A DNA stretch of 64,000 nucleotides, taken from an uncultured Spirochaetaceae bacterium. Its GTDB lineage: Bacteria; Myxococcota_A; UBA9160; UBA4427. Both the position numbers and the translations under genes were made by a program. This document shows, one piece after another, positions 1-64,000 of this stretch (position 1 is the first letter of the stretch; each line of letters begins with the position of its first letter). The stretch spans positions 16,526 to 80,525 of the forward strand of contig CAYYSY010000172.1 of NCBI GenBank assembly GCA_964474355.1, written 5' to 3'. The notes beneath the pieces are model-generated. The model saw only the letters and a program-made list of their open reading frames with translations, had not been told where the DNA came from and did no database searches.

Positions 1-179
1 TGAGTCATCGCAGCAACGTGCTGCTCGACGAGGCGGGTCACCCGGTGCTGCTCGACTTCGCCTCGGCGCTCTGCGCGCCACCCGGCGGGCTGCGCCACCG
101 GCTGCTCGTGGCGGCCTTCGGCTGGGTCGATCGGCGCGCGGTACGGAAGTGGCGCAGGAAGCTGGCCGCTCCGAGCTGA
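1..179 (+). CDS. 3' end of a kinase-like protein (partial; continues upstream of the window)
   Basis: Frame 3 is open from the window edge to TGA 177-179. The translation ..SHRSNVLLDEAGHPVLLDFASA.. resembles the catalytic loop (HxxxxN) plus DF(G/A) of the protein/LPS-kinase fold. Codons are GC3-rich. Confidence 0.4.
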   Translation, partial: SHRSNVLLDEAGHPVLLDFASALCAPPGGLRHRLLVAAFGWVDRRAVRKWRRKLAAPS

Positions 180-247
180 GGCGCTGGCTCGAATCGATCT
201 CGCAGGGGGCCCCGTGCGCGGCCCGACGTGGCGGCGAAGCGCGCCTG

Positions 248-883
248 CTACGACTCGCCCTGGGCCGAGCCGGGGGCCGCGCCGGGGGCCGCGGCGGCCG
301 GGTCCGGCAGTGCGATCGCCGGCGGCTCGACGGGAGCCAGCCGCGCGATGTAGTGGCGGTAGCACTCGAGGGTCAGTCGAGCGTCGTCGAGGGCGCGATG
401 GGCGACGCCGCCTTCCGGAAGCATCCCGGCCGTCGTCGCGGCCTGGCGGAGCGACAGCCCGCCGAGCTTCTCGCCCGCCACCAGCGACCACGCTTGATAG
501 AGCGTCGCGAGGTCGATCACGTGGTAGTCGAAGGGGTAGGGGATCTCGCACTTCTTGTAGGCGCGCTCGAGGAAGAGCACGTCCATGCGGACGTTCTGGC
601 CGGCGGGTACCACGACCTTGTCCTTCGGCAGCATCTCCGCGACCTCGGTCAGCACCTGCCGGACGCCCGGCGCCACCGCCCAGAGCTCGGCGTCGTAGCC
701 GAACATCTTCGCGGACTCCGGCGTGATGCGTTCCGGGCGCGCGGCCACCCGCCACTGCTTCTCGCCCAGCTCGACCAGGCGATCGTCGGTGACGATCACG
801 CCGACCTCGGTGATGTCGTGGAGCTCTGGGTCGAGCCCCCCGAACTCGCAGTCGAGAAAGGCGAAGGCGAATTCGCGCGCCAT
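248..883 (-). CDS. DEDDh-family 3'-5' exonuclease (DnaQ/epsilon-like)
   Basis: 211 aa. Exo motifs FLDCEFGG (DxE), GQNVRMDVLFL (D) and HRALDDA (Hx4D). ATG start. Confidence 0.8.
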   Translation of the reverse strand: MAREFAFAFLDCEFGGLDPELHDITEVGVIVTDDRLVELGEKQWRVAARPERITPESAKMFGYDAELWAVAPGVRQVLTEVAEMLPKDKVVVPAGQNVRMDVLFLERAYKKCEIPYPFDYHVIDLATLYQAWSLVAGEKLGGLSLRQAATTAGMLPEGGVAHRALDDARLTLECYRHYIARLAPVEPPAIALPDPAAAAPGAAPGSAQGES

Positions 884-996
884 GGGTTCTCCTGCCGGTG
901 GCGACCGGCTGAGGGGGTCACGAGCGGGGTGTGGACCGGCCAGCTCGGCGCGCCCAGGCGGGGCGGCGGCAGCGGAGGCGACCGGATCGGAAGGGG

Positions 997-1074
997 TGGT
1001 GCTCCCTACGGGACTCGAACCCGTGTTTGAGCCTTGAGAGGGCCCCGTCCTAGGCCTCTAGACGAAGGGAGCAC
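997..1074 (-). tRNA. tRNA-Glu (anticodon CUC)
   Basis: Reverse complement is GTGCTCCCTTCGTCTAGAGGCCTAGGACGGGGCCCTCTCAAGGCTCAAACACGGGTTCGAGTCCCGTAGGGAGCACCA. It aligns with the canonical tRNA-Glu cloverleaf: anticodon loop CTCTCAA, GGTTCGAGTCC T-arm, encoded CCA. Confidence 0.9.
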
Positions 1075-1404
1075 GTGCTCGCGGGGTCGCGAGCGGGCGC
1101 AAACTAGCCATTGGCCGGGGCAGCTGCAAGCCGGCTCCCTGTCCGCCCGAATTCGTGCCCGGCACCCGGCCAGGCGCCGGTTGCGCTCCCGCGCGAATCG
1201 GTGCGCGGGTACGCGAATCATGAGAGCCGCATCACGTTCGCGGGTGACGCAGAACGTCCCCTGGTTGCGTGGTCCCGGGCTCCGGCGGGGAGGATCAGCA
1301 CACGAGCTGCCACCCCCGGAATGCGCAGCGTCCGGTCTACCGGACCAGAAGTTCTCAAGGATCGGGCCCCAAGCGGCCGATGAGGAACGTGATGGACGTC
1401 CTCT

Positions 1405-1420
1405 TGGCACGTCCGTTGCT
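1405..1420 (+). promoter_or_regulatory. sigma-54 (-24/-12) promoter upstream of pilA
   Basis: TGGCACgtccgTTGCT matches the consensus TGGCAC-N5-TTGCW exactly. It lies 178 nt upstream of the pilA start, in a 520-bp intergenic region. Confidence 0.6.
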
Positions 1421-1597
1421 CTCTCTGAGGGGCGAGAGCCGAGTGCTGTGAGCGGCCCGCGGCACGGCGCATGCGACGACACCGAGGCGGGGGAAGGGTT
1501 CATCCCGCCGGAGTCGCGTTCGCGAGCCGGGCCGTCGATCGACCGGACGCTTGACTGTGAGCCGGTCGTGTCGCGAGAAGACTAAGGAGGTGGCCGA

Positions 1598-2158
1598 ATG
1601 ATGATTCGATCCCGCCAGCAGAAGGGCATGACGTTGCTCGAGCTCATGATCGCAGTGGCGATCATCGGCATCCTCGCGAGCGTCGCGATTCCGTCGTTCA
1701 GGAACTACCAGTACAACGCCCGCACGGCAGAGGCGAAGGCGAACCTCGGTGCGCTGGCTCGCACGCAGCAGGCCTACTTCTCCGAGTTCAACGTGTACGT
1801 CGGCGTGTTCCCGGAGCCGATCACGACGCTCGCGATCCCGCCGTCGACCGTGAAGCGCGATTCTGCGTCGGTCGGCCCCGCGTTCTTGACCGTCGGATGG
1901 GCGCCCGAAGGCAACGTGTTCTACGACTACGACACGCACATCCCGGGCGACGGCGCGCCGGGTGCCTGCCCGTGCGCGGCCGGCCCCTGCTTCACCGCGT
2001 CGGCCTATGGCGACGTGGACGGCAATGGTACCCCGGCCGTGATCTCCTACGGGCAGCCCGATTCCATGGGGAACATGTGCAGCGGCGGGTTCGGCGGCGC
2101 GGCGCCCGCGCGGCCGAACGAGCCCGTCCACGACGTGATCGGGACCGGCCGCTTCTAG
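1598..2158 (+). CDS. pilA: type IV pilin (major pilin-like)
   Basis: Class III signal peptide MMIRSRQQKG|MTLLELMIAVAIIGILASVAIPSF, with G-1 and E+5. Four C-terminal Cys residues (D-region). AAGGAGG RBS 8 nt upstream. Confidence 0.85.
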   Translation: MMIRSRQQKGMTLLELMIAVAIIGILASVAIPSFRNYQYNARTAEAKANLGALARTQQAYFSEFNVYVGVFPEPITTLAIPPSTVKRDSASVGPAFLTVGWAPEGNVFYDYDTHIPGDGAPGACPCAAGPCFTASAYGDVDGNGTPAVISYGQPDSMGNMCSGGFGGAAPARPNEPVHDVIGTGRF

Positions 2159-2218
2159 CCACGATTCCAACCGCCACCACAGCGACCGCAGTCGCGCCGG
2201 GGGGAGGACTGCGAAGAC

Positions 2219-3223
2219 ATGAAGGCGAAGTTCGTCGGCAGCCTGGCCCTGTTGGGGGCGCTGGCCTTCACCGGACTCGTCCATACCCGGATCGATCCCC
2301 GGACGCGGGTCGACCAGGGTGAAGCGTACGTCCCGAAGCCCGAGACGGCGAAGGTGGCCGCGGTCGGCTTCGACGCGGTGATGGCCGACTACTACTGGCT
2401 TCAGGCGATCCAGGTCGTAAGCGGCGGCACCATCGTCGACGAGGAGGTCGCACTCCACGTCGGCAAGCTGATCGACGTCGTGACGACCCTCGATCCCTGG
2501 GTCGATCATCCATACCGCTTCGCGGCGGTCTGGATGACCGAGGGTGAGGAGAACGTTCGCATGGCGATCGACCTGCTGCGCCGCGGCGTCGAGCACCATC
2601 CCGACGAGTGGCGCAACTGGTTCTATCTCGGCTTCGACCACTTCTACTACCTCGGTGAGAACGAGGAGGCGGCGGAAGCGCTGCAGACGGCCTCGAGCCT
2701 GCCCGGCTCGCCCGCGTACCTGCCGCGTCTCGTTGCGCGCCTGCGCTCGGCGACCGCCGACATCGACGTGTCGGCGGTCTTCCTGCGACAGCTGCTCGAG
2801 TCGACCGACGACGAGGAGCGTCGCGCGACGTATCAGGCCGCCCTCGACGAGATCGAGGTCGAGCAGAAGGCGCGATTCCTCGACCGCGCTCGCGAGGCCC
2901 ACCGCAAGCTCGCGGGCTACGACGCCGTGCTGATCGAGGAGCTGACCGCCGAGCCGTACCGGGTCATCGAGAAGCTGCCGCGCCCGTTCCCCGACGCGCT
3001 GCCTGCGTCGGCGGCACCCGATGCGAAGTGGGTGATCGACGACGACGGGCGAACCGTCTCGACGTACTACGGCGCTCGCTACGAGGTGCACCACACGGCC
3101 AGTGGCGCCGGATTCGTGAAGCGCGGCACGCAGCAGACGCAGCCGGAGGAGAGCGAGGCCTCGCCGGAAGACGGTGCTCCGGATGCCCGCGAGAGAGACG
3201 AGGGGGGAGCGGAAGATGTCTGA
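2219..3223 (+). CDS. pilG: membrane-anchored/secreted protein, PilG-like by position (accessory to the PilH/PilI ABC system)
   Basis: 334 aa with an N-terminal hydrophobic anchor MKAKFVGSLALLGALAFTGLV and good GC3 codon bias. It overlaps the next gene by 8 nt. The order pilA-X-ABC ATPase-ABC permease-pilD matches Myxococcus pilA-pilGHI-pilD. The symbol is assigned by synteny only. Confidence 0.55.
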   Translation: MKAKFVGSLALLGALAFTGLVHTRIDPRTRVDQGEAYVPKPETAKVAAVGFDAVMADYYWLQAIQVVSGGTIVDEEVALHVGKLIDVVTTLDPWVDHPYRFAAVWMTEGEENVRMAIDLLRRGVEHHPDEWRNWFYLGFDHFYYLGENEEAAEALQTASSLPGSPAYLPRLVARLRSATADIDVSAVFLRQLLESTDDEERRATYQAALDEIEVEQKARFLDRAREAHRKLAGYDAVLIEELTAEPYRVIEKLPRPFPDALPASAAPDAKWVIDDDGRTVSTYYGARYEVHHTASGAGFVKRGTQQTQPEESEASPEDGAPDARERDEGGAEDV

Positions 3224-4205
3224 TGAGGCGAAGCCGGTCGTCTCGGTGAAGGACGTGGTCAAGGATTTCCGGCCGGGGCTCGGCCTGCGCACGAAGCGCG
3301 TGCTGCACGGTGTGTCTTTCGACGTGCACGAAGGCGAGATCTTCGGCTTCGTCGGCCCGAACGGTGCCGGCAAGACCACGACGCTGAAGGTCCTGATGGG
3401 GTTGATCCGCGCGACCTCGGGTCAGGCGTCGATCCTCGGCCACGACGTGTCGGAGAGCGCGTACCGGAACCACATCGGCTTCTTGCCCGAGAACCCCTAC
3501 TTCTACACCTATCTCACGGCCCGCGAGATCCTCGGCTTCTACGCGACGCTCTGTGGTCTGCCCGCGAGCGAGCGCGCGGCCCGTGTCGAGCTGCTGCTCG
3601 AGCGGGTGGGGCTCGCGCATGCCGCCGATGCACGGCTGAAGACCTACTCGAAGGGCATGTTGCAGCGGGTCGGGATCGCGCAGGCGCTGGTCCACGACCC
3701 GGAGGTCGTCTTCCTCGACGAGCCGATGAGCGGTCTCGATCCGATCGGACGCAAGGAGATCCGCGACATCATCCTGCGGCTGCGCGACGAGGGGAAGACC
3801 GTGTTCATGAACACGCACATCCTCTCGGACGTCGAGATGATCTGCGATCGCGTCGCGATCATCGTGAATGGTGCGATCCGCTACGAGGGCCTCATCGAGA
3901 ACTTCATCCCCGAGGACGGCATGCGGACGGACGTCATGCTGAAGAACATCACTGCAGAGACGGCCACCGCTCTCGAGGACGGGCTCGAGTGCGAGCTGAA
4001 GGGACTCGGCGAGCAGATCGAGGTGCGCGTGCACGACAAGCTCGTCGAGCCGCTGCTGCGAAAGGTGCTCGACTACGGCGGCGAGGTGGTCTCGGTGACG
4101 CCTGCCCGCATGACCCTCGAGCACATCTTCTTGAGCACCGTCAATGAGGCGCGTCACGACGACGTGCCCGCCAGCGAGACCGGCGACGCGGAGGCGAGCG
4201 AATGA
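3216..4205 (+). CDS. pilH: ABC transporter ATP-binding protein (PilH-like)
   Basis: Walker A GPNGAGKTT, signature YSKGMLQRVGIA, Walker B VVFLDEPMSGLD. Start taken at MSDEAKP (3216), not the ORF-track M at 3174. Confidence 0.85.
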   Translation: MSDEAKPVVSVKDVVKDFRPGLGLRTKRVLHGVSFDVHEGEIFGFVGPNGAGKTTTLKVLMGLIRATSGQASILGHDVSESAYRNHIGFLPENPYFYTYLTAREILGFYATLCGLPASERAARVELLLERVGLAHAADARLKTYSKGMLQRVGIAQALVHDPEVVFLDEPMSGLDPIGRKEIRDIILRLRDEGKTVFMNTHILSDVEMICDRVAIIVNGAIRYEGLIENFIPEDGMRTDVMLKNITAETATALEDGLECELKGLGEQIEVRVHDKLVEPLLRKVLDYGGEVVSVTPARMTLEHIFLSTVNEARHDDVPASETGDAEASE

Positions 4206-4975
4206 TCACGGCACGAATCTCGGCCATCGCCGGCAACACCGTGCGCGAGGCCGTGCGGAACAAGCTGCTCTACACGCTGCTCTTCTTCGCCGTAGCCGTG
4301 ATCGGCTGCGCGGTGCTCGTGGCGAGCCTCTCCTACGTCGAGGGCAATCGCATCATCCAGGACGTCGGCCTCGCTGCGATCCGGCTCTTCAGCCTCGGCA
4401 TCGCGGTCTTCGTCGGCATCGGCCTGATCCACAACGAGGTCGAGCGCCGCACGATCCAGACGATCCTCTCGAAGCCGGTGTCCCGGGCGGAGTTCCTGCT
4501 CGGCAAGTATCTGGGGCTCCTCGCCACGGTGTGGCTGCAGGTTGCGATCATGGGCGTCGCGTTCGTGATCGTGTCGCTCGCATCCGGTGCGCCGCTCGGA
4601 GCTGGCGTCGCATGGGCGCTGCTGCTCTTCTGCATGGAGCTCGCGGTGATCGTCGCGGTGGCCACGCTCTTCTCTTCGTTCACGACGCCGCTCCTCGCGT
4701 CGCTCTTCACCGTCGGCATCTGGGTGGTCGGGCACCTGACCCGCGACCTCCTCGCGCTCGGCAAGCAGGCCGATCAGGAGAGCGTGCAGTGGGTGACGGC
4801 CTTCCTCTATCGGGTGCTGCCCGATCTCGAGGCGTTCAACCTCACCATCGAGGCGGTGCACGGCCTGCCCATCGAGAGCGGAGAGGTCGTCTGGCCTATG
4901 CTCCTCGGCATCGGCTACTCGGCCGTCCTGCTCATCGTGGCCATCCAGGTCTTCCAGAAGCGCGACATGAAGTAG
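4202..4975 (+). CDS. pilI: ABC-2 type permease (PilI-like)
   Basis: 257 aa and polytopic (about 6 hydrophobic helices). ATGA start/stop overlap with the ATPase gene. Confidence 0.8.
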   Translation: MITARISAIAGNTVREAVRNKLLYTLLFFAVAVIGCAVLVASLSYVEGNRIIQDVGLAAIRLFSLGIAVFVGIGLIHNEVERRTIQTILSKPVSRAEFLLGKYLGLLATVWLQVAIMGVAFVIVSLASGAPLGAGVAWALLLFCMELAVIVAVATLFSSFTTPLLASLFTVGIWVVGHLTRDLLALGKQADQESVQWVTAFLYRVLPDLEAFNLTIEAVHGLPIESGEVVWPMLLGIGYSAVLLIVAIQVFQKRDMK

Positions 4976-5039
4976 TGAAGGAGCAGCGAGGCGGCGCGGT
5001 GCAGGCCGCGCGCCCGCGAGGTGACGCTTGACGATCTCC

Positions 5040-5918
5040 ATGCCGGCCTATCTGGTGTTCGTGGCGACGTGTTTCGGTCTGGTGATCGGCTCGTTCCTCA
5101 ACGTCGTGATCTACCGGCTGCCGAACGGGCAGTCGGTGGTGCATCCGCCTTCCCACTGCCCGAGCTGCGGTGCGAGCGTTCGCGCCTTCGACAACGTACC
5201 CGTGCTCGCATGGCTCTGGCTGCGCGGCAAGTGTCGCGACTGCAACTCGGGCATCTCGGCACGCTATCCCGCGATCGAGGCCCTGACGGGCGCGACGTTC
5301 GGTCTCATTGCATGGCAGTTCGGCATGACGCCGCTCTCCATCCTCTACATGCTCTTCGCGGCCGCGTTGATCACGGCGTCGATGATCGACTTCGACCACC
5401 AGATCATTCCCGACGAGATCTCGCTCGGCGGCCTCGCCGTGGCGCTCGTCGCGGTGCCGTCGGCGACGGCATGGATGGGCCACATGTCGCTGGTCGACGC
5501 CGCGGCGTTCAGCGTCATCGGCGCCTTGATCGGCGGCGGCTCGCTCTGGATCGTCGCCTTCACCCACGCGCGCGTCTCGGTGGCGATGGGGCGCGAGTTC
5601 GCGCACTGGCCGGGCGAGGGCGAGGCGCTGCCGCGGCCGGGTGAGGCCGACTATTGGCTCTGGTTCCCCGGCCTCGGCCTCGGCGACGTGAAGCTGCTCG
5701 CGATGATCGGCGCCGTGCTCGGGCCGTGGGGCGTGCTCGACACCATCGTCGCGGCCTCCGCGGTGGGGCTCGTGATGGGCGTGGGATGGGCGCTCGTGAA
5801 GCACAGCTGGGAGAGCCCGTTCGGCTTCGGCCCGGCGCTCGGCTTCGGCGCTCTGCTCGCGCTGCTGATGCCAGAGCACCTGATCGTGCTGCTCGCCCGA
5901 TCGCAAGGCGTCGCCTGA
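5040..5918 (+). CDS. pilD: prepilin peptidase / N-methyltransferase (A24 family)
   Basis: GLVIGSFLNVVIYRLP, Cys-rich CPSCG...CRDC motif, ARYPAIEALTG, and two Asp-containing TM regions. ATG at 5040 is preferred over the in-frame TTG at 5028. Confidence 0.9.
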   Translation: MPAYLVFVATCFGLVIGSFLNVVIYRLPNGQSVVHPPSHCPSCGASVRAFDNVPVLAWLWLRGKCRDCNSGISARYPAIEALTGATFGLIAWQFGMTPLSILYMLFAAALITASMIDFDHQIIPDEISLGGLAVALVAVPSATAWMGHMSLVDAAAFSVIGALIGGGSLWIVAFTHARVSVAMGREFAHWPGEGEALPRPGEADYWLWFPGLGLGDVKLLAMIGAVLGPWGVLDTIVAASAVGLVMGVGWALVKHSWESPFGFGPALGFGALLALLMPEHLIVLLARSQGVA

Positions 5919-6011
5919 CGCGCACGCGCAGCGTGCGAACGGCCACGCTGATCTCGATGTGATTCGGGGGGGCGTGGCGCGGGCCTGGACAGAGCGCTGC
6001 GCCCCGCCGCC

Positions 6012-6087
6012 TGGTTCCCCAGCATGGATTCGAACCATGATTCGCGGATTCAGAGTCCGCTGTCCTGCCGTTAGACGACCGGGGAAC
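6012..6087 (-). tRNA. tRNA-Gln (anticodon CUG)
   Basis: Reverse complement is GTTCCCCGGTCGTCTAACGGCAGGACAGCGGACTCTGAATCCGCGAATCATGGTTCGAATCCATGCTGGGGAACCA. Anticodon stem GCGGA/TCCGC, loop CTCTGAA, encoded CCA. Confidence 0.9.
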
Positions 6088-6211
6088 AGGCGTGGAACGC
6101 GGCGCCATGAGCGCCGGGACCCCGGCGCCTCGGGCGACGGGGCGGCAGACATTAACGGATCGGCCGAGCGCCCTCAAACCTGACGACCGCATCTGGCCAC
6201 CGGGGCCTCGT

Positions 6212-7639
6212 TCAGCCCTCACCCGCATCGGCTGCCCGGGCCCCGATCAGCGCGATGGCGTCGCGGAGCCGGGTGAGCGTGCGCTCGCGTCCCAGCACCG
6301 CCAGGGTCTCGTAGATGCCCGGAGAGTTGGGCCCGCCCGTCACCGCTACGCGGACGGGCTGCGCGAGCTTGCCCATCTTCGTGTCGTGCGCCTCGACCAC
6401 CGCGTCGAAGGCCGGCTCGAGGGCGGCCTCGGTCCACTCATCGAGGGCTTCGAGGCGCGGCACGAGATCCTGCAGCAGGGGCAGCGCGACGGGGCGGAGG
6501 TGCTTCTTTGCGGCCTTCTCGTCGAGCTCGATGTCGTCGCGGACGAGCCAGCGCGTCTGGCTCGCCATCTCGGCCAGCGTGTGGCTGCGCTCGCGGAGCA
6601 GATCGAGCAGTCCGTCGAGCCCGGCGCTCTGCTCGACCGGCTTGTCGGCCACCTCGTCGAGCCAAGGGCGCACCCGCTCGAAGAGTGCGTCGGCGGGCAG
6701 TGTCTTCAGCCAGTGCTGGCCGAGCCATGCGAGCTTGGCCTCGTCGGCGTGGGCGCCGCTGCGGCCGACGTGCTCGAGGTCGAAGAGGCGGGCGATGTCG
6801 TCGAGCGAGAAGACCTCTTCGTCGCCGTGTGACCAGCCGAGGCGCATGATCCAGTTGACGAGCGCCTCCTGCAGGTGCCCGTGCTCACGGAACTCCTGGA
6901 TCGACACGTTGTCGCGTCGCTTCGAGAGCTTCTTGCCGCCCGGGCCCACGATCAGCGGCACGTGCGCGTAGATCGGAGGCTCCCGATCGAGCGCGTGGTA
7001 GAGCGCGACCTGCAGCGGCGTGTTCGGGTGATGATCCGCGCCGCGGATCACGTGGGTGATGCCCATGTCCAAGTCGTCGACCACGACCGCCAGATGAAAG
7101 ACGGCCGTGCCATCGCTGCGCAGGATGATCACGTCGCCGATCTGCGACGCGTCCTGGCCGCTCGGACCGAAGACGAGATCGTCGAAGCCGAGCATGCCCT
7201 CCTTCGGCAGTCGCAGACGCACCGTGTGCTCGCCGCAGTCGGGGCCGTGCCCCGCATCGCGGCAATGTCCGTCGTAGATGCCGCGTCCGCCGCTGGCTTC
7301 GTCGCGGCTGCGCACTTCGTCGAGGCGCTCGCGGCTGCACGTGCAGCGGTAAGCGCGGCCCGACTCGAGCAGCTGGTCCACGACCTCTCGGTGCCTCGCC
7401 CGGTGATCGGTTTGCCGATACGGGCCCTCGTCCCAATCGAGGCCGAGCCAGCGCATGCCTTCGATGACGGCTTCTTCGGATTCGAGGGTGGAGCGGTCGC
7501 GGTCGGTGTCTTCGATGCGGAGGACGAAGGTGCCTTGGTTCCTCCTCGCGAAGGCCCAGTTGTAGAGGGCTGTTCGGGCGGAGCCCAGGTGGAGGTAGCC
7601 GGTCGGGCTCGGGGCGAATCTGGTTCGGATGTTGGACAT
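6212..7639 (-). CDS. gltX: glutamyl-tRNA synthetase
   Basis: MSNIRTRFAPSPTGYLHLGSARTALYNWAF (HIGH-type motif), KLSKR motif, 475 aa. Confidence 0.95.
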   Translation of the reverse strand: MSNIRTRFAPSPTGYLHLGSARTALYNWAFARRNQGTFVLRIEDTDRDRSTLESEEAVIEGMRWLGLDWDEGPYRQTDHRARHREVVDQLLESGRAYRCTCSRERLDEVRSRDEASGGRGIYDGHCRDAGHGPDCGEHTVRLRLPKEGMLGFDDLVFGPSGQDASQIGDVIILRSDGTAVFHLAVVVDDLDMGITHVIRGADHHPNTPLQVALYHALDREPPIYAHVPLIVGPGGKKLSKRRDNVSIQEFREHGHLQEALVNWIMRLGWSHGDEEVFSLDDIARLFDLEHVGRSGAHADEAKLAWLGQHWLKTLPADALFERVRPWLDEVADKPVEQSAGLDGLLDLLRERSHTLAEMASQTRWLVRDDIELDEKAAKKHLRPVALPLLQDLVPRLEALDEWTEAALEPAFDAVVEAHDTKMGKLAQPVRVAVTGGPNSPGIYETLAVLGRERTLTRLRDAIALIGARAADAGEG

Positions 7640-7698
7640 GAGGCGGGCGAGGATAACGGGCCGAGGGGGTGGGTGGATCGCGTGTTTGGGAGCTGGGG

Positions 7699-7831
7699 AC
7701 GGGATTTTCGGGTGTCGTCCTCGCCTTGCGGCGGGCTGGCTCTACCGGGGAGGACCGTTTGCTCGCCGCGGGCCGTCGGGGCAACCATGCGAGCCCGCCT
7801 CCAAGCTGCGGGCGACACCCGAAAATCCCGT
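7699..7831. repeat. perfect 19-bp inverted repeat separated by 95 nt (long hairpin)
   Basis: acgggattttcgggtgtcg (7699-7717) is the exact reverse complement of cgacacccgaaaatcccgt (7813-7831). The spacer has further internal complementarity (ggcgggct/agcccgcc, tcctc/gagga). Confidence 0.85.
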
Positions 7832-8158
7832 GGTCCGCGTCGGCGCCTCGCGCCCTTCGAAGATCCTGTCCTCGTGCGGGCCCTTGGCCCGCGGCGTCGA
7901 CCCGGGTCGGGCAGGGAGGGCCAGCGTTCTCTTTGTGGGGCGCGGCAGGGGTCGGGGCTCTGCCGGGTGGGTTGGCCGCGTTCGGTGCGGTGGGTTGCGG
8001 CGGGCTGTCCTGTGCGGAGTTGGGGGCCCTCCGGGGGTGGTTTGGCGGTGGGGGGTGGGTCTGCTAAGAACTGGCCCGCTTCGAAGGCGGCGGGGTGACT
8101 CGAAGTCGCTGGATTGGAAGGGGTTTTCTGGTCCGGTGTGTGGGTGGTGCCGAGGGCG

Positions 8159-8746
8159 ATGAAGCTCTTCGTCGACAGGATCGAGGCTTCACCGACGTCG
8201 GAGCGGTTCGAGGCCGGCGGCGACTGGTGGTCGGACCGGTCCGGGGCGAGTGCCTCGGACTTCGAGATGGTCGAGCCGCCGGTGTTCGTGGTGAACGTGC
8301 ACCGGATGGGGCGCGATCTGTATCTCGACGGAACCTTCGAGGCTCGGGTCGAGGCGACATGCAGCCGATGCCTCAAGCGCTATCGTCAGCCGCTTCGCGA
8401 TGCCTGGCGGCTCGTGCTCGAGCCCGCCGAAGGCGCCGAGATGCCCGATCCGGAGAGCGCGGAGACGCTGGCCCAGGACGGAATCTGCCTGGGTGAAGAG
8501 CTGGAGGTGGGCTGGTATCGGGGCAAGGAGCTGAAGCTCGACCGCCTCTTCGACGAGGTGGTGGCGCTGGCTCTGCCGCTCGTCCCGCTGTGCCGAGAGG
8601 ATTGTCCGGGCCTTTGCCCGGTGTGTGGACGTGACCTGTCCACCGACGAGTGCGACTGCGAATCGACCTTGCCCGACTCGCCCTTCGCCGCCCTGGCGGC
8701 GCTGCGGACGAGCGGGCCCGAGACAGAGACCGACACAGAGAGCTGA
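8159..8746 (+). CDS. yceD: YceD/DUF177 family protein (large-subunit ribosomal accumulation protein)
   Basis: Lies directly upstream of rpmF. C-terminal CxxC...CxC cluster ([23 protein letters not shown]) typical of DUF177. Start taken at MKLFVDRI. Confidence 0.8.
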
Positions 8747-8809
8747 AGGCTCTCGAGACAACGAGCTGAAGGCTCTTGAACAACGAGCTGAGGGCTCTGA
8801 AGAGAGAAC
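8740..8809. repeat. three tandem units (23/22/25 bp) at the yceD stop / rpmF start
   Basis: gagctgaaggctctcgagacaac / gagctgaaggctcttgaacaac / gagctgagggctctgaagagagaac. Unit 1 contains the yceD TGA (8744-8746). The array ends 4 nt before the rpmF ATG. Confidence 0.9.
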
Positions 8810-8813
8810 CGAG

Positions 8814-8996
8814 ATGGCCGTACCGAAGCGAAAGACCTCGAAGGCGAAGCGCGACAAGCGCCGCAGTCACGATGGCCTGTCGAGCCCCGCTCGCAGCAAC
8901 TGCCCCCAGTGCGGCGCACCGAAGGTGCCCCACCGCATCTGTGGCAGCTGCGGCGAGTACAAGGGCCAGACCGTGATCGAGATCGACGAGGATTAG
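8814..8996 (+). CDS. rpmF: 50S ribosomal protein L32
   Basis: [19 protein letters not shown]... with CPQCG...CGSCG zinc ribbon, 60 aa. Confidence 0.95.
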
Positions 8997-9003
8997 TCGG
9001 CAC

Positions 9004-9948
9004 GTGCTGTCGCTCCTCTTCCCCGGTCAGGGGTCCCAGTCCGTCGGTATGGGCCGGGACGCCTTCGATGCGTCCCCGGCTGCGCGCGCCGTGTTCGAGG
9101 CGGCGGACGACGCGCTCGGCTTCTCGCTCTCGAAGCTCTGCTTCGAAGGGCCCGAAGACCAGCTCGTCCGCACCGAGAACCAGCAGCCCGCGATTCTGGC
9201 GACGAGCATCGCGCTGCTCCGCGCGCTCGAAGCCGAGGTGGAGCTCGCGCCCGCATATGTCGGCGGGCACAGCCTCGGCGAGTACTCGGCGCTCGTCGCC
9301 GCCGGCGCGATCGGCTTCGAAGACGCGGTGCGCACCGTCGCGAGCCGCGGCCGCTTCATGCAGGACGCCGTGCCCCAGGGCGAGGGCGCGATGGCGGCCG
9401 TCATGGGCGCGACACCCGAAGAAGTCGGCGCCGCCTGCAAGGCCGCCGCTGACGAGCTCGGTCGCGTGGTCACGCCCGCCAACTACAACAGCGGTGCGCA
9501 GACCGTGATCGCCGGAAACACCGATGCCGTTGCCCTCGCCTGTCAGAAGGCGAGCGACGCGGGCGCGAAACGCACCGTCGACCTGCCGGTATCCGCCCCG
9601 TTCCACTGCGCGCTCATGGCGCCTGCGGCCGAGCAGCTCACGCCGCTCCTCGATGCCCTGGCGGTCGAGAAGCCGCGCCTCCCCATCGTCACCAATGTCG
9701 AGGCCGAGCCCAACGAAGATCCCGCGCGCGTGGCGGCGCTGCTCCGCGAGCAGGTGACCGCACCCGTGCGCTTCACCGAGATGATCCAGCGGCTGACCGG
9801 ACTCGGGGTCACCCACTACCTCGAGGTCGGGCCCGGGCGGGTCCTCTCGGGTCTCGTGGCTCGAATCGAGCGGCGCTCGAAGCGCGCGAGCTTCGGCAGC
9901 ATCGAAGATCTCGAGGACGTCAAGGCCTTCCTGAGCGAGGGTGGCTGA
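9004..9948 (+). CDS. fabD: malonyl-CoA:ACP transacylase
   Basis: [18 protein letters not shown] active-site motif, 314 aa, GTG start. Confidence 0.95.
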
Positions 9949-10103
9949 GAAGTCGAGTCGTCTCTGAACGGGGTCTGAGGTGCTCCACGCGACGATCCGG
10001 CGGGCGGGTCGTGCAGAAATCGGCAAGAATCCGGGGGACCGGCGCGGCGAAAGGCCGTTCGGTCGCGGCTCTGTTTCTGGATCCAGTTCGGAGGTTCGAA
10101 GGC

Positions 10104-10358
10104 ATGGCGTCAGGCGAAGCGGGATCGCTCGAAGAGCGCGTGACCGGTCTGATCGTGGAACAGCTCGGCGTGTCGGCCGAGGAGGCGAGCCTGAAGGCCT
10201 CCTTCATCGAGGACCTCGGTGCCGACTCTCTCGACATCGTCGAGCTCGTCATGTCGTTCGAAGAGAACTTCGACATCGAGATCCCCGACGAGGACGCCGA
10301 GAAGATCCAGACGATCGGCGACGTCGTCACCTATCTCCAAGAGCACGTCGAGGCCTAG
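10104..10358 (+). CDS. acpP: acyl carrier protein
   Basis: [15 protein letters not shown] phosphopantetheine-attachment motif. Start at MASGEAGS (10104) inside the longer ORF-track frame. Confidence 0.95.
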
Positions 10359-10362
10359 GAAG

Positions 10363-11619
10363 TTGCCGGATCGCGATCCGTCGCAGCGGGTCGTCGTCAC
10401 CGGCCTGGGTTGCGCGTCGCCGCTCGGACTCTCCGTCACCGAGACGTGGGACGCCGCGATCGCTGGCCGCTCTGGCGCCGCCACGATCCAGGCCTTCGAC
10501 CCCGAAGGCTATGCCTCCACCATCGCCGCCGAGGTGAAGGGCGACCTCGATCTCGGGGACGTCGAGCCGAAGGAGGCCCGGCGCATGGACCGGGTCGTCA
10601 AGCTCGCGTTGCACGCGACCCGCGAGGCGTTGATCGACTCGAAGCTCGAAGTGAGCGACGCCAATCGCGACCGGGTCGGCGTCGCCGTCGGCTCGGGCAT
10701 CGGCGGCCTCGAGACGCTCACCTCCAATCAGAACACGTTGATGGAGAAGGGCCCGCGCCGCGTCTCGCCGTTCACCATTCCGATGTCCATCGCGAACATG
10801 CCGAGTGGCCTGATCTCGCTCACGCACGGCCTGCGTGGACCCAACCTCTGCCACGTGAGCGCGTGCGCGACCGGTGCCCACGCGCTGGGCGAGTGCATGC
10901 ACTTGATCGCGCGCGGCCAGGCCGACGTCATGGTCGCCGGCGGCAGCGAAGCGCCGATCCAGCCGCTCGGCGTCGCGGGCTTCGCGGCGATGAAGGCGCT
11001 GACCACGCGCAACGACGAGCCCGAGCGGGCGAGCCGCCCCTTCGATCGCGGCCGCGACGGGTTCCTGATCGGCGAGGGCGCCACCGTCCTCGTGCTCGAG
11101 AGCCTCGCGCATGCCCGGGCGCGCGGGGCGCGCATCCATGCCGAGATCGTGGGATACGCGGCCACCGCCGACGCCCACCACATGGTAGCTCCCGATCCCG
11201 ACGGAGCCGGCGCGGCGCGCTGCATGCAGCTCGCCGTGGAGAGCGCCGGGCTCCCGCTCGAGTCCATCGACCACGTGAACGCGCACGCGACCAGCACGCC
11301 GGCGGGCGACCCCACCGAGGTGAAGGCGCTGCGGACCGTGTTCGGCGACCACGCCGACCGCATCGCCGTGTCTGCAACGAAGTCGATGACGGGCCATCTG
11401 CTGGGCGCCGCGGGCGCGCTCGAGGCGCTCTTCTGCATCAAGGCGCTCGAGACGGGGGTACTTCCGCCGACGATCAACCTCGAGGACGTCGACGACGGCT
11501 GCGCCCTCGACCACGTCGCGAACGTGGCGCGGACGCAGTCGATCGCCGTCGCGCTCTCCAACTCGTTCGGCTTCGGCGGCACCAACGCCGCGCTCGTCAT
11601 CACCCGGCCCGATCTCTGA
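10363..11619 (+). CDS. fabF: 3-oxoacyl-ACP synthase II
   Basis: RVVVTGLG..., active-site ACATG, and the HATSTPAGD / NSFGFGGTNA motifs. Proposed TTG start is 5 nt after the acpP stop, so the start is uncertain. Confidence 0.9.
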   Translation: MPDRDPSQRVVVTGLGCASPLGLSVTETWDAAIAGRSGAATIQAFDPEGYASTIAAEVKGDLDLGDVEPKEARRMDRVVKLALHATREALIDSKLEVSDANRDRVGVAVGSGIGGLETLTSNQNTLMEKGPRRVSPFTIPMSIANMPSGLISLTHGLRGPNLCHVSACATGAHALGECMHLIARGQADVMVAGGSEAPIQPLGVAGFAAMKALTTRNDEPERASRPFDRGRDGFLIGEGATVLVLESLAHARARGARIHAEIVGYAATADAHHMVAPDPDGAGAARCMQLAVESAGLPLESIDHVNAHATSTPAGDPTEVKALRTVFGDHADRIAVSATKSMTGHLLGAAGALEALFCIKALETGVLPPTINLEDVDDGCALDHVANVARTQSIAVALSNSFGFGGTNAALVITRPDL

Positions 11620-11752
11620 GCCCGGGCGCGCTGATGGTCACCCGGCCCGATCTCTGAGCCCGGGCCCCCCGATCTTCACTCGGCCCGATCTCCGAGCCCG
11701 GGCCCCCCGATCTTCACCCGGTCCGATCTCCGAGCCCGGGCGCGCTGGGCGC
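11601..11752. repeat. 4 x 38-bp tandem repeat starting inside the last fabF codons
   Basis: Units 11601-11638, 11639-11676, 11677-11714 and 11715-11752 (cacccggcccgatctcTGAgcccgggc...). Units 1-2 keep TGA; units 3-4 have CGA instead. Confidence 0.9.
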
Positions 11753-11940
11753 GCCGATTCGCTGCATCGGGCCTGCCGGTCGCCTGTGCGGCGGAACCCC
11801 GATGGCCCGTCCGCTATCCTCCGCGCCAACCCGAAAGCCCCGCGCCCGTCCGTCCGCCGTGCCGTGCCCCGATCCCGCCATGCCCCCACATGACGAGATG
11901 TCCCGGGGCCGCTCGTCCGGCGGTTCGAAAGGACCCCTCG

Positions 11941-13209
11941 ATGCCCGACAGCCCCACCCCGAACATGGACCGCGTCGATTCCGAGATCGCCGGACTCGTG
12001 CGCCGGGAGGGACGCCGGCAGGCGCTCTCGATCGAGCTGATCGCGTCCGAGAACTTCGTCTCCGAGGCAGTGCTCGAGGCGGTGGGCTCGGTGCTCACGA
12101 ACAAGTACGCCGAGGGCTACCCCGGGCGCCGCTACTACGGCGGCTGCGACGTCGTCGATCAGGTCGAGCAGCTCGCCATCGACCGCGCCAAGCAGCTCTT
12201 CGGCGCAGATCACGCGAACGTGCAGCCGCACTCGGGCTCCCAGGCCAACGCAGCCGTCTACCACGCGTTGCTCCAGCCCGGCGACACCGTCCTCGCCATG
12301 AACCTCGATCACGGCGGCCACCTGACGCACGGCTCGCCCGTCAACTTCTCGGGCAAGACCTACACGATCGTGCCCTACGGCGTGTCGCGCGAGAACGAAA
12401 CCATCGACATGGACGAGCTGCGAAGGCTCGCTCTCGAACATCGTCCGAAGATGATCCAGTGCGGTGCCACCGCGTACTCGCGCATCATCGACTTCCCCGC
12501 GTTTCGCGCCATCGCCGACGAGGTCGGTGCGCTGCTCTTCGCCGACATCGCCCACATCGCGGGCCTCGTCGCTGCGGGCGTGCACCCGACCCCGATCGGC
12601 CACGCGCACGTCGTGACCACGACCACGCACAAGACCCTGCGCGGCCCGCGCGGCGGTCTCATCATGTGCGACGCCGACTTCGCGAAGAAGATCAACAGCG
12701 CGATCTTCCCGGGCCTGCAGGGTGGGCCGCTCATGCACGTCATCGCGGGCAAGGCGGTCGCGTTCAAGGAGGCGCTCTCGCCCGAGTTCAAGGGCTACGC
12801 CGAGGCGATCGTCGCCAACGCTCACACCCTGGCCGAGGCGCTGCAGGGCCACGATCACAAGATCGTTGCGGGCGGCACGGACAACCACCTCTTCCTGCTC
12901 TCGTTGATCGGGAAGGACGTGACGGGCAAGGCGGCGCAGCTCTCGCTCGACGAGGCCGGCATCACCGCGAACAAGAACATGGTGCCCTTCGATCCCGAGA
13001 AGCCGATGGTCACGTCCGGCGTGCGCATGGGCACACCGGCGGTCACGACTCGCGGCATGGGCACGCCCGAGATGGAGCGCATCGCCGGCTTCATCCACCG
13101 GGTGCTCGAGCACCCCGGCGACGTCGCAGAGCTCGCACGGATCCGCGGCGAGGTCGAGGAGCTCTGCCGCGCGTTCCCGCTCTACGCGAGCCGCTGGACG
13201 GACGAGTAG
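11941..13209 (+). CDS. glyA: serine hydroxymethyltransferase
   Basis: [23 protein letters not shown] (PLP-Lys motif). Start at MPDSPTP. Confidence 0.95.
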
Positions 13210-13219
13210 GGGGCCCCGC

Positions 13220-13720
13220 TTGCGCTGTCCGTACTGCGGCGACGACGGGAACCGGGTGATCGACAGCCGGGTGGCGAAGGGGCTGTCGGAGATCCGTCGC
13301 CGGCGCGAGTGCGAGGAGTGCGGGCGACGCTTCACGACACGCGAGCGTGTCGAAGAGACCCTCCCGAAGGTGATCAAGCGCGACGAGCGTCGCGAGGAGT
13401 ACGACCGCGCGAAGCTCGTCCACGGGCTCGAGAATGCGTGCGTCAAGCGACCGGTCTCGGCCGACGCCATCGAGCGACTCGTCGAGCGCGTCGAGCGGCG
13501 TCTGCAGGAGAGCGGCGCTGCCGAGGTGTCGACCCAGGAGATCGGGGAGCGGCTGCTCGAGGGGCTCGTCGCGATCGACACCGTCGCCGCGGTGCGTTTC
13601 GCGTCCGTGTTCCGGAACTTCGAGAGCACCGAGGACTACGCTGCGTTCTTCGAGCGCCTCGGCGACTCGGAGGGCCCGCGCCCGCCGCTGAGGGTGGCGG
13701 GTGACGAGGGCGGCGGGTGA
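13220..13720 (+). CDS. nrdR: transcriptional repressor NrdR
   Basis: (M)RCPYCGDDGNRVIDSR...RRRECEECGRRFTTRERVE zinc ribbon plus ATP-cone. TTG start. Confidence 0.95.
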   Translation: MRCPYCGDDGNRVIDSRVAKGLSEIRRRRECEECGRRFTTRERVEETLPKVIKRDERREEYDRAKLVHGLENACVKRPVSADAIERLVERVERRLQESGAAEVSTQEIGERLLEGLVAIDTVAAVRFASVFRNFESTEDYAAFFERLGDSEGPRPPLRVAGDEGGG

Positions 13721-13830
13721 GCGCTGCTCGCGACCGCGCCAAGCAAGGACAGCGGGTGAGCGCTGCTCGTAACCGCGCCAAGCGAGGACAGCGGGTGAGC
13801 GCGCGAAACGGGGACAGCGTGTGAGCGACG
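13713..13830. repeat. tandem copies of the nrdR-stop / ribD-start junction (2 x 39 bp plus 2 partial)
   Basis: gcggGTGAgcgctgctcg..ccgcgccaagc.aggaca at 13713-13751 and 13752-13790; truncated copy at 13791-13816. The final copy gcgtGTGAgcgac carries the ribD GTG (13821). Confidence 0.9.
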
Positions 13831-14981
13831 CGGCGCGACTGGAGGCGATGATGCGGCTCGCGCTGGCGAGCGGTCGTCGCGGCCTCGGCATCACCCATCC
13901 CAACCCGAGCGTCGGCGCCGTGGTCTTCCGCGGTGATCGCGTGCTCGGCCGCGGTCATACGCGCCCGCCCGGTGGCCCCCATGCCGAGGTCGTAGCCCTG
14001 CGCGCGGCCACCCGCCGTCACGGCGCCGCGGCCGTACGGGGTGCCTCGATGGCGGTGACCCTCGAGCCCTGCTGCTTCACCGGCCGGACACCGCCTTGCA
14101 CCGAAGCGATCCTCGATGCTGGCATCGCCCGGGTGGCGGTGGGGATGCGCGACCCGCATCCGCGTGTGAAGGGCCGCGGGAGCCAGCGCCTCGAAGCGGC
14201 GGGGGTGCGTGTGGTGCGCGACGTCCTCGAGGCCGAGTGCCGCGAGCTGCACCGCGGCTTCTCTTCGCTGTGCGAGCGTGGGCGCCCCTTCGTGACGCTG
14301 AAGCTCGCGACGAGCCTCGACGGTCGCATCGCCACGGCCAGCGGCGAGTCGCGCTGGATCACGGGCGCCGAGGCGCGTCGTTTCGTCCACCGGCTGCGCG
14401 CGCGCGTCGATGCTGTGATGGTCGGCTCGGGGACCGCGCTCGCCGACGACCCCGATCTCACGGCCCGTCACGGCGATCGCGTCCTGCGCCGGCCGGATCG
14501 GGTGCTGGTCGACTCGCGGCTCCGCGTGCCCGCGAGCGCGCGCCTTCACATGGGCCACGCCGGCGCGCGGACCCTGGTGCTGGCCTCTGCGCGAGCGCGC
14601 GGTCGCAAGGCGATCGAGGCATCGGGCTCCGAGCTCGTCGAGGTGCCCGGCCGGACCGGCGCACTCGATCTCGAGCGCGGGCTCGAGCTGCTGGGAGAGG
14701 CCGGTCTCACGACCGTGCTGGTCGAGGGCGGGGGCGGCCTCGCGGCCGCGTTGCTGCGGGCGGGGCTCGTCGACGAGCTGCACTGGATCATCGCGCCGAA
14801 GCTCCTGGGCGGCGACGCCGCGCCGGCGCTCGGTCCCCTCGAGCTCGCGAAGCTCTCCGATGCGCCCGAGCTCGAGGTGCTTCGGACAAGGCGCCTCGGA
14901 CGTGATACACACGTGCACGCGCGGCCAGTTGCAGTCGCAGTCGAGCGTGCCCGACGCCGGCCTTCGCGAGGCTCCCAGTGA
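13821..14981 (+). CDS. ribD: bifunctional riboflavin deaminase/reductase
   Basis: HAEVVAL and TLEPCCFTGRTPPC (CMP/dCMP deaminase zinc site), plus a C-terminal RibD reductase domain. GTG start. Confidence 0.9.
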   Translation: MSDAARLEAMMRLALASGRRGLGITHPNPSVGAVVFRGDRVLGRGHTRPPGGPHAEVVALRAATRRHGAAAVRGASMAVTLEPCCFTGRTPPCTEAILDAGIARVAVGMRDPHPRVKGRGSQRLEAAGVRVVRDVLEAECRELHRGFSSLCERGRPFVTLKLATSLDGRIATASGESRWITGAEARRFVHRLRARVDAVMVGSGTALADDPDLTARHGDRVLRRPDRVLVDSRLRVPASARLHMGHAGARTLVLASARARGRKAIEASGSELVEVPGRTGALDLERGLELLGEAGLTTVLVEGGGGLAAALLRAGLVDELHWIIAPKLLGGDAAPALGPLELAKLSDAPELEVLRTRRLGRDTHVHARPVAVAVERARRRPSRGSQ

Positions 14982-15487
14982 ACGTCTATCCCTCGAATCT
15001 CGACGCATCCGGGCTGCGCTTCGCGGTCGTGGTCTCGCGCTTCAACCACCCGATCAGCGCGGCGCTGCTGGAGGGCTGCGTGGAGACGCTCGAGTCGCGG
15101 GGCGCCTCGAGCGACGACGTCGACGTCGCCTGGGTGCCGGGCGCGTTCGAGATTCCGCAGGCGTGTCGCGTCCTCGCGGAGACGGGGCGTTACCACGCAC
15201 TCGTGACCCTGGGCTCGGTGATTCGCGGCGGCACTCCGCACTTCGACTACGTCTGCATCGGTGTCACCGACGGCGTGCGCGAGGTCATGCGCGACACCGG
15301 TGTACCGGTGGCCTTCGGCGTGCTGACCCTCGACGACGTCGATCAGGCTCTCGAGCGCACCGGTGGCTCGCACGGTCACAAGGGCGAGGAGGTCGCGCTC
15401 GCTGCCATCGAGATGGCCCGTCTCGTCCCCGAGCTTGCGCGGGGCGCGCGGGCGCACGTGCCGACCCGCGTGAAGGAGGTCGGCTGA
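14978..15487 (+). CDS. ribH: 6,7-dimethyl-8-ribityllumazine synthase
   Basis: RFAVVVSRFN..., WVPGAFEIP, GSVIRGGTPHFDYV. GTGA overlap with ribD. Confidence 0.9.
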   Translation: MNVYPSNLDASGLRFAVVVSRFNHPISAALLEGCVETLESRGASSDDVDVAWVPGAFEIPQACRVLAETGRYHALVTLGSVIRGGTPHFDYVCIGVTDGVREVMRDTGVPVAFGVLTLDDVDQALERTGGSHGHKGEEVALAAIEMARLVPELARGARAHVPTRVKEVG

Positions 15488-15547
15488 GCCGTGACCGCGA
15501 CCCTTAGAGCAGAGGTCCGCTGAGCGATGGCCGCCGCGAGCTCGAAG
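15476..15547. repeat. two imperfect 36-bp copies of the ribH-stop / nusB-start junction
   Basis: gaggtcggcTGAgccGTGaccgc (15476-) versus gaggtccgcTGAgcgATGgccgc (15512-). About 20 of the first 26 positions are identical by hand alignment. Confidence 0.75.
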
Positions 15548-16159
15548 TCTGCTTCGCGCCACAAGGCGCGTGAGCTCGCGTTGCAGGTGCTCTATGCCGT
15601 CGATCACTCCGAGGGCGCACGGGCGCGCAAGGCTTCGAGTGATGCGTCGGCGGATGTGGGGGCCTCCGATGCCGGCAGTGAGCCGGGGGCGCCCGCCGAG
15701 CCCGCCGAGCCCGCTGAGCCGAGCGTGCCCGAGCGCAGGCGGCGGCTCCCGGTGGAGCTCCCCGGGCGAGGCCCGAGGCCGAAGGCGCCGATGTGGGCAC
15801 CCTCCGAACCGGCCACTCCGGAGCAGACCTTCGACGCCATCGCCGAGCACTTCGAGATGGCCGCCGGCGCCCGCGCCTTCGCCCGCGAGCTGGCGCTCGA
15901 GACCCATGCGCGTGAGAAGGAGCTCGACGCGCTGATCGGCGCCCACGCCCGCAACTGGCGCGTCGACCGCATGGCCGTGGTCGATCGCAACATCCTGCGC
16001 CTGGCGACCTGGGAGCTGAGATTCAGCGACACGCCGACCGCCGTCGTGCTCGACGAGGCGGTGAACCTCGCCCGCCGCTTCGGCGACGACCCTTCACCGG
16101 GCTTCGTGAACGGCATCCTCGACGCCATCGCCCAGGGTGTGCGACCGGCGCCGGCGTGA
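15527..16159 (+). CDS. nusB: transcription antitermination factor NusB with a ~70-aa low-complexity insertion
   Basis: SRHKARELALQVLYAVD ... DRMAVVDRNILRLATWEL ... VVLDEAVNLARRFG. 210 aa, against roughly 140 aa typical for NusB. Confidence 0.85.
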   Translation: MAAASSKSASRHKARELALQVLYAVDHSEGARARKASSDASADVGASDAGSEPGAPAEPAEPAEPSVPERRRRLPVELPGRGPRPKAPMWAPSEPATPEQTFDAIAEHFEMAAGARAFARELALETHAREKELDALIGAHARNWRVDRMAVVDRNILRLATWELRFSDTPTAVVLDEAVNLARRFGDDPSPGFVNGILDAIAQGVRPAPA

Positions 16160-16304
16160 GCACACACGCCGGTTTCGTGAGGAGCGCCGTCGCCCCCGCT
16201 CCCACGTTCTTCGGGACGATTGCCATCGACGCTGCGCCCACGCATTTGGTGACGAACGTCCTCGACGTCCCCGACCGGGGCGTGCGACCATCGCCGGTGT
16301 GAGC
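16103..16304. repeat. diverged duplicate of the nusB 3' end, offset 143 bp
   Basis: 16103-16161 versus 16246-16304: 44 of 59 nt identical by hand alignment. FVNGILDAIAQGVRPAPA* versus LVTNVLDVPDRGVRPSPV*. Weaker similarity continues further upstream. Confidence 0.8.
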
Positions 16305-16925
16305 GCACGGCTCTCGATCGAAATCGACTCGCGTCCGTTCGAGCGCGTGGACGCAGACGTCGCCGTTGCAGGCCTCTTCGAGGACGACCGGCCGCTGCGA
16401 GGTGGTGCGGCGCGCGCCGATTGGCGCCTCTGTGGGCTGCTCTCCCGCCTGATCGTCGACGAGCGCATCTCGGGCGCACCGGGGGATGCCGTGCTCGTGC
16501 CCTCGGACTCGAGGCTGCGCGCGCCGCGGGTCCTGGTCCTCGGGCTCGGACCGCGCGGCAAGCGCTCGCTCGCCCAGGTGCAGGATCTCGTACGGGATGC
16601 GGCCGACCGTGTGATCGGGCTGGGGCTCACGAAGATGGCCCTCGGGCCGATGGGCTTCGCCGGCGACGACTGGCCGCGCCACGCCGACGCGGTGGTCGGC
16701 GCCGGGCTCGAGGCCGTGAGCGCGGCCGACCGTCCGCTCGAGCTCAGCCTCGTGGTTCCGGGTGCCGCCGAGGCGCGCGCCCGCGCGAGCTTCGGCGCCG
16801 TGATCGACGCCCTCGGTCGTCCGTCGATCGAGCTCGTCCGCCGGGACGACCGCAGGGCCGCCGATGGCCCCGCGCGTCGCCGCAAGACCCCCCAGGGGTC
16901 GCCGCCGCTCCATCGATCCCCCTAG
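16299..16925 (+). CDS. hypothetical protein with peptidase-M17-N-terminal-like (macro-like) domain
   Basis: DADVAVAGLFEDD...RVLVLGLGPRGK pattern resembles the leucyl-aminopeptidase N-domain; no catalytic domain is present. The GTG start at 16299 was chosen from the junction structure and is uncertain. Confidence 0.55.
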   Translation: MSARLSIEIDSRPFERVDADVAVAGLFEDDRPLRGGAARADWRLCGLLSRLIVDERISGAPGDAVLVPSDSRLRAPRVLVLGLGPRGKRSLAQVQDLVRDAADRVIGLGLTKMALGPMGFAGDDWPRHADAVVGAGLEAVSAADRPLELSLVVPGAAEARARASFGAVIDALGRPSIELVRRDDRRAADGPARRRKTPQGSPPLHRSP

Positions 16926-17068
16926 AACCGATCGCCGATCTCCCTCCCGACCGCCTCCGTTGCGCGAGGTCTTCAAGTCGAGCTGCCTATGGCCGATGGG
17001 TTGATTCAGGCACCGGCCGGCGTCGGCGGCGTTTCTTTGCCGTCGTGCGTGTGCGTCACGGGGGGACA

Positions 17069-19186
17069 ATGAGCCTGGTCGGCAATCTCGAGGATCTCAG
17101 CCTCGGCGACATCCTCCAGATCATCAGTCTGTCGCAGAAGTCCGGCGTGCTCTCCGTCCAGACGGGTGGGGGTGAGGGCCGCATTGTCTTCGTGGGTGGA
17201 CTCGTGCGCGGCGCGGCCGTCGAAGGGGGCGCCCGCGATCTGAAGAGCGTGCTGGTCCAGGGCGGGTTCCTCGACGAGGCGGGCTGGACAGCCGCTGCGG
17301 CGCAGGCCGCCTCGGAGGGCACCCCCATCGGCGCCGCCATCGACGCGACGACCGACCTCACCGCCGAGCGCATCGACTCGCTGTGCCGAGAGGCCGTCGA
17401 GTCGGCGGTCGTCACCATGTTCACGTGGCAGAAGGGCGACTTCAGCTTCGACGTCCGCACCGAGCCTGCCGAGGGCGATCCCGACCTGCTGCTCCCGATG
17501 GGCATGAACGCCCAGTACCTCGCCATGGAAGCCGCGCGCATGCGCGACGAGACCAGCTCGGACGATCTGGCCGATGCGGCGCCCGCGCCGACGGCGAAGG
17601 CCGAGTCGGCGAACGAGAGCACGGCCTCGCCCGCTACGGACGTGAGCGCCTTCGATGCGATGAGCGCGGAAGAGATGTTCGGGGTGGTCCCGGGTGACGC
17701 GGACGACGCTGCGGGCGACGGAGACACCCGGCATCTCGAGGCGGCGCCCGTCCACGAAGAACTCCCGCCGGTTACCGGCGAAGACCTGATCACGGCGGCA
17801 GACGCGCTCGCGCGCGCGACGCTCGAGCGCGTCGAGGCCGCACTCGGCGACGACGATGCGCCGGACTTCGTCGGTGATCTCTCGAAGCCGGGCCCCGACG
17901 ACACCCAGGACTTCGACATCACCGAGTTCGACGAGTCGGAGGGCGCGGGGCAATCGTCCCCGACCGAGCCGATCGCCGACGCCGATCTGATCGAGTTCTC
18001 CGAGGCCGACGTCATCGAGCCCGAGCCCTTGCCGGAAGGCGCCGCCGCAGTCGACCCCTTCGCGGTGCACGACGACGTGAAGCTCGCGGGCGACGAGCTC
18101 GAGCTCGACGGCCCCGAGCTCGAGGTCGATCGACCGCCTGCTGCTCAGGGTGGCGACGAGGAGTCCGCACCGAGCCAGACCGCGGCGACCGACTGGACGA
18201 AGCTCGGCGCGCGCCCCGTCGTCGTCGTCGACGAGTCGCTGTCGGCCCTCGAATGGGTGAAGGAGCACCTGCGGGAGCGCTTCTCCCAGGTCCACATCTT
18301 CCAGCGCAGCGACCAGGGGCTCGCGCGGATCCGTCAGTACCTCGTGCGTGGCTCGGCGCCGATCCTGCTCGTGGCGCCGGACATCCGGGTCGATCATCTG
18401 TCCGGCCTGCGCAATCCGCGCGACTTCGTCGACCGGCTGAAGGCGCAATCGCGCCGGATCGACGCCGTCTGGCTCGTGTCCGAGGACGCCGACGCCGTGG
18501 ATGCGGCTCAGCGAAAGGGCGCCTCGCTGCGTCGGCCGAGCGACGATCGCATGCGCTGCGCCGTCGGCAGCGACGAGCTCGACGCCGAAGGGCTCGCCCT
18601 CGGTGACCGTCTCGGCGAGATCCTGACGGTCGCGTCGACGGCGGCAGATGGAGGCGAAGGCGCCCCTGCGCGCGGCTCGTCTGCAACGCTGGCGCGACTG
18701 CGCGACACGACGCGGCAGCTCGGCGACGCGTCGAGCGGCGGCGAGATCCTGCCGCTGGTCATTCGCTTCGCGAGCGAGATCTTCTCGCGGGTCGCGATGT
18801 TCATGGTGCGAGACGACATCGCGACGGGCCTGGGGCAGGTCGGCCTCGACCGCTGCGGCGGGCCGGACGACGACGCCTTCCGGAAGGTGCGGATCCAGGT
18901 CTCGACCACCGGCTGGATGCGGGAGGTCGTCGAGACCCGATCGTCGGTCGACGGTGCGCCCGCGGATCCGGGCGACCGCGAGCTCGCCGGCGCGCTCGGC
19001 GACCGTGTCCCCGAGGTCGCCTACTGCGCGCCCATCGAGAGCGCCGGCCAGGTCGTGGCACTGCTCTACGGCGACAATCTGCCCGATTCCAGCCCGACCG
19101 GGGACACCAGCGCCCTGGAGGTCGTGCTGCACCACGCCGGGCTGGCCCTCGACCGGGCCGCCCTCGAGCGCGCGCTGCAGGAGTAG
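17069..19186 (+). CDS. DUF4388 (PatA-N-like) domain protein with acidic linker, receiver-like segment and C-terminal GAF-like domain
   Basis: MSLVGNLEDLSLGDILQIISLSQKSGVL (DUF4388 signature). A D/E-rich linker of about 230 aa. VVVVDES...LLVAPDI receiver-like segment. C-terminal ...VAMFMVRDD...QVVALLYGDN GAF-like domain. ATG at 17069 lies inside the longer ORF-track frame. Confidence 0.75.
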   Translation: MSLVGNLEDLSLGDILQIISLSQKSGVLSVQTGGGEGRIVFVGGLVRGAAVEGGARDLKSVLVQGGFLDEAGWTAAAAQAASEGTPIGAAIDATTDLTAERIDSLCREAVESAVVTMFTWQKGDFSFDVRTEPAEGDPDLLLPMGMNAQYLAMEAARMRDETSSDDLADAAPAPTAKAESANESTASPATDVSAFDAMSAEEMFGVVPGDADDAAGDGDTRHLEAAPVHEELPPVTGEDLITAADALARATLERVEAALGDDDAPDFVGDLSKPGPDDTQDFDITEFDESEGAGQSSPTEPIADADLIEFSEADVIEPEPLPEGAAAVDPFAVHDDVKLAGDELELDGPELEVDRPPAAQGGDEESAPSQTAATDWTKLGARPVVVVDESLSALEWVKEHLRERFSQVHIFQRSDQGLARIRQYLVRGSAPILLVAPDIRVDHLSGLRNPRDFVDRLKAQSRRIDAVWLVSEDADAVDAAQRKGASLRRPSDDRMRCAVGSDELDAEGLALGDRLGEILTVASTAADGGEGAPARGSSATLARLRDTTRQLGDASSGGEILPLVIRFASEIFSRVAMFMVRDDIATGLGQVGLDRCGGPDDDAFRKVRIQVSTTGWMREVVETRSSVDGAPADPGDRELAGALGDRVPEVAYCAPIESAGQVVALLYGDNLPDSSPTGDTSALEVVLHHAGLALDRAALERALQE

Positions 19187-19362
19187 CGCCCGGCCTCGAT
19201 CCGAGGGGGCGCGCCCACATCGGGCAACACCTGATAGACGCCTCCAGAGACCCGCGAAACACCCGCGGGCGGCCGACCGAAGTGCCCCGGTTACCTCAAG
19301 AAAGACCGATCCGGGCCGATACGACAGAGGGTCCAGTACGCCAACCCGCCGGGGAGAGGGCC

Positions 19363-19749
19363 GTGCAGCGCATCCTGATCGTCGAAGATTCAGCGACCAT
19401 GCGGTCGTTGCTGGTGTCTTGCCTCGAAGAGCTAGGCGAGCCGGTGAAGATCACCGAAGCCTCGAGTGGATTCGAAGCGCTTCGCTATCTGCCGCGCGAC
19501 GAGTTCGACCTCGTGGTGACCGACATCAACATGCCGGACATCAACGGTCTCGAGCTCGTGTCGTTCGTCAAGAACAACGAGAAGTACCAGGGTATTCCGC
19601 TGGTGATCGTTTCGACCGAGGGGTCGGACCGCGATCGGGACAAGGGCCTCGAGCTCGGTGCCGACGCGTATCTGGTCAAGCCCTTCGAGCCCGAGCTCCT
19701 GCGACAGACCGTGCGTGATCTGCTCGCCGGCTCGCGCGACGCGGGGTAG
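19363..19749 (+). CDS. cheY: CheY-like single-domain response regulator
   Basis: ILIVEDSATMR...DLVVTDINMPDING...GADAYLVKPF. GTG at 19363 with a GGGGAGAGGG RBS. An in-frame GTG at 19282 is also possible. Confidence 0.9.
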   Translation: MQRILIVEDSATMRSLLVSCLEELGEPVKITEASSGFEALRYLPRDEFDLVVTDINMPDINGLELVSFVKNNEKYQGIPLVIVSTEGSDRDRDKGLELGADAYLVKPFEPELLRQTVRDLLAGSRDAG

Positions 19750-19753
19750 AACC

Positions 19754-21961
19754 GTGGCCGCGCGCAAGTCGAGGGCGAAGCCGGCCAAGGCGGTCGCCAA
19801 GAAGGCGGGGCGCGCCAAGGCGTCGGCCCGCAAGCGCACGTCGTCCGCCGGTCCGGGTGGCGACGGCAAGGCGTATCGCGAGTTCGTCTCCGAAGCAGAG
19901 GAGATCCTCGAGCGCATGCGCGAGGACCTCGCCGATCTCTACGATCAGCGCGACTCGCGAGACGAGGTCGAGCCCGATCTCGTGAACCGTATCTTCCGCA
20001 GCGCCCACTCGCTGAAGGGGCTCGCGGGCATGTTCGGGCTCGACGGCATCGGCGAGATCGCGCATCACCTCGAAGACATCCTCGATGGGCTCCGCCTCGG
20101 ACGCATTCACACCGACGCTCCGGCCATCGATCTGCTGGACGAGGCCACGGCGCTCATCGCGGTCCTGATGGGGCAGCTCGAGGGTCCGAGCTCGGGAGAG
20201 ACCCCGGAGAGCCTCGAAGCAGTGGCGGCGCTCGTCGCTCGGATCGATGGCGCGGTCGAAGAGGAGCCCGAGGGCGACGACGAGCTCGCGGGTCTCGATC
20301 TCGACCCCTCGCTGCTGCGTGCCCTCACCGAGTACGAGGAGCACCGGCTGCGCGAGAACGTGCGGCGCGGCCGGCACGTCTCGCTCGTCGGCGCGACCTT
20401 CGAGATCATCGCGTTCGAGGAGGGCCTCTCCGAGCTCTCCGCAGCGGTGCGCGAGGTCGGCGAGGTGGTGTCGACCCTGCCCTCGCCGGGCGACGCGCCC
20501 GAGAGCCAGATCCGGTTCTCGCTGCTGGTCGCCACGGACGTCAGCGCCGACCAGCTCGCCGAACGACTCGACATCTCGGATGCGAGCGTGCGCGCGGTGA
20601 AGCAGGGCGACGCGCCCGAGCCCGAAGCCGAGCCTCCGGTTGCGGCTGAGAGCGAGCCGGCCCCGGCCGAGGCCGCGCCCGCTGCGAGTGCGCCGGACGC
20701 CGCGCCCGCGCCGCCCAGCGCGGCGATCGAGGGCGATCGCGAGAATGCCGAGATCGAGTCGCTGCGTTCGATCAGCGACACGGTCCGCGTCGACATCCGC
20801 AAGCTCGACGAGCTGATGAATCTCGTCGGCGAGCTGATCGTGCAGCGCAACGCCATCGCCAACGTGGCGGGCAACCTCATGGCCGACCCGGCCACGATGC
20901 GCACCGGCGCCGAGCTCGCCAAGACCAACAAGCTGCTCGACCGCAAGCTGAAGGAGCTGCAGGCCGGCGTGCTCGACGTGCGCATGGTGCCGCTGCGGCA
21001 GATCTTCGAGAAGCTGTCGCGGGTCGTGCGCCGGCTCCGCCGCGATCACGAGAAGAATGTGACGCTCAATTTCAAGGGCGCCGACACCGAGCTCGACAAG
21101 CTGATCGTCGAGCAGCTCGTCGATCCGCTGATGCACGTGGTGCGCAATGCCTTCGACCACGCCGTCGAGTCGGCCGACGAGCGGCTCGCTACCGGCAAGC
21201 AGTCCGAGTGCGAGATCTTGATCCAGGCCTTCCAGCGTGGGAATCACGTGGTGATCGAGGTGGTCGACGACGGCCGCGGCATCGATCCCGAGCGGGTGCG
21301 CGCGAAGGCTGAAGAGCGCGGGCTCGTGGCGGCCGATCAGGTGCTCACCGCGAAGGAGACGCTCGACCTCGTCTTCGCACCGGGCCTCTCGACGCGTGAA
21401 GAGGTGAGCGAGCTCTCCGGACGCGGCGTCGGCATGGACGTCGTCCGCCAGAACCTCGCCGACCTCGGCGGCATGGTGGAGCTCGAATCGACGTTCGGTG
21501 TGGGCACGACGGTCACGATGACGCTGCCGATCACCCTGGCGATCATCCAGGCGTTGATCGTGGGGGTCGGCGAGGAGCGCTTCGCGATTCCGCTCAACAG
21601 CGTGCTCGAGACGCTGCTCGTCGAGGAGTCGGAGATCCAGGCGAGCGAGGGCCGCCGCATGCTGAACCTGCGCGGTGACGCGCTGCAGCTGCGACCCCTG
21701 GCCGACGAGTTCGAGCTGTTCAGCATTCGCGACGACGGCAAGCAATACGTCGTCGTGCTCGGCATGGGCGATCAACGCCTCGGCCTGGTCGTGGACCAGC
21801 TCCACGGCCAGCAGGACACGGTCATCAAGCCGATCAAGGGCCCGATCCGCAACATCCCGGGCATCGCCGGCGCCACCGAGCTGGGTGATCAGAGCGCGAT
21901 CCTCGTTCTCGACGTGTCGCATCTCGTCAACGAGGCGGCGAGACGGAGGGAGGTCGCGTGA
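19754..21961 (+). CDS. cheA: chemotaxis histidine kinase CheA (HPt-dimerization-HATPase-CheW-like; no P2 or receiver domain seen)
   Basis: HPt motif FRSAHSLKGLAGMFG. H-box-less dimerization region. N/G1/G2 boxes (NAFDHAVE, DDGRGID, GRGVGMDVV). C-terminal CheW-like domain. GTG start 5 nt after the cheY stop. Confidence 0.95.
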   Translation: MAARKSRAKPAKAVAKKAGRAKASARKRTSSAGPGGDGKAYREFVSEAEEILERMREDLADLYDQRDSRDEVEPDLVNRIFRSAHSLKGLAGMFGLDGIGEIAHHLEDILDGLRLGRIHTDAPAIDLLDEATALIAVLMGQLEGPSSGETPESLEAVAALVARIDGAVEEEPEGDDELAGLDLDPSLLRALTEYEEHRLRENVRRGRHVSLVGATFEIIAFEEGLSELSAAVREVGEVVSTLPSPGDAPESQIRFSLLVATDVSADQLAERLDISDASVRAVKQGDAPEPEAEPPVAAESEPAPAEAAPAASAPDAAPAPPSAAIEGDRENAEIESLRSISDTVRVDIRKLDELMNLVGELIVQRNAIANVAGNLMADPATMRTGAELAKTNKLLDRKLKELQAGVLDVRMVPLRQIFEKLSRVVRRLRRDHEKNVTLNFKGADTELDKLIVEQLVDPLMHVVRNAFDHAVESADERLATGKQSECEILIQAFQRGNHVVIEVVDDGRGIDPERVRAKAEERGLVAADQVLTAKETLDLVFAPGLSTREEVSELSGRGVGMDVVRQNLADLGGMVELESTFGVGTTVTMTLPITLAIIQALIVGVGEERFAIPLNSVLETLLVEESEIQASEGRRMLNLRGDALQLRPLADEFELFSIRDDGKQYVVVLGMGDQRLGLVVDQLHGQQDTVIKPIKGPIRNIPGIAGATELGDQSAILVLDVSHLVNEAARRREVA

Positions 21962-22470
21962 GCGAGTCGACTGACGTCGGAGGTGATTGGGAGGATCTCG
22001 CCCGGACCGCCTCGGTGAGGCACGGCGGAGAGGACGACGGCGGGGCGTTGATGCTGCGCGAGCTGCTCTCGTTCGAGCTCGCCGGGTCGCCTTACGCGAT
22101 TCCGGTGGAACGCGTCCGCGAGATCGTGCGGGTGCGCGAGCTGACGCACGTGCCGCGCGTGCCCGATTGGGTGCGTGGCATCGTCACCCTGCGCGGTGAG
22201 GTGGTGCAGGTGATCGACCTGCGGATGCGACTCGGTCTTCGCGCCGACGATACGAACCGGCGCAGTCGGATCATCGTGCTCCATGGCGACGACGATCGCG
22301 TCACCGGCGTGCTCGTGGACTCGGTGCGCGAGGTGCTGCGCGTCGAGGAAGAATCGTTTTCACCGTCGATGGACTCGGAGTTGGGCGCCGTCGCGGAGCT
22401 CTGTCTCCGCGACGAGGAGTTCGTCTCGGTCATCGACGTCGACAGGGTATTGGACCTCCGTGCCGACTGA
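21958..22470 (+). CDS. cheW: CheW coupling protein 1
   Basis: LLSFELAGSPYAIPVERVREIV...VRGIVTLRGEVVQVIDLR. GTGA overlap with cheA. Confidence 0.9.
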   Translation: MSESTDVGGDWEDLARTASVRHGGEDDGGALMLRELLSFELAGSPYAIPVERVREIVRVRELTHVPRVPDWVRGIVTLRGEVVQVIDLRMRLGLRADDTNRRSRIIVLHGDDDRVTGVLVDSVREVLRVEEESFSPSMDSELGAVAELCLRDEEFVSVIDVDRVLDLRAD

Positions 22471-22581
22471 TTCGGATACGGGGATGGCAACACTCCGCGT
22501 CGACTGACGCGGACACGGGGATGGCAACACTCCGCGTCGACTGACGCGGACACGGGGATGAAGCGAGTTCGTGCAGACTGA
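22464..22581. repeat. 3 x 37-bp tandem repeat of the cheW1-stop / cheW2-start junction
   Basis: Units 22464-22500, 22501-22537 and 22538-22574, followed by the start of a fourth (gacTGA, to 22581). Each unit has the form cgacTGA..ggacacggggATG...... Confidence 0.9.
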
Positions 22582-23068
22582 AGCCGCACAGACCTTCGTG
22601 GGCGAGAACCAGGTCAATCTCGCCTGCTTCGAGACGGAAGGGCGCCTCTATGCCCTCGACGTGTCGCAGGTGCGCGAGATCGTCCGCTCCCAGGCGGTCA
22701 CGCCGCTCCCGATGGCACCCTCGCTGATCGAGGGCGTCGTCGACCTGCGCGGCGCGGTGATCCCGGTGCTCGATCTCGCGCGCGTGCTCGGCGGCACGCC
22801 GCCCGAGGAGACGGCGCAGTCGCGGATCGTGGTACTCGACTGTGACGGCCTCGTGCTCGGTCTCTTCGTCGCTTCGGCGACGGACGTGCTCTCGGTCGAT
22901 GCATCCCGTCTCGAGGACGTCCCGGAGCTCGCCAGCCAGGCCGGGTATGACGCCGTCCGTCACGTCGTGCGCCGCCCCGGCGCAGCCCCAGTCATGGTCC
23001 TTTCGCTCGAGCACATTCTCGAGAACGTCTACAAGTCGGCGATCGCAGGCCCCGAGGAATCGCGATGA
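22571..23068 (+). CDS. cheW: CheW coupling protein 2
   Basis: LACFETEGRLYALDVSQVREIV...IEGVVDLRGAVIPVLDL. The GTG start lies inside the third repeat unit. Confidence 0.85.
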   Translation: MQTEAAQTFVGENQVNLACFETEGRLYALDVSQVREIVRSQAVTPLPMAPSLIEGVVDLRGAVIPVLDLARVLGGTPPEETAQSRIVVLDCDGLVLGLFVASATDVLSVDASRLEDVPELASQAGYDAVRHVVRRPGAAPVMVLSLEHILENVYKSAIAGPEESR

Positions 23069-25644
23069 ACCCCGAATCCCTACCGACGTCCACCGAGCTT
23101 CGCGGGAAGCTGAGACGCGTAGATCAGATGGTGGCGCTGCCTGCGCTCGTGCTCATCTGGACGTATGTCGCTTCGGCCGTGGACTTCCGGCCCGGCGAGC
23201 TCGTCCCGATGTTCGTGACTCTGGGCATCTACGCCGCCGGCACCGTGTTGATGATGGAGTGGCTGCGCGGTCGCCAGTTCGTGGCGCTGGGTCGGGTCCT
23301 CGATGCGCGTGACGAAGCGCCGCTCACACACGACGAGCTCGCCGCCGGCTTCGCCACGGCCGTCTCGCTGCCTGCTACGGCCGCGAAGACCGTCGCGCTC
23401 GTGTGGCTCGCGCCGGGGATCGTGGTGCCCCTGGTGCTGGCTGCGATCGGGCACACCTCGTGGATCGGGTTCGAGCGCTGGAGCGTGCTGCTGGTCGCCG
23501 TGGTCTGCGGTGCGATGGTCTCCGTCGGCTTCCTCTTCTTCCTCGCCAAGAGTGCCCTCGAGCCGGTGCGCGAGGCGGTCGGCCTGCGAATCGAGGACAG
23601 CGACGAGCGCGAGCGCGCCGTGAAGCCGCTTCCGATGGCGACGAAGGTGCAGTTCGTCGTGCTCGGCGCCGTGCTGACGACCCTGTTGCTGACGGTCTCG
23701 CTCGCCTGGTCCCGTTCGACCGTGGCGGTCGATGCCCAGGCGATGGAGTGGCAGCAGCGCGTGCTCTCGGCGCTCGCGACGAAGATGCGCTCGGCCACGT
23801 TCAGCGAGGCGCGGCTCGACGTGCTGCCTCTCGATGCGATCCTGCCCCACGACGTCGATCTGGTCGTCCTCGACCAGGGCGACGATGCCAGCGCCGTCAG
23901 GCTCGGCAGAGACCGCGAGCCCGCCGATCTCCGCTCCGTGTCGGATGCGCCGGAGCAGGTGGGCCAATCGTCCGCGCTCGTCACCGGTTATGTCACCAGC
24001 TGGAAGCGTCTGCCCGACGGACGCGTCCTCGTGGCGGCGATCGACCGCGCTGATCTCCAGCTCGGCTTCGGGGCCTTCGGCTCGGTGCTCGGCCTGCTCA
24101 CGCTGCTGACGAGCGGCGTCGCCGTCGCGCTCGCGTGGCTGCTCTCGCGGGACATCCGCCGGGCGGCGGAGGTGCTGCAGGCGGAGGCCGACCGGCTCGC
24201 GTCCGGCGACCTGCGCCGGGGTCGGGTCTGGGAGGCGGAGGACGAGATGGGCGGCCTCGGCCGCGCCTTCGAGCGCATGGGCGCGTCGCTCCGCAAGACC
24301 GTGGGCGGCGTGGCGCATACCGCCGACCGCGTCGAGGCTGCGGTGGCCGACATCTCCGCCGTGTCGCGCAGCGTCGCGGTCGCGAGCGCCGATCAGGTGC
24401 GTCGCATCCAGCAGGCCAGCGATCTCATGCTCGAGATCAACCAGCAGGTGCGCGGCGTCTCCGACAGCGCCCAGGCGCTGAACCTCTCCGTCGAGGAGTC
24501 GAGCAGCTCGATCCTCGAGCTCGGCGCCGCGGGCGACGAGCTGAACGACACCGCCACCGTGCTCTCGGGCAAGGTCGACGAGGTGTCGGGATCGATCGAG
24601 CAGATGGTCCGCAGCGTGAAGGAGGTCGGCTCGACCAGCGAGCAGCTCTCCGACGCGGCGGCCGAGACGTCCTCGAGCATGGAGGAGATGGCGAGCTCGA
24701 TGCGCGCAGTGGACACCACCGCCGAGGCGACCGCCAGCCTCTCGAACGACGTGGTGTCGCTCGCCGAGCGCGGCCAGCAGCGCGTCAGCCAGACGATGAG
24801 CGGCATGGAGGCGATTCGCGACGCGACGGACGCGGCCGAGAAGGTGATTCGCGGCCTGGGCGCCCGGACCAACGAGATCGGTGGCATCCTCGATGTGATC
24901 GACGACGTCGCCGACGAGACGAATCTGCTCGCGCTGAACGCCGCCATCATCTCGGCACAGGCCGGTGAGCACGGCCGCGCCTTCTCGGTGGTGGCCGACG
25001 AGATCAAGGAGCTCGCCGACCGGGTCCTCGCGTCGACCAAGGAGATCGGCTCGCTGATCCGCAATGTGCAGGAGGAGAGCGAGGCCGCGGTCGGAGCGAT
25101 CGAGGCCGGCAGCCAGAGCGTGGCCGGTGGCGTCGAGCTCTCGGCCGAGGCGGGCAGCTCCCTCGAAGAGATCACGCGTGCGTCTCGCGAGAGCGGCACG
25201 CGCATCGGAGAGATCGTCTCGGCCGTGCGCGAGCAGACGAAGGCCACGGGTCACGTGGTCTCGCTCATGGAGGCGGTGCGCGAGGGCGTCGACCACATCT
25301 CTCTCGCGCGCACAGAGCAGGACGGCGCCAACGAGGTCGTCTATCGCTCGTCGGTCACGATGCAGGAGGTCGCCCAGCAGGTGCGGCGCACCACCGAGGA
25401 GCAGTCGCGCGGCTTCGGCCGGATCCGCGAGAGCATCGAGGGGGTGCGCGAGGCGGTCGAGCAGATCAACGGGTCGCTGCGCGACCAGTCGAGCGCGTGT
25501 GCCCAGGTGGCCGAGTTCCTCGAGCAGGTGGCCGACGGCACCCGCTCGAACGAGGATGCCGCCCAGCGCATGGGTGACTCGATGCGCGTCATGATGGAGC
25601 AGGCGGAGGCGCTCCGTGCGGACCTCGAGGAGTTCCGCCTCTAG
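23065..25644 (+). CDS. mcp: methyl-accepting chemotaxis protein with multi-pass N-terminal membrane domain and HAMP
   Basis: About 6 hydrophobic helices, then HAMP (...LASGDLRRG...), then the highly conserved hairpin ETNLLALNAAIISAQAGEHGRAFSVVADEIKELA. ATGA overlap with cheW2. Confidence 0.95.
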   Translation: MNPESLPTSTELRGKLRRVDQMVALPALVLIWTYVASAVDFRPGELVPMFVTLGIYAAGTVLMMEWLRGRQFVALGRVLDARDEAPLTHDELAAGFATAVSLPATAAKTVALVWLAPGIVVPLVLAAIGHTSWIGFERWSVLLVAVVCGAMVSVGFLFFLAKSALEPVREAVGLRIEDSDERERAVKPLPMATKVQFVVLGAVLTTLLLTVSLAWSRSTVAVDAQAMEWQQRVLSALATKMRSATFSEARLDVLPLDAILPHDVDLVVLDQGDDASAVRLGRDREPADLRSVSDAPEQVGQSSALVTGYVTSWKRLPDGRVLVAAIDRADLQLGFGAFGSVLGLLTLLTSGVAVALAWLLSRDIRRAAEVLQAEADRLASGDLRRGRVWEAEDEMGGLGRAFERMGASLRKTVGGVAHTADRVEAAVADISAVSRSVAVASADQVRRIQQASDLMLEINQQVRGVSDSAQALNLSVEESSSSILELGAAGDELNDTATVLSGKVDEVSGSIEQMVRSVKEVGSTSEQLSDAAAETSSSMEEMASSMRAVDTTAEATASLSNDVVSLAERGQQRVSQTMSGMEAIRDATDAAEKVIRGLGARTNEIGGILDVIDDVADETNLLALNAAIISAQAGEHGRAFSVVADEIKELADRVLASTKEIGSLIRNVQEESEAAVGAIEAGSQSVAGGVELSAEAGSSLEEITRASRESGTRIGEIVSAVREQTKATGHVVSLMEAVREGVDHISLARTEQDGANEVVYRSSVTMQEVAQQVRRTTEEQSRGFGRIRESIEGVREAVEQINGSLRDQSSACAQVAEFLEQVADGTRSNEDAAQRMGDSMRVMMEQAEALRADLEEFRL

Positions 25645-25709
25645 CGCGAGCAGGCGGATTCGAATGCGGGGCCGGACGTCGTCCGGCCTGGATGCGGAAG
25701 GAAGTGAAG

Positions 25710-26714
25710 ATGATTGCAGCGTGCCCGAAGTGCGGAGCCAAGTACCGGGTCGACGAATCCAAGATCGGGGCCGAAGGCGCGCGTCTGCGCTGCGCCAAGT
25801 GCCAGGCCGTCTTCCGGGTGCGCGCGCCCCAGGCCGCGGCTCCCGTGGCAGCCGATCCGGTCGTGGCAGAGACCCCCGCCCCGCCGCCCGTGGCCGAGGC
25901 TCCGGCCGCGGCACCGCCCCAGGCCGAGGCCGCGGCGCCCCAGGCGGCGGCTCCTGCGACCTCGTCCGACGAGATCGAGATCGACCGTGAGCGCTGCGTG
26001 CTCATCGCCGACCCCGACGAGGCCGCCGGCAAGACCACCGCGAGCGCGGTCGCGAGCTGGGGCCTGCAGCCGCTGCTCGTGCACGATGGCGTCGAGGCGA
26101 TGATGACGATCCAGCGCGAGCTGCCCTCCGCCGTGGTGCTCGACGCGGCGCTCCCGAAGATGTTCGGCTTCCAGATCTGCGAGGTGATGAAGCGCAACGA
26201 GAGCCTGAGCGGCATCAGGGTCGTGCTCGTCGGCGCGATCCACAACGAGGAGCGCTATCGCCGGCCGCCGTCCGAGATGTATGGGGCCGACGTCTACCTC
26301 GAGCAGCCCGACCTGCCCGACGGCCTGAAGCCGCTGCTGCAGCAGTTCGGTCTGCCGGTGGACGGTGCGCCCGCGACGGCCCCCGTGTCGTCGATGCCGG
26401 AGCCCGCGGCCGCACCGGTAGCCGCGGCCGCGGCGCCTGCGGCCGCGCCGGAGCCCGCCGCCGACCCGGCGCTCGCCGAAGAGCGCGAGAAGGCCGAGCG
26501 GCTCGCGCGCATCATCGTGTCGGACATCGTCCTCTATCAGGGCGAGAAGTTCGATCAGGCCATCGCGGCTGGCAACGTGCTGGAGTCGCTCGATAGTGAA
26601 GTCGAGGAGGGGCGCAAGCTCTTCCGCCAGCGCATCGACGAACGGGTACGTGACGAGCGCGACCATCTGACGGACGAGCTCCTGCGCGTGGCCCGGGAGC
26701 GAGGCATGCAATGA
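25710..26714 (+). CDS. MJ0042-type zinc-ribbon + receiver (REC) domain protein with conserved C-terminal helical domain
   Basis: MIAACPKCGAKYRV...LRCAKCQAVFRV zinc ribbon. Pro/Ala linker. REC-like CVLIADPDE...VVLDAALPKMFG...VVLVGA. Start at 25710 with a GGAAGGAAG RBS. Confidence 0.75.
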   Translation: MIAACPKCGAKYRVDESKIGAEGARLRCAKCQAVFRVRAPQAAAPVAADPVVAETPAPPPVAEAPAAAPPQAEAAAPQAAAPATSSDEIEIDRERCVLIADPDEAAGKTTASAVASWGLQPLLVHDGVEAMMTIQRELPSAVVLDAALPKMFGFQICEVMKRNESLSGIRVVLVGAIHNEERYRRPPSEMYGADVYLEQPDLPDGLKPLLQQFGLPVDGAPATAPVSSMPEPAAAPVAAAAAPAAAPEPAADPALAEEREKAERLARIIVSDIVLYQGEKFDQAIAAGNVLESLDSEVEEGRKLFRQRIDERVRDERDHLTDELLRVARERGMQ

Positions 26715-28810
26715 GCGTCGAAGCGAACGATCGCGAACGACAGATCATCCACCACGACCTCGGCAGCCCCGACGAGGAGGTGCGCCGGCTCGCCGTCGAG
26801 CGCGTCGCCTGTCTCGGCGTCGACGAGGCGCTGCCGCCGCTGCTCGATGCGCTCGGCGATGGATCATGGCGCGTGCGCAAGGCCGCCGTGGCACGGCTCG
26901 TCGCCATCGAGGCGGCCGACCACGTCGAGCGCGCACTGATCGAGGCGCTGGCCGACGGCGAGAATCCCGGCCGCCGCAACTCCGCGTTCGAGGCGCTGGT
27001 GTCGATGGGGCCGCGGGTCGTGCCCACTTTGATCGACCACCTCGACTCCGACGACGTCGACGTCCGCAAGCTCATCGTCGACGCCCTCGCGGGCATCGGT
27101 GACGTCGTCGCGACGCCCACCCTGATCGGGCGACTGAGAGACGACGACCCGAACGTGCGCGCAGCCAGCGCCGACGCGCTCGGCGTCGTCGGTGGACCGG
27201 GCGCCGGCGAGGCGATGACGCGCTCGGCGATCGACGACACGGAGGACACGCTCGTCCGGCTGTCGGCCTTCCGCGGCCTGGCGCGTATCGAGCACGCCGT
27301 GAACGTCGGCGATCTCGATTCGGCCCTCGAGGACTCCCTGCTGCGGCCGGCGGTCTTCGGGCTGCTCGGCGAGGTCGGTGGGAGCGACGCCATCGGCTGT
27401 CTGATCGACGGCCTGGGCCTCCCGTCCCGATCGTGCCGGGAGGCGGCGATCGGCGCACTGCTCAAGATGCTCGACCGCGGCGAAGGCGAGGCGCGACTCG
27501 CGCTCGCGTCGCGAATCATCGATGGCGGTCGAAGCCAGGCGGGGCTGATCGAGGCCTGCACCGATCGGCTCCCGGACGCCGATCTGGCGACCCGAATCGT
27601 GCTGATCCAGTTCCTCGGTCTCGTAGGAGATCCATGCTCGGTCGTCCCGATCCTCGAGGCAGGACGTGACGAGGCCATGGAAGAGGTCGCGCAGTCGACG
27701 CTCGTCGACTGGGGCGACGACGCGCTCATCGCGCTCGAGAATGAATGGGATCGCCTCGACCCCGATCTGCGCGGGGCTGCGTGCACGCTGATCGGCCGGG
27801 TCGGTGGTGAGCGTGCGCCGCTGCTGCTCCGCTCGGCGATCGAAGACGCGGATGCATCGCTGCGTGCCGCAGCGGCGCGTGCCATCGGCGATTGTCACTG
27901 CGCCGAGCTGATGCCGCTGCTCGTCGAGCGGCTGGAGAGCGCGGCCCTCGACTGCGACGACGACACCGATGAGGAGCCCGCAGCGATCGTATCCGCTCTC
28001 GTCGAGCTCGCTCGCTGGGATGCCGACGCCGACGCCGGCCTGGTGCCGGACATGGTGTCCCTGCTGGCCGAGCGGCTCGAGACCGCGGAGGACGAGGGGC
28101 GCGTGGCCGTCGCCACCGTGCTCGGTCGGGTCGGTCGAGCCGAGGACGAGGAGCTGATCGTCCACCTGCTGAAGGACCCCGACCCACAGGTACGCCGCAG
28201 CGCGGTGGGCGCGCTCGCGCGTCTCGAGCCCGGTGCGGCCTCGGAGCCGTTGCGTCTGGCACTCGCCGACGAGTCGGCCATGGTGCGGCTCGCCGCGGCG
28301 ACCGCGCTCGGCGAGGCGATGAATACGCAGGTGATCGACGACCTGCACCGGCTGATCCACGACGACGATGCGCGCGTGCGCTCGGCTGCGGTGCGCGGCA
28401 TCGGCCAGCACGCCGACCGGGAGCATCTCGCGCCCGAGCGAGCCGTGTCGCTGATCGAGAACGTGCTTTTGGGCGATGCCATGGTGGCGCTCGCTGCCGT
28501 CGACGCGCTCGCCGCAATCGGTGGCTCCCACGCCGCGGAGGCCGCGCTCAAGGTCCTCGAACGCGACGAGCCCGAGCTGGTGCAGTCGGCCGTTGCGTGC
28601 ATCGGCCGTCACGGCGACTCGGAGACCGTGGCCGAGCTGCTGCCGATCGTCGCGCACGAGAGCTGGCTGGTGCGGAGCGAAGCGATCCAGACGATGGCCG
28701 ACAGGCGCGTGGTGCAGGCGGTGCCCGCGATCCTGCGCCGACTCGAGACCGAGCAGGATTCGTTCGTGCGCGACACGATCCTGCGTGCCCTCAAGAGCCT
28801 GGAGGACTGA
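26711..28810 (+). CDS. HEAT-repeat (PBS-lyase-like) protein, about 18 repeats
   Basis: A reiterated D..VR..A..ALG pattern runs through all 699 aa (DEEVRRLAVERVACLG, SWRVRKAAVARL, DVDVRKLIVDALAGIG, DPNVRAASADALG ...). ATGA overlap with the upstream gene. Confidence 0.85.
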   Translation: MSVEANDRERQIIHHDLGSPDEEVRRLAVERVACLGVDEALPPLLDALGDGSWRVRKAAVARLVAIEAADHVERALIEALADGENPGRRNSAFEALVSMGPRVVPTLIDHLDSDDVDVRKLIVDALAGIGDVVATPTLIGRLRDDDPNVRAASADALGVVGGPGAGEAMTRSAIDDTEDTLVRLSAFRGLARIEHAVNVGDLDSALEDSLLRPAVFGLLGEVGGSDAIGCLIDGLGLPSRSCREAAIGALLKMLDRGEGEARLALASRIIDGGRSQAGLIEACTDRLPDADLATRIVLIQFLGLVGDPCSVVPILEAGRDEAMEEVAQSTLVDWGDDALIALENEWDRLDPDLRGAACTLIGRVGGERAPLLLRSAIEDADASLRAAAARAIGDCHCAELMPLLVERLESAALDCDDDTDEEPAAIVSALVELARWDADADAGLVPDMVSLLAERLETAEDEGRVAVATVLGRVGRAEDEELIVHLLKDPDPQVRRSAVGALARLEPGAASEPLRLALADESAMVRLAAATALGEAMNTQVIDDLHRLIHDDDARVRSAAVRGIGQHADREHLAPERAVSLIENVLLGDAMVALAAVDALAAIGGSHAAEAALKVLERDEPELVQSAVACIGRHGDSETVAELLPIVAHESWLVRSEAIQTMADRRVVQAVPAILRRLETEQDSFVRDTILRALKSLED

Positions 28811-29745
28811 TGCTCGAGGGCGGCGCCGCAGGCCTGACCATGACCGACGCCGAGTTCCGCATGTTCTGCGAACTCATCAAGTCGCGTTGTGGGCTGCACT
28901 TCGACGAGGACTCCCGGTTCATCGTCGAGAAGCGCCTCGCGCGCCGCGTGCAGGAGTGCGGCGTGGGCAGCTTCGCCGGCTATCACCTGCTGCTTCGGGA
29001 CGGCTCCGCCGGTGACGAGGAGTTCTCGAACGTCGTCGACACGCTCACGACCAACGAGACGTACTTCTTCCGCGAGCTCGGGCAGATACGTGCCCTCCTG
29101 GACGAGATCATCCCCGATCTGGTCCTGCGCCGGCGAGCCGCGGGCATCGAATCGCCGATCGGCATCTGGTCGGCCGGCTGCTCGAGCGGCGAGGAGCCCT
29201 ACTCGATCGTCATCCTCGCGAAGGAGGCGGGCCTGGACGTCGGTCGCGACATCCGCGTCTATGCGTCGGACATCTCGAAGTCGATGCTCCACCGCTCGCG
29301 CAGGGGCATCTACCGCGAGGCTTCCTTCCGCGAGACGAGCCCGTACATCCGTGACAAGTATTTCGACACGAAGGACGGCCAGACGCGGATCTCCGACGAC
29401 GTGAAGGACCATGTCGACTTGATTCACCTGAATCTGCTCGATCGAGACAAGATCGCGCTGCTCGGCACGATGGACGTGATCCTCTGCCGCAACGTGATCA
29501 TCTACTTCGATCTCGAGACGAAGCAGCGCGTCATCGATACGTTCCACGACAAGCTCAAGCCCGGAGGCTATCTGCTGCTCGGTCACTCCGAGTCGCTCAT
29601 CAACGTGTCGAGCGCGTTCGAGCTGAAGCACCTGACCCGCGACCTCGTCTACCGGCGCCCCGTGCCCGGCGAAGAGCGCGAGGATCCGTGGCACACGATC
29701 GCCGGCGGTACGGCGGCCAGCCTCGCACCGGGGAAGGGCCGCTGA
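28810..29745 (+). CDS. cheR: chemotaxis protein methyltransferase
   Basis: TTNETYFFRE, IWSAGCSSGEEPYS, CRNVIIYF. TGATG overlap with the HEAT gene. Confidence 0.9.
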   Translation: MLEGGAAGLTMTDAEFRMFCELIKSRCGLHFDEDSRFIVEKRLARRVQECGVGSFAGYHLLLRDGSAGDEEFSNVVDTLTTNETYFFRELGQIRALLDEIIPDLVLRRRAAGIESPIGIWSAGCSSGEEPYSIVILAKEAGLDVGRDIRVYASDISKSMLHRSRRGIYREASFRETSPYIRDKYFDTKDGQTRISDDVKDHVDLIHLNLLDRDKIALLGTMDVILCRNVIIYFDLETKQRVIDTFHDKLKPGGYLLLGHSESLINVSSAFELKHLTRDLVYRRPVPGEEREDPWHTIAGGTAASLAPGKGR

Positions 29746-30830
29746 TGGATCATCGAAACCTGATTCGCGTGCTCGTGATCGACGACTCGGCGTTCAGCCG
29801 GCAGGCGATCACCCGGATGCTGAGCACCTCGCCGCTCGTCGAGGTGGTCGGCGTGGCCCGCGACGGCGAGGAGGCGATCCACAAGACCCTCGACCTCGAG
29901 CCCGATCTGATCACCCTCGATCTCGAGATGCCCCGCATGGACGGCTTCACGTTCCTGCGGCTCATCATGTCCAAGCGGCCGACGCCGGTGATGGTGATCA
30001 GCGGCCGATCGGGCGAGGACGACGTCTTCAAGGCGCTCGATCTGGGCGCGGTGGACTTCATCGCGAAGCCGACGCCGCACGCGACACCGGAGCTCCAGAC
30101 GATCCACCAGGAGCTGATTCGCAAGGTCCACGCGATTCGCGAGCTGCGCATCGACAAGGTCAAGGACCGCATTCGCAAGGCGCCCCCGGTGCTCTCGCGG
30201 CGCCACCGCACGGTGGCCTCGGTACCGCCCGTCGTCGTGATCGGGTCGTCGACCGGTGGCCCCGCCGCGCTGATGCAGACCTTCGGCGCATTCACCGAGG
30301 CGCCGCCATGTGCGTTCCTCGTCGCCCAGCACATGCCCGAGGGCTTCACCCGCGGCTTCGCCGAGCGCCTCGATCGACTCACACCGTTTTCGGTGAAGGA
30401 GGCGAGCGGTGGCGAGGAGCCCGAGCGCGGCACGGTGCTGATCGCGCCCGGCGGTCGTCACCTCGAGCTCGACGCCGAGCGTGGCCGGATCATCTCGCGG
30501 GTCTACCAGAGCCAGCCGAGCGACAAATACACGCCGTCGGTGGACCGTCTCTTCGAGTCGGCCGCCAAGCACTTCGCGAGCGATCTGCTCGCAGTCGTGC
30601 TGACCGGCATGGGCGACGATGGACGTCAGGGAGCGTTGGCGGTGCGTGAATCAGGCGGGACGGTGATTGCGGAGTCGGAGGAGACGGCAGTGATCTACGG
30701 CATGCCCCAGCAGGTCGTGCGAGCCGGCGCGGCGAATCGCGTACTGCCACTGAACGAGATTCCGACGGCGATCCAATCTGGTGTTGCGCGAGAAACGCAG
30801 CGAGCCGGTATGGGGAGGGATTCCCGATGA
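29745..30830 (+). CDS. cheB: chemotaxis response regulator protein-glutamate methylesterase
   Basis: REC (VLVIDDSAFSR...LDLEMPRMDG) plus esterase (VVVIGSSTGGPAAL, HMPEGFT, GMGDDG). Confidence 0.95.
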   Translation: MDHRNLIRVLVIDDSAFSRQAITRMLSTSPLVEVVGVARDGEEAIHKTLDLEPDLITLDLEMPRMDGFTFLRLIMSKRPTPVMVISGRSGEDDVFKALDLGAVDFIAKPTPHATPELQTIHQELIRKVHAIRELRIDKVKDRIRKAPPVLSRRHRTVASVPPVVVIGSSTGGPAALMQTFGAFTEAPPCAFLVAQHMPEGFTRGFAERLDRLTPFSVKEASGGEEPERGTVLIAPGGRHLELDAERGRIISRVYQSQPSDKYTPSVDRLFESAAKHFASDLLAVVLTGMGDDGRQGALAVRESGGTVIAESEETAVIYGMPQQVVRAGAANRVLPLNEIPTAIQSGVARETQRAGMGRDSR

Positions 30831-31660
30831 GCAACGGGGGACGGAACCCGCACGATCGAGGGGAAGCGGTCCTCGCGATCTTCAAGCGCGGCGCCGACTT
30901 CATGAAGCAGCTCATGGACGAGAACGAGGGGCTGCGGAAGCAGCTCGCGGACGTCCATGGGCGGCAGGAGACCGCGTCCCAGTCGGACAGCGAGTGGGAT
31001 GCCCTGCGCGTGGAGTTGGCGGAGAAGATCGAGAACCTGGAAAGCGAGCGTGAGAACATCATGGCTCAGCTGCGCTCGGTGGAGTCGGAGAACCAGCAGT
31101 TCGCCGAGCGCTACCTCGAGATCGAAGAGGAAAACAACAACCTGGCCAACCTCTACGTGGCCAGCTACCAGCTGCACTCGACCCTCGACCCGAGCGAAGT
31201 GCTGAAGGTCATCGTCGAGATCGTGATCAACCTGATCGGTGCGGAGCTCTTCTGCGTGTACGTGTGTGAGGAGGAGGTCGGCATGCTGAAGCCGGTGGCG
31301 AGCGAAGGCTCGCCGGTTTCGTCCTTCCCGCCGATCCCCCTGGATTCGGGGGCCGTCGGTGAGGCCGTGCAGAGCGGTGACGTGTTCACGGACGATCCGA
31401 ACCTGGAGCACGGGGAGGGTGCGGACGCCATCGGCGAGCCCGTCGTCTGCATCCCGCTGCGCGTCGACGAGAAGCCGGTGGGCGCGATCGTGATCCACAG
31501 GCTGCTGCAGCAGAAGGACGGCTTCTCGCCGCTGGACCACGAGCTCTTCACGCTCATGGCGGGTCACGCGGCGACGGCGATCTTCGCATCGCAGCTCTAC
31601 GCACAGTCCGAGCGCAAGTTGAACACGATTCAGGGATTCATCGATCTGCTGACCAAGTAG
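30827..31660 (+). CDS. coiled-coil + GAF domain protein
   Basis: N-terminal heptad-rich region (LRKQLADV...IENLESERENIMAQLRSVESENQQFAERYLEIEEENNNLANLY), then a GAF-like domain (LKVIVEIVINLIGAELFCVYV...PVGAIVIHRLL). ATGA overlap with cheB. Confidence 0.8.
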   Translation: MSNGGRNPHDRGEAVLAIFKRGADFMKQLMDENEGLRKQLADVHGRQETASQSDSEWDALRVELAEKIENLESERENIMAQLRSVESENQQFAERYLEIEEENNNLANLYVASYQLHSTLDPSEVLKVIVEIVINLIGAELFCVYVCEEEVGMLKPVASEGSPVSSFPPIPLDSGAVGEAVQSGDVFTDDPNLEHGEGADAIGEPVVCIPLRVDEKPVGAIVIHRLLQQKDGFSPLDHELFTLMAGHAATAIFASQLYAQSERKLNTIQGFIDLLTK

Positions 31661-31716
31661 GGTCGAGACGGCTATCCGGGCGCGCCGCATGCGGCCCGGA
31701 CACAGCGAGTGAGGAG

Positions 31717-32100
31717 TTGGCCATGGCGGGACATCGCATTCTGATCGTCGAGGACAGCCCGACGATGCGACAGTTGCTGGTCTTCGCGCTCAAGCGAATG
31801 AAGGACGTCGACATCGTCGAGGCCCAGGATGGCATGGACGGTCTTCGAAAGGTGACGGGAGACGAGTTCGACCTCGCCTTCGTGGACATCAACATGCCCG
31901 TCATGGACGGACTCAAGCTGATCAGCCTGATCCGGGGCGAGGAGAACCTGGCCTCGATGCCGATCTGCGTGATCACGACCGAAGGCGCCAAGGAGGACCG
32001 CGAGCGAGCGCTCTCCCTCGGCGCCAACGAGTACCTGACGAAGCCGATCCAGGCGAACAAGGTCCTCGCGGTGGCGAAGAGTCTTCTCAAGATCGAGTAG
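31717..32100 (+). CDS. CheY-like single-domain response regulator (second copy)
   Basis: ILIVEDSPTMR...DLAFVDINMPVMDG...GANEYLTKP. Confidence 0.9.
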   Translation: MAMAGHRILIVEDSPTMRQLLVFALKRMKDVDIVEAQDGMDGLRKVTGDEFDLAFVDINMPVMDGLKLISLIRGEENLASMPICVITTEGAKEDRERALSLGANEYLTKPIQANKVLAVAKSLLKIE

Positions 32101-32128
32101 TGGCTCCGGGTTGGGCTAGTCTCCCGGG

Positions 32129-33163
32129 GTGCGGGCGTCCAGGCGCCCGCCCCGCCGTGGGACCCCCCGCCCGGGAGCCGGAACCCTGCATCTCGACGCA
32201 CTCACCAAGGAACTCTCGAAGGGGACGGTCCGCCCCGCCTACCTGCTCGCCGGCGAAGAGGCGCTCCATCGCGACGATGCCCTCGCCGTCCTCCGCGCGG
32301 CCGTCCTCGACGGCGGCGCGGACGACTTCAACTTCGACAGACTCGACGGTGCCCGCACCACGCCGCAGACCCTGCTCGAGAGCGTCGAGCGGCTGCCGGT
32401 GATGGCGACGCGGCGACTCGTGCTGCTCGTGGAGCCCGATGGCCGCCGCGCCGGCGCGAAGGCCCTGCTCGAGGCGCTGCCCGACGTGGTGAAGTCGCTG
32501 CGCGAGCGCGAGGAGACCGTGCTCGTCGTGACTGCGACGAAGGCCGACAAGCGTTCGCGCTTCTTCAAGTCGTTCGCCGATCCCGCGGCCGTCGTCGAGT
32601 GCGACCCGCCCAAGAACGGCAAGCCGCTCTTCAAGTTCATCGAGGCCGAGGCGAAGCGGCAGGGCATCGAGGTCGAGACCGGCGTGCCCGAGCTGCTCGC
32701 CGAGCGCATCGGGCCGCAGCTGCTGCTGCTGCGCCACGAGCTCGCGAAGGCGAGTCTGCTGGCGGGGCCCGGCGAGGTCGTGACGCGCGCCCACGTCGAC
32801 GCCTCCGCCGCCCAGGTGGCCGAGGAGCCGATCTGGGATCTGACCGATGCGATCGGGGAGGGCCGCGGAGGCCAGGCGATCGCACTGCTCGCGCGCCTGC
32901 TCGACGGCGGCAACGCCGGCGCGCCGCTGCTCGGCGCCCTCGCGAGTCACTTCCGCAAGCTCGCGATGGTGCGAGGCGGCGGCGACGTGCCCGGCCCGCC
33001 CTTCGTGAAGCAGAAGCTCGAGCGCCAGGCGCGCCGCTACACGTCGGCACAGCTGCTCCGCTGCCTGCGCGAGATCCACCACACGGACCTCGCGCTCAAG
33101 GGCGTCGGCTCTCTCCCCGAGGAGATCGCGCTCGAGCGGCTCGTCCTGGGGCTCTCGGGCTGA
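32129..33163 (+). CDS. holA: DNA polymerase III delta subunit
   Basis: ...RPAYLLAGEEALHRDDAL..., later AxxLLxxL and LKG motifs, about 340 aa. GTG at 32129 is the only canonical start upstream of the conserved N-terminus, so the start is uncertain. Confidence 0.75.
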   Translation: MRASRRPPRRGTPRPGAGTLHLDALTKELSKGTVRPAYLLAGEEALHRDDALAVLRAAVLDGGADDFNFDRLDGARTTPQTLLESVERLPVMATRRLVLLVEPDGRRAGAKALLEALPDVVKSLREREETVLVVTATKADKRSRFFKSFADPAAVVECDPPKNGKPLFKFIEAEAKRQGIEVETGVPELLAERIGPQLLLLRHELAKASLLAGPGEVVTRAHVDASAAQVAEEPIWDLTDAIGEGRGGQAIALLARLLDGGNAGAPLLGALASHFRKLAMVRGGGDVPGPPFVKQKLERQARRYTSAQLLRCLREIHHTDLALKGVGSLPEEIALERLVLGLSG

Positions 33164-33290
33164 GCGGCGCCCCGGCTCGTCACCGGCGAAGCAATCCGTT
33201 CACTCGATCCACGATCGAGCGGCTGGCTTCGGGCTTTCGGGGTAGGGCAGTGATCCTGGCTCGCACACGGTGCGCGGCGAGCCCCGCGGA

Positions 33291-33560
33291 TCAGCCCTGA
33301 GAGAGCGCGTTCACGCTGCGTGCGAGACGCGACACCGTGCGGTCGGCGCGGCGCTTCGGGATCACACCCTTGGTCGCAGCCTTGCGGATCGCGCGCTCGG
33401 CGGTCTTCAGCTTGTCCGAGGCGTCGGCGGCGTCGCCGCTGTCGATCGCCAGACGGAGCGCCTTGACGTGGGTGCGCATGCCGCTGCGCACGTGCTGGTT
33501 GCGCTTGCGGCGCCGCTCGGACTGGCGGATGCGCTTCTGTGCGGACTTGTGATGGGCCAA
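33291..33560 (-). CDS. rpsT: 30S ribosomal protein S20
   Basis: MAHHKSAQKRIRQSERRRKRNQHVRSGMRT... Confidence 0.95.
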   Translation of the reverse strand: MAHHKSAQKRIRQSERRRKRNQHVRSGMRTHVKALRLAIDSGDAADASDKLKTAERAIRKAATKGVIPKRRADRTVSRLARSVNALSQG

Positions 33561-33855
33561 CGGCCGTGTCTCCCGTGGGTCTGATCAGATGGGCGGCGCA
33601 TGTTAGGGCGGGGCGTCCCGGGTGTCGATGGCCTCTGCCGGGCACGGGACGCCGGGACCGCGAATCGGTCCGGGATGCGCTCGGCCGGGATCCGCCATGG
33701 GGCACCCGACACCGGGACCCGGCCCCATCGGCAGGCACGGCCCCCCGGGGCTTCGGTGCTTCGCGCACTCCAGCAGCGGTGCCGGTTCGCCGATACGCAG
33801 GTCGAACGCGTTCGCCTCGGAGGGATCGTTCGTTTTGCGAAGGATTCTACGTCGG

Positions 33856-35742
33856 GTGAGAGCCGTACGGCTCTGCGCCCTCGTCGTCATGTTGTTTCAG
33901 ATGGGTCTCGGAGCCGCGCTGGCCGAGGGCGAGCCACTCGATCCGGCGGCCGCCGAGACCGGTGCGCTGGCCGATTCGGCCCTGCCTGCCGTCATCGGTG
34001 CCGCGCCGGACGAGGCCCCGCCCGTGCCCGCAACGTCGCGCCTCGAGACGACTTGGTTCGAGACCGGGCCCGGCTACGTCAGCCGCGGCGCCCGCACCCG
34101 CGACGTGGCGCTCGCACTCGGCGTCGAGAACTTCGAGACCGCGGCGCGTGCGATGATCGCGACGTCGCGCGATGGCACCGAGCTCAGCCACGCGATGCTG
34201 GCCGTCACCCTCGCACCCGATCTGCCGATGGCGCACATGGCGCTCGCCAAGGCGCAGTGGAAGGACGGCGACTGGGTCGCCGCGGTGACCGCGGTGGCAT
34301 CGGGCCTCTGGGCGATCCCGCGCCATCCCGAGGCGAGTGTCTGGCTGGCGGGGTCGCTGCTCGTGATCTTCGCCGCCGTGCTGGTCTTCGGGGCCGTCGT
34401 CTTCATCGGCGCCGTCGGCATCGGCGCGGCATCGGCCGCGATCCACGACCTCGGTGATCTGGTCTCGAGGCGGATGCCCGACTTCGCGAAGGCGGCACTG
34501 TTCGCCTCGCTGCTTCTGGTGCCGGTGGTGCTGGGCGAGGGACTCATGGGCCTGCTGCTCGTGCTGCTCGTCGTCGGCGTCGCCTACGGCACCCAGCGCC
34601 ATCGTGGCGCCCTGCTCTCGGCGGCGGTGCTGCTGGTGCTCGGGCTCGAGGTCGTCTTCGGCCTGGCCGGCACCGTGCTCACCTCGTTTCGCGCCGACCC
34701 GGTGGCCGACGCCGTCCTCTCGGTGGCACGCGGCAACGAGACACCGCTCGAGATCGAGCGCCTGGAGGCGCACTCCGGCGAGCGCTTCGCCGCGCTGGCC
34801 CTGGCATCCCGGTCCCGGCGCTTCGGCCAGATCGACGAGACGTACGCGCGCTACGAGAAGCTCCTCGAAGAGGACCCCCGTGACGCCGTGCTGCTCACCA
34901 ACATGGGCAACCTGCTCTACGCGGCCGGCGAACACGACGGCGCCATCGAGTTCTACGAGCGCGCGGGCGGGCTCGAGGGCTCGGCGACCCTGTGGTTCAA
35001 CCTCTCGCAAGCCTACGCGCGCGCGTTCCGCATGGAGGAGCTCGAGACCGCGCTCCACCGCGGGCAGTCGATCGACGCCGCCCGCGTCGAGGAGCTCTCG
35101 AATCGCGGCGACACCGAGTTCGTCGCCGACCTCCCGCTCTCGATCTGGGCGCTTCGCGAACGCATGATCAGCCGCGCCGACGACGGTGCGCTCTCCACCG
35201 AGCTCGTCGGCGTGATCGCACCCGGCTGGCTCGGGCGGAGCTGGATGCATCTGGCCGGCGCGTTGGCGGCGGCGATGATGCTCGGCGTGGCGCTGGGCGG
35301 CGCATGGGAGCACTCGAGCACCTGCAACCGCTGCGGCCGGCGCATCTGCGTTCGCTGTGACGACCAGATCTGGAACGCCGATCTCTGCGACGGCTGCCAT
35401 CATCTCTTCCACCGGCCCCAGGGCACCGATCCGAAGCTGCGCACGGCGCGGATCAACGCGCTGCGTGCGCGCGAGGCGCGGCTCGAGAAGCTCTGGGTCG
35501 CGGTGTCGGTGCTGGTGCCGGGCGTAGCGGGGCTGCGCGCGCGGCGCCCGGACCTCGCGTTCACCGGCATCCTGCTCTTCGGATGGGCTGCGGCGATCTG
35601 GATCTGGCGCGACGGTGTCGTGCCCGATCCCCTGGCGCTCGGCGGCATCGGCCCGATGGCCTTCCTGCTCTCCGGCATGATGGCCGCCTTCTTCTATCTG
35701 CTCGTATTGCTTTCCGGGCTCATCATGCAGAGGAAACTCTAG
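33856..35742 (+). CDS. polytopic membrane protein with TPR repeats and a Cys-rich CxxC-x5-C..CxxC segment
   Basis: Signal-like (V)RAVRLCALVVMLFQMGLGAALA. Several hydrophobic helices. TPR-like AVLLTNMGNLLYAAGEHDGAIEFYERA. CNRCGRRICVRCDDQIWNADLCDGCHH. The start is uncertain (TTG 33835 / GTG 33856 / ATG 33889). Confidence 0.65.
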   Translation: MRAVRLCALVVMLFQMGLGAALAEGEPLDPAAAETGALADSALPAVIGAAPDEAPPVPATSRLETTWFETGPGYVSRGARTRDVALALGVENFETAARAMIATSRDGTELSHAMLAVTLAPDLPMAHMALAKAQWKDGDWVAAVTAVASGLWAIPRHPEASVWLAGSLLVIFAAVLVFGAVVFIGAVGIGAASAAIHDLGDLVSRRMPDFAKAALFASLLLVPVVLGEGLMGLLLVLLVVGVAYGTQRHRGALLSAAVLLVLGLEVVFGLAGTVLTSFRADPVADAVLSVARGNETPLEIERLEAHSGERFAALALASRSRRFGQIDETYARYEKLLEEDPRDAVLLTNMGNLLYAAGEHDGAIEFYERAGGLEGSATLWFNLSQAYARAFRMEELETALHRGQSIDAARVEELSNRGDTEFVADLPLSIWALRERMISRADDGALSTELVGVIAPGWLGRSWMHLAGALAAAMMLGVALGGAWEHSSTCNRCGRRICVRCDDQIWNADLCDGCHHLFHRPQGTDPKLRTARINALRAREARLEKLWVAVSVLVPGVAGLRARRPDLAFTGILLFGWAAAIWIWRDGVVPDPLALGGIGPMAFLLSGMMAAFFYLLVLLSGLIMQRKL

Positions 35743-35935
35743 TGCCCCATCCCGTGAGATCGTCTGCATTCGATCGCGTCTGCACGCCGCTCGCCGCGTT
35801 GCACTCGATCGCCGTAGCCCGCACTACGCCTCACTCGCGCGCCTTGCGAGCGGCGTGCAGCCACGCTCTCGGTGCACGCCGAGCAGAAGCCGACGTTTCG
35901 TACGGTCGACGTCGACCTCACGGGAAGGGGCACTG

Positions 35936-37057
35936 ATGGCCGTCGCGCTCCATGGCAATCTCAAGGACTTCGGCATCGCCGAGGTGTTCCAGCTGATCGG
36001 GCAGCAGCGCAAGACCGGGGTGCTCGAGATCAAGGGCCCCGATGCGCGTGTCCAGCTCGCCTTCGACGAGGGGGCGGTGGTGTGGGCATCGCCGGTGGGC
36101 AACAGCGAGTTCGCCGTGCTCGGCGACCGGCTCGTCCGATGCGGGCTCGTCACCAAGCCGAAGCTGCAGGACCTGATGGGTGAGAGCGCCGCGTCGGCCC
36201 GGGCACTGCCGACCCTGCTGGTGTCGAGCGGCGCCGTCGACCAGGCCGATCTCGACGAGATCAACGAGCTGCTCAGCCGCGAGACGATCTTCGCCGTCAT
36301 GCGCTGGACGGGCGGCTCGTTCCACTTCGACGCGCAGCCGGTCCATCACAGCACCCCGCCCGAGAAGCTGCTGGCCGCCGAGCAGATCCTGATGGACGGC
36401 CTGCGGATGCTCGACGAGTGGCAGACGTTCCAGGTGCTGGTGCCCGACGAGGACATGGTGTTCGAGCCGGTCGGTCAGCTCGAGGTCTATCGCCAGCAGG
36501 TGAGCGGTGATGCACGCGGGCGCTCGGACGGCGCCGAGCGCATCTTCCAGCTCGTCGACGGGCGGCTGACCGTGCGCCGCATCATCGATCTGTCGCGGCT
36601 CGGCACCTTCGAGGCGACGCGCATCCTCGCCGATCTGCACTCGGCGAACATGATCCGGCCGATGACCGGCGCCCCGGCCCGCAAGGCAATGAAGGTCGAG
36701 CGGGATCGGCCGCCGATCTTCGAGCAGGTCAAGCTCGTGGCGAGCACGGTGCTGCCGCTGGTGCTGCTCGCCGGGCTCGTGTGGCTCGGCTTCGAGGGAC
36801 GCGGTGCGCCGACCCGGCTCCGCGGCGACCCGGTGCCCTCGAGCCCGCTGGCCGACGTGCGCCAGGACTTCGAGCTGCGCCGGCTGCGACACGCCATCGA
36901 GACCCGCCGGATGATCACCGGCGACTGGCCCGAGACGCTCGAAGACACGGCCCCCCGCGACCTCGAGAGTGTCTTCGCGTTGACGGATTCGGAGGCGGCC
37001 CCCTACTATTACGAGCGTCGGGACGGCGGCATCCTGTTGCTGGCCCCGACGCGATAG
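35936..37057 (+). CDS. DUF4388 domain protein with C-terminal TM anchor
   Basis: MAVALHGNLKDFGIAEVFQLIGQQRKTGVLEI (DUF4388 signature). One hydrophobic helix LVASTVLPLVLLAGLVWLGF. Confidence 0.75.
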   Translation: MAVALHGNLKDFGIAEVFQLIGQQRKTGVLEIKGPDARVQLAFDEGAVVWASPVGNSEFAVLGDRLVRCGLVTKPKLQDLMGESAASARALPTLLVSSGAVDQADLDEINELLSRETIFAVMRWTGGSFHFDAQPVHHSTPPEKLLAAEQILMDGLRMLDEWQTFQVLVPDEDMVFEPVGQLEVYRQQVSGDARGRSDGAERIFQLVDGRLTVRRIIDLSRLGTFEATRILADLHSANMIRPMTGAPARKAMKVERDRPPIFEQVKLVASTVLPLVLLAGLVWLGFEGRGAPTRLRGDPVPSSPLADVRQDFELRRLRHAIETRRMITGDWPETLEDTAPRDLESVFALTDSEAAPYYYERRDGGILLLAPTR

Positions 37058-37140
37058 GACGCACGGTCCGTCGCGGCTCGGCCCGGCCCTGCGCCGGCAC
37101 CGAGGGTCAGCTGCACGATTTGAGCAGCGTTTCCGCGTAG

Positions 37141-38313
<1,173 letters not shown>

Positions 38314-38314
38314 A

Positions 38315-38770
38315 ATGCCGGTCCATCTCATCGGTCCGCCCGAGGGCAAGCGAGGGAGTCGCGCCGATGCGCGCCTGCTCGCGAGGCGCGCGCGCACTGC
38401 GATGAAGGCGCTCGGTCACGCCCGCTCCGAGCTCTCGATCGCGCTCGTCGACGACGCCGCGATCGCCGAGCTGAACGCCGGCTACCGCGACAAGCGCGGA
38501 CCGACCGACGTGCTCTCGTTCTCGCTGCTCGAGGGAGAGGACGCGGAGCATCGCGGCGGGCTGCTCGGCGACGTCGTGATCAGCGTGGAGACGGCGGCGC
38601 GCCAGGCCGCCGAGCGTCGCCGCGGTCTCGACGACGAGCTCGCTCGGCTCATGGTGCACGGGCTCTGCCACCTCGTCGGACACGATCACGAGCGCGACGA
38701 CGAGGCGCGCGAGATGGCGGCCGCCGAGCGGCGGCTGCGGCGGGCGATCCGCGAAGCCGAGGGCGGCTGA
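38315..38770 (+). CDS. ybeY: rRNA maturation endoribonuclease YbeY
   Basis: ...TDVLSFSL... and HGLCHLVGHDHE zinc motif. The ATG is 2 nt after the phoH stop. Confidence 0.9.
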   Translation: MPVHLIGPPEGKRGSRADARLLARRARTAMKALGHARSELSIALVDDAAIAELNAGYRDKRGPTDVLSFSLLEGEDAEHRGGLLGDVVISVETAARQAAERRRGLDDELARLMVHGLCHLVGHDHERDDEAREMAAAERRLRRAIREAEGG

Positions 38771-39033
38771 GCCGGCGCGAGCCCCGGCGGTGCGGGAACC
38801 GATCCGGCCGGGCGAACCCCCATCTGCTATCCATACGCGCGATCGAGGGACCGGACGCCGGCGGGGGGCACGATGCGCGCGGCGTCGCGAGACGTCGATC
38901 ATCCCCCCCCCACAGCGCCGACAGGCCGTGGCGCCGAGCACGAGCGAGACGTGCGAACGCGGCGACGTTCCGGTCGCACGGTGCGGCCCGGCCCCGCCCG
39001 GTACGGACGGACCGGGGATGGAGCCGCAGCCGA

Positions 39034-39088
39034 GAGCCAAGCGAGCCAACAGAGCCAAGAAGAGAAGAACGAAGAACGAGGAAGACGC
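39034..39088. repeat. purine-rich leader with 3 x 9-bp repeat immediately upstream of prfB
   Basis: gagccaagc gagccaaca gagccaaga, followed by agagaagaacgaagaacgaggaagacg. It ends 3 nt before the prfB ATG. Confidence 0.8.
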
Positions 39089-39091
39089 GAG

Positions 39092-40244
<1,153 letters not shown>

Positions 40245-40368
40245 AGCCGGTGTAGCGCCGGTGAAGAGCCGACCGGCAGCGCGCGTGCCGATCACGACGA
40301 TCGGTGGGCGGGCGGGTCGAACAGGCGAGTGAAGGCGCGACGAGAGTCGCGCGACAGGAGAGCCGGGG

Positions 40369-42369
40369 TTGGACCTCGTCACCCTCATCCGCGATGGACT
40401 CGGCGCCGCCGGCGGTGGACTCGCGCTCGGCTTCATCGTCGCGCTCGCGATCGGCATGATCGCCATGGCCCTGATCTACGTCGGGTCGGCGGTGATCGTG
40501 CTCGACCGCTTCGCGCGCGTCGCGCGCAACCCGGCCTGGGTCGCGTTCTTCGGCGCCGTGGTGAGTGCGCTCGCTGCTGCGGCCTATCTCAGCGAGTCGC
40601 GGCCCGAGCTGTCGCTCGCGGGCTGGTCCGAGTGGGGGCGCGCCTACGGCCAGACCGCAGGCGGCATCTGGGCCATCAGCCTGCTGCTCTCGGGGGTCAC
40701 GTGGCTCGTGCTGCGCGCATCGTCGGCGAACTCGGGGCGGCTCGGTGGGGCGGTGCTCGCCCTGCTCGGCATCGCGTTCGGCGCCATGGTCGGCGCGGCG
40801 GGCGAGGTGGCGCACGCGTTCGTACCGCCGCTCGCAGTCGCGCCGCTGGGTGCCGCGCTCACGTGGCGCCGCCGCCGCCGCGCGCCCGAGAGCGAAGGGC
40901 CGAGCGAGGGCGAGCGCGGCATCTGGATGCTCTGCCTCGGCTCGGCGAGCGGCATCGGCGTAGCGCTGCTGTACCCGCTCGGCGCCGACCTCGCCGGCAC
41001 CGTCGGCGCGGGCGCCATCGCGGGCGTCGGTGTGCTCACCCTCTTCGGGCTGCTCCCGCTGGCTGCGGCGGGGCTGGTCGGCATGCGCCGCTCGGTCGAG
41101 TGGTTCATCGCGCTGAGGTATCTCGTCGCGAAGCGGCGCCAGGTCTTCATCTCGGCGATCACCGCGATTTGCGTCGCCGGCGTCGCCGCTGGCGTCTGGC
41201 TCATCATCGTGGTGCTCTCGGTGATGAACGGCTTCGAGCAGACCTGGCGGCAGGAGATCCTCGGCAACCGCGCGCACTTCACGCTGCACAGCGGCTTCGG
41301 CCAGATCGAAGACGTGGACGACGTGATCGATCAGGTGCGCCACGCGCCGGGTGTCGTGGCCGCCTCGCCCTTTCTCGACGTCGACGGCATGGTGCGTGGG
41401 CGCCAGGGCGAGATCTTCAGCGTGCGCATACGCGGTGTCGATCCCGAGACGGTCGGGTCGGTCACCAGCCTCGACGAGGACATGCTTCACGGCAGCCTCT
41501 CGGCGCTCGAGCCAGCCGAGGTGGCCGAAGGCGCCGACCCCGTGAGCGAGGCGCCCGGCATCATCATCGGCCATCACCTGGCGCGTGGGCTCGCCGTCGA
41601 CGTCGGCGACGAGATGGTGCTGATCTCGCCCTTTGGCGGCCCGCCGACACCGCTCGGGCCGGGCCCGCGCCTCGCGCGATTCCGCGTCGCGGGTGTCTTC
41701 CAGTCGAGCTTCCATCAATTCGACGAGGTGTACACGTACGTGGCGCTCGGGGCGGCCCAGGAGTTCCGGCGCTCGGGGCCCGTCGTCGACGGCATCGAGT
41801 GCCTCACGACCGACTACTACCGATCGCGCCGCGTCGGCGACGCCGTCGCCGAGGCGCTCGGCTACCCGTTCTTCGCGCGCGACTGGAAGGACTACTACCC
41901 GGCGTTCTTCCAGGCGCTCAAGACCGAGCGGGTGTTGATGTTCCTGCTGCTCACGATGATCATGGTCGTCGCGGCGTTCGTGATCGTGACGACGCTCATC
42001 ATGATGATCATGGAGAAGTCGAGCGACATCTCGATCCTGAAGGCAATGGGCGCCCAGGACTCGCTCGTCGAGCGGATCTTCGCGCTCGAGGGGACGTTCA
42101 TCGGGCTCGCGGGGACCACGCTCGGCGTGCTCGCGGGCATCGCCGTGACGTCGCGCCTCTCGTGGATCCAGGATCGGATCGAAGCGCTGACCGGCATCGA
42201 TACGCTGCCGGCGAGCGTGTACCAGTTCTCGGAGCTGCCCTCGAAGGTCGACCCGGTGCAGGTCGGCCTCGTGGTGCTGATCGCGATGATCCTGTCGCTC
42301 GGCGCCACCTTGCTGCCGAGCCGGCAGGGCGCGCGGCTCGATCCGGCGGAGGGGCTGCGTCATGAGTGA
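40369..42369 (+). CDS. lolE: LolC/E-family lipoprotein-release permease with ~238-aa N-terminal multi-TM extension
   Basis: The canonical LolE part starts at [19 protein letters not shown] (ATG 41083). The same frame is open and GC3-biased back to TTG 40369 and encodes about 5 further hydrophobic helices. Confidence 0.8.
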
Positions 42370-43165
42370 AGCGACGGCCTCGAGCGATGTGACGCCCTCG
42401 AGCGGGACGACCGCCTCGAGCGGGATGGGAGCCTCGAGCGGGACGAGAACCGAGAACGAGGCGCCGGCGAAGCCCGTCATCGAGCTCGAGGGGCTGTGCA
42501 AGCACTTCGAGACCGGCGAGAGCCGGATCGAGGTGCTGAATGGCGTCGATCTCGAGCTGTATCGCGGCGACCGCGTCGCCATCGTCGGTCAGTCGGGCGT
42601 CGGCAAGTCGACTCTTCTCCACATCCTCGGCACCCTCGATCATCCAACCTCGGGCTCGGTGCGCTTTGGCGGCGAGGACGTGTTCGATCGCACCTCCGAG
42701 TCGCTGGCCGAGCTCCGTAACCGCTACCTCGGCTTCGTCTTCCAGTTCCACCATCTGCTGCCCGAGTTCAGCGCCGTCGAGAACGTGATGATGCCCGGGC
42801 TCATCCGGGGGCAGGCGCGTGACGAGATGCGCCCGGTGGCGGCGCACATGCTCGAGGAGGTCGGGCTCTCGCATCGACTCGAGCATCCGGTGGGCAAGCT
42901 GTCGGGGGGCGAGCGGCAGCGTGTGGCCGTCGCGCGCGCACTGGTGCTCGAGCCGCCGGTCGTGCTGGCGGACGAGCCGACGGGCAACCTCGATCCCGCG
43001 ACCGGCGACCACGTGGCCGAGCTGCTCTTCGACATGAACCAGCGCCGCGGCACGACCCTGGTCGTGGTGACCCACAGCGCGCGCATGGCCGAGCGCCTCG
43101 GACGCACGCTCGTGCTGCGGGATGGCCGGCTCGAAGAAGGTGTGGAGGACGCGGCGCTCGTGTGA
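42362..43165 (+). CDS. lolD: lipoprotein-releasing ABC transporter ATP-binding protein
   Basis: [38 protein letters not shown]. The N-terminus contains Ser-rich hexapeptide repeats. An internal ATG at 42425 is an alternative start. Confidence 0.9.
42377..42448. repeat. 4 x 18-bp in-frame tandem repeat at the lolD 5' end
   Basis: gcctcgagcgatgtgacg / ccctcgagcgggacgacc / gcctcgagcgggatggga / gcctcgagcgggacgaga. It starts 8 nt after the lolE stop. Confidence 0.9.
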
Positions 43166-43458
43166 GGGCAGGGCGGCTGCGCAGCAGCGGGCCGGCCGGC
43201 GCCTGCGACGGGCTTCGCCCATGCGGCGCAGTCTCTTCCGACACCGTCGGGCCGACTCCGGTTGCATCTTCTCGCAGGCTCGGGTTTTCGCCTCAACCCA
43301 TTGAGATTGAAGCGGAATCGACCGATTCGGAGTCTTGAAGGCACAGGCTGCCACTACTAGACTGCGCGGCGCCGCTCTGCCCCCCATACAGTCGCTCTCG
43401 ATTCTCGTGGTCCGGGTGGTCCGGCCTCGGCGGCCGGTGGCTCCTTCGGAGGGAACTC

Positions 43459-46400
43459 GTGCGCGCGCATCCGGTGGCTCCGGCCACCTCGTGGGCCATG
43501 CTCGTGATCGCGGTCGCGCTCGCCTTCGGCATCTGCCTGGGCGCGGCGGACGCACGGGCACAGGCGCCGACCGATGCGGGCGATGCTCCGCCGCCGCCGA
43601 CCGAGGCGCCCGCCTCGGAAGCGACCGAAGGCGAAGACCCCGCAAGCGCCGACGGTTCGCCGCGCAGCCAGGTCGCGGTGCTCCCCTTCCAGGTGCACAG
43701 CGCGCGACCCCTCGACTACCTCGTCGAGTCGCTGACGGAGCTCCTCGTCACGCGCCTCGAGTCCACCAACAAGGTCGACGTCCGTGACATGGAGGAGACG
43801 CGGGTCGCGCTCGGCGCAGATGCGGACCGCGACCTCACCGACGCGGAGGCGCGCGCCGTCGCGCAGCGGCTCGGCGTCGACGCCGTCGTCACGGGCAGCC
43901 TGACCGAGCTCGCCGGCCGCTACAGCCTCGACGTACGTGTCGTCAAGGCGACGGCCGGCGCACGTGCACACACCATCGTGTACACCGCCGAGAACGACAA
44001 GGACCTCGTCGCCCGGCTCGGCGAGCTGACCGAGCAGGTGACCCTGGCCTCGGCGGGCAGCGAGCTCGGCCGCATCATGAGCCTGCAGATCGAGGGCGCG
44101 GGCGACCTGGAGCCCCAATTCCGGTCGACGATCCGCAGTCAGGCCGGGCGCCCCTACGACCCGCTCACCGCCCAGGACGATCGTGACCGCATGCTCGAGC
44201 ACGAGCGCGTGTCGCGTGTGAACATCGAGACGGAGCGCGTCGAGGGCGGCGTGGCGCTGCTGTTCTCCGTGCTACGCACCGAGATGCTCGTCGGTCAGGG
44301 CGTGGTGGCGAAGTCGGGCGTGACCGTCACGTCGATCTCGATCGACGGCAACAGGCGCATCGAGACCGACGCGATCCTCACCCGCATCGAGACGAGGGAG
44401 GGGGAGCCGCTCTCGCGATCGAGGCTGGCCCGCGACGTGCGGGACGTCTACGGGCTCGGGTTCTTCCGCGCGGTGAACGTGTTCGCGGAGTCGAACGCCG
44501 ATGGCGTCGACCTGGTCTTCCGGGTCGAGGAGAACCCGGTGATCCGCCAGATCACGATCACCGGCAACGACAACGTCGACGGCGACGACATCCAGGACGT
44601 GCTGACGCTCACGACCGGGTCGACCCTCGACTACTCGCTGCTGCACGAGAACAAGGACCGCATCCAGCAGGTATACCGGGCGGAGGGCTACTACCTCGCC
44701 GAGGTCGACTTCGTGATGGAGGAGGTCTCCGACTCGGCCGTATCGATCGACTTCGTGGTCATCGAGAACGAGAAGCTCAAGCTGCGCAAGATCGACTTCG
44801 CCGGCAACGAGAACATCAAGAGCAAGGAGCTCCGCGACGGCTTCAATACCAAGACGCGCAAGTGGTACTCGTGGGCGACCGCGTGGTTCGACCGCACCGG
44901 CACCTACTCGGAGCCGATCTTCGCGCGCGACCTGCGCGAGGTCGAGAAGAAGTACACCGACCGCGGGTACCTGCAGGTCGAGGTCGGAGAGCCGCAGGTC
45001 GACCCCACCGAGGAGGGGCTCTTCGTCGTCGTCGAGGTGAAGGAGGGGCCGCAGTTCCGCGTCGGCCACATCGACGTGAGCGGCGACCAGACCGTCGATC
45101 TCGATGCGCTCCGCAAGAAGCTGAAGCTCGACGACGGCGACGTCTTCAACCGCTCTTACCTGACCCAGGACGTCGAGAGCCTCGAGCGGCACTACACCGA
45201 TCGCGGGTTCTACTTCGCGAGCGTCCAGCCCCAGACCCGCATCAAGCAGAACGAGAAGGTCGTCGACGTCCGCTTCGCCGTCGAGAAGGGCCCGCTCTAC
45301 TTCGTGCGGAACCTCGACATCGCCGGCAACACGCGCACGATCGATCCGGTGATTCGCCGCGAGATGGAGGTGGTCGAAGGCCAGCTCTACTCGGCGAGGG
45401 CACTGCAGATCAGCGACCGTCGCATCCGGGGCCTCGGCTACTTCGAGGACGTGAGCTTCGAGCCGAAGCCGACCCCCGACCCGTATCAGCTCGATCTCTC
45501 GGTGAACGTCGTCGAGCGGCCCACCGGCTCGTTCAGCTTCGGCGCCGGCTACTCGTCGCAGGATGGTCTGGTGTTCACCGGCTCCCTCTCTCAGTCGAAT
45601 CTCTTCGGTCGTGGCTACGGGGTGAACCTGTCCGTCGACATCGGCGGCCGGACGAGTCGCTATTTCTTCTCGGTCAGCGACCCGTACTTCATGGGCAGCT
45701 CGTTCAGCTTCGGCGGCACGATCTTCCTGACCGACGTCCGCTTCGACACGTTCCAGAGCAAGCAGCGCGGCTTCGACTTCGTCCTCGGCCACGCGCTCAC
45801 CGAGGACAAGACGGCCCGAGGCTTCATGCGATACAGCTGGTCGAGCCGCAAGGTGCGCCAGGACACCCGCGTGAACGCCGCCGCAACGATCTTCCGCGAG
45901 ATCCTGCAGGGCAACGAGAGCAGCAGCCTGCTGGGCTTCTCGTTCACTCGCGACACGCGCGACGACCGCTTCTCGGCGACTTCGGGCACGAACATGGGCG
46001 GCTCGATCGAGTACTCGGGCCTGGGCGGCTTCGCGAGGTACCTCCGCACCGAGTACCGCATCGGCTGGTATCTCGGCGCGCCGAAGTGGCTGATCGACCG
46101 CTCCTCGTTCGTGGCCACGGCGCGTCTCGGCTACGCGGTGCCCTTCAATCAGATCTCCGACTGGGACCTGACGATCTCCGACACCGACGCGTGCGAGGTC
46201 CGCAACTGCATCAACGTCGATACGCTGGATCAGATCGACACCGATCTGAGGCTGCCGCTCACCGAGCGCTACTTCCTCGGCGGCATCGGCAGCTTCCAGC
46301 TGCGCGGCTACCGCGCGCGCAGCGTGGGCCCGCGGCGCGCGATCCTCCAGCGCAGCGGCATCGCGGGTGAGGGCAACCTCTTCCATCCCGTGGGTACGAC

Positions 46401-46821
46401 GATCAACCGCCTCGCGAACGGCGACTTGCAGGCCGTCTGTAACGACGACGACATCTTCAGCCAGGGCGACGGCGATGGTAAGTGCAATACTTTGAATACG
46501 AAAGACATCGAGGATTTCAATGACATCGACGAGACCGACGTGGTCGGCGGCAACTCGTTCGCGTCGACGAGCTTCGAGTACCGGTTCCCGATCTCCGAGC
46601 AGGTGGGCCTGCAGGGCGTCGTCTTCATCGACGGCGGCAACGCGTTCTACGAGGGCGAGAACCTGTTCGATGTGACCGAGTGGCGCTACGGTACGGGAGG
46701 CGGGGTGTTGTGGTTCTCTCCCTTCGGCCCGCTCCAGCTCGTCCTGGGCTTTCCGATCAATCCGCGTTCCTTCGAAGACAGTCCCGTCTTCGAGTTCTCG
46801 GTGGGTGGTTTCGGGCTTTAG
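43459..46821 (+). CDS. bamA: outer membrane protein assembly factor BamA with extra N-terminal domain
   Basis: Signal peptide. Extra domain VAVLPFQVHS...LTELLVTRLE. Multiple POTRA repeats (ISIDGNRRIETDAIL..., ITITGNDNV..., IDFAGNENI..., IDVSGDQTV..., LDIAGNTRT...). C-terminal barrel with LRGY and a terminal ...FEFSVGGFGL. 1120 aa. Confidence 0.9.
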   Translation: MRAHPVAPATSWAMLVIAVALAFGICLGAADARAQAPTDAGDAPPPPTEAPASEATEGEDPASADGSPRSQVAVLPFQVHSARPLDYLVESLTELLVTRLESTNKVDVRDMEETRVALGADADRDLTDAEARAVAQRLGVDAVVTGSLTELAGRYSLDVRVVKATAGARAHTIVYTAENDKDLVARLGELTEQVTLASAGSELGRIMSLQIEGAGDLEPQFRSTIRSQAGRPYDPLTAQDDRDRMLEHERVSRVNIETERVEGGVALLFSVLRTEMLVGQGVVAKSGVTVTSISIDGNRRIETDAILTRIETREGEPLSRSRLARDVRDVYGLGFFRAVNVFAESNADGVDLVFRVEENPVIRQITITGNDNVDGDDIQDVLTLTTGSTLDYSLLHENKDRIQQVYRAEGYYLAEVDFVMEEVSDSAVSIDFVVIENEKLKLRKIDFAGNENIKSKELRDGFNTKTRKWYSWATAWFDRTGTYSEPIFARDLREVEKKYTDRGYLQVEVGEPQVDPTEEGLFVVVEVKEGPQFRVGHIDVSGDQTVDLDALRKKLKLDDGDVFNRSYLTQDVESLERHYTDRGFYFASVQPQTRIKQNEKVVDVRFAVEKGPLYFVRNLDIAGNTRTIDPVIRREMEVVEGQLYSARALQISDRRIRGLGYFEDVSFEPKPTPDPYQLDLSVNVVERPTGSFSFGAGYSSQDGLVFTGSLSQSNLFGRGYGVNLSVDIGGRTSRYFFSVSDPYFMGSSFSFGGTIFLTDVRFDTFQSKQRGFDFVLGHALTEDKTARGFMRYSWSSRKVRQDTRVNAAATIFREILQGNESSSLLGFSFTRDTRDDRFSATSGTNMGGSIEYSGLGGFARYLRTEYRIGWYLGAPKWLIDRSSFVATARLGYAVPFNQISDWDLTISDTDACEVRNCINVDTLDQIDTDLRLPLTERYFLGGIGSFQLRGYRARSVGPRRAILQRSGIAGEGNLFHPVGTTINRLANGDLQAVCNDDDIFSQGDGDGKCNTLNTKDIEDFNDIDETDVVGGNSFASTSFEYRFPISEQVGLQGVVFIDGGNAFYEGENLFDVTEWRYGTGGGVLWFSPFGPLQLVLGFPINPRSFEDSPVFEFSVGGFGL

Positions 46822-46898
46822 CGCTCCTCGCGGCCCGACCACGCGCCATGTGAGCGCGTGACGGCAGCTGACGAGACGAGCAATACAAGGAGTCATTC

Positions 46899-47420
46899 GT
46901 GAAGATCAACAAGGCAATCGTGGTCGTTCTGGCCTGTCTGTTCCTCGGCTGGGGACTCGGGGCCGACGACAAGGGCATGTCCATCGGCATCGTCGATCTG
47001 GACCAGGCGGTGCTCTCGACCGATGAGGGCAAGCACGCCCGCTCCGAGCTCGAGCGCCGCGCGCGCGAGGCGGAGATCGAGCTGAAGCCGATGATCGAAG
47101 AGCTGCAGGCGCTGATGACCGAGTACCAGCAGAAGGAGGCGATCAGCTCCGACGAGTGGAAGCAGGACAAGCAGCTCGAGGCCGCGGGGATGCGCAACCG
47201 CATCGAGTTCAAGCAGAAGGAGGTCCAGGCCCAGCTCGAGGTGCATCGCGAGCGCCTGGTGGCTCCGCTGCGGACGAAGCTCGTCGAGGTCGTCGACGCG
47301 ATCGGCCGCGAAGAGGGCTATGCGCTGATCCTCGTCCGCAACGCGCCGGGCGTGATGTACTCGCGCGAGGCCCTCGACATCACCGACCTCGTCATCAAGA
47401 AGTTCAACGAGAAGAAGTGA
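46899..47420 (+). CDS. skp: periplasmic chaperone Skp/OmpH
   Basis: Signal peptide (V)KINKAIVVVLACLFLGWGLGA, then a long charged helical region. Positioned after bamA. AAGGAG RBS and GTG start. Confidence 0.85.
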   Translation: MKINKAIVVVLACLFLGWGLGADDKGMSIGIVDLDQAVLSTDEGKHARSELERRAREAEIELKPMIEELQALMTEYQQKEAISSDEWKQDKQLEAAGMRNRIEFKQKEVQAQLEVHRERLVAPLRTKLVEVVDAIGREEGYALILVRNAPGVMYSREALDITDLVIKKFNEKK

Positions 47421-47424
47421 CGCG

Positions 47425-48195
47425 GTGATCCACCCCACCGCCATCGTCGAGCCGGGCGCGAAGCTCGGCGAAGGCGTGACGGTGGGCCCGTACGCCTTGA
47501 TCGGCGCCGGGGTCACGCTCGGCGAAGCCGTCGAGGTCGGCCCGCACGTCGTGCTCGCGGGTCGCACCACGGTGGGGGCGCGCACGCGCATCTTCGCGCA
47601 TGCGTGCCTTGGCCATGAGGGGCAGATCGTCGGTCCGCCGAGCGAAGACACCCTGCTCGAGATCGGCTGCGACAACGTGCTCCGAGAGCACGTGACGATC
47701 CATCGGGGCTCGTCGAAGGGCTGCGGCGAGACGAGGGTCGGCGACCGCAACTACCTCATGAACGGAGTGCACGTCGGCCACGACTGCATCGTGGGCTCCG
47801 ACTGCGTGGCCGCGAGCTTCACGGCGCTCGGCGGTCACGTCGAGATCGGCGATCACGCCGTGCTCGGCGCCTATACCGGGGTGCACCAGCACTGCCGGAT
47901 CGGCGAGTCCGCCATGACGGCCGCCGGGACGAAGGCGACGAAGGACGTGGCGCCCTACGTGACCGTGGCGGGCGATCGCGCGCGCCTCGTCGGGCTGAAC
48001 GGTGTGGGCCTTCGGCGGCGTGGCTTCGAGCCCGATGAGATCGCTGCACTGAAGCGGGCCTACCAGCGCGTGTTTGCGTCGGGCCTCCGCGTCGACGAGG
48101 CAGTGGCCGCGCTCGAAGCCGAGGGGACGCAGACGCCCCACGTGCGCAAGCTCGTCGAATTCGTGCGGAAGAGCGAACGCGGGGTCGTCCGCTGA
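47425..48195 (+). CDS. lpxA: acyl-ACP:UDP-GlcNAc O-acyltransferase
   Basis: (M)IHPTAIVEPGAKLGEGVTVGPYALIG hexapeptide repeats; 256 aa. Confidence 0.9.
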   Translation: MIHPTAIVEPGAKLGEGVTVGPYALIGAGVTLGEAVEVGPHVVLAGRTTVGARTRIFAHACLGHEGQIVGPPSEDTLLEIGCDNVLREHVTIHRGSSKGCGETRVGDRNYLMNGVHVGHDCIVGSDCVAASFTALGGHVEIGDHAVLGAYTGVHQHCRIGESAMTAAGTKATKDVAPYVTVAGDRARLVGLNGVGLRRRGFEPDEIAALKRAYQRVFASGLRVDEAVAALEAEGTQTPHVRKLVEFVRKSERGVVR

Positions 48196-48264
48196 GCGCA
48201 TGGCGCCATGTCGACCGCGTCCGCCATACGCCGCGCCAAGCCGAAGCGAGGGGTCGTCCGCTGA
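48168..48264. repeat. 69-bp-period in-frame duplication of the lpxA 3' end including the stop
   Basis: ggggtcgtccgcTGA at 48181-48195 and again at 48250-48264. The flanks are also similar (gaagagcgaacgc versus caagccgaagcga). Confidence 0.85.
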
Positions 48265-48370
48265 CGGCATCGAGCCACGCGCGAAGGAGGGGCGGCAGGG
48301 CGCGTCACCGAGCGGAGGCGGCCGCCCCGGCACCCTGTTAATCTCGCCCGCGGGCGGATCGGGGGGAGAA

Positions 48371-49222
48371 GTGCTGGGGCTGATCGCGGGCGAGGGGGCC
48401 TTTCCGATCGAGATCGCGCGCGCCGTGCGCGCCGCCGGTCAGCCCGTGCACGCGGTGGCCTTCGCCGAGCTCACCGACCCGAGCCTCGAGGGCCAGGTGT
48501 CCTCCATCGACTGGCTGCCGCTCGGCGCCGTCCGGCCGCTGCTCGACTCGCTGCACGGTGCCGGTGCCCACGACGTCGTGCTCGCCGGCAAGGTGGCCAA
48601 GACGCATCTCCATCGACCGGGCGTCCCCGTCGCCCCCGACCGCGAGGCGCTCGCGCTCTTCGCGAGCCTCGACGATCGCGCCGACGGCCGGCTGCTCTCG
48701 GCCCTGGCCGATCTGCTCGAGGCCGAGGGCTTCGAGCTGAAGCCCCAGGCCGAGTGGGTGCCCGACTGGATCGCCCGGCCCGGGGTGCTCGGCGAGACCC
48801 GACCGACCGAGCGGCAGCGCCTCGACATCGCGCTGGGCGCACCGATCGCTCGCAGCATCGCCGATCTCGACGTCGGCCAGTGCGTCGCCGTCGAGGCGGG
48901 CACGGTGCTCGCCGTCGAAGCGATCGACGGCACCGATGCGACGATCGAGCGTGCCGGCCGACTCGGCGCAGGGGAGGGCGTGCTCGTCAAGCTCGCTCGC
49001 CCGGTGCAGGATCCGCGCTTCGACCTGCCGGCGGTCGGCCCGCGCACCCTCGACGCGATGGCGAAGGCCGGTCTGCGCGCGCTGGCGATCGAGGCAGGAC
49101 GCACCCTCGTGATCGGGGGGCACGATCTCGCGCGTCACGCCGACGCGCTGGGCATCGCCGTGGTCGGCATCGACCCGCGCGACGCGGCCGGCATGGGCGT
49201 GGACATGGGGATCGCTTCGTGA
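48371..49222 (+). CDS. lpxI: UDP-2,3-diacylglucosamine pyrophosphatase LpxI (DUF1009)
   Basis: (V)LGLIAGEGAFPIEIARAVRAAG...LAGKV...DVGQCVAVEAGTVLAVEAIDGTDATIERAG. GTG start with a GGGGGGAGAA RBS. An in-frame ATG at 48200 is possible but lies inside the duplicated lpxA tail. Confidence 0.8.
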   Translation: MLGLIAGEGAFPIEIARAVRAAGQPVHAVAFAELTDPSLEGQVSSIDWLPLGAVRPLLDSLHGAGAHDVVLAGKVAKTHLHRPGVPVAPDREALALFASLDDRADGRLLSALADLLEAEGFELKPQAEWVPDWIARPGVLGETRPTERQRLDIALGAPIARSIADLDVGQCVAVEAGTVLAVEAIDGTDATIERAGRLGAGEGVLVKLARPVQDPRFDLPAVGPRTLDAMAKAGLRALAIEAGRTLVIGGHDLARHADALGIAVVGIDPRDAAGMGVDMGIAS

Positions 49223-49260
49223 GGAGCGCACGGGCGGGGGGCATCGGCGTGCAAGGGCGC

Positions 49261-49336
49261 ATGGGCGAGGGCCGTGCCGACGTGAAGGACCGTATTCATG
49301 GCGGCGAGGGCCGGGCCGTCGTGAAGGACCGCATTC
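49261..49336. repeat. two copies (37 and 39 bp) of the oxidoreductase start region
   Basis: atgggcgagggccgtgccgacGTGAaggaccgtattc / atggcggcgagggccgggccgtcGTGAaggaccgcattc, 34 of 37 identical. Both GTGs are in frame, 39 nt apart. Confidence 0.9.
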
Positions 49337-50283
49337 GTGTCGGCGTGATCGGCGTGGGCTACATGGGCCGGCTGCATGCCGAGAAGCTCGCCGCGCTCGC
49401 GCTCGACGACGAGGGGCTCGAGTTCGTCGGCGTCGCGGACGTCCGCCCCGAGCGCGCGCGCGGTGTCGCGAACCGGCTCGAGACGTCGGCGTGGCCCGAC
49501 CATCGCCCGGTGTTCGAGCAGGCGGACGCGGTCGTGGTGGCCGTGCCGACGGTCAGCCACTTCGACATCGTGCGCGACGCGCTCCATGCCGGCGTCGACG
49601 TGCTGGTCGAGAAGCCCATCGCCGCGACCCTCGACGAGGCAGAGCAGCTGCTCGCGCTCGCGCGTGCCGGCGAGCGCATCCTGCAGGTCGGCCATCTCGA
49701 GTGGTTCAACGGCGCAATGAGCGTGATCCGCGAGCACATCCGCGCGCCGCGCTTCATCGAGGTGCACCGGCTCGGGCCCTTTCCCGATCGGGCGACCGAC
49801 ATCGACGTGGTGCGCGACGTCATGATCCACGACCTCGACATCCTGCAGCAGACCCTCGGCGAGGCGCCGGCCGAGATCGACGCAGTGGGCGTGCCGATCC
49901 TCTCGCCCGAGGTCGACATCGCGAACGCGCGGCTGCGCTTCCCCGGCGGCTGCGTCGCGAACCTGACCGCGTCGCGTGTCACGAGCACGCCGACGCGCAA
50001 GATCCGCTTCTTCCAGCCCGATGCCTACTTCTCGGTCGACTTCCTCGAGCAGGCGGCGGTCGCGATCCGTCGTGAGCCGGGCGAGGCCGGGGCCCCGGGC
50101 GCGATGAAGCTCGAGAAGCTCGACGTCGATCGGGGCGATGCGCTCGTCGCGCAGCTGCGGGACTTCATCGGCGCCGTGCGCACCCGTCAGCGCCCGGAGG
50201 TCGACGGAGTCGATGGCCTCGATGCACTGCGCACGGCGGGGCGCGTGATCGAGGCGATGGGGCCCGTGGGCGTGCTCGACTGA
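49321..50283 (+). CDS. Gfo/Idh/MocA-family NAD(P)-dependent oxidoreductase
   Basis: (V)KDRIRVGVIGVGYMGRLHAEK Rossmann N-terminus, later EKPIA. Alternative in-frame starts at GTG 49282 and ATG 49261 lie in the duplicated copy. Confidence 0.8.
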   Translation: MKDRIRVGVIGVGYMGRLHAEKLAALALDDEGLEFVGVADVRPERARGVANRLETSAWPDHRPVFEQADAVVVAVPTVSHFDIVRDALHAGVDVLVEKPIAATLDEAEQLLALARAGERILQVGHLEWFNGAMSVIREHIRAPRFIEVHRLGPFPDRATDIDVVRDVMIHDLDILQQTLGEAPAEIDAVGVPILSPEVDIANARLRFPGGCVANLTASRVTSTPTRKIRFFQPDAYFSVDFLEQAAVAIRREPGEAGAPGAMKLEKLDVDRGDALVAQLRDFIGAVRTRQRPEVDGVDGLDALRTAGRVIEAMGPVGVLD

Positions 50284-50313
50284 GACGGGTCGGCCGCTCT
50301 CCACCGCACGTGG

Positions 50314-50365
50314 CCCGTAGAGAGAGCCCGTAGAGAAAGCCCGTAGAGAGAGTCCGTAGAGAGAT
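50314..50365. repeat. 4 x 13-bp tandem repeat between the oxidoreductase gene and lpxB
   Basis: cccgTAGagagag / cccgTAGagaaag / cccgTAGagagag / tccgTAGagagat. The TAGs at 50318, 50331, 50344 and 50357 cover all three + frames. Confidence 0.95.
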
Positions 50366-50371
50366 TCCGCC

Positions 50372-51559
50372 ATGCCCCCCCCTCCCGGTGCGACGCGCCG
50401 CATCCTCTTCTCCGCGGGCGACGTGTCGGGCGATCTCCACGGCGCCGCCCTCGCTGCCCGACTCCGCGAGCGCCGAGGCGACCTCGAGCTCGCCGGCCTC
50501 GGCGGCCGCGCGATGCAGGCGGCCGGCGTCGAGCTCGTCGCCTCGAGCGATGCACTGGCGATCGGCGGTCTCGTCGAGGTGCTGCGCGCGCTCCGCGCCG
50601 TGCACGCCACGCGGCGGGCGCTCCTCGAGCACGCGCGCGCGCATCCCCCCGACCTCGTCGTGCTGATCGACTCGGGCGGGTTCAACCTGCCGCTGGCACG
50701 CGCGCTTCGCCGCCGCTGCGAGGCGAAGATCCTCTACTTCGTGGCGCCCCAGGTCTGGGCGTGGCGGCGCGGACGCATTCGCAAGCTCGCGCGCCGCGTC
50801 GATCGCGCTGCCGTGATCCTGCCCTTCGAGGCGGAGCACTACGCGGGGACCGGCCTGACGGTCGACTTCGTGGGCCATCCGCTCGTCGACGAGCTCGCGG
50901 CGGAGGGCGCCGCCGGGTCGGAGGCGAAGCGATCGAGTGCACGCGCGCGACTCGGCGTCGAGGGCGATGCGCTGGTCGTCGCGCTGATGCCGGGGAGCCG
51001 GCGCAACGAGGTCGACGCGCATCTGCCGATGCAGCTCGAGGCCGTGGCGCGGCTGCGCGAGCGGTGGCCGGATCTGCGCGCGCTCGTCGCCGTCGCGCCT
51101 TCGATCGAGCGAGGCCGCATCGACGCGCTCGTCGCTGCCGCGCCGGGTGAGGTCGGGGCCGCCGTCCGCATCGTCGAGGGCGACTCGCGCGGCGTGCTGC
51201 GTGCGGCGGACGCGGCCCTGCTGAAGCCGGGCACGGTCACCACCGAGGCGATGCTGCTCGGCGTGCCCATGGTGGTGATGGCACGCGCGCACCCGCTGAC
51301 GGCCGCCGTCGTGCGGCGTCTCCTGCGCGTCCCACACCTCGCCATGCCGAATCTGGTGGCGGGGCGCCGCATCGTGCCCGAATACTGGCAGGAAGAGGCC
51401 ACGCCCGGTGGCCTGGCCGATGCACTCGCCGGGCTGCTCGGTGGCCCGGAGCGCGAAGCACAGCTGGTGGCGCTCGGCGACGCGGCCGAACGGCTCGGCC
51501 CCGGCGGCGCCATCGATCGGGCGGCGGACGTCGCGCTCTCGATGCTCGACGAGCGCTGA
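50372..51559 (+). CDS. lpxB: lipid-A-disaccharide synthase
   Basis: RILFSAGDVSGDLHGAAL..., VDFVGHPL, PGSR..E, KPGTVTTEAMLLGVPMVV. Confidence 0.9.
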   Translation: MPPPPGATRRILFSAGDVSGDLHGAALAARLRERRGDLELAGLGGRAMQAAGVELVASSDALAIGGLVEVLRALRAVHATRRALLEHARAHPPDLVVLIDSGGFNLPLARALRRRCEAKILYFVAPQVWAWRRGRIRKLARRVDRAAVILPFEAEHYAGTGLTVDFVGHPLVDELAAEGAAGSEAKRSSARARLGVEGDALVVALMPGSRRNEVDAHLPMQLEAVARLRERWPDLRALVAVAPSIERGRIDALVAAAPGEVGAAVRIVEGDSRGVLRAADAALLKPGTVTTEAMLLGVPMVVMARAHPLTAAVVRRLLRVPHLAMPNLVAGRRIVPEYWQEEATPGGLADALAGLLGGPEREAQLVALGDAAERLGPGGAIDRAADVALSMLDER

Positions 51560-51599
51560 GACTACTTCGAGAGGCGAGAGCCAGAGAGGAGAGACGCCC

Positions 51600-54140
51600 G
51601 TGCGCTGGATCGGCCATGGCCTCATCGCTTTCGCGACACTGCTGCTCGCTCCGATCGCCCTGGTCGCGGCGCTCGCGCGTCCGACCTGGCGAGCCGGGCT
51701 GCGCGAGCGGCTGCTCGCGCCACGGCGGCGCGCGGACCGGCCGATCTGGATCCACGCGGCGAGCGTCGGCGAGGCGGCGGCGGCCGACGCGCTGATCGAC
51801 GGACTGGGGCCGAAGGCGCCCCCGCTCTTCCTCACGGCACAGACGATGACCGGACGCGCTCGGCTCTCTGCTCGCCACCCCGAGCACTCCTGCCGGCTCG
51901 TCCCCTTCGATCACCCCTGGCTCACGGGCCGCGCGCTCGCGCGCGTGCGTCCACGGGCGCTGGTGCTGGTCGAGACCGAGGTGTGGCCGGCGCTCGTCGC
52001 GGCCGCCCATCGTCACGGGGTACCGGTGGTCGTCGTCTCCGGGCGGATATCCGAGCGCGGGTATCGGGCACGGCACGAGCTCGCGCCGCTCTTTCACGGC
52101 ACGTTCTCGAGGCTGGCGGCGGTCGGGGCGCGCACGCGCGAGGACGCCGACCGATTCGTCGCGCTGGGCACGCCCGAGACGCGGGTGCGCGTCACGGGCG
52201 ACCTCAAGTGGGTGAAGCCGCCCGAGCGAGCGCCGGTCGCGGACGAGATCATGCGTTGGATCTCGCGCCACCCGACGGTCGTGCTGGGCAGCACCCACCC
52301 CGACGAGACCGGTGAGCTCGTCGCGGCCATCGAGGTGGTGCGCGCGCGCGGCCGCGACGTGCAGTGGCTATGGGCGCCTCGGCATCCGGGCGGTGCGGAG
52401 GCGCTGCTTCGCCGGCTCGATCGCGCGGGCGTGCGCGCCGTCCTGCGCTCTCGGCTCGACGCCGAAGCGCGCGAGAGCGTCGACGTGCTCGTGCTCGACA
52501 CCCTCGGCGAGCTGCGCGCCATCTGGCCGCAGGGAATGCTGGCCGTGGTCGGCGGCACCTTCGGCGCCACCGGTGGCCACGATCTGCTCGAGCCCGTCCA
52601 CGCAGGACGCCCGGTGCTCTTCGGGCCGAATACGTCGGGCGTCGCCGCGATGGCGCGCGCGCTGGTCGACGCCGGCGCGGCGATCCAGGTGGGCGACGGC
52701 GCAGCGCTCGGTGGTGAGATCGCGCGTCTGCTCGATGCGGCGCCTGAGCGCGCCGATCGCGTGTCGCGGGGCACCGCGCTCCTCGAGGCCGGTCGCGCGG
52801 CCCTCGACGCGCACGTGAAGCTCGTCCGCGACGCCGCGGCCGGGCGGCTGCCGGTGGCGCCCGAGGCCGAGCGGCTCGCGCTCGCTTCGACCGAGGCGCC
52901 CCGTGGCCTGTACTCGCGCACGGGCCCCGCCGCGCTTGCGCCCGTGCGCGCCGTGCTCGTGCTCGCGTCGCAGCTCTACGCCTGGGCTGCCCGGCTCGAC
53001 CGCCGCACCGGGCGTCTGGGCACGCGCCGCACGATGCGGCTCCCCTGCGCCGTCGTGTCGGTGGGCGGCTGGCTCGCCGGCGGCGCGGCGAAGACCCCCG
53101 TCACGCTGTGGCTGGCCCGGGCGCTCCGCGACCGGGGCCATCGCGTGGTGGTCGTCACCCGGGGCCACGGCGTCCGCCTCGGTCGCCGGCGCGTCGAGAT
53201 CGCGTCCCACGGTGCGGGGCCCTGTGCGCCGGCCGAGCAGGTCGGCGACGAGGCGCTCGTCATCGCTCGCCACGCGGAGGGCGTGCCGGTGCTCGTGGCG
53301 CGCGACCGCTACCGGGCGGGGCTCTGCGCGGTGGCCGAGTTCGACTGCGAGGTGCTGCTGCTCGACGACGGCTTTCAGCACTTCGCGCTGCACCGCGATC
53401 TCGACCTCGTCTGCCTCGACGCCGCAATCGGCCTCGGCAACGGACGCGTCCTGCCGGCGGGCCCGCTGCGCGAGTCGCCGCGTGCGTGGCAGCGTGCGGA
53501 CGCTCTCGTCGTCACCGGCGGACCGCTCGACGACACCGATGTCGAAGCGATCGAGTCGCACGCGCCGGGGCTTCGCCGATTCGCGGGCGAGCGTGGCGTG
53601 CGCGGCTGGCGGGGGCAGAGGACGGGCGAGGCGCTGGCGCCGGACGGGCTGGCGGGGCAACGCGTGGGGCTGCTCGCGGCGCTCGCCGATCCTTCGGGCT
53701 TTCGCGCGCTCGCCGAGCGCTGCGGCGTCGAGGTGGGCGCGGTGCGCCTGGCCCCCGATCATCACGCGTGGCGGCGCGAGGAGATCGCCTCGCTCGGTCG
53801 CCGCCGCTGCACGATCTGGATCACGACCGAGAAGGACGCCGTGAAGATCGACCCCGCATGGCTCGGCCCCGGCGTCGCGCTCTTCGTGCTCGAGATGGAC
53901 TGGGAGCCCGCCGCGCTGCCCTCGCTCACGCGCTTCGTCGAGCGCCGCTGCGGGCTGGAGCGCCGCGGCCAGGTGGAGCGCTGCGGCGAGGTGGAGCGCC
54001 GCGGCCAGGTGGAGCGCCGCGGCCAGGTGGAGCGCCGCGGCCAGGGGTCGAAGACCCGGACGGCGCCCGCCGCCTCGGATCAGCGAGCCCCGAGCGCGCC
54101 GGCCAACGACTCGCTCCAGCGGGCGGTCGGCTCGCAATAG
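51600..54140 (+). CDS. apparent fusion: Kdo transferase (WaaA/KdtA) + tetraacyldisaccharide 4'-kinase (LpxK)
   Basis: N-terminal half: IWIHAASVGEAAAADALI..., GGTF...GGHDLLEP (WaaA). C-terminal half: VVSVGGWLAGGAAKTPVTLWLARALRDRGHRVVVVTRGHG (LpxK P-loop), LLDDGFQH. There is no stop codon between the halves. GTG start with a GAGAGGAGAG RBS. Confidence 0.8.
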   Translation: MRWIGHGLIAFATLLLAPIALVAALARPTWRAGLRERLLAPRRRADRPIWIHAASVGEAAAADALIDGLGPKAPPLFLTAQTMTGRARLSARHPEHSCRLVPFDHPWLTGRALARVRPRALVLVETEVWPALVAAAHRHGVPVVVVSGRISERGYRARHELAPLFHGTFSRLAAVGARTREDADRFVALGTPETRVRVTGDLKWVKPPERAPVADEIMRWISRHPTVVLGSTHPDETGELVAAIEVVRARGRDVQWLWAPRHPGGAEALLRRLDRAGVRAVLRSRLDAEARESVDVLVLDTLGELRAIWPQGMLAVVGGTFGATGGHDLLEPVHAGRPVLFGPNTSGVAAMARALVDAGAAIQVGDGAALGGEIARLLDAAPERADRVSRGTALLEAGRAALDAHVKLVRDAAAGRLPVAPEAERLALASTEAPRGLYSRTGPAALAPVRAVLVLASQLYAWAARLDRRTGRLGTRRTMRLPCAVVSVGGWLAGGAAKTPVTLWLARALRDRGHRVVVVTRGHGVRLGRRRVEIASHGAGPCAPAEQVGDEALVIARHAEGVPVLVARDRYRAGLCAVAEFDCEVLLLDDGFQHFALHRDLDLVCLDAAIGLGNGRVLPAGPLRESPRAWQRADALVVTGGPLDDTDVEAIESHAPGLRRFAGERGVRGWRGQRTGEALAPDGLAGQRVGLLAALADPSGFRALAERCGVEVGAVRLAPDHHAWRREEIASLGRRRCTIWITTEKDAVKIDPAWLGPGVALFVLEMDWEPAALPSLTRFVERRCGLERRGQVERCGEVERRGQVERRGQVERRGQGSKTRTAPAASDQRAPSAPANDSLQRAVGSQ
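53955..54044. repeat. 5 x 18-bp in-frame tandem repeat in the C-terminal tail of the WaaA-LpxK ORF
   Basis: ctggagcgccgcggccag, gtggagcgctgcggcgag, then gtggagcgccgcggccag x3. Peptide LERRGQ VERCGE (VERRGQ)x3. Confidence 0.95.
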
Positions 54141-54937
54141 GCGTCGACGAGCACCTTCCAGCCCGATTCGAGGGCCGGGCGCGCTTCGGGGCGACGCTCG
54201 ATCGATCGCCGCAGCCGAGTGAGCTCTCGGCGCCGTCGCGATGGCGCGGCCGGCGTCCCGGCGTGGCCCCCCTGCAGGTCGATGACCCTGACCGACATGT
54301 CCGTGGGATCGTGCAGCAGATTCGTCACCGCGAGATCGGCGTGACCGCCGCCGGCATCGTGGAACGCGCGAATCGTCTGACCGAAGCGCCGGCAGAGATC
54401 GCTGACCTCGCCGCTCACGCGCATGCCGCGGTCGCGCTCGAGCGCGTGGGCGAGCGCGCTGGCGCCGTCGAGCGCGTGCTGCACGAAGACCGTCCCGACG
54501 ATGGCCCGCCAGCCGAGGGCGTCGCGCAGGCCGGCGGCGACGACGGGCTCGAGCACCGGTGCACCGCGCCGGTGCAGCTCGGCCGTGACCTCGATCTCGT
54601 GGGCGACCCGGGCGAAGCGCGGCACGCGGCCGGCGAAGAGCGGGCCGAGGGCGCCTCCCTTGAGCGCGCGCTTCACGAACACCGGACCCCGCTCGGTCTC
54701 GAGGATGCACGTGGCGGCGCGTCCCGCGTTGCGCGTTCGATCGGGCACGAGCCCGTCCGTCAGGGCGCCGAGCCGCGCGGCATCGGTGAGGCCCGCCGCG
54801 CGGAGCGCCTGCTCGTAGGTCGCCGCGACGAGCAGGCGTACGCGTCCCTCGCGCACGACGACGAAGGAGGGCGCTGCCTCGGGGTCGTCTGCGGGCTCGG
54901 CCGGAGCGGGGAGCGAGGCGGTCCGCGGGTCTTCCAC
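54080..54937 (-). CDS. lipopolysaccharide kinase (Kdo/WaaP) family protein, KdkA-like
   Basis: VFVKRALKGG..., catalytic-loop-like GGGHADLAVTNLLHDP, ...RVIDLQG. GTG start. Convergent, overlapping the WaaA-LpxK tail by 61 nt. Confidence 0.7.
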   Translation of the reverse strand: MEDPRTASLPAPAEPADDPEAAPSFVVVREGRVRLLVAATYEQALRAAGLTDAARLGALTDGLVPDRTRNAGRAATCILETERGPVFVKRALKGGALGPLFAGRVPRFARVAHEIEVTAELHRRGAPVLEPVVAAGLRDALGWRAIVGTVFVQHALDGASALAHALERDRGMRVSGEVSDLCRRFGQTIRAFHDAGGGHADLAVTNLLHDPTDMSVRVIDLQGGHAGTPAAPSRRRRELTRLRRSIERRPEARPALESGWKVLVDAYCEPTARWSESLAGALGAR

Positions 54938-55027
54938 GTCGGGGTATCCTACGGCGCACGCCCGGCCGGGACCACGACGCCGGGCTTCCGATCCGAACCG
55001 ACGAGGCGCGACATCCGCGAGCGAAGC

Positions 55028-56173
55028 GTGCAGAACCCGGGTGGGGCTTCCGGAGCGGCTCGGCCGGACGAGCCGCGCCGCGTGCTCGTCGTGCGCCTCG
55101 GCGCCTTCGGCGACGTCGTTCGGACGCTGCCCGCGGCCTTCGCGCTACGCAGGCGCCTGCCCGGGGCCCGGCTCGCGTGGCTCGTCGAGCCCGGCTCGGC
55201 GCCGCTGCTCGAGCGTCTGCCCTGGCTCGACGAGGTGCTGGTCTTCCCGCGCTCCGAGCTCGAGGCGGCGCTGGCCCGCTGGCGCGCGGGGGCGTTGCTC
55301 GGCCGTGGACTCGACGTCCGGCGGACGCTGCGCGATCGCGGCTTCGACTGCGTGGTCGACTTCCACGGCATCCTGAAGAGCGGCGTGCTCACGCGCTGCA
55401 CCGGGGCGGGCCGGCGCGTGGGGCTCGCGCCCGCGCACGTGCGTGAGGGCGCGGCCTTCTTCTACACCGAGCACGTCCGTCCGCCCGTCGATCCGTGCTC
55501 GCGGTGGGCGCGCAACGCCGCGCTCGCCGCGCAGCTCGGCGCGAGCGTCGATGCCACGCCGATCCCCGGCCTCGCGCCGAGCGACACCGCGCAGCCGCGC
55601 GGCAGGCACGCCGTGCTGCATCCCGGCTCGAGCGCCGGCACGCCGCACAAGCGTTATCCGGTGCAGCGGTTCGCGGAGGTCGCGCGCGTGCTCGCGCGCG
55701 AGCTCGGCGCGCCGTGCGTCGTCACGTGCGGCCCCGACCCCGTCGAGCGCGCGCGGGCGAGGGCGCTGGTCGAGCGCGCGGGCGACGCCGCGCAGGTCGC
55801 CGAGACGGGGGGCGATGTCGGCGCGTTGATCTCGCAGCTCTCGTCCGCGCGCGTGGTCGTGAGCGGCGACACCGGTCCGCTGCACCTCGCATCGCTGCTC
55901 GGCACGCCGGTCGTGCAGATCCTCGGTCCCACCCATCCGGTGCAGAACGAGCCCTGGCCGCACACGCCCTGGGCGCGCGCGCATCTGCCGCTGCCGTGCA
56001 GCCCGTGTCGCCGGGGCTGTGACGCCGCGCCCTGCATGGAGCTGCTCCCGGTCGCCGACATCGTGGACGCCGCGCGCCGGGCGCTCGCGTGGGCCTTCGC
56101 CGCCTCGCCGGCGCACGTCGCTCCGGCGAGCGCGGGCGCGCCGAAGCGGGCGTCGGCTGGAGTGCTCGCGTGA
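55028..56173 (+). CDS. glycosyltransferase family 9 (LPS heptosyltransferase)
   Basis: RVLVVRLGAFGDVVRTLPA..., HPGSSAGTPHKRYP, SGDTGPLHLASLLGTPVV. The GTG start is uncertain. Confidence 0.8.
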   Translation: MQNPGGASGAARPDEPRRVLVVRLGAFGDVVRTLPAAFALRRRLPGARLAWLVEPGSAPLLERLPWLDEVLVFPRSELEAALARWRAGALLGRGLDVRRTLRDRGFDCVVDFHGILKSGVLTRCTGAGRRVGLAPAHVREGAAFFYTEHVRPPVDPCSRWARNAALAAQLGASVDATPIPGLAPSDTAQPRGRHAVLHPGSSAGTPHKRYPVQRFAEVARVLARELGAPCVVTCGPDPVERARARALVERAGDAAQVAETGGDVGALISQLSSARVVVSGDTGPLHLASLLGTPVVQILGPTHPVQNEPWPHTPWARAHLPLPCSPCRRGCDAAPCMELLPVADIVDAARRALAWAFAASPAHVAPASAGAPKRASAGVLA

Positions 56174-57240
56174 GCGCGCTGGCCGACGCCGCTCGCATCG
56201 TCGTTCGTGCGCCGAACTGGCTCGGTGATCTCGTGATGGCGACGCCCGGGCTGCGCGCGCTCCGCAAGCACGTGCCCGACGCGCACGTGACCGTCCAGCT
56301 GCCCGCGGCGCTCGCGCCGCTGCTCGAGGGCTCGCCCCACGTCGACGCCATCGTCGCGATGGACGGACGGCCGCAGGGCGTGCGTGCGCTGTGGCGCGAG
56401 GCGCGCAGGCTGCGCGCCGCGGGCCCCTTCGACTACGGGGTGTGCCTGCCCGAGAGCCACTCGTCGGCCTTGATCCTGCGCGCGGCCGGGGTGCGGCGCG
56501 TCGGTGGCTTCGCGCGCGGCGGGCGGGGCTGGCTCCTGCACGACGCGATCGCGGCGCCGGCCGAGTGGGGACGCCGCCGCATGGTCGCGCGCGAGGTCTT
56601 CGTGCTGACCCTGCTCGAGCGGCTGGGCTGCCCCGGCGACGGCACGGCGCTCGAGCTGCACGCGACCGACGCTGCGGAGCGCACCGCGCAGCGGCTGCTC
56701 GATGGCCTCGGTCACGGGCGCCGGATCGTCGGGCTCGCCCCCGGTGCCTCGTTCGGTCCCTCGAAGCAATGGCCCGCGGCGTCCTTCGCGGAGCTCGCGG
56801 ATCGCTTCGCCGAGGCCGGCGACGACGTGGTGCTCGTGGGCTCGCCCGGCGAGCGTGATCTGGTCTCGCGGATCGGTGAGCGGATGCGGCACGAGGCGCG
56901 CTCGCTCGCCGGCGAGACGGGTCTCGGCGTGCTGCCCGCCGTCCTGCGGAGGCTCTCGCTGCTCGTCTGCAACGATGCCGGCGCGCGGCACGTCGCGGTG
57001 GCCTGCGGCGTGCCCACGACCGTCTTCATGGGGCCCACCGCGCTCGAGAAGACCGGCGAGAATCTCACGCAGGTGGCCGTGCTGACCCACGACGTGCCCT
57101 GCCGGCCCTGCTACCAACGCCACTGCCCCGTCGGCCACGAGTGCATGACGGGGATCACGCCCGGTCGCGCCTTCGACGCCGCGACGCGACTGCGCGCGGC
57201 GTGCGAGCAGGCGGCCACGACCCGACGGGAGTGCATGTGA
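56170..57240 (+). CDS. glycosyltransferase family 9 (LPS heptosyltransferase, WaaF-like)
   Basis: IVVRAPNWLGDLVMATPGLRAL, APGASFGPSKQWP, CNDAGARHVAVACGVPT. GTGA overlap with the previous gene. Confidence 0.8.
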   Translation: MSALADAARIVVRAPNWLGDLVMATPGLRALRKHVPDAHVTVQLPAALAPLLEGSPHVDAIVAMDGRPQGVRALWREARRLRAAGPFDYGVCLPESHSSALILRAAGVRRVGGFARGGRGWLLHDAIAAPAEWGRRRMVAREVFVLTLLERLGCPGDGTALELHATDAAERTAQRLLDGLGHGRRIVGLAPGASFGPSKQWPAASFAELADRFAEAGDDVVLVGSPGERDLVSRIGERMRHEARSLAGETGLGVLPAVLRRLSLLVCNDAGARHVAVACGVPTTVFMGPTALEKTGENLTQVAVLTHDVPCRPCYQRHCPVGHECMTGITPGRAFDAATRLRAACEQAATTRRECM

Positions 57241-58283
57241 GCCCGGTTCGCAAACAGCTCGACGCGACCTTGCAGCGCTTCGAGCACCTCGAGGTGCTCG
57301 TCGTGGGCGACGTCATGCTCGACGAGTACCTGCTCGGCGAGGTCGATCGCGTGAGCCCGGAGGCGCCCGTCCCCATCGTCGCCGTAGAGCGCGAGGTACG
57401 CGCGCTCGGGGGCGCCGGCAACGTCGTACGCAACCTCGTGGCGCTCGGGGCGAGCGCGCGGCTCTGCAGCGTGGTCGGCGACGACGACGAGGGGCGGCGC
57501 ATCGTCGACCTGCTGAAGGAGCTCGGCGTCGACACGTCGGGCATCGTCGTCGACGATGCGCGGCGCACTACGCGCAAGACGCGCATCGTCGCGCGTGACC
57601 AGCAGATGATCCGGGCCGATCGCGAGGACGTGGAGCCGCTCGGCGACGACGCGCGCGACGCGCTCGAAGCGCGCGTGCGCGCTTCGCTGCGCGGCACCGA
57701 CGGTGCCGCCCTCGTCGACTACGGCAAGGGCGTGCTCGCCCCCGATGCTGCGCGCCGCCTCGTCGCGATGTGCGGCGAGGCCGGCGTCGATGTCGCCGTC
57801 GATCCGAAGGGGCATCTCGACGCCTACCGGGGGGTGCGGCTCGTGAAGCCCAATGCAGCCGAGGCGGCGGCGCTCCTGGGCGAGCCCGAGGTGTTGCCGG
57901 CGGCGTCCGGGCAGGGCGCGCACGCGTGGGCCAGGCGGCTGGGCGAGCGCCTGCCGGGCGCCGACGCCGCGCTCACGCTCGGCGGCGAGGGCATGGTCGT
58001 GCTCGAGGCCGGGTCGAAGGGAGCGCCCGAGCTGGTGCCCACGGCCTCGCTGGACGTCTACGATGTGCAGGGCGCCGGGGACACGAGCCTCGCCGCGCTC
58101 TGGCTCTCGCGGCTGGCCGGGGCGTCGCTCGTCGACGCGGCGCTGGTCGCGAATGCCGCGTCGGGCGTGGCCGTGTCGAAGGTGGGCACGGCGACGGCGA
58201 GCCGCGACGAGGTGCGCGAGCGGCTGGCCCGGGTGCTCGCGGCGGGCGCGCGCGAAGACGACGACGACGGAGGATCGCGATGA
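57237..58283 (+). CDS. D-beta-D-heptose 7-phosphate kinase (RfaE/HldE domain I type; no adenylyltransferase domain)
   Basis: VLVVGDVMLDEYLLGEVDRVSPEAPVPIV...GGAGNVVRNL...DVQGAGDT (PfkB-type). 348 aa. Confidence 0.85.
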   Translation: MSPVRKQLDATLQRFEHLEVLVVGDVMLDEYLLGEVDRVSPEAPVPIVAVEREVRALGGAGNVVRNLVALGASARLCSVVGDDDEGRRIVDLLKELGVDTSGIVVDDARRTTRKTRIVARDQQMIRADREDVEPLGDDARDALEARVRASLRGTDGAALVDYGKGVLAPDAARRLVAMCGEAGVDVAVDPKGHLDAYRGVRLVKPNAAEAAALLGEPEVLPAASGQGAHAWARRLGERLPGADAALTLGGEGMVVLEAGSKGAPELVPTASLDVYDVQGAGDTSLAALWLSRLAGASLVDAALVANAASGVAVSKVGTATASRDEVRERLARVLAAGAREDDDDGGSR

Positions 58284-59173
58284 TTCGCAGCATGACCGGC
58301 TTCGGCCGCGCCACCTTCGAGGTGGGACAGACGGTGTTCGAGGTCGAGATGCGGAGCGTGAACCATCGCCATCTCGACGCGCGGGTGAAGCTGCCCCGCG
58401 CGCTCTCCGATCGCGACGCAGAGGTGAAGGCGGCGATCCAGGCGCGGCTCGGCCGGGGCAAGGTCGACTGCAGCGTCTCGGTCTCGGGCCAGGCGGCCGC
58501 GCTCCAGGGCCGGGTGCAGGTCGATGCCGACGTGGCCGGTCAGTACGTCGACGCGGCGCACGCGCTCGCGGACGCCCACCGGCTGACCGGCGCGCTCGAC
58601 GTGTCGACCCTGCTCGGCATGCCGGGCGTGGTGCGCGTGACCGAGGTCGAGTGGGCCGACGACGACCTCGCCGCCGGGCTCGGGCGGGCGGTGGCCGAGG
58701 CGCTCGCCGCGCTCGAAGCGATGCGGGCCGCAGAGGGAGCGTCGTTGCAGGCGGAGCTCGAAGGGCGGCTCGACCGCGTGCTCGAGCTCGTCGGACAGTT
58801 CGAGGCGCGCTCGGGGCTCGTGGTCGAGGCGGCGAAGGAGCGCCTCAAGAAGCGCGCCGAGCAGCTGCGCCAGGAGACGGGCAGCTTCGACGACGCGCGA
58901 CTGCACCAGGAGATCGTCATCGCGGCCGACCGCCTCGACATCACCGAGGAGCTGGTGCGGCTGCGCAGTCACGTCGATCAGTTTCGCGCGATCCTCGCCG
59001 AGGGCGACGCCGGAAAGCCGGTGGGCCGGCGCCTCGACTTCCTGCTGCAGGAGATGGGGCGCGAGGCGAACACGGTGGGCTCGAAGGCGAACGACGCGCC
59101 GCTCGCCCACGACGTCGTCGAGCTGAAGGCGGAGCTCGAGCGGCTCCGCGAGCAGGTGCAGAACGTTGAGTAG
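58280..59173 (+). CDS. yicC: YicC-family stress-induced protein
   Basis: MIRSMTGFGRA...EMRSVNHRHLD...GREANTVGSKAND...[18 protein letters not shown]. Confidence 0.9.
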   Translation: MIRSMTGFGRATFEVGQTVFEVEMRSVNHRHLDARVKLPRALSDRDAEVKAAIQARLGRGKVDCSVSVSGQAAALQGRVQVDADVAGQYVDAAHALADAHRLTGALDVSTLLGMPGVVRVTEVEWADDDLAAGLGRAVAEALAALEAMRAAEGASLQAELEGRLDRVLELVGQFEARSGLVVEAAKERLKKRAEQLRQETGSFDDARLHQEIVIAADRLDITEELVRLRSHVDQFRAILAEGDAGKPVGRRLDFLLQEMGREANTVGSKANDAPLAHDVVELKAELERLREQVQNVE

Positions 59174-59244
59174 GGCCTGTCTCGGTAGAAGCGTGGTGGA
59201 TCTCGCCGGCCGGCTCACTCCGCGAGCAGGTGCAGAACGTTGAG
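59144..59244. repeat. 27-bp direct repeat of the yicC 3' end, 74-bp period
   Basis: ctccgcgagcaggtgcagaacgttgag at 59144-59170 (followed by TAG) and identically at 59218-59244 (followed by CAG). Confidence 0.95.
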
Positions 59245-59335
59245 CAGCGTCTCGACCCGCAAACCGGCCAAGGCCGCGGCGAAGCGTGCGACCGCGCGGG
59301 CGCCGGAGCGCCCTGCGGGCACCGACGTCCCGACC

Positions 59336-59587
59336 ATGATCAGCATCGGCTACGGCAACCTCGTGACCGCCGCGCGAGTGATTGCGATCGTATCGCCGCA
59401 GTCGAACCCGATGCGACGCCTGCGCGAAGAGGCGAGCGAGCGCGGGAAGCTCATCGACGCGACCGAGGGCCGACGCACGCGCTCGATCCTCGTGACCGAC
59501 AGCGACCACGTGATCCTGTCGGCGATCAACCCGGAGACCATCGCGGCGCGTCTCTCGCCCGAGGATCTGGAGGAAGATGGAAGTTGA
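59336..59587 (+). CDS. remA: RemA/DUF370 family regulator
   Basis: [29 protein letters not shown]...[37 protein letters not shown] aligns along its whole length with Bacillus RemA. The ORF-track TTG at 59240 lies inside the duplicated yicC tail. Confidence 0.8.
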
Positions 59588-60296
59588 CCGGGCTCGAGCG
59601 ATATCGAAAGGGGAGTCAGGCGTGACCGGGCCCGCGCGCAAGGGAATCGCCTTCGTCGTGGCCGCGCCGAGTGGCACCGGCAAGACGACGATCTGTCACG
59701 CGGTGGTCGACGCCGACGATCAGATCGTGCACTCGATCTCGCACACGACGAGGCGGCCGCGCGAAGGCGAGGAGGATGGCATCCACTACCACTTCGTCGA
59801 CGCACAGACATTTCGGCGGATGGTCGACGACGGCGAGTTCCTCGAGCACGCGAGCTACAACGGCAATCTGTACGGCACGAGCCGCGAAGCGCTGCGCGTC
59901 GAGATGGAAGAGCGCGGCCGGGACGTGCTGCTCGAGATCGAGGTGCAGGGTGCGCAGCAGCTGCGCGAGAGGGACACCGGTGCGTGCTTCATCTTCTTGC
60001 TGCCGCCGAGCCTCACCGAGCTGGCGCGGCGCCTGCGGGCCCGGGGCACCGACGACGAGGAGACGATCAACAAGCGGCTCGCGATCGTCGACAACGAGCT
60101 GAAGGCCGTCGGACATTTCGACTACGCGGTCGTGAACGACGACCTCGATGACGCGATCGCCGCGGTGGCCGGGATCGTCGCCGCCGAACGCTCCGGCGAC
60201 GCCGCTGCGATCGAGCGCACGGCGGAGCGCCACGGGCGCGAGCGAGTCTGGGCCACGTGGCGCGAGGCCAACGAGAAGGACCTCCCGGCGAGCTGA
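59577..60296 (+). CDS. gmk: guanylate kinase
   Basis: [35 protein letters not shown]. The start is either ATG 59577 or GTG 59622. Confidence 0.9.
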
Positions 60297-60381
60297 CGCG
60301 GCGCACCCGGCCCGGTTTGCCGCGCGCGGGGCCGACCCCTAATCTACGGCAACCCCGCGTCACGCAAGGTGTTTTCGCCCG

Positions 60382-62550
60382 ATGCTCCGCTTCAACGACA
60401 TCGCCGACCGGATGATCGAGCACAATCCGGACACGGACCTCACGCTGCTCCAGAAGGCCTACGTCTTCAGCGCGAAGGTGCACGAGGGGCAGGAGCGGCT
60501 CAGCGGGGAGCCGTACCTCATCCACCCGCTCGAGGTGGCCTACCTGCTCGTCGACATGCGCGTGGACGACGAGACCGTCGCCGCCGCGCTCCTCCACGAC
60601 ACGCTCGAGGACACGCTCACCACCAAGGAGGAGCTCGAGCAGGTCTTCGGCCAGAAGGTCGCGTTCCTGGTCGAGGGCCTGACCAAGATCGCGAAGATCG
60701 AGTTCAAGAGCGCCCGCGAACGCCAGGCCGAGAACTTCCGCAAGATGCTGATCGCGATGTCGACGGACATCCGCATCCTGCTGATCAAGCTCGCCGACCG
60801 GCTCCACAACATGCGGACGCTGAAGTTCATGAGCGACGATGCGAAGCATCGCATCGCGCAGGAGACGATGGACATCTACGTGCCGCTGGCCCATCGCCTC
60901 GGCATCTACTGGATGAAGCAGGAGCTCGAGGCGCTCTCGTTCCGCGAGCTGCACCCGAACCTCGTCGAAGAGCTCGAGCGGCAGGTGAAGGGCAGCCGCG
61001 AGGAGCGAGAGCAGTACGTCGAGGAGGTGATCGACACGATCTCGGCGAAGCTCGCGAGCGCGGGGCTCGAGGCCGAGGTCGCGGGCCGCTTGAAGGAGCT
61101 GTCCTCGATCCACAAGAAGATGCAGGCCCAGGCGCTCGCCCTGCACCAGATCTACGACATGATCGCTTTTCGGGTGGTGCTCGCGGGCAACGACGCCGAC
61201 TGCTATGGGGCGCTCGGGCTGATCCACTCGATGTGGCCGCCGGTGCCCGGCCGCTTCAAGGACTACGTCGCGCTGCCCAAGCCCAACGGGTATCGCTCGC
61301 TGCACACCACCGTGATCGGTCCCTACGGCGAGCGCATGGAGGTGCAGATCCGCACGGCGGAGATGCACGACGACGCCGAGTTCGGCATCGCGGCGCACTG
61401 GAAGTACAAGGAGGGGGTCGCCGACACCGGCGGTGACGAGCGGCACTTCGCGTGGCTGCGCGAGCTGCTCGAGCGCCAGCGCGAGGTGACCGATCCCCAC
61501 GAGTTCCTCGACGCGGTGAAGATGGATCTCTTCCCGGCCGAGGTCTTCGTGTTCACGCCCCAGGGCGAGGTGCTGAACCTGCCCCGCGGTGCGACGGCCC
61601 TCGACTTCGCGTACGCGATCCACACCGAGATCGGCAATCAATGCGTCGGTGCGCGCGTGAACGGCAAGCAGGTCTCGATCCGTCACGAGCTGCAGGACGG
61701 CGACACGGTCGAGGTGCAGACCGACCCCTATCAGCAGCCGCGCAAGGACTGGCTCGACTTCGTGGTCTCGAGCAAGGCGCGCAGCAACATCCGTCACGCG
61801 ATTCGCGTGGTCGAGCGCAATCGCGCGCGTCAGCTCGGTGAGGACATCCTGAACCGCGAGCTGCGTCGCGCCGGGCTCTCGCTGAGGAGCGTGCGTGACA
61901 GCGGCGAGCTCGCCGCGGCCGCCGCGGCCGAGATCCGTGACGGCACCGAGGACGACCTGTTCGCGTCGATCTCCTACGGCAAGCTCGCCGCGTCGAAGGT
62001 CGTGAAAAGGCTGAAGGGCGACGCCGAGGAGCCGCCGCCGGACGAGCGCCCGAGCGTGGTGCCGAGTCGCATCCGCAACCTGTTCAGCCGCACGCGTGAG
62101 ACCCACGACGGCTCGGGCATCCGCGTCTCGGGGCACAACGACGTGCTCGTGCGGATCGGCGGCTGCTGCGACCCGTTGCCCGGCGACGAGATCGTGGGCT
62201 TCGTGACCCGCGGCCGCGGCGTCACGGTCCACAGCCGCGGCTGCCCCCGCACCTTCGAGCTCGACACCGACCGGCGCATCGACGTCGACTGGGACGACGG
62301 CGATGGCCACGAGCGGCGCACGAAGATTCGCGTGCACACGAAGGACGCCCCCGGTGTGCTGGCGAAGGTGACCAACGCGATCTCGTCCTCGGGCATCAAC
62401 ATCGCCGGCGTGAAGGTGACGACGGACGCGAACGGCCAGGCCACGCAGAACTTCGAGCTCTGGGTCGGCGACGCGAAGACCTTGCAGGGGGTGATGCGCG
62501 AGATCCGGCGGGTGAAGGGCGTGATCGGCGTCGACCGCGTGCGCGGCTGA
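60382..62550 (+). CDS. spoT: bifunctional (p)ppGpp synthetase/hydrolase (RelA/SpoT homolog)
   Basis: HD domain (HPLEVA...HDTLEDT), synthetase (YRSLHTTV...EVQIRT), TGS (VFTPQGEV..LP.GAT.LDFAY) and C-terminal ACT. 722 aa. Confidence 0.95.
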   Translation: MLRFNDIADRMIEHNPDTDLTLLQKAYVFSAKVHEGQERLSGEPYLIHPLEVAYLLVDMRVDDETVAAALLHDTLEDTLTTKEELEQVFGQKVAFLVEGLTKIAKIEFKSARERQAENFRKMLIAMSTDIRILLIKLADRLHNMRTLKFMSDDAKHRIAQETMDIYVPLAHRLGIYWMKQELEALSFRELHPNLVEELERQVKGSREEREQYVEEVIDTISAKLASAGLEAEVAGRLKELSSIHKKMQAQALALHQIYDMIAFRVVLAGNDADCYGALGLIHSMWPPVPGRFKDYVALPKPNGYRSLHTTVIGPYGERMEVQIRTAEMHDDAEFGIAAHWKYKEGVADTGGDERHFAWLRELLERQREVTDPHEFLDAVKMDLFPAEVFVFTPQGEVLNLPRGATALDFAYAIHTEIGNQCVGARVNGKQVSIRHELQDGDTVEVQTDPYQQPRKDWLDFVVSSKARSNIRHAIRVVERNRARQLGEDILNRELRRAGLSLRSVRDSGELAAAAAAEIRDGTEDDLFASISYGKLAASKVVKRLKGDAEEPPPDERPSVVPSRIRNLFSRTRETHDGSGIRVSGHNDVLVRIGGCCDPLPGDEIVGFVTRGRGVTVHSRGCPRTFELDTDRRIDVDWDDGDGHERRTKIRVHTKDAPGVLAKVTNAISSSGINIAGVKVTTDANGQATQNFELWVGDAKTLQGVMREIRRVKGVIGVDRVRG

Positions 62551-63335
62551 TGGCCTCGTCCCCCGATCAGCGCGTACGACTGAGCGCCTGCGTCATGGCC
62601 GCCGACGACCCTTCGTTTCTCGAGCGCTGCCTGAAGGCGCTGCACTTCGTCGACGAGATCAACGTGCTGCTCGACGCGCGCCACGGCGATGCGTGCATGG
62701 CCGTCGCCGAGGCCCACGCGCATCACGTCGAGTCGCATCCCTACGAGGGCGACCTCGACCAGCGCCGCCGCTCGATCGCCATGGCCAGCCACGACTGGGT
62801 GCTCGTGGCCGACCCGGACGAGATCGTGAGCGACGCGCTCGCGACCGAGATCGCCCGGGCGATCGCCCAGGCGCCCGACGACCTGTACGGCTTCGAGCTC
62901 GATCGCGTGACGTGGCACCTCGGCCGTTGGATCGAGCACGGTGAGTTCCACCCCGACTGGAAGCTCCGAGTGGTGCGGAAGGCGCATGCGCGGGTGGCCG
63001 GGCTCGACCCCCATGGCCGCATCGAGGTCGATGGGCGGGTCGAGCGCCTGCGCGGCCGCTTCGAGCACTACAGCTACCGCGACCTCGCCGACCAGGTTCG
63101 GCGCATGCTCTTCTTCAGCGGAGAGGCGGCGCGCGCGATGCACGCCGAAGGGCGCCGCGCGCGCTTCTCGCATCTCGTGCTGCGGCCGCCGGCGCGCTTC
63201 CTGCGCGGCTATCTGCTGAAGCAGGGCTTCCGGGACGGCTGGCCGGGCTTCATGGTCGCGGTGATCACGAGCTTCTACGTGTTTCTCAAGTACGCGCGGC
63301 TCTGGGAGCTCGAGCTGACCTCGCGGCGCCGTTGA
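62550..63335 (+). CDS. glycosyltransferase family 2 (LPS-core type)
   Basis: LSACVMAADD...WVLVADPDE (DxD-like), later RFEHYSYRDL. TGATG overlap with spoT. Confidence 0.75.
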   Translation: MASSPDQRVRLSACVMAADDPSFLERCLKALHFVDEINVLLDARHGDACMAVAEAHAHHVESHPYEGDLDQRRRSIAMASHDWVLVADPDEIVSDALATEIARAIAQAPDDLYGFELDRVTWHLGRWIEHGEFHPDWKLRVVRKAHARVAGLDPHGRIEVDGRVERLRGRFEHYSYRDLADQVRRMLFFSGEAARAMHAEGRRARFSHLVLRPPARFLRGYLLKQGFRDGWPGFMVAVITSFYVFLKYARLWELELTSRRR

Positions 63336-64000
63336 CGTCGCCGGGCGAGAGCCCGGTCAGCTCACGGAAGCGCGCGCTGCGCGCGACCACGTCTGCCAGC
63401 GGGCCGTCCTCGGCGATGCGCCCCCGATCGAGCAGCAGCACGCGGTCGGCCCGGCGGATCGTCGACGTGCGATGCGCGACCACGAGCACCACGCGGTCGC
63501 CGCGCAGCCCCTCGATGGCGTCCTGCACGAGCCGCTCGGTCTCGACGTCGAGGGCGCTGGTCGCCTCGTCGAAGACGAAGATGGAAGCATTGCGCAGCAG
63601 CGCGCGCGCCACTGCGATGCGCTGGCGCTGTCCGCCCGAGAGGCGCAAGCCGAGCTCGCCGAGGCGCGTGTCCGGGCCATCGGGCAGCTCGCCGAGAAAG
63701 TCTTCCACCCGCGCTGCGCGCAGGGCGGCCGACACCTCTGCGTCGGAGGCGTCCGGGCGCCCGTAGCGCACGTTCTCGGTGAGCGTCGCGTCGAAGAGGA
63801 AGGGCTCCTGGCCGACGAGGGCGACGGCGCCGCGCAGGCTCTCGCGCCGCACGCCGCGCACGTCGAGGCCGCCCACCTCGATCACGCCCGCATCGGGGTC
63901 GTGGAAGCGCAGCAGCAGATCGACGAGCGTCGTCTTGCCCGCGCCGCTCGCGCCGACGAGCGCGGTGACCTCGCCGGGCGCGAGCTCGAAGCGCACGCCC
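63286..64000 (-). CDS. ABC exporter ATP-binding domain, MsbA-like (partial; N-terminus beyond the window end)
   Basis: GASGAGKTTLVDLL, LSGGQRQRIAVARALL, IFVFDEATSALD. The frame is open to the window edge. Confidence 0.8.
   Translation of the reverse strand, partial: GVRFELAPGEVTALVGASGAGKTTLVDLLLRFHDPDAGVIEVGGLDVRGVRRESLRGAVALVGQEPFLFDATLTENVRYGRPDASDAEVSAALRAARVEDFLGELPDGPDTRLGELGLRLSGGQRQRIAVARALLRNASIFVFDEATSALDVETERLVQDAIEGLRGDRVVLVVAHRTSTIRRADRVLLLDRGRIAEDGPLADVVARSARFRELTGLSPGDVNGAARSARAPRAART

Follow-up and report, generated by a model that had tools for sequence, protein, structure and literature searches.

Tandem duplication of gene–gene junctions in an uncultured Myxococcota bacterium

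Results and discussion

In an uncultured Myxococcota bacterium from sediment, junctions between neighbouring genes repeatedly carry head-to-tail duplications, a pattern that is real and is unusual for bacteria. Its probable explanation is that tandem duplications of the slippage type arise at a high rate and are then sorted by purifying selection. The bacterium has a GC content of 70%; about 92% of the genome is coding and operon genes abut or overlap by 1–11 nt. The window is the whole 64 kb stretch of DNA that was analysed. In the first-pass annotation undisturbed junctions were described as short start/stop overlaps, and about 15 of the roughly 50 co-directional junctions are indeed ATGA, GTGA or TGATG overlaps. 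The gene names given there agree with Pfam matches.

Tandem repeats had been proposed at 13 loci. A combination of TRF, a repeat search and diagonal scans revealed head-to-tail arrays at all 13, with periods of 11–143 nt, and a 14th array was found at the end of prfB:

8735–8809 (22 nt × 2.6 over 8740–8798), + strand: yceD/rpmF array, three units of 22–25 nt with a TGA in each
11597–11741 (38 nt × 3.7 over 11600–11741), + strand: fabF-end array, stop TGA at 11617–11619
13690–13832, + strand: nrdR/ribD array, a 16-nt unit × 2 and then units of 39, 39 and 26 nt, nrdR stop at 13718
15467–15530 (approximate), + strand: ribH/nusB junction duplication, period 36–38 nt × 2, ribH stop at 15485–15487
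16102–16308, + strand: nusB/pepA junction duplication, period 143 nt (16116–16165 against 16259–16308)
22456–22581 (37 nt × 3 over 22456–22566), + strand: cheW1/cheW2 array, plus a diverged original, cheW1 stop at 22468–22470
38186–38258, + strand: phoH C-terminal tail array, in-frame 21-nt unit × 3 (ESRQRAD)
40227–40271 (unit span 40233–40271), + strand: prfB-end array, 11-nt unit × 3.5, (T/A)AG(A/C)GCCGGTG
42372–42446, + strand: lolD N-terminus array, in-frame 18-nt unit × 4 (ASSG-type peptide)
48178–48277, + strand: lpxA-end duplication, period 69 nt, 31-nt cores at 48178–48208 and 48247–48277
49219–49345 (units 49264–49345), + strand: lpxI/oxidoreductase array, 39 nt × 2 in frame
50313–50364, + strand: oxidoreductase/lpxB spacer array, 13-nt unit × 4 (GCCCGTAGAGAGA), TAG in each unit
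53937–54062, + strand: kdtA-lpxK C-terminal tail array, in-frame 18-nt unit × 5.9 (VERRGQ)
59144–59252, + strand: yicC/remA junction duplication, period 74 nt (59144–59178 against 59218–59252), yicC stop TAG at 59171–59173

Nine arrays have a stop codon inside them, and four belong to the in-frame terminal or the spacer type. The earlier description of arrays that begin in the final codons of a gene and include its stop is correct for nine but not for all; the lolD, oxidoreductase/lpxB, phoH and lpxK arrays are placed differently. The period of 143 nt is that of nusB/pepA, and that of yicC/remA is 74 nt. Copies within one array have diverged (84–97% identity by TRF). The distance from the left edge to the stop varies between 4 and about 55 nt, so there is no fixed anchor.

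The yceD stop is the first TGA of its array (8744–8746); rpmF starts at ATG 8814 and the array contains no start codon. Unit 1 of the fabF array, which is located at the end of an operon, contains the last six fabF codons and the stop; the TGA is lost in copies 3 and 4 (TCCGAG), and a mini-ORF encoding MVTRPDL (11634–11657) repeats the fabF C-terminus. Each nrdR/ribD unit contains GGGTGAGCG, a GTGA stop/start overlap, and a bridging ORF (13717–13824) runs from the GTG overlapping the nrdR stop to a TGA overlapping the ribD GTG at 13821. The ribH/nusB mini-ORF, VTATLRAEVR (15491–15523), ends 4 nt upstream of the nusB ATG (15527), and the AGAGG Shine–Dalgarno-like motif is a copy from the ribH tail. 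The nusB stop is at 16157–16159 and the nusB/pepA bridging ORF (16156–16302) ends in a GTGA overlap with GTG 16299 of the pepA-like gene. Three mini-ORFs, each closed by a stop codon, lie in the cheW array: VPTDSDTGMATLRVD (22460–22507), MATLRVD (22521–22544) and MKRVRAD (22558–22581), the last overlapping the cheW2 GTG (22571) by 11 nt.

At phoH and lpxK the repeats form in-frame tails, 60–95 nt upstream of the respective stops. The former ends about 60 nt before the phoH stop (38311–38313), with ybeY starting at ATG 38315; the latter, whose VERRGQ unit derives from a native ...FVERRCGL end, is followed by ORF sequence up to 54140, which reaches into a convergent gene at its 3′ end. The prfB stop (TAG 40242–40244) is within unit 1 of its array. 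The lolD array begins 3 nt downstream of the lolE stop (42367–42369) and leaves the ATGAGTGA overlap intact. Downstream of the lpxA stop (48193–48195) the ancestral lpxI start is fused to the lpxA tail in a chimeric mini-ORF, MSTASAIRRAKPKRGVVR (48208–48264); copy 2 of this duplication has lost its ATG. The lpxI/oxidoreductase GTGA overlap (49219–49222) lies upstream of both 39-nt units, each of which carries GTGAAGGACCG (at 49282 and 49321), and the native oxidoreductase start is likely to be MKDRIRVGVIG at 49321. The next array is 30 nt downstream of the oxidoreductase stop and 7 nt upstream of the lpxB ATG (50372). At yicC/remA a bridging ORF (59166–59243) runs from an orphaned TTG to a TGA in 4-nt overlap with the true remA TTG (59240), and copy 2 has lost the yicC stop.

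Assemblies classically go wrong at tandem repeats, but nothing specific points to an error here. Contigs from at least six independent metagenome assemblies (JGI 3300025883, 3300025895 and 3300004113; ENA ERZ27295545 and ERZ27295567; Logan SRR5277143) together reproduce seven of the arrays at 99.9–100% identity. The cheW1/cheW2, phoH and oxidoreductase/lpxB arrays were identical in two contigs each (L170 and L171, L166 and L167, L168 and L169), and another (L165) covered nusB/pepA at 99.9% identity and matched ribH/nusB but for one substitution. With copies diverged within arrays, and arrays shorter than the k of 141 used in several of these assemblies, an assembly or sequencing artefact can be practically discounted.

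The suggestion that a single-copy overlap is the ancestral state was borne out. About 30 syntenic Myxococcota relatives have ATGA, GTGA or TTGA overlaps or 0–6 nt spacers at the same junctions, and therefore the single-copy state is ancestral. Among about 25 family-level metagenome relatives, compared for nrdR/ribD, ribH/nusB, nusB/pepA and yceD/rpmF, the first three junctions are mostly 4-nt overlaps (ATGA/TTGA, GTGA/ATGA/TTGA and GTGA/ATGA, respectively) and the last is a −1 to +6 nt junction. In the nearest genome relative, L001, prfB, lpxA/lpxI and lpxK (FVEVRCGLAPRAAN...) are single-copy, as is the TTGAGTAG overlap of yicC/remA, which is shared with the genome relatives L004 and L006. L001 and L005 have no lolD array and their lolD starts directly at the overlap. 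In L006 the lpxI ATG TCG ACG is 2 nt after the lpxA stop; lpxI/oxidoreductase is a GTGA overlap in L006 and a TTGA overlap in L005, and oxidoreductase/lpxB is an ATGA overlap in L006 and L004.

The arrays are lineage-specific and polymorphic in the population. Whole units are gained or lost between strains of about 98% identity: yceD/rpmF is a single unit, exactly 45 nt shorter, in a 98.4%-identical strain (L163/L164), and nrdR/ribD is 65 nt (39 + 26) shorter in L078 (97–98% identical). At these junctions or ones next to them L001 has arrays of its own that differ from those of the window, namely an 18-nt repeat farther along the prfB spacer and a 21-nt × 3.3 array, containing the oxidoreductase end and TAG, at oxidoreductase/lpxB.

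Comparison with relatives also showed that the units are recognisable as the ends of the flanking genes. Units of different loci resemble each other no more than shuffled ones do (mean scores 13.0 and 12.1, respectively, maxima equal), with no motif common to those in the window. No extra unit copies occur elsewhere in the 64 kb and no Rfam family matches, in line with the earlier remark that no named element was known. The junction arrays share with MIRUs (PMC12548453, PMC3184786) a location between genes that are transcribed together and a variable number of copies, and at three loci also an ORF that overlaps the genes on either side by 4 nt. MIRUs, however, are a dispersed family, whereas the present units are locus-specific and homologous to the relatives' adjacent gene ends. 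As the units are unrelated, the arrays are not a MIRU- or MITE-type element; terminal inverted repeats and target-site duplications were likewise not evident on reading the array sequences, and insertion of any MIRU-, MITE- or REP-like mobile repeat is very improbable.

Position bias was assessed with 20 000 position shuffles of the arrays within the window, and the predicted enrichment near stop codons was confirmed there. All nine arrays with a TRF score of at least 90 are no farther than 150 nt from a stop, where 3.0 would be expected (p < 5 × 10⁻⁵), and seven of them are within 50 nt (expected 1.5); of 23 arrays in all, seven run across a stop, against 1.4 expected (p = 3 × 10⁻⁴). Arrays scoring at least 90 are about 14 times denser in the window than in other loci with GC of at least 0.62, which total 909 kb (1.41 vs 0.099 per 10 kb, Poisson P = 2.6 × 10⁻⁸). 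Stop-spanning arrays are about 10-fold denser than in controls (0.78 vs 0.08 per 10 kb), and for weak in-frame arrays in coding sequence the enrichment is only about 2-fold. Stop-spanning arrays also arise sporadically outside the source lineage: other high-GC loci, about 765 kb in all, contained six, and one locus (L096) has a 15-nt repeat with TGA at ribD/ribH. About 2 kb of other non-coding DNA in the window, consisting of promoter regions and of long spacers, holds no arrays; this counts against the explanation favoured here, but the numbers are too small to judge and the regions may themselves be constrained.

Such a bias could arise if mutation itself were directed to gene boundaries, by slippage at hairpins around stops or by termination-site transcription–translation events that stall replication. 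The 10-fold density, the proximity of all strong arrays to stops, a perfect 7-bp hairpin around the TGA of the cheW unit (CCGCGTC GACT GACGCGG) and the CCCGG...CCGGG inverted repeat of the fabF unit are consistent with this. The native first cheW1 copy lacks the hairpin, however, and the units share no motif. Moreover, four of the nine strongest arrays are stop-less, in-frame expansions of protein termini, and the period is divisible by 3 in 13 of 14 arrays inside coding sequence (the sole exception is weak), compared with junction periods of 11, 13, 22, 26, 37, 38, 74 and 143 nt and also of 36, 39 and 69 nt. The excess of strong arrays is general and not confined to stops. The frame rule implies that selection sorts events that also occur elsewhere, and together with the stop-less arrays and variable left edges it points to survivorship rather than targeting. 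The first-pass idea of a mechanism that targets gene boundaries was thus not upheld, and we consider it improbable.

The proposal that the upstream stop is preserved in the left copy and the downstream start in the right one is supported, and chimeric mini-ORFs such as that at lpxA/lpxI are a geometric product of the duplication. The three bridging ORFs (nrdR/ribD, nusB/pepA and yicC/remA) begin at an orphaned start overlapping the upstream stop and end in a 4-nt NTGA overlap with the true downstream start. They resemble the coupling ORFs of MIRUs and may have a role in passing ribosomes to the downstream gene. The three exact overlaps hint at selection on translation beyond tolerance, and they are the sole hint of a possible selected uncoupling or regulatory mini-ORF layer.

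Positive selection on spacing, in which duplications uncouple or retune downstream translation or form a mini-ORF ribosome relay as proposed for MIRU ORFs, would account for these overlaps, whose terminal phase has a chance of about 1/3 per locus. It would also fit the position of the ribH/nusB mini-ORF, the 11-nt overlap (the ancestral one, recreated) of the last cheW mini-ORF, the single 39-nt unit that holds an upstream GTG in frame with ribD in L078, and the high share (about 35–40%) of ancestrally tight junctions in the window that are expanded. For three loci noticed post hoc, however, the joint probability is only about 0.04, and when other phases were simulated the ORF often ran harmlessly into an incidental stop, so that a 'bad' phase is not always bad. 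The start-less yceD/rpmF array, the fabF array at an operon end, the decay of units at fabF and lpxA, and the lack of a common functional theme among the affected genes all argue against it, and this explanation seems unlikely.

Conclusions

The probable explanation remains frequent duplication followed by purifying selection. The lineage would generate short tandem duplications (11–143 nt) at an unusually high rate, with template switching or replication slippage as the likely source; once formed, arrays would grow and shrink in the manner of VNTRs. No cause of a raised rate was found in the sequence compared, which comprised 64 kb from this genome and 21 kb from the closest relative. The two enrichments differ (about 10-fold for stop-spanning and 2-fold for weak coding arrays), and a pure increase in rate would raise both alike; a way out is that most weak coding arrays are background periodicity and not recent duplications.

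Purifying selection would remove nearly all duplications landing inside genes, and we infer that this filter causes the position bias. Three classes would survive: duplications straddling a boundary, those within a spacer created by an earlier duplication, and those that keep the reading frame in an N- or C-terminal tail able to tolerate them. In the first class the left copy would hold the complete upstream 3′ end with its stop and the right copy the downstream gene's Shine–Dalgarno sequence and start, which would leave both proteins unchanged. The orphaned start of the downstream gene and the orphaned tail of the upstream gene would together form a chimeric mini-ORF, and ancestral ATGA, GTGA and TTGA overlaps would become spacers of 35–140 nt built of fragments of the flanking genes. 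Whole-unit differences between strains, decayed stops (fabF copies 3 and 4, yicC copy 2) and the separate arrays of L001 show that turnover of these junctions is ongoing.

Results and discussion

The window has a GC content of 70%, is about 92% coding and carries almost every gene on the + strand. Genes were called from codon statistics, and the names proposed in the first-pass annotation were upheld by Pfam, which supported yceD, rpmF, nrdR, ribD, ribH, nusB, two cheW genes, phoH, ybeY, prfB, an FtsX/MacB-type permease (lolE-like) and its ABC ATPase (lolD-like), bamA, lpxA, lpxI, a GFO/IDH/MocA oxidoreductase, lpxB, a kdtA-lpxK fusion, yicC and remA. The gene for RF2, prfB, consists of a main ORF preceded by a short one that ends at 39193, and the join (window 39183-39204) carries a canonical CUU UGA C +1 programmed frameshift site (CTTTGAC at 39188). 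The lolE-like permease (40369-42369) has 666 aa, including about 260 residues before the MacB periplasmic domain that gave no Pfam match. The fusion of kdtA (Kdo transferase, Glycos_transf_N) with lpxK is a single ORF (51600-54140) that aligns in one piece in the nearest genome relative, L001, and in two pieces, with the order kept, in more distant Myxococcota. A Kdo/WaaP-family LPS kinase gene (54080-54937, - strand) is convergent with it, and the repeat-extended lpxK tail (+ strand, 54080-54140) reaches its stop only after overlapping the 3' end of that gene by 61 nt.

Tandem or near-tandem repeats were found, using TRF and a repeat search, at every locus where they had been reported, with 2-5.9 head-to-tail copies per array and 84-97% matches. 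The accompanying statement that each array includes a stop codon holds for nine of those listed below (yceD/rpmF, the fabF end, nrdR/ribD, ribH/nusB, nusB/pepA, cheW1/cheW2, the prfB end, the lpxA end and yicC/remA) and not for the remaining five; the 143-nt period is that of the nusB end rather than of yicC/remA, and an array at the prfB end had been missed.

Tandem repeats at gene ends and junctions of the window (unit length, number of copies)
yceD/rpmF: 22-25 nt, 3 copies
fabF end: 38 nt, 3.7 copies
nrdR/ribD: units of 16, 39, 39 and 26 nt
ribH/nusB: about 36 nt, 2 copies
nusB/pepA: 143 nt, 2 copies
cheW1/cheW2: 37 nt, 3 copies and the diverged original
phoH C-terminal tail: 21 nt, 3 copies, in frame
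prfB end: 11 nt, 3.5 copies
lolD N-terminus: 18 nt, 4 copies, in-frame expansion
lpxA end: 69 nt, 2 copies
oxidoreductase N-terminus, beside the GTGA overlap: 39 nt, 2 copies, in-frame duplication
oxidoreductase/lpxB spacer: 13 nt, 4 copies
lpxK C-terminal tail: 18 nt, 5.9 copies, in frame
yicC/remA: 74 nt, 2 copies

The claimed bias toward gene ends was confirmed and, within the window, is far beyond chance (20,000 shuffles of array positions). All nine arrays with a TRF score of at least 90 lie within 150 nt of a stop codon (3.0 expected) and seven lie within 50 nt (1.5 expected); neither count was reached in any shuffle. A stop codon is spanned by 7 of 23 arrays against 1.4 expected (p = 3e-4, position shuffles). 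ATGA, GTGA or TGATG overlaps persist at about 15 of the roughly 50 co-directional junctions.

Two candidates were set aside. A 25-nt TRF array inside the heptosyltransferase gene (55749-55799) has a low score and indels, and was attributed to chance GC-rich similarity rather than duplication; a 7-nt purine-rich repeat in the lpxB/kdtA spacer (51568-51594) was too weak to count. Weak in-frame repeats are also present within genes, namely PAEPAEPAEP (9/18 nt) in the long N-terminal region of NusB (15679-15731) and four copies of an 18-nt unit (26397-26469) within the final quarter of another gene (25686-26714), and these agree with a general proneness to repeats. In the large che gene (23125-25644), positions 24614-24631 match the ribH-tail part of the ribH/nusB unit (15468-15485) exactly over 18 nt, which is probably chance in GC-rich coding sequence.

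At least six independent assemblies yielded contigs by exact-protein look-up, each with 99.9-100% identity to the window. These contain the same arrays at yceD/rpmF, ribH/nusB, nusB/pepA, cheW, the phoH tail, oxidoreductase/lpxB and lpxB/kdtA. Together with the divergence between copies, this rules out an assembly artefact. In contigs of closely related strains, whole units are gained or lost: two that are 98.4% identical to the window have one yceD/rpmF unit in place of three, and are exactly 45 nt shorter, while L078, a third strain contig, is shorter by 65 nt (39 + 26) at nrdR/ribD. Five other arrays are invariant among the contigs of 99.9-100% identity. Over a time-scale corresponding to about 2% of sequence divergence, the arrays thus act as VNTRs.

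The ancestral state of the junctions was sought in relatives. The closest in the species-representative genome collection was OZ252299.1 (L001), a Myxococcota MAG chromosome with 64-93% protein identity and full synteny across 40-62 kb of the window; further syntenic Myxococcota loci (L002-L006) are about 50% identical. Scanning metagenomes with RibD added a single conspecific contig (L078, 97-98% nucleotide identity) and about 25 syntenic family-level relatives (L079-L106, 56-72% protein identity). An exact-protein look-up with AcpP, aimed at relatives of the 8-16 kb region, gave only one 1-kb contig, 85% identical to the window, with no informative junction.

Orthologous junctions could be aligned at 10 loci and were single-copy in L001, L004-L006 and L079-L106, in agreement with the earlier proposal that the single-copy overlap is ancestral. 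The repeat units match flanking gene ends that the relatives hold once. Among the metagenome relatives nrdR/ribD, ribH/nusB and nusB/pepA are nearly always 4-nt overlaps and yceD/rpmF is spaced by -1 to +6 nt; the corresponding spacings in the window are 100, 39, about 139 and 67 nt. At oxidoreductase/lpxB an ATGA overlap is found in L004 and L006, and lpxI/oxidoreductase overlaps by GTGA in L006 and by TTGA in L005. L001 is single-copy at lpxA/lpxI, the lolD N-terminus and the lpxK tail. Since ribD/ribH and rpmF/plsX are equally tight in the window and in the relatives, the comparison is not biased by annotation.

The yicC/remA junction reads ...GTTGAGTAG... in L004 and L006, with the yicC TAG overlapped by the TTG start of remA. 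In L001 the overlap is likewise single-copy, and a Lys/Ala-rich N-terminal extension of RemA comes after it; in the window the entire junction is present twice, 74 nt apart. The RemA extension of the clade is apparently about 32 residues long and Lys/Ala/Arg-rich (window 59240-59336; L001 ~18738-18830), and begins at the TTG that overlaps the yicC stop; RemA of the distant relatives L004 and L006 begins directly at ...LLNIGYG.

Two further observations concern spacers. An AT-rich 17-mer, CACCCTGTTAATCTCGC, is exact in the window (48331-48347) and in L001 (~7995-8011); it lies in an otherwise diverged lpxA/lpxI spacer, about 25 nt 5' of the Shine-Dalgarno sequence and GTG of lpxI, and may be a candidate regulatory or promoter element. 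Between fabF and glyA two metagenome relatives carry an extra small gene (L084 ~6433-7018, L091 ~7673-8263), whose product starts MGDPIIIGSDHRG and is RpiB-like in appearance; in the window this interval is a spacer of just 309 nt (11620-11928), half of which is the 38-nt array.

The arrays of the window are absent from L001, which has others of its own: a 21-nt unit repeated 3.3 times at oxidoreductase/lpxB, made up of the oxidoreductase end and TAG, and, in the spacer between prfB and lolE, an 18-nt repeat. To place these densities, other loci of GC ≥0.62-0.64 were scanned with identical TRF settings and a codon-based gene caller, the controls being homologous regions rather than whole genomes, and the comparison covering 64 kb of the window's genome and 21 kb from the relative nearest to it. 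Stop-spanning arrays numbered 6 in about 765 kb of controls (0.08 per 10 kb), 5 in the 64 kb of the window with three long-period ones left out (0.78 per 10 kb), and 1 in the 21 kb of L001. From these counts the Poisson probability of at least 5 arrays, with 0.5 expected, is about 2e-4. For arrays scoring at least 90 the density was 1.41 per 10 kb in the window and 0.099 per 10 kb in 909 kb of controls (P = 2.6e-8). The period was divisible by 3 in all nine of these control arrays, suggesting that they are ordinary protein repeats. No stop-spanning array was seen in 107 kb from the 11 family-level relatives whose contigs were of sufficient length for analysis. The ribD/ribH junction, elsewhere a 4-nt overlap, is expanded in two family-level relatives (L096, 2371-2452, 82 nt; L093, 3167-3228, 62 nt), L096 having a 15-nt tandem repeat, TTGGCGACTGAAAA(A/T), with TGA; this is an independent instance of the junction duplication process.

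A simple geometry would account for the sequences between the copies. If a stretch running from a point in an upstream gene A to a point in the downstream gene B were duplicated in tandem, the left copy would preserve A, the right copy would preserve B together with the ribosome-binding site embedded in the tail of A, and between them the first codons of B would be fused to the last codons of A. The observed mini-ORFs match this geometry exactly.

Mini-ORFs between repeat copies (each peptide and gene tail ends at a stop codon)
lpxA/lpxI: MSTASAIRRAKPKRGVVR, the ancestral lpxI start MST and the lpxA tail RGVVR
ribH/nusB: VTATLRAEVR, an orphaned copy of the nusB start and a tail resembling ...KEVG of ribH
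cheW1/cheW2: MATLRVD; the cheW1 tail is ...DLRAD
fabF end: MVTRPDL; the fabF tail is ...ITRPDL

The three classes of outcome distinguished in the first-pass annotation (chimeric mini-ORFs, spacers with stops in several frames, and in-frame terminal peptide repeats) thus follow from where the end-points of the duplication fall.

The suggestion that some mechanism targets gene boundaries fared less well. Arrays within coding sequence have a period divisible by 3 in 13 of 14 cases, and arrays at junctions have no such need. Among the nine strongest arrays, four are devoid of any stop and occupy N- or C-terminal tails. Junction arrays begin at varying distances ahead of the stop, between 4 and about 55 nt; some copies decay, the stops having gone from fabF copies 3-4 and the ATG from lpxA copy 2; and junction duplications also occur at low frequency in unrelated high-GC genomes. 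These features favour a general excess of duplication sorted by selection over targeting. In a compact genome the number of safe positions for a duplication at each tight junction would be about the unit length, so that junctions would dominate among the survivors. The apparent targeting is, therefore, probably a survivorship effect in a repeat-prone lineage.

The phase of some duplications bears on whether more than survival is involved. At three whole-junction duplications the orphaned start, overlapping the stop of A, opens an ORF that ends in an NTGA (4-nt stop/start) overlap with the true start of B.

Bridging ORFs
13717-13824: nrdR/ribD
16156-16302: nusB/pepA
59166-59243: yicC/remA

In addition, the ribH/nusB mini-ORF stops 4 nt ahead of the nusB ATG and the last cheW mini-ORF restores the ancestral 11-nt overlap. 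The duplications at lpxI/oxidoreductase and, in the strain contig L078, at nrdR/ribD are in frame and simply lengthen the downstream protein. Chance alone would give the right phase at a locus with a probability of about 1/3, and at three out of three with one of about 0.04, for a pattern that was noticed post hoc. Simulation of phases, with the junction duplications shifted by 1 or 2 nt, gave a mixed result, some alternative phases ending at incidental stops, and the phase argument is thus suggestive only. That the phase of the bridging ORFs may go beyond tolerance is offered as a hypothesis rather than a finding. Selected uncoupling of the genes, or a regulatory layer of mini-ORFs, as had been put forward, has a low probability. 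It is also unlikely that the lineage remodels its junctions systematically and selectably, through bridging mini-ORFs whose phase is selected for ending in a 4-nt overlap with the downstream start and which act, in place of direct coupling, as a ribosome relay tunable by copy number, or that duplications are induced at translation-termination sites. Were either the case, gene boundaries would be a dedicated hotspot of regulatory evolution, not a safe harbour for neutral repeats.

Comparison with known repeat classes was consistent with a local origin by duplication. In an all-against-all comparison of 13 units the mean local alignment score was 13.0, indistinguishable from the 12.1 of shuffles, and no unit recurs elsewhere within the window. 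At gathering thresholds Rfam found only two tRNAs in the window and no family that matches the arrays. As the units of different loci are unrelated and Rfam gave no match, no named dispersed element lies behind the arrays, as the first reading had held; an element of the MIRU, MITE or REP type is excluded by the unrelated units and their lack of recurrence in the window. The arrays also differ from REP and MITE elements in that no unit is shared and the hairpins of two units are absent from the others.

One close analogue is the MIRU-VNTR of mycobacteria, in which units of 40-100 nt are repeated in tandem between co-transcribed genes; MIRU are one dispersed sequence family of about 40-50 loci, thought to have been inserted (Supply et al. 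1997, as summarised in PMC12548453 and PMC3184786). Each end of the small ORF in a MIRU unit overlaps the stop or start of the neighbouring gene at -4 nt, an arrangement believed to keep translation coupled (PMC12548453, PMC3184786) and any effect on the downstream gene to a minimum (PMC12548453). Like MIRU, the arrays lie between co-transcribed genes and vary in copy number between strains, and the -4 geometry is found at nrdR/ribD, nusB/pepA and yicC/remA, though not at other arrays. Unlike MIRU, each array has its own unit, derived from local gene ends, and the filled sites consist only of duplicated gene ends with no foreign sequence. The likeness is convergence of architecture, not membership.

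The tandem repeats of Borgs share a lineage-specific excess, rapid turnover, independent origin in close relatives, arrays starting in gene ends, and in-ORF units divisible by 3 that create terminal or disordered peptide repeats (PMC9879509). Borg units are perfect, A-rich and carried on an archaeal extrachromosomal element (PMC9879509), whereas those described here are GC-rich, diverged (84-97% identity) and located in core housekeeping operons of a bacterial chromosome; the turning of stop/start overlaps into spacers is not described for Borgs (PMC9879509). The TAACTGA repeats of marine Beggiatoaceae are short intergenic direct repeats with stop codons, just 5' of starts and in some cases reaching over the stop of the preceding ORF, but a single fixed heptamer is used throughout the genome and in different phyla, suggestive of a binding site (PMC4679880); the units of the window have no common motif and range from 11 to 143 nt. 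The arrays are locally derived VNTRs of the minisatellite type.

Conclusions

Tandem duplication has reopened about one third of the tight junctions in one lineage. Operon spacing is known to evolve fast, with small changes to protein termini, and its tightness has been explained by deletion bias (Price, Arkin and Alm 2006, PMC1480536), which in the usual account brings genes closer until they overlap; the opening of overlaps by tandem duplication is the reverse route to that neutral model. The term duplication occurs neither in that paper ('The Life-Cycle of Operons', PMC1480536) nor in a 2026 preprint surveying short gene overlaps. A full-text search of an incomplete library found no paper reporting that stop/start overlaps in bacteria are recurrently opened through local tandem duplication, and for junction duplication in bacteria or Myxococcota gave analogues only (MIRU, Borgs, TAACTGA and mitochondrial tandem duplication-random loss).

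In engineered refactoring (decompression of phage T7 and phiX174, recoded E. coli) the shared bases are duplicated so that each gene gets a private end; there the duplication is man-made, single and exact, and leaves no arrays. The junctions described here are a natural counterpart of this refactoring, in which the ancestral state, intermediate alleles and population polymorphism are visible together. In practice, such arrays mislead gene callers about start sites and into calling spurious small ORFs, and they could be used as VNTR markers for strain typing in metagenomes. The period of junction duplications modulo 3 offers a testable prediction on constraint by translational coupling. The arrays also bear on how intergenic DNA, mini-ORFs and terminal peptide repeats originate from existing coding sequence, and they are of value chiefly as a clean example, from nature, of gene overlaps being undone.

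Follow-up and report, generated by a model that had tools for sequence, protein, structure and literature searches.

In the 64,000-nt stretch of DNA analyzed here (the window; uncultured Spirochaetaceae bacterium, GCA_964474355.1 CAYYSY010000172.1:16526-80525), the 3′ end of nusB is followed by a second, partly decayed copy of itself, which lies immediately upstream of the next gene, encoding a Peptidase_M17_N-like protein. This arrangement probably goes back to an old tandem duplication that split a sequence with two uses, after which one copy served as the C-terminus of NusB and its counterpart as the leader of the following gene. In the ancestral arrangement, the final 60 nt or so of nusB would have both encoded the C-terminal tail of NusB and formed the leader from which translation of the downstream gene is initiated, and the duplicated segment would have spanned the 4-nt stop/start overlap of the two genes. 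Thereafter, the upstream copy (16103-16159) would have stayed the NusB tail and lost its nucleotide-level constraint, and the downstream copy (16246-16302) would have stayed the leader, keeping the nucleotide constraint and losing the NusB coding constraint. The remainder (16160-16245) would have decayed neutrally and shrunk to different lengths in different lineages. A 48-codon open reading frame (ORF48) that bridges the two junctions would be a by-product of this layout. Its GTG would be the duplicated downstream start and its TGA the duplicated nusB stop, and it would have arisen because the 143-nt period (2 mod 3) happens to put both in one frame.

The window has a G+C content of 70%, and the locus belongs to a string of co-directional genes, namely ribD, ribH, nusB, ORF48, the Peptidase_M17_N-like gene, and a PatA_N/DUF4388-type gene (Table 1). 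The nusB product reached 123.1 bits with the NusB family model TIGR01951 (curated cutoff 88.35 bits). At the first junction, GTG 16156-58 overlaps the nusB TGA 16157-59, yielding GTGA at 16156-16159; at the second, the TGA 16300-02 of ORF48 overlaps GTG 16299-01, yielding GTGA at 16299-16302. Both overlaps had been described in an earlier note on this DNA, and both are present in the sequence. The earlier note had also placed the start of the next gene at GTG 16299. Translation from this codon gives MSARLSIEIDSRPFERV, which aligned residue for residue with the N-termini of relatives whose ATG, GTG, or TTG overlaps the nusB stop (the N-terminal alignment comprised 9 relatives), and GTG 16299 is thus the homologous start. 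The genes ribD and ribH also share a 4-nt GTGA overlap (14978-14981), so that this putative operon has several consecutive junctions of the predicted termination-reinitiation type.

Table 1. Features of the nusB/Peptidase_M17_N-like locus, in window coordinates.
Feature	Coordinates	Strand	Description
ribD	13821-14981	+	From the ORF listing
ribH	14978-15487	+	DMRL synthase match, E=2e-50
nusB	15527-16159	+	210 aa; parent gene of the repeat; Pfam NusB PF01029, E=4.7e-33; TIGR01951
Repeat copy 1	16103-16165	+	Working NusB C-terminus FVNGILDAIAQGVRPAPA with its stop, first GTGA junction, and 6 nt further
Hairpin	16146-16178	+	Stem 16150-16158 / 16165-16173; nusB stop and ORF48 start codon lie within the structure
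ORF48	16156-16302	+	48 codons; starts with GTG; spans the first to the second stop/start overlap
5′ part of spacer	16160-16245	+	Unalignable filler evolving neutrally; presumably the decayed rest of the duplicated unit
Repeat copy 2	16246-16308	+	nusB-tail relic and original junction; orthologous to the nusB-tail/start overlap of the relatives
23-nt core	16275-16297	+	CCGGGGCGTGCGACCATCGCCGG; identical to the real nusB tail of loci L049/L051
Peptidase_M17_N-like gene	16299-16925	+	208 aa; Pfam PF02789, E=4.9e-11; GTG start overlaps the ORF48 stop

The NusB protein of this clade carries a long low-complexity insertion rich in Ala, Pro, Glu, and Arg (residues ~30-100, window ~15610-15830) between the first helix and the remaining domain. 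The Pfam match falls into two stretches, of which the best covers residues 106-202. The insertion holds a 9-nt tandem repeat (AEPAEPAEP), and its length differs among the relatives, whose NusB proteins have 171-216 aa in total.

The direct repeat turned out to be genuine. A repeat search showed that its two 63-nt copies, at a spacing of 143 nt, are identical at 47 of 63 positions (75%). When each 63-nt stretch of the window was compared with the stretches 64-1000 nt downstream (about 59 million comparisons), an identity of at least 44/63 was reached at only two places, the nusB tail repeat and a tandem array at 11600 that is unrelated to it. Thirty shuffles that kept the triplets of the window gave at most 42/63, short of the 44/63 threshold. 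The 23-nt core of the second copy occurs once in the window, with zero matches expected by chance. High GC and codon bias raise the background identity, and the earlier note had itself considered a chance similarity confined to a few GC-rich codons. In view of the shuffles, the number of comparisons, and the comparative data, which show the copy to be the ancestral junction, such a coincidence is next to impossible. Thus, the claim that the nusB 3′ end was copied at an offset of 143 stands; the hand count of 44/59 (16103-16161) agrees with our value of 47/63 (16103-16165), and the peptides quoted at the time were correct.

The repeat passes the nusB stop by 6 nt (GCACAC versus GCGCAC) so that the start codon of the downstream gene and its first two codons lie within it. 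GTG 16156 in copy 1 is the duplicated start codon of the Peptidase_M17_N-like gene. At the protein level, the likeness is confined to ORF48 residues 31-47 and NusB residues 193-209, with 8/17 identical residues and an E-value of 0.001 for a single comparison.

Only 57-63 nt could be aligned, and homology across the full 143-nt unit was not found. Local and semi-global alignments of 16160-16245 with nusB 16017-16102 were no better than those of shuffles and decoys (p=0.11-0.36), and the same region gave no significant alignment with the first 200 nt of the Peptidase_M17_N-like gene or with nusB upstream of the tail (p=0.11-0.84). The weaker upstream similarity proposed earlier (RRFGDD versus PTFFGT) was therefore unsupported. 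A resemblance of IAIDAAP to IEIDSRP of the next gene was likewise discarded as a sign of upstream homology, as the alignments were no better than shuffles or decoys. A search for a mobile or repeated element detected no second copy of 16160-16245 in the window or in the 136 fetched loci.

The array at 11600-11741 is a 38-nt tandem repeat with 3.7 copies, 91% matches, and a TRF score of 221. It starts within the last codons of a plus-strand ORF (10219-11619) that ends in FGFGGTNAALVITRPDL and a stop, so that the 3′ end of this gene, including the TGA, is repeated several times downstream. It represents the same kind of event as the nusB-tail copy, but is younger and multi-copy.

Relatives were collected from protein-database NusB matches with 57-100% identity, the contigs of which were fetched, and from 80 metagenome loci found by alignment of the downstream protein; among the matches listed, NusB relatives from species-representative genomes had at most 59% identity. 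Both genes were projected onto every locus, which resulted in 71 distinct junctions. An overlap of −4 between the nusB stop and the Peptidase_M17_N-like start was scored automatically at 54 of the 71 junctions. Inspection by eye revealed an ATGA at six further junctions, where the N-terminus is a few residues longer, raising the number with a 4-nt overlap to about 60 of 71. Loci L055 and L099 have 1-nt overlaps, and P0008 has a 4-nt overlap by gene coordinates. The closest relatives that lack a spacer are L048, L049, L051, L052, and L136. [quoted passage not shown] The spacer with its relic, absent from most orthologous loci, is by its distribution the derived state.

Most relatives have a NusB tail with the sequence REVRAA, whose codons contain a GGAGG some 9 nt upstream of the overlapping ATG, so that the end of nusB doubles as a predicted ribosome-binding leader of the next gene. 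In the wider clade, the dual use of the NusB tail can thus demonstrably be read from the sequence. Together, nusB and the stand-alone Peptidase_M17_N-like gene, which is nearly always the next gene in this clade, form a deeply conserved pair (loci L060-L135 and the window). The gene order and its junctions suggest that NusB and the M17_N-like protein are tightly co-translated and possibly interact.

Spacer and relic were found in only four groups among the 71 junctions. The first is the window group, which consists of the window, the near-identical L042, L043/L057, and the 96%-related L056 and has a junction period of 143 nt. The other three are L045/46/47 with a period of 119 nt, L050 with 91 nt, and L041, from a 6.2-Mb genome, also with 91 nt. 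The spacer, measured from the nusB stop to the homologous start, varies between 87 and 139 nt across the lineages. In all four groups, a relic of the nusB tail can be recognised in the approximately 57 nt that precede the downstream start, and its length is the same in each; measured from GTG to junction, the relics of L045, L041, and L050 are as long as that of the window. Between the nusB stop and the relic, the sequences of the spacer lineages vary in length and cannot be aligned. A 24-nt internal deletion in the L045/L041 relic, joining RFGD to GILD, seemed plausible by eye but need not be assumed, as a 1-nt indel accounts for these bases as well.

The relics share bases that are found only in relics, namely GTG-ACG versus GTG-AAC in the real tails, and GTC versus ATC before CTC-GAC. 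Furthermore, the 5′ block of the relic is identical at 16/19 positions between the window and L045, compared with 13/19 and 12/19 to their own tails. The relics are thus closer to one another than to their own tails and have derived bases in common, which suggests that they stem from a single old duplication across the stop/start junction. Bootstrapped neighbor-joining trees of NusB and the downstream protein united the no-spacer loci L048/52/49/51 in a clade (bootstrap 0.86-0.91) and grouped the window with L045/L041; the placement of L050 and L055 was not settled. The bootstrap for monophyly of the spacer lineages was weak (0.05-0.15). The trees are compatible with one gain and at most one or two losses, and at this weak bootstrap one or two losses or independent gains are compatible as well. 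The spacer would be easily lost, since the overlap is restored when the direct repeats recombine.

The relics are 57-70% identical between spacer lineages, without gaps, and 67-80% identical to the real tails of L049/L051, with values of 0.80-0.87 over the last 30 nt; these comparisons comprise four or five lineages and short sequences. In the window, the last 30 nt of the relic are closer to the L049 tail than to their own parent. For unconstrained sequence with 70% GC, an identity of about 0.3 is expected. The 4-fold sites of the downstream gene are 0.47-0.64 identical between these lineages, which is near saturation for G+C-biased third positions. The gene-proximal 57 nt or so, which include the 23-nt exact match to the real tail of L049/L051, are thus far more similar than random sequences would be. 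The spacer's 5′ part is neutral, since 8/87 nt are changed in L056, close to the synonymous rate of the neighboring gene.

A single arginine codon illustrates how the constraint differs between the copies. In tails without a spacer, GTG-CGA is invariant, and CGA is a rare codon. In the real tails of spacer lineages, this Arg codon drifts at its synonymous site (CGA/CGG/CGC/CGT). In the relics, the A in third position is kept and the meaning of the codon shifts (CGA/CAA/TCA). On these sequences, nucleotide-level constraint has apparently moved from the NusB tail to the relic. In L041, L045, and L050, gene callers start the downstream gene 3-7 codons earlier, and relic conservation in these lineages could partly result from lineage-specific N-terminal extensions of the downstream protein. 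We infer that the conserved copy acts as a leader of the Peptidase_M17_N-like gene, either for its translation or more generally for its expression.

Alternatively, the relics might have arisen by recurrent independent duplications, or have been altered by gene conversion with the nusB tail, in which case each relic would be young and unselected. The 38-nt array indicates that direct repeats of gene ends seem to arise readily here, and the trees unite the spacer lineages only weakly. Another potential example is locus L044 (617-nt ENA contig, 478-600), where 40 nt of the nusB tail are repeated exactly, in direct orientation, 27 nt past the stop; if real, it would be an independent and very recent duplication of the same gene end. 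However, its predicted "NusB" (P0018) begins with unrelated sequence, and the contig, a probable assembly chimera, was left out of the comparison. Independent origins fit poorly with derived states that are common to the relics and absent from all real tails, and with relics that are nearer to each other than to their parents. The same applies to the match of the last 30 nt of the window relic with the L049 tail in preference to its own parent. In addition, the 5′ part of the spacer is fully decayed and the 3′ part is not, which requires age and selection or a very odd mutation process. We therefore consider recurrent duplication or conversion quite improbable.

The coding status of ORF48 was analyzed next to that of its neighbor. 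ORF48 is composed of 29 codons of unalignable sequence and 18-19 relic codons. The earlier view that it reads the copy in the homologous frame without interruption holds for the last 18 or so codons, and the ORF is indeed intact, but the 29 upstream codons could not be aligned. Between the window and the 96%-related L056, ORF48 differs by 10 substitutions and no indel, with a dN of 0.071, a dS of 0.078, and an omega of about 0.9; for the Peptidase_M17_N-like gene, the respective values are 0.018, 0.091, and 0.20. Seven of the 10 ORF48 substitutions are non-synonymous, compared with 1.9 expected under the constraint of the neighboring gene (P=0.003). The ORF48 peptide thus evolves neutrally. 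The dN/dS comparison of copy and parent, which the earlier note had proposed, gave a dN of 0.43 that exceeds the dS of 0.18, and argues against purifying selection on the copy.

ORF48 has no match in Pfam or NCBIfam and is absent from the source-data gene calls on the near-identical contigs. An equivalent 48-codon ORF was not found in the spacers of L045, L050, and L041, where spacer lengths and frames differ. In these lineages, few positions of the peptide are kept, and the third codon positions are the more constant ones. The codon log-odds of ORF48 amount to 0.51 per codon, compared with a mean of 0.96 and a 5th percentile of 0.22 for true frames, and a 95th percentile of at most 0.22 for off-frame reading. 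Such coding-like statistics fit a decayed coding relic that is read in its old frame, and they fit real coding as well. The openness of the frame is uninformative, because at 70% GC, with a mere 0.02 or so stops expected per codon, chance alone would leave a frame of this length open, and two of the three frames run through the spacer without a stop.

The intact frame, the codon statistics, and a plausible coupled start would all be expected of a functional small protein derived from the NusB C-terminus. Against this, omega is close to one, most substitutions since the divergence from L056 alter the peptide, dN exceeds dS between copy and parent, no family match and no gene call exist on the source contigs, and the peptide is not kept in the other spacer lineages beyond a few positions. 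A functional protein is therefore very improbable. ORF48 is most likely a by-product and not a new protein gene, and on present evidence it should not be annotated as a gene.

Nevertheless, ribosomes may well enter ORF48. Since GTG 16156 has kept the ancestral start context, ribosomes that finish nusB probably initiate there. Termination-reinitiation coupling at 4-nt overlaps (ATGA/GTGA) has been described for pairs of real genes (Huber et al. 2019, 2023; PMC6728339, PMC10666635). It needs an overlap or a very short distance, a distance of about 20 nt nearly abolishes it, and the last 15 nt of the upstream gene suffice (PMC10666635). Given these two properties, a relay of ribosomes via ORF48 is mechanistically reasonable. 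In such a relay, ribosomes from nusB would restart at the duplicated GTG, cross the spacer, stop at the duplicated TGA, and restart on the Peptidase_M17_N-like gene. ORF48 would be kept open by selection for its start, frame, and stop, and its amino acids would be irrelevant. This model sharpens the view of the earlier note, which had regarded the relic copy as an intact, translationally coupled frame.

Several observations are in line with a relay. Both GTGA overlaps are present in the window, L056, L042, and L043, with no indel over 143 nt. No Shine-Dalgarno motif was found at a useful distance from the downstream start, the ancestral mode was the 4-nt overlap, and some bridge is needed if coupling fails past about 20 nt (PMC10666635). 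GTG 16156 retains the ancestral context within the 47/63 identical positions, a hairpin over this start would tie its use to nusB translation, and the neutral evolution of the amino acids is as predicted.

However, the three other spacer lineages manage without an ORF48 bridge. In L045, the codon at the nusB stop, in the frame that ends at the overlapping TGA, is CTG and not GTG, and a canonical start appears only at the conserved GTG-ACG, from which an ORF of just 17 codons runs to the junction. In L050 and L041, the 91-nt period places the downstream gene in the frame of nusB; L050 has an in-frame GTG 6 nt past the nusB stop, and L041 lacks a TGA at the second junction. The double-overlap bridge is thus specific to the window lineage, and each lineage seems to have an arrangement of its own. 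Moreover, the open frame carries little information at this GC content, and L056, the sole close comparison, is too similar for a test of indel avoidance. Selection for a relay is possible but unlikely.

In L050 (997-1090) and L041 (4592-4685), no further stop occurs between nusB and the downstream gene, which lie in the same frame, and read-through of the nusB TGA would fuse both proteins.

Folding in silico predicted a very stable hairpin at the nusB stop (Table 1), with −19.9 kcal/mol and z=−3.85; 0 of 200 shuffles were as stable, and a UUU follows. In L056, the stem is unchanged and both substitutions are in the loop. The predicted structure could make initiation at GTG 16156 depend on the translation of nusB, or gate reinitiation, and it could also act on the transcript, either as the end of an mRNA or by stabilising it. 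Over the full 171 nt, the predicted fold was not more stable than those of shuffles (z=−1.36). For the second junction, alifold gave a weak consensus structure (−6.6 kcal/mol), with mostly invariant columns and no covariation, and folding of the single sequences gave z-scores from −2.5 to +2.1. Rfam yielded no family, with best scores of 15-19 bits versus gathering scores of 40-112.

These structures raise the question of whether the spacer is an acquired intercistronic control region, in which the hairpin acts as an attenuator, a terminator, or a stabiliser of the upstream mRNA, and the relic provides a promoter or start signal. The downstream gene would then be uncoupled from nusB. The stability of the hairpin, the UUU behind it, and the conservation of the proximal element at the nucleotide level are all compatible with this function. 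In contrast, no sigma-70-like promoter or terminator was found, the hairpin is not seen at the first junction of the other spacer lineages, and the U-tract is only 3 nt long. A control region of this kind is clearly unlikely, and it would be compatible with the favored split of the dual-use junction rather than exclude it.

Compared with known systems, the locus resembles the coupled gene pairs of Huber et al. in the −4 overlap of the ancestral nusB/M17_N-like junction (about 60 of 71 junctions), in the GTGA geometry at both ends of ORF48, and in a downstream start without its own Shine-Dalgarno motif. It differs in that two junctions are chained through a 48-codon ORF without a conserved product, whereas the published pairs consist of real genes. 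The nusB copy also has the properties of a partial tandem duplication relic followed by subfunctionalisation. It is adjacent to its parent in the same orientation, comprises the 3′ end and the stop, is absent from most orthologous loci, and one part of it decays neutrally. Unlike in the usual subfunctionalisation, a coding role and an overlapping cis-acting role are partitioned rather than two protein functions, and it is the non-coding copy of the nusB tail that is more conserved over the last 30 nt or so.

A 17-sense-codon ORF that runs from GTG-ACG (16249) and ends in the GTGA overlap, present in the window, L050, and L045, is reminiscent of uORFs or leader peptides that overlap a regulated start. 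However, it has no Shine-Dalgarno motif, no conserved peptide, and no regulatory codons, its stop is missing in L041, and there is no evidence for regulation by this ORF. Finally, a direct repeat of a gene's 3′ end and stop downstream of the intact gene is also typical of the att duplications of integrative elements, but here the repeats enclose 80 nt of unique sequence and neither an integrase nor cargo. The feature belongs to a known category, relics of partial tandem duplications at coupled gene junctions, of which it is an ordinary, tidy example.

The finding opens no new field, but it is a clean natural case of how two genes can lose their stop/start overlap. After a small duplication across the junction, the coding and the cis-acting role that the same nucleotides had combined can be taken over by one copy each. 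The exchange of constraint can be followed base by base, with the rare CGA frozen in the overlapping lineages and free in the tail once a spacer exists, and its third base retained in the non-coding relic. If the ribosome relay were true, translational coupling would be preserved between genes 140 nt apart via an ORF that encodes nothing useful. For the clade as a whole, the comparison indicates that requirements of the next gene have largely shaped the conserved C-terminal tail of NusB, and that nusB and the Peptidase_M17_N-like gene are a deeply conserved and probably co-translated pair.

Follow-up and report, generated by a model that had tools for sequence, protein, structure and literature searches.

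A 12-gene chemotaxis-like operon of an uncultured myxobacterium and the little-studied cluster family to which it belongs

Gene content of the locus

The window, by which we mean the whole 64 kb stretch of DNA analysed, carries at positions 17069–32100 a real chemotaxis-like signalling operon of an uncultured myxobacterium. The GC3 frame plot, translations and Pfam matches place 12 genes there, all on the + strand and bounded exactly by this interval (Table 1), and 6 of the 11 junctions between them overlap, as GTGA, ATGA or TGATG. A preliminary description of this DNA had proposed a 12-gene chemosensory cluster with non-canonical partners and with these overlaps, and had seen no flagellar genes in the window; gene calls and Pfam bear out the cluster, and the absence of flagellar genes holds for the entire 64 kb. 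The window also contains a pilA-pilGHI-pilD-like block (pilin, PilGHI-like, PilD) approximately 11 kb upstream of the cluster.

Table 1. Genes of the cluster, with the approximate domain limits of g1
Gene	Product	Positions	Strand	Evidence
g1	PATAN(DUF4388)–acidic variable linker–receiver-like pseudo-receiver–GAF, 705 aa	17069..19186	+	Pfam DUF4388, AlphaFold, Foldseek
g1 PATAN	approximate	17081..17554	+	Pfam DUF4388
g1 receiver-like	approximate	18218..18553	+	
g1 GAF	approximate	18677..19183	+	
cheY1	Single-domain response regulator, 128 aa	19363..19749	+	Pfam Response_reg E 5e-27
cheA	Histidine kinase, 735 aa	19754..21961	+	Pfam Hpt, dimerisation, HATPase, CheW-like
cheW-a	CheW, 170 aa	21958..22470	+	Pfam CheW E 1e-33; GTGA overlap with cheA
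cheW-b	CheW, 165 aa	22571..23068	+	Pfam CheW E 6e-30
mcp	Multi-pass membrane chemoreceptor, 859 aa	23065..25644	+	Pfam HAMP aa 360-410, MCPsignal aa 562-737
g7	MJ0042-type zinc ribbon–Pro/Ala linker–divergent receiver–C-terminal helical domain, 334 aa	25710..26714	+	Pfam Zn_ribbon_4, weak Response_reg
g8	HEAT-repeat (PBS-lyase-like) solenoid, 699 aa	26711..28810	+	Pfam HEAT_2, HEAT_PBS; ATGA overlap with g7
cheR	Methyltransferase, 311 aa	28810..29745	+	Pfam CheR E 9e-54, CheR_N; TGATG overlap
cheB	Methylesterase + receiver domain, 361 aa	29745..30830	+	Pfam CheB_methylest E 5e-60, Response_reg E 9e-24; TGATG overlap
g11	Coiled coil + GAF, 277 aa	30827..31660	+	Pfam GAF_2, filament-like coiled coil; ATGA overlap
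cheY2	Single-domain response regulator, 125 aa	31723..32100	+	Pfam Response_reg E 8e-28

CheA has no receiver domain and no Pfam match to P2, and shares 44% identity, over ~700 residues, with its counterpart in the Geobacter-type cluster discussed below. The cheW genes lie 100 bp apart; Geobacter-type loci carry a third receiver gene between them, and in Nitrospirota the pair is adjacent. Both CheY proteins retain all phospho-site residues: E12, D13, D57, Y106 and K109 of CheY1 are essentially invariant among 57 orthologues (median identity to relatives 75%), and the catalytic residues of CheY2 are invariant or nearly so among 69. No protein of the cluster is better conserved than CheY2, whose median identity is 84%; it is 65% identical to its Geobacter-type orthologue and 100% identical in the closest genome, where the HEAT protein is 80% identical.

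The chemoreceptor has approximately six hydrophobic segments, a loop of ~114 residues at 217–330 and methylation-consensus-like sites at 537 and 720. The EHGR tip motif, at residue 635, is 224 residues away both from residue 411, just beyond the end of the HAMP match, and from the C terminus. These distances give 32 heptads per arm; the preliminary description had proposed counting the MCP heptads, and the cytoplasmic hairpin has 64. Alignment to 40H and 44H receptors requires whole-heptad gaps.

The four accessory proteins

Residues 5–162 of g1 match Pfam DUF4388 (PATAN; E 4e-24). The preliminary description had counted two GAF proteins in the cluster, and for g11 Pfam agrees (GAF_2, E 9e-14, with a filament-like coiled-coil match at residues 27–156). 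The GAF domain of g1, by contrast, has no Pfam match in the window protein itself, and is supported by its orthologues, 12 of 30 of which match GAF_2, and by structure prediction. In the AlphaFold model of residues 380–705 (pLDDT 89.8), a flavodoxin-like receiver fold is followed by a long helix and then by a GAF fold; the best Foldseek match of the model is a REC-GAF dual sensor kinase fragment (6oaq/6oap, E 1e-10), followed by many GAF domains, the best of the GAF-only matches being a cAMP-bound GAF. The receiver-like domain that the model places between PATAN and GAF had been missed in the preliminary description. In it Ala or Ser, with Pro after it, occupies the place of the phospho-acceptor Asp, and Arg that of Lys109, whereas the Geobacter orthologue retains DD, D57 and K109; lacking a phospho-acceptor in the window lineage, g1 cannot be driven directly by CheA. 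A further PATAN protein is encoded downstream of the cluster, within the window.

The g7 protein combines a zinc ribbon (Zn_ribbon_4, E 7e-15; TIGR02098 is also matched) with a receiver recognized weakly by Response_reg (31 bits), in which the equivalent of D57 is retained (VVLDAALP) and T87 and K109 are replaced by Gly and Gln. The C-terminal helical domain is conserved, and the C-terminal motif ERLARIIVSDIVLYN, which is shared by 76 sequences, matches nothing in Pfam. The g8 protein matches HEAT_2 (E 1e-65) as well as HEAT_PBS, its matches to NblB-, CpcE- and CpcF-like models scoring under the NCBIfam cut-offs. It has at least 900 homologues at E ≤ 1e-10, and the best 120 are nearly all full length (~700 residues). 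Lastly, g11 is 49–50% identical to its positional counterparts in the Geobacter-type and Nitrospirota clusters.

Conservation and relation to the beta-group

The preliminary description had suggested asking whether the accessory genes accompany the che core in relatives, and they do. Among 43 related Myxococcota loci spanning the region, nine genes (PATAN, CheY1, CheA, both CheW, Zn-ribbon-REC, HEAT, CheR and CheY2) were present in all, with MCP in 41, CheB in 40 and the coiled-coil GAF protein in 40; the relatives found in the window's own Myxococcota lineage are all uncultured MAGs. As the flanking nusB, holA and rpsT are also syntenic, collinearity alone is weak evidence of functional coupling within Myxococcota. 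The gene order recurs, however, in Geobacteraceae, where holA is just 29% identical; the cluster proteins of Geobacter sp. AOG1 are 31–65% identical to those of the window, and are encoded there in the order PATAN-REC, CheY, CheA, ATPase, CheW, REC, CheW, Zn-ribbon-REC, HEAT, CheR, CheB, GAF, CheY. One Nitrospirota MAG shares the order, with a REC-GGDEF gene directly after cheA, and a Schekmanbacteria MAG has a minimal form of the cluster. Minimal variants lack the PATAN gene and retain the HEAT gene, the sole accessory found in every variant seen. The Zn-ribbon-REC protein, the GAF proteins and the duplicate CheW had been described as extras on a Che7-like core; their occurrence in Geobacteraceae and Nitrospirota contradicts this, and the four accessory proteins, two CheW and two CheY belong to the ancestral make-up of a separate family of clusters and are not additions.

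The cluster corresponds to what Tran et al. (2008) described as the ‘beta-group’ che cluster of delta-proteobacteria. Such clusters are conserved in delta-proteobacteria, including Geobacter and the Myxococcales, M. xanthus among them, and knockouts of a beta-group member, cluster 5 of G. sulfurreducens, alter the extracellular matrix (PMC2577667). Cluster 5 contains EsnB (CheW, GSU2220), an ATPase (GSU2221), EsnC (CheA, GSU2222), a CheY (GSU2223) and a response regulator (GSU2224), our link to these gene numbers being through gene order and homology to other Geobacteraceae. Colonisation of electrodes needs both EsnB and EsnC, and their proposed partner, the diguanylate cyclase EsnD, shares the phenotype of the CheW and CheA mutants (PMC5585712). 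A Tn5 insertion in GSU2224, beside CheY and CheA, yielded strains that tolerate oxygen and show increased aggregation or biofilm formation (PMC8242959). Geobacteraceae loci are collinear with the window in PATAN-REC-GAF, CheY, CheA, CheW, CheW, Zn-ribbon-REC, HEAT, CheR, CheB, GAF and CheY, and share its chromosomal setting upstream of lptE-holA-rpsT. In contrast to the beta-group, which is by definition without mcp, the window cluster has its own 64-heptad MCP. Neither the AAA ATPase nor the third receiver gene occurs in it, the receiver of its PATAN protein is a pseudo-receiver devoid of the phospho-acceptor Asp, and Lys109 is missing from its Zn-ribbon-REC protein. The in-cluster MCP, the loss of ATPase and third receiver, and the PATAN receiver without its phospho-acceptor Asp characterise this lineage. 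The mcp gene, together with the absence of a GGDEF gene and of the ATPase, is counted against the interpretation that we favour below.

Judged by published gene order alone, M. xanthus Che8 (MXAN_4751-4759) is probably in the same family. Its order, CheY8b-CheA8-CheW8b-CheW8a-[two unnamed genes]-CheR8-CheB8-CheY8a, shares with the window two CheW, a CheY at both ends and a CheA without a receiver, and has two unnamed genes where the window has Zn-ribbon-REC and HEAT. Unlike the window cluster, Che8 has no MCP, and no gene lies between CheB8 and CheY8a, the position of the coiled-coil GAF gene.

Interpretation of the pathway

The preliminary description had likened the cluster to M. xanthus Che7, and in part this stands: a PBS-lyase-like HEAT protein is encoded between mcp and cheR-cheB, CheA lacks a receiver, CheY7 binds the HEAT protein Cpc7 (PMC11514114), and Che7 and Che8 belong to one phylogenetic group. 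In a Che7-type pathway, CheY–HEAT binding would be the essential output, regulating a stress response or development, and the other accessories would be peripheral; the universal presence of HEAT speaks for such a pathway. We regard it as unlikely. Published tables list for Che7 a single CheW, a single CheY and a soluble Mcp7 that has no HAMP, all mismatching the window; no published Che7 component corresponds to the PATAN, Zn-ribbon-REC or GAF proteins; and the retention of Zn-ribbon-REC, coiled-coil GAF and PATAN proteins with the cluster across phyla argues that they are not peripheral. Che7 is not the closest system, and the Che8 order fits better. It also seems improbable that the cluster controls type IV pili or cell polarity in the manner of cyanobacterial Tax/Pix, with the PATAN protein as the main output docking on the pilus motor. 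Those systems encode a PATAN-domain regulator and a plain CheY with CheA, CheW and MCP, and their PATAN-REC regulators bind the pilus motor (PilB1), which ties PATAN to the pilus machinery; the pil-like block upstream and the additional PATAN protein downstream would agree with this. However, the minimal variants dispense with PATAN, the g1 receiver lies beyond direct CheA control, no pil gene adjoins the cluster at any locus examined and the window CheA has no fused receiver. Moreover, the window differs from Tax/Pix in that the degenerate receiver of its PATAN protein is followed by a GAF domain, in the addition of HEAT, CheR and CheB, and in lacking a photoreceptor MCP.

An output through cyclic-di-GMP is suggested by the REC-GGDEF gene of the Nitrospirota cluster. 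CheA might phosphorylate a response regulator of the diguanylate cyclase type whose gene lies elsewhere, with the two GAF proteins sensing or relaying the nucleotide; the phenotype of the EsnD mutant and the predicted resemblance of a GAF domain to a cAMP-bound one are consistent with such a scheme. As GGDEF, EAL and PilZ genes are absent from the window cluster and from 80 Myxococcota relatives, we consider it rather unlikely as the main reading, though it overlaps with our preferred explanation and does not exclude it. An ordinary flagellar chemotaxis operon, with its flagellar genes elsewhere in the genome, would account for the complete core (CheA, CheW, CheY, CheR, CheB, MCP) and the canonical CheY residues, including Y106 and K109, but is very improbable: 64 kb contain no flagellar gene, CheZ, CheC, CheX, CheD and CheV are all absent, and a cluster of matching published gene order occurs in M. 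xanthus, which is not known to have flagella. Geobacter cluster mutants, in addition, are reported to have surface-colonisation defects (PMC5585712).

We therefore favour, as fairly probable, the view that the cluster represents, in Myxococcota, an old beta-group pathway, non-flagellar and inherited vertically, that includes the Esn cluster 5 of G. sulfurreducens and probably Che8, with a surface-linked output through CheY and HEAT; ‘non-flagellar’ is a label drawn from context and homologues. The multi-pass receptor, with its 64-heptad signalling hairpin, would assemble with CheA and two CheW and adapt through methylation by CheR and CheB. We infer that CheA would phosphorylate the two canonical CheY proteins and CheB, and that phospho-CheY would target the co-encoded HEAT solenoid by protein–protein contact, as CheY7 does Cpc7, rather than a flagellar switch. 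A HEAT_PBS protein of Halobacterium likewise interacts with CheY, as well as CheD and CheC2 (PMC2666748); this protein, OE2401F, is encoded in the che region and needed for signalling output, but acts on the archaellum, in archaea, and shares with g8 the repeat type only. The Zn-ribbon-receiver, PATAN-pseudoreceiver-GAF and coiled-coil GAF proteins would be lineage-variable adaptors, which may pass the signal on to machinery of the cell pole or of type IV pili, as well as to cyclic-nucleotide signalling; the controlled behaviour would be surface-associated, as matrix, biofilm, aggregation or pilus use.

The phrase used in the preliminary description, an ‘alternative cellular function’ with undefined output, is still the best summary. 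The operon is an ordinary yet poorly understood system, and belongs to an old, little-studied cluster family, with members also in Geobacter and Nitrospirota genomes, whose role seems to lie in behaviour on surfaces and in biofilms, not in swimming.

Composition and chromosomal setting of the cluster

Genes were called in the window (G+C content approximately 70%) from a third-position GC frame plot together with the translations, and domains were assigned with Pfam. Twelve genes on one strand fill positions 17069-32100, as the preliminary description had reported (see table), and homologues of cheA, cheW, cheR and cheB all lie inside this single cluster. Adjacent genes overlap by 1 or 4 bases (GTGA, ATGA, TGATG) at six of the junctions, with a 4-base overlap between cheA and cheW-a, and the widest intergenic gap is 176 bp. 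Against NCBIfam, CheA gave generic CheA matches only, under the cut-off, and no specific family was found for the accessory proteins, every match being under the cut-off; a search for records identical to the window HEAT protein yielded none.

Features of the chemosensory cluster and of neighbouring genes discussed in the text (window positions; assignments by Pfam; identity is the median of Myxococcota relatives to the window protein)
Feature	Position	Strand	Assignment	Median identity
Pilus block	1586-5918	+	N_methyl pilin, uncharacterised gene, ABC ATPase, ABC-2 permease, prepilin peptidase A24	
Stand-alone Peptidase_M17_N-like gene	~16137-16925	+	E 9e-11; between nusB and the PATAN gene	
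g1 (PATAN protein)	17069-19186	+	DUF4388/PATAN, aa 5-162	41%
cheY1	19363-19749	+	Response regulator	75%
cheA	19754-21961	+	Hpt, dimerisation, HATPase, CheW-like	60%
cheW-a	21958-22470	+	CheW	
cheW-b	22571-23068	+	CheW	
mcp	23065-25644	+	HAMP, MCPsignal; 859 aa	47%
g7 (Zn-ribbon-REC)	25710-26714	+	Zn_ribbon_4 and a 31-bit receiver match	
g8 (HEAT)	26711-28810	+	HEAT_2, E 1e-65; PBS-lyase-like HEAT	47%
cheR	28810-29745	+	CheR	63%
cheB	29745-30830	+	Receiver and methylesterase	69%
g11 (coiled-coil GAF)	30827-31660	+	Coiled coil and GAF	59%
cheY2	31723-32100	+	Response regulator	84%
TPR protein	33622-35742	+	TPR; past holA and rpsT	
Second PATAN protein	35855-37057	+	DUF4388/PATAN	
Kdo transferase/LpxK frame	51300-54140	+	Glycos_transf_N and LpxK domains	

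The remainder of the window consists of housekeeping genes. Upstream of the cluster lie gltX, yceD, fabD, fabF, glyA, ribD, ribH, nusB and a small Peptidase_M17_N-like gene; downstream are holA, rpsT, a TPR protein, a second PATAN protein, phoH and prfB, followed by lolCDE-like genes, bamA, skp, lpx genes, remA, gmk and relA/spoT. Almost every strong ORF of the 64 kb was scanned with Pfam, and no flagellar gene was found, in agreement with what had been noted before. A pilin/PilGHI-like/PilD block is located approximately 11 kb upstream of the cluster, and its order resembles that of M. xanthus pilA-pilG-pilH-pilI-pilD.

The Peptidase_M17_N-like gene, which is unannotated, precedes the PATAN gene in approximately 40 relatives and was considered as a thirteenth member of the cluster. 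We rejected it because in other phyla it stays with nusB: the copy in a Nitrospirota genome adjoins nusB, three unrelated genes before the cluster, and that in a 'Deltaproteobacteria' genome (locus L085) adjoins nusB even though this variant of the cluster has no PATAN gene.

Two further observations concern the downstream genes. The pair formed by the TPR protein and the second PATAN protein is kept in L001 and L002, the two Myxococcota-type relatives with downstream genes listed, and is absent from Geobacter-type loci; the second PATAN protein has a weak, sub-cut-off match to an MshE-related c-di-GMP-binding motif. The Kdo transferase and LpxK domains occupy one 946-codon stop-to-stop frame, which is either a fusion or two genes sharing a frame.

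Receptor, CheY pair and accessory proteins

About six hydrophobic segments and a loop of approximately 114 aa can be recognised in the MCP. Between residue 411, just beyond the HAMP match, and the hairpin tip (EHGR, residue 635) lie 224 residues, and the same number separates the tip from the C terminus, so that the hairpin comprises 32 + 32 heptads, symmetrical about the tip; by residue count this is the length of the 64H class, which is among the chemoreceptor classes listed by MiST. Sites resembling the methylation consensus are found at residues 537 and 720. In CheY1 and CheY2, every catalytic residue is kept in all or nearly all of the orthologues (57 and 69, respectively). The core is complete, with receptor, kinase and adaptation genes and two phosphorylatable CheY proteins.

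The receivers of g1 and g7 are degenerate in the window lineage. In g1, Pfam detects the PATAN domain alone, and an alignment of 30 orthologues revealed two more conserved blocks beyond it; GAF_2 was found in 12 of these orthologues, and a profile built from the orthologues gave no matches among PDB sequences. The AlphaFold model of residues 380-705 (pLDDT 89.8) contains a receiver-type fold, a long helix and a GAF fold, its best Foldseek match being a REC-GAF sensor kinase fragment (6oaq, E 1e-10), followed by dozens of GAF domains. Both in the window protein and in the family consensus, drawn from 30-43 orthologues, the phospho-acceptor Asp of the receiver is replaced by Ala or Ser, then Pro, and Lys109 by Arg. 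We therefore describe g1 as a PATAN-pseudoreceiver-GAF protein. The Geobacter orthologue keeps the canonical DD, D57 and K109, and so has the PatA-type arrangement of PATAN followed by a phosphorylatable receiver that the window protein lacks. The g7 receiver retains the Asp57 equivalent, with Thr87 replaced by Gly and Lys109 by Gln, and its conserved C-terminal helical domain (ERLARIIVSDIVLYN...) matches no Pfam family.

Conservation within and beyond the Myxococcota

At a cut-off of E<=1e-10, at least 900 homologues of the HEAT protein were found, of which the best 120 listed are nearly all full length (approximately 700 aa), and a narrow pattern scan placed relatives in 181 GTDB species genomes. 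Of these 181 genomes, the best 80 are without exception uncultured MAGs. Their annotation is Myxococcota or 'Deltaproteobacteria' in nearly every case, a minority bearing other submitter labels such as Spirochaetales, Opitutales and Geobacter sp., and the closest relative among them (OZ252299.1) is 80% identical. When related loci were searched with the window proteins by tblastn, the order and strand of the cluster were the same almost everywhere. In all of the 43 Myxococcota loci that span PATAN to holA, on which the co-conservation counts are based, PATAN, CheY1, CheA, both CheW, Zn-ribbon-REC, HEAT, CheR and CheY2 are present; the MCP is found in 41, and CheB and the coiled-coil GAF protein in 40 each, with full collinearity in 31 of 43. 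The MCP is variable in position, lying as in the window, after CheY2, in both places or in neither, and in six spanning loci an MCP, or a second paralogous one, follows CheY2. CheY2 is by far the best-conserved protein of the region, its median identity comparing with 55% for holA, and is 100% identical in the closest genome, the HEAT protein of which is 80% identical.

Collinearity within the Myxococcota was considered as proof of coupling and is given less weight here, since synteny is equally strong for the neighbouring housekeeping genes and within-lineage collinearity is weak evidence alone. The case for coupling, as judged from gene order, rests instead on loci in other phyla. A search of 1.84 billion cluster representatives revealed a second tier of HEAT relatives, full length at approximately 670 aa and 28-38% identical. 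In two Geobacter-type loci (L083 and L086, the latter being the locus of the Geobacter sp. AOG1 HEAT protein), the order is der, PATAN-REC, CheY, CheA, AAA ATPase, CheW, REC, CheW, Zn-ribbon-REC, HEAT, CheR, CheB, GAF and CheY, and the cluster is followed by leuS, lptE, holA and rpsT, with a cytochrome gene before leuS in L086. By tblastn, 11 of the 12 window proteins, all except the MCP, match L086 in the same order, with identities of 31-65% for the cluster proteins compared with only 29% for holA. The Nitrospirota MAG GCA_049303235.1 (locus L087; 40% G+C) has nusB, M17_N, three unrelated genes, PATAN-GAF, CheY, CheA, REC-GGDEF, CheW, CheW, Zn-ribbon-REC, HEAT, CheR, CheB, GAF and CheY; the REC-GGDEF gene (6754-7719) directly follows cheA inside an otherwise collinear cluster, in the position of the AAA ATPase of the Geobacteraceae loci. 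No MCP gene is present in these three clusters. Minimal variants occur in the 'Deltaproteobacteria' MAG (L085; CheY-CheA-CheW-CheW-HEAT-CheR-CheB-CheY) and in a Schekmanbacteria MAG (L088; CheY-CheA-CheW-HEAT-CheR-CheB), both of which keep HEAT and are without PATAN, Zn-ribbon-REC and GAF.

Versions of the cluster are thus found in genomes of the Myxococcota, Geobacteraceae, Nitrospirota and, in minimal form, Schekmanbacteria, and from these gene contexts the accessory genes are co-conserved with the che core even between very deeply diverged lineages. HEAT is the one accessory shared by all variants of the family seen; the parts always present are two CheY, CheA, CheW, HEAT and CheR, and the others vary with lineage. 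In the window lineage (15527-33584), in L085 and in the Nitrospirota and Schekmanbacteria MAGs, nusB is located upstream of the cluster, and in Myxococcota and Geobacter-type loci lptE/holA/rpsT are located downstream of it; these recurring chromosomal sites suggest very old vertical inheritance. As far as the literature could be searched, we found no description of the spread over four phyla, of the similar settings (three lineages with the cluster downstream of nusB, two with it upstream of lptE/holA/rpsT) or of the constancy of the accessory gene set.

Relation to described systems and putative output

The cluster type is not new: it was already noted in 2008 and has been partly studied by genetics in Geobacter. 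The beta group of che clusters defined by Tran et al. (2008, PMC2577667) is conserved in Geobacter species, Stigmatella, Anaeromyxobacter, Plesiocystis and M. xanthus, with an undefined function, and preliminary data indicate that knockouts of G. sulfurreducens cluster 5 alter the extracellular matrix (Tran et al. 2008, PMC2577667). The G. sulfurreducens genes run GSU2220 (CheW), GSU2221 (ATPase), GSU2222 (CheA), GSU2223 (CheY), GSU2224 (response regulator) and GSU2225 (EngA) (PMC5585712, PMC8242959), and L083 and L086 share this order. GSU2220 and GSU2222 (EsnB and EsnC) are required for electrode colonisation, and Fe(III) oxide reduction does not depend on them; the genes for the partner MCP and a diguanylate cyclase of this Esn system lie elsewhere (PMC5585712). 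Transposon insertion in GSU2224 yields strains that tolerate oxygen and show increased aggregation or biofilm formation (PMC8242959). The window cluster is homologous to and collinear with the Geobacteraceae cluster genes, and is mapped to GSU2220-2225 through the published gene order rather than by sequence; we regard it as very probably a member of the beta-group family. It differs from the beta group, which was defined without an mcp in the cluster, in containing its own MCP, and from Geobacter cluster 5 in having no AAA ATPase of the GSU2221 type between cheA and cheW. No text describing GSU2212-2217 or MXAN_4754, 4755 and 4760 was found in the papers that could be searched.

Two M. xanthus systems invite comparison. 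The preliminary description likened the cluster to Che7, and the two do have a PBS-lyase-like HEAT protein in common; that of Che7 binds CheY7 (PMC11514114), and the equivalent binding here is putative. However, the published tables give Che7 one CheW, one CheY and a soluble Mcp7 without HAMP, whereas CheW and CheY each occur twice in the window cluster and its MCP is a membrane protein with HAMP. Nor are the accessory genes and duplications additions to a Che7-like core, as had been supposed; the cross-phylum loci place them as ancestral features of a separate, sister family of clusters. The order of Che8, the only M. xanthus che cluster without an MCP, is closer: it is published as CheY8b, CheA8, CheW8b, CheW8a, two unnamed genes, CheR8, CheB8 and CheY8a, and the window follows the same pattern of CheY-CheA-CheW-CheW-x-x-CheR-CheB-CheY, a likeness of published locus-tag order only. 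CheA8 has been implicated, by pull-down and cheA8-deletion evidence, in phosphorylating an orphan regulator, and the role of Che8 is otherwise undefined. No cultured myxobacterium was among the 30 HEAT-family cluster representatives looked up by name. The earlier assignment to an 'alternative cellular function' with an undefined output stands, co-conservation of the accessories with the che core being the opposite of what would have spoken against it, and we consider a non-flagellar role likely. The cluster is a bona fide conserved chemosensory operon of a type already in the literature, with a probable non-motility function; the features of the window lineage are the 64-heptad MCP inside the cluster, the loss of the ATPase and of a third receiver, and a PATAN protein without a phospho-acceptor.

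To our knowledge, the output of most non-flagellar chemosensory pathways is not known. In the mechanism that we propose, CheA would phosphorylate CheY1, CheY2 and CheB, and a phospho-CheY, most likely the extremely conserved CheY2, would act on the HEAT solenoid, as Che7 provides precedent for; a haloarchaeal HEAT_PBS protein also interacts with CheY (PMC2666748). The PATAN protein may connect to pilus or polarity machinery, cyanobacterial PATAN regulators having been linked to pilus machinery, and a role for cyclic-nucleotide signalling would be suggested by the GAF proteins, the Nitrospirota REC-GGDEF and Geobacter EsnD. Physiologically, the pathway would be likely to control a surface-associated behaviour. 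On balance we favour the overall picture of a beta-group, non-flagellar, surface-behaviour pathway; the specific output steps are put forward tentatively. Less likely than not is the possibility that the HEAT, Zn-ribbon-receiver, PATAN-(REC)-GAF and coiled-coil-GAF proteins act together as the output module dedicated to an ancient class of chemosensory systems, with the terminal CheY as the hub, through which CheY phosphorylation might control surface behaviour via c-di-GMP and/or the pilus machinery.

For the window itself, the result is mainly one of annotation. The cluster family is large, and has tractable carriers in Geobacter sulfurreducens (Esn, electrode colonisation) and probably in Myxococcus xanthus (Che8); the always-present parts, together with the inserted REC-GGDEF gene, are concrete, testable output candidates. 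If the dedicated module proves true, it would represent a new and widespread output mechanism for chemosensory systems.
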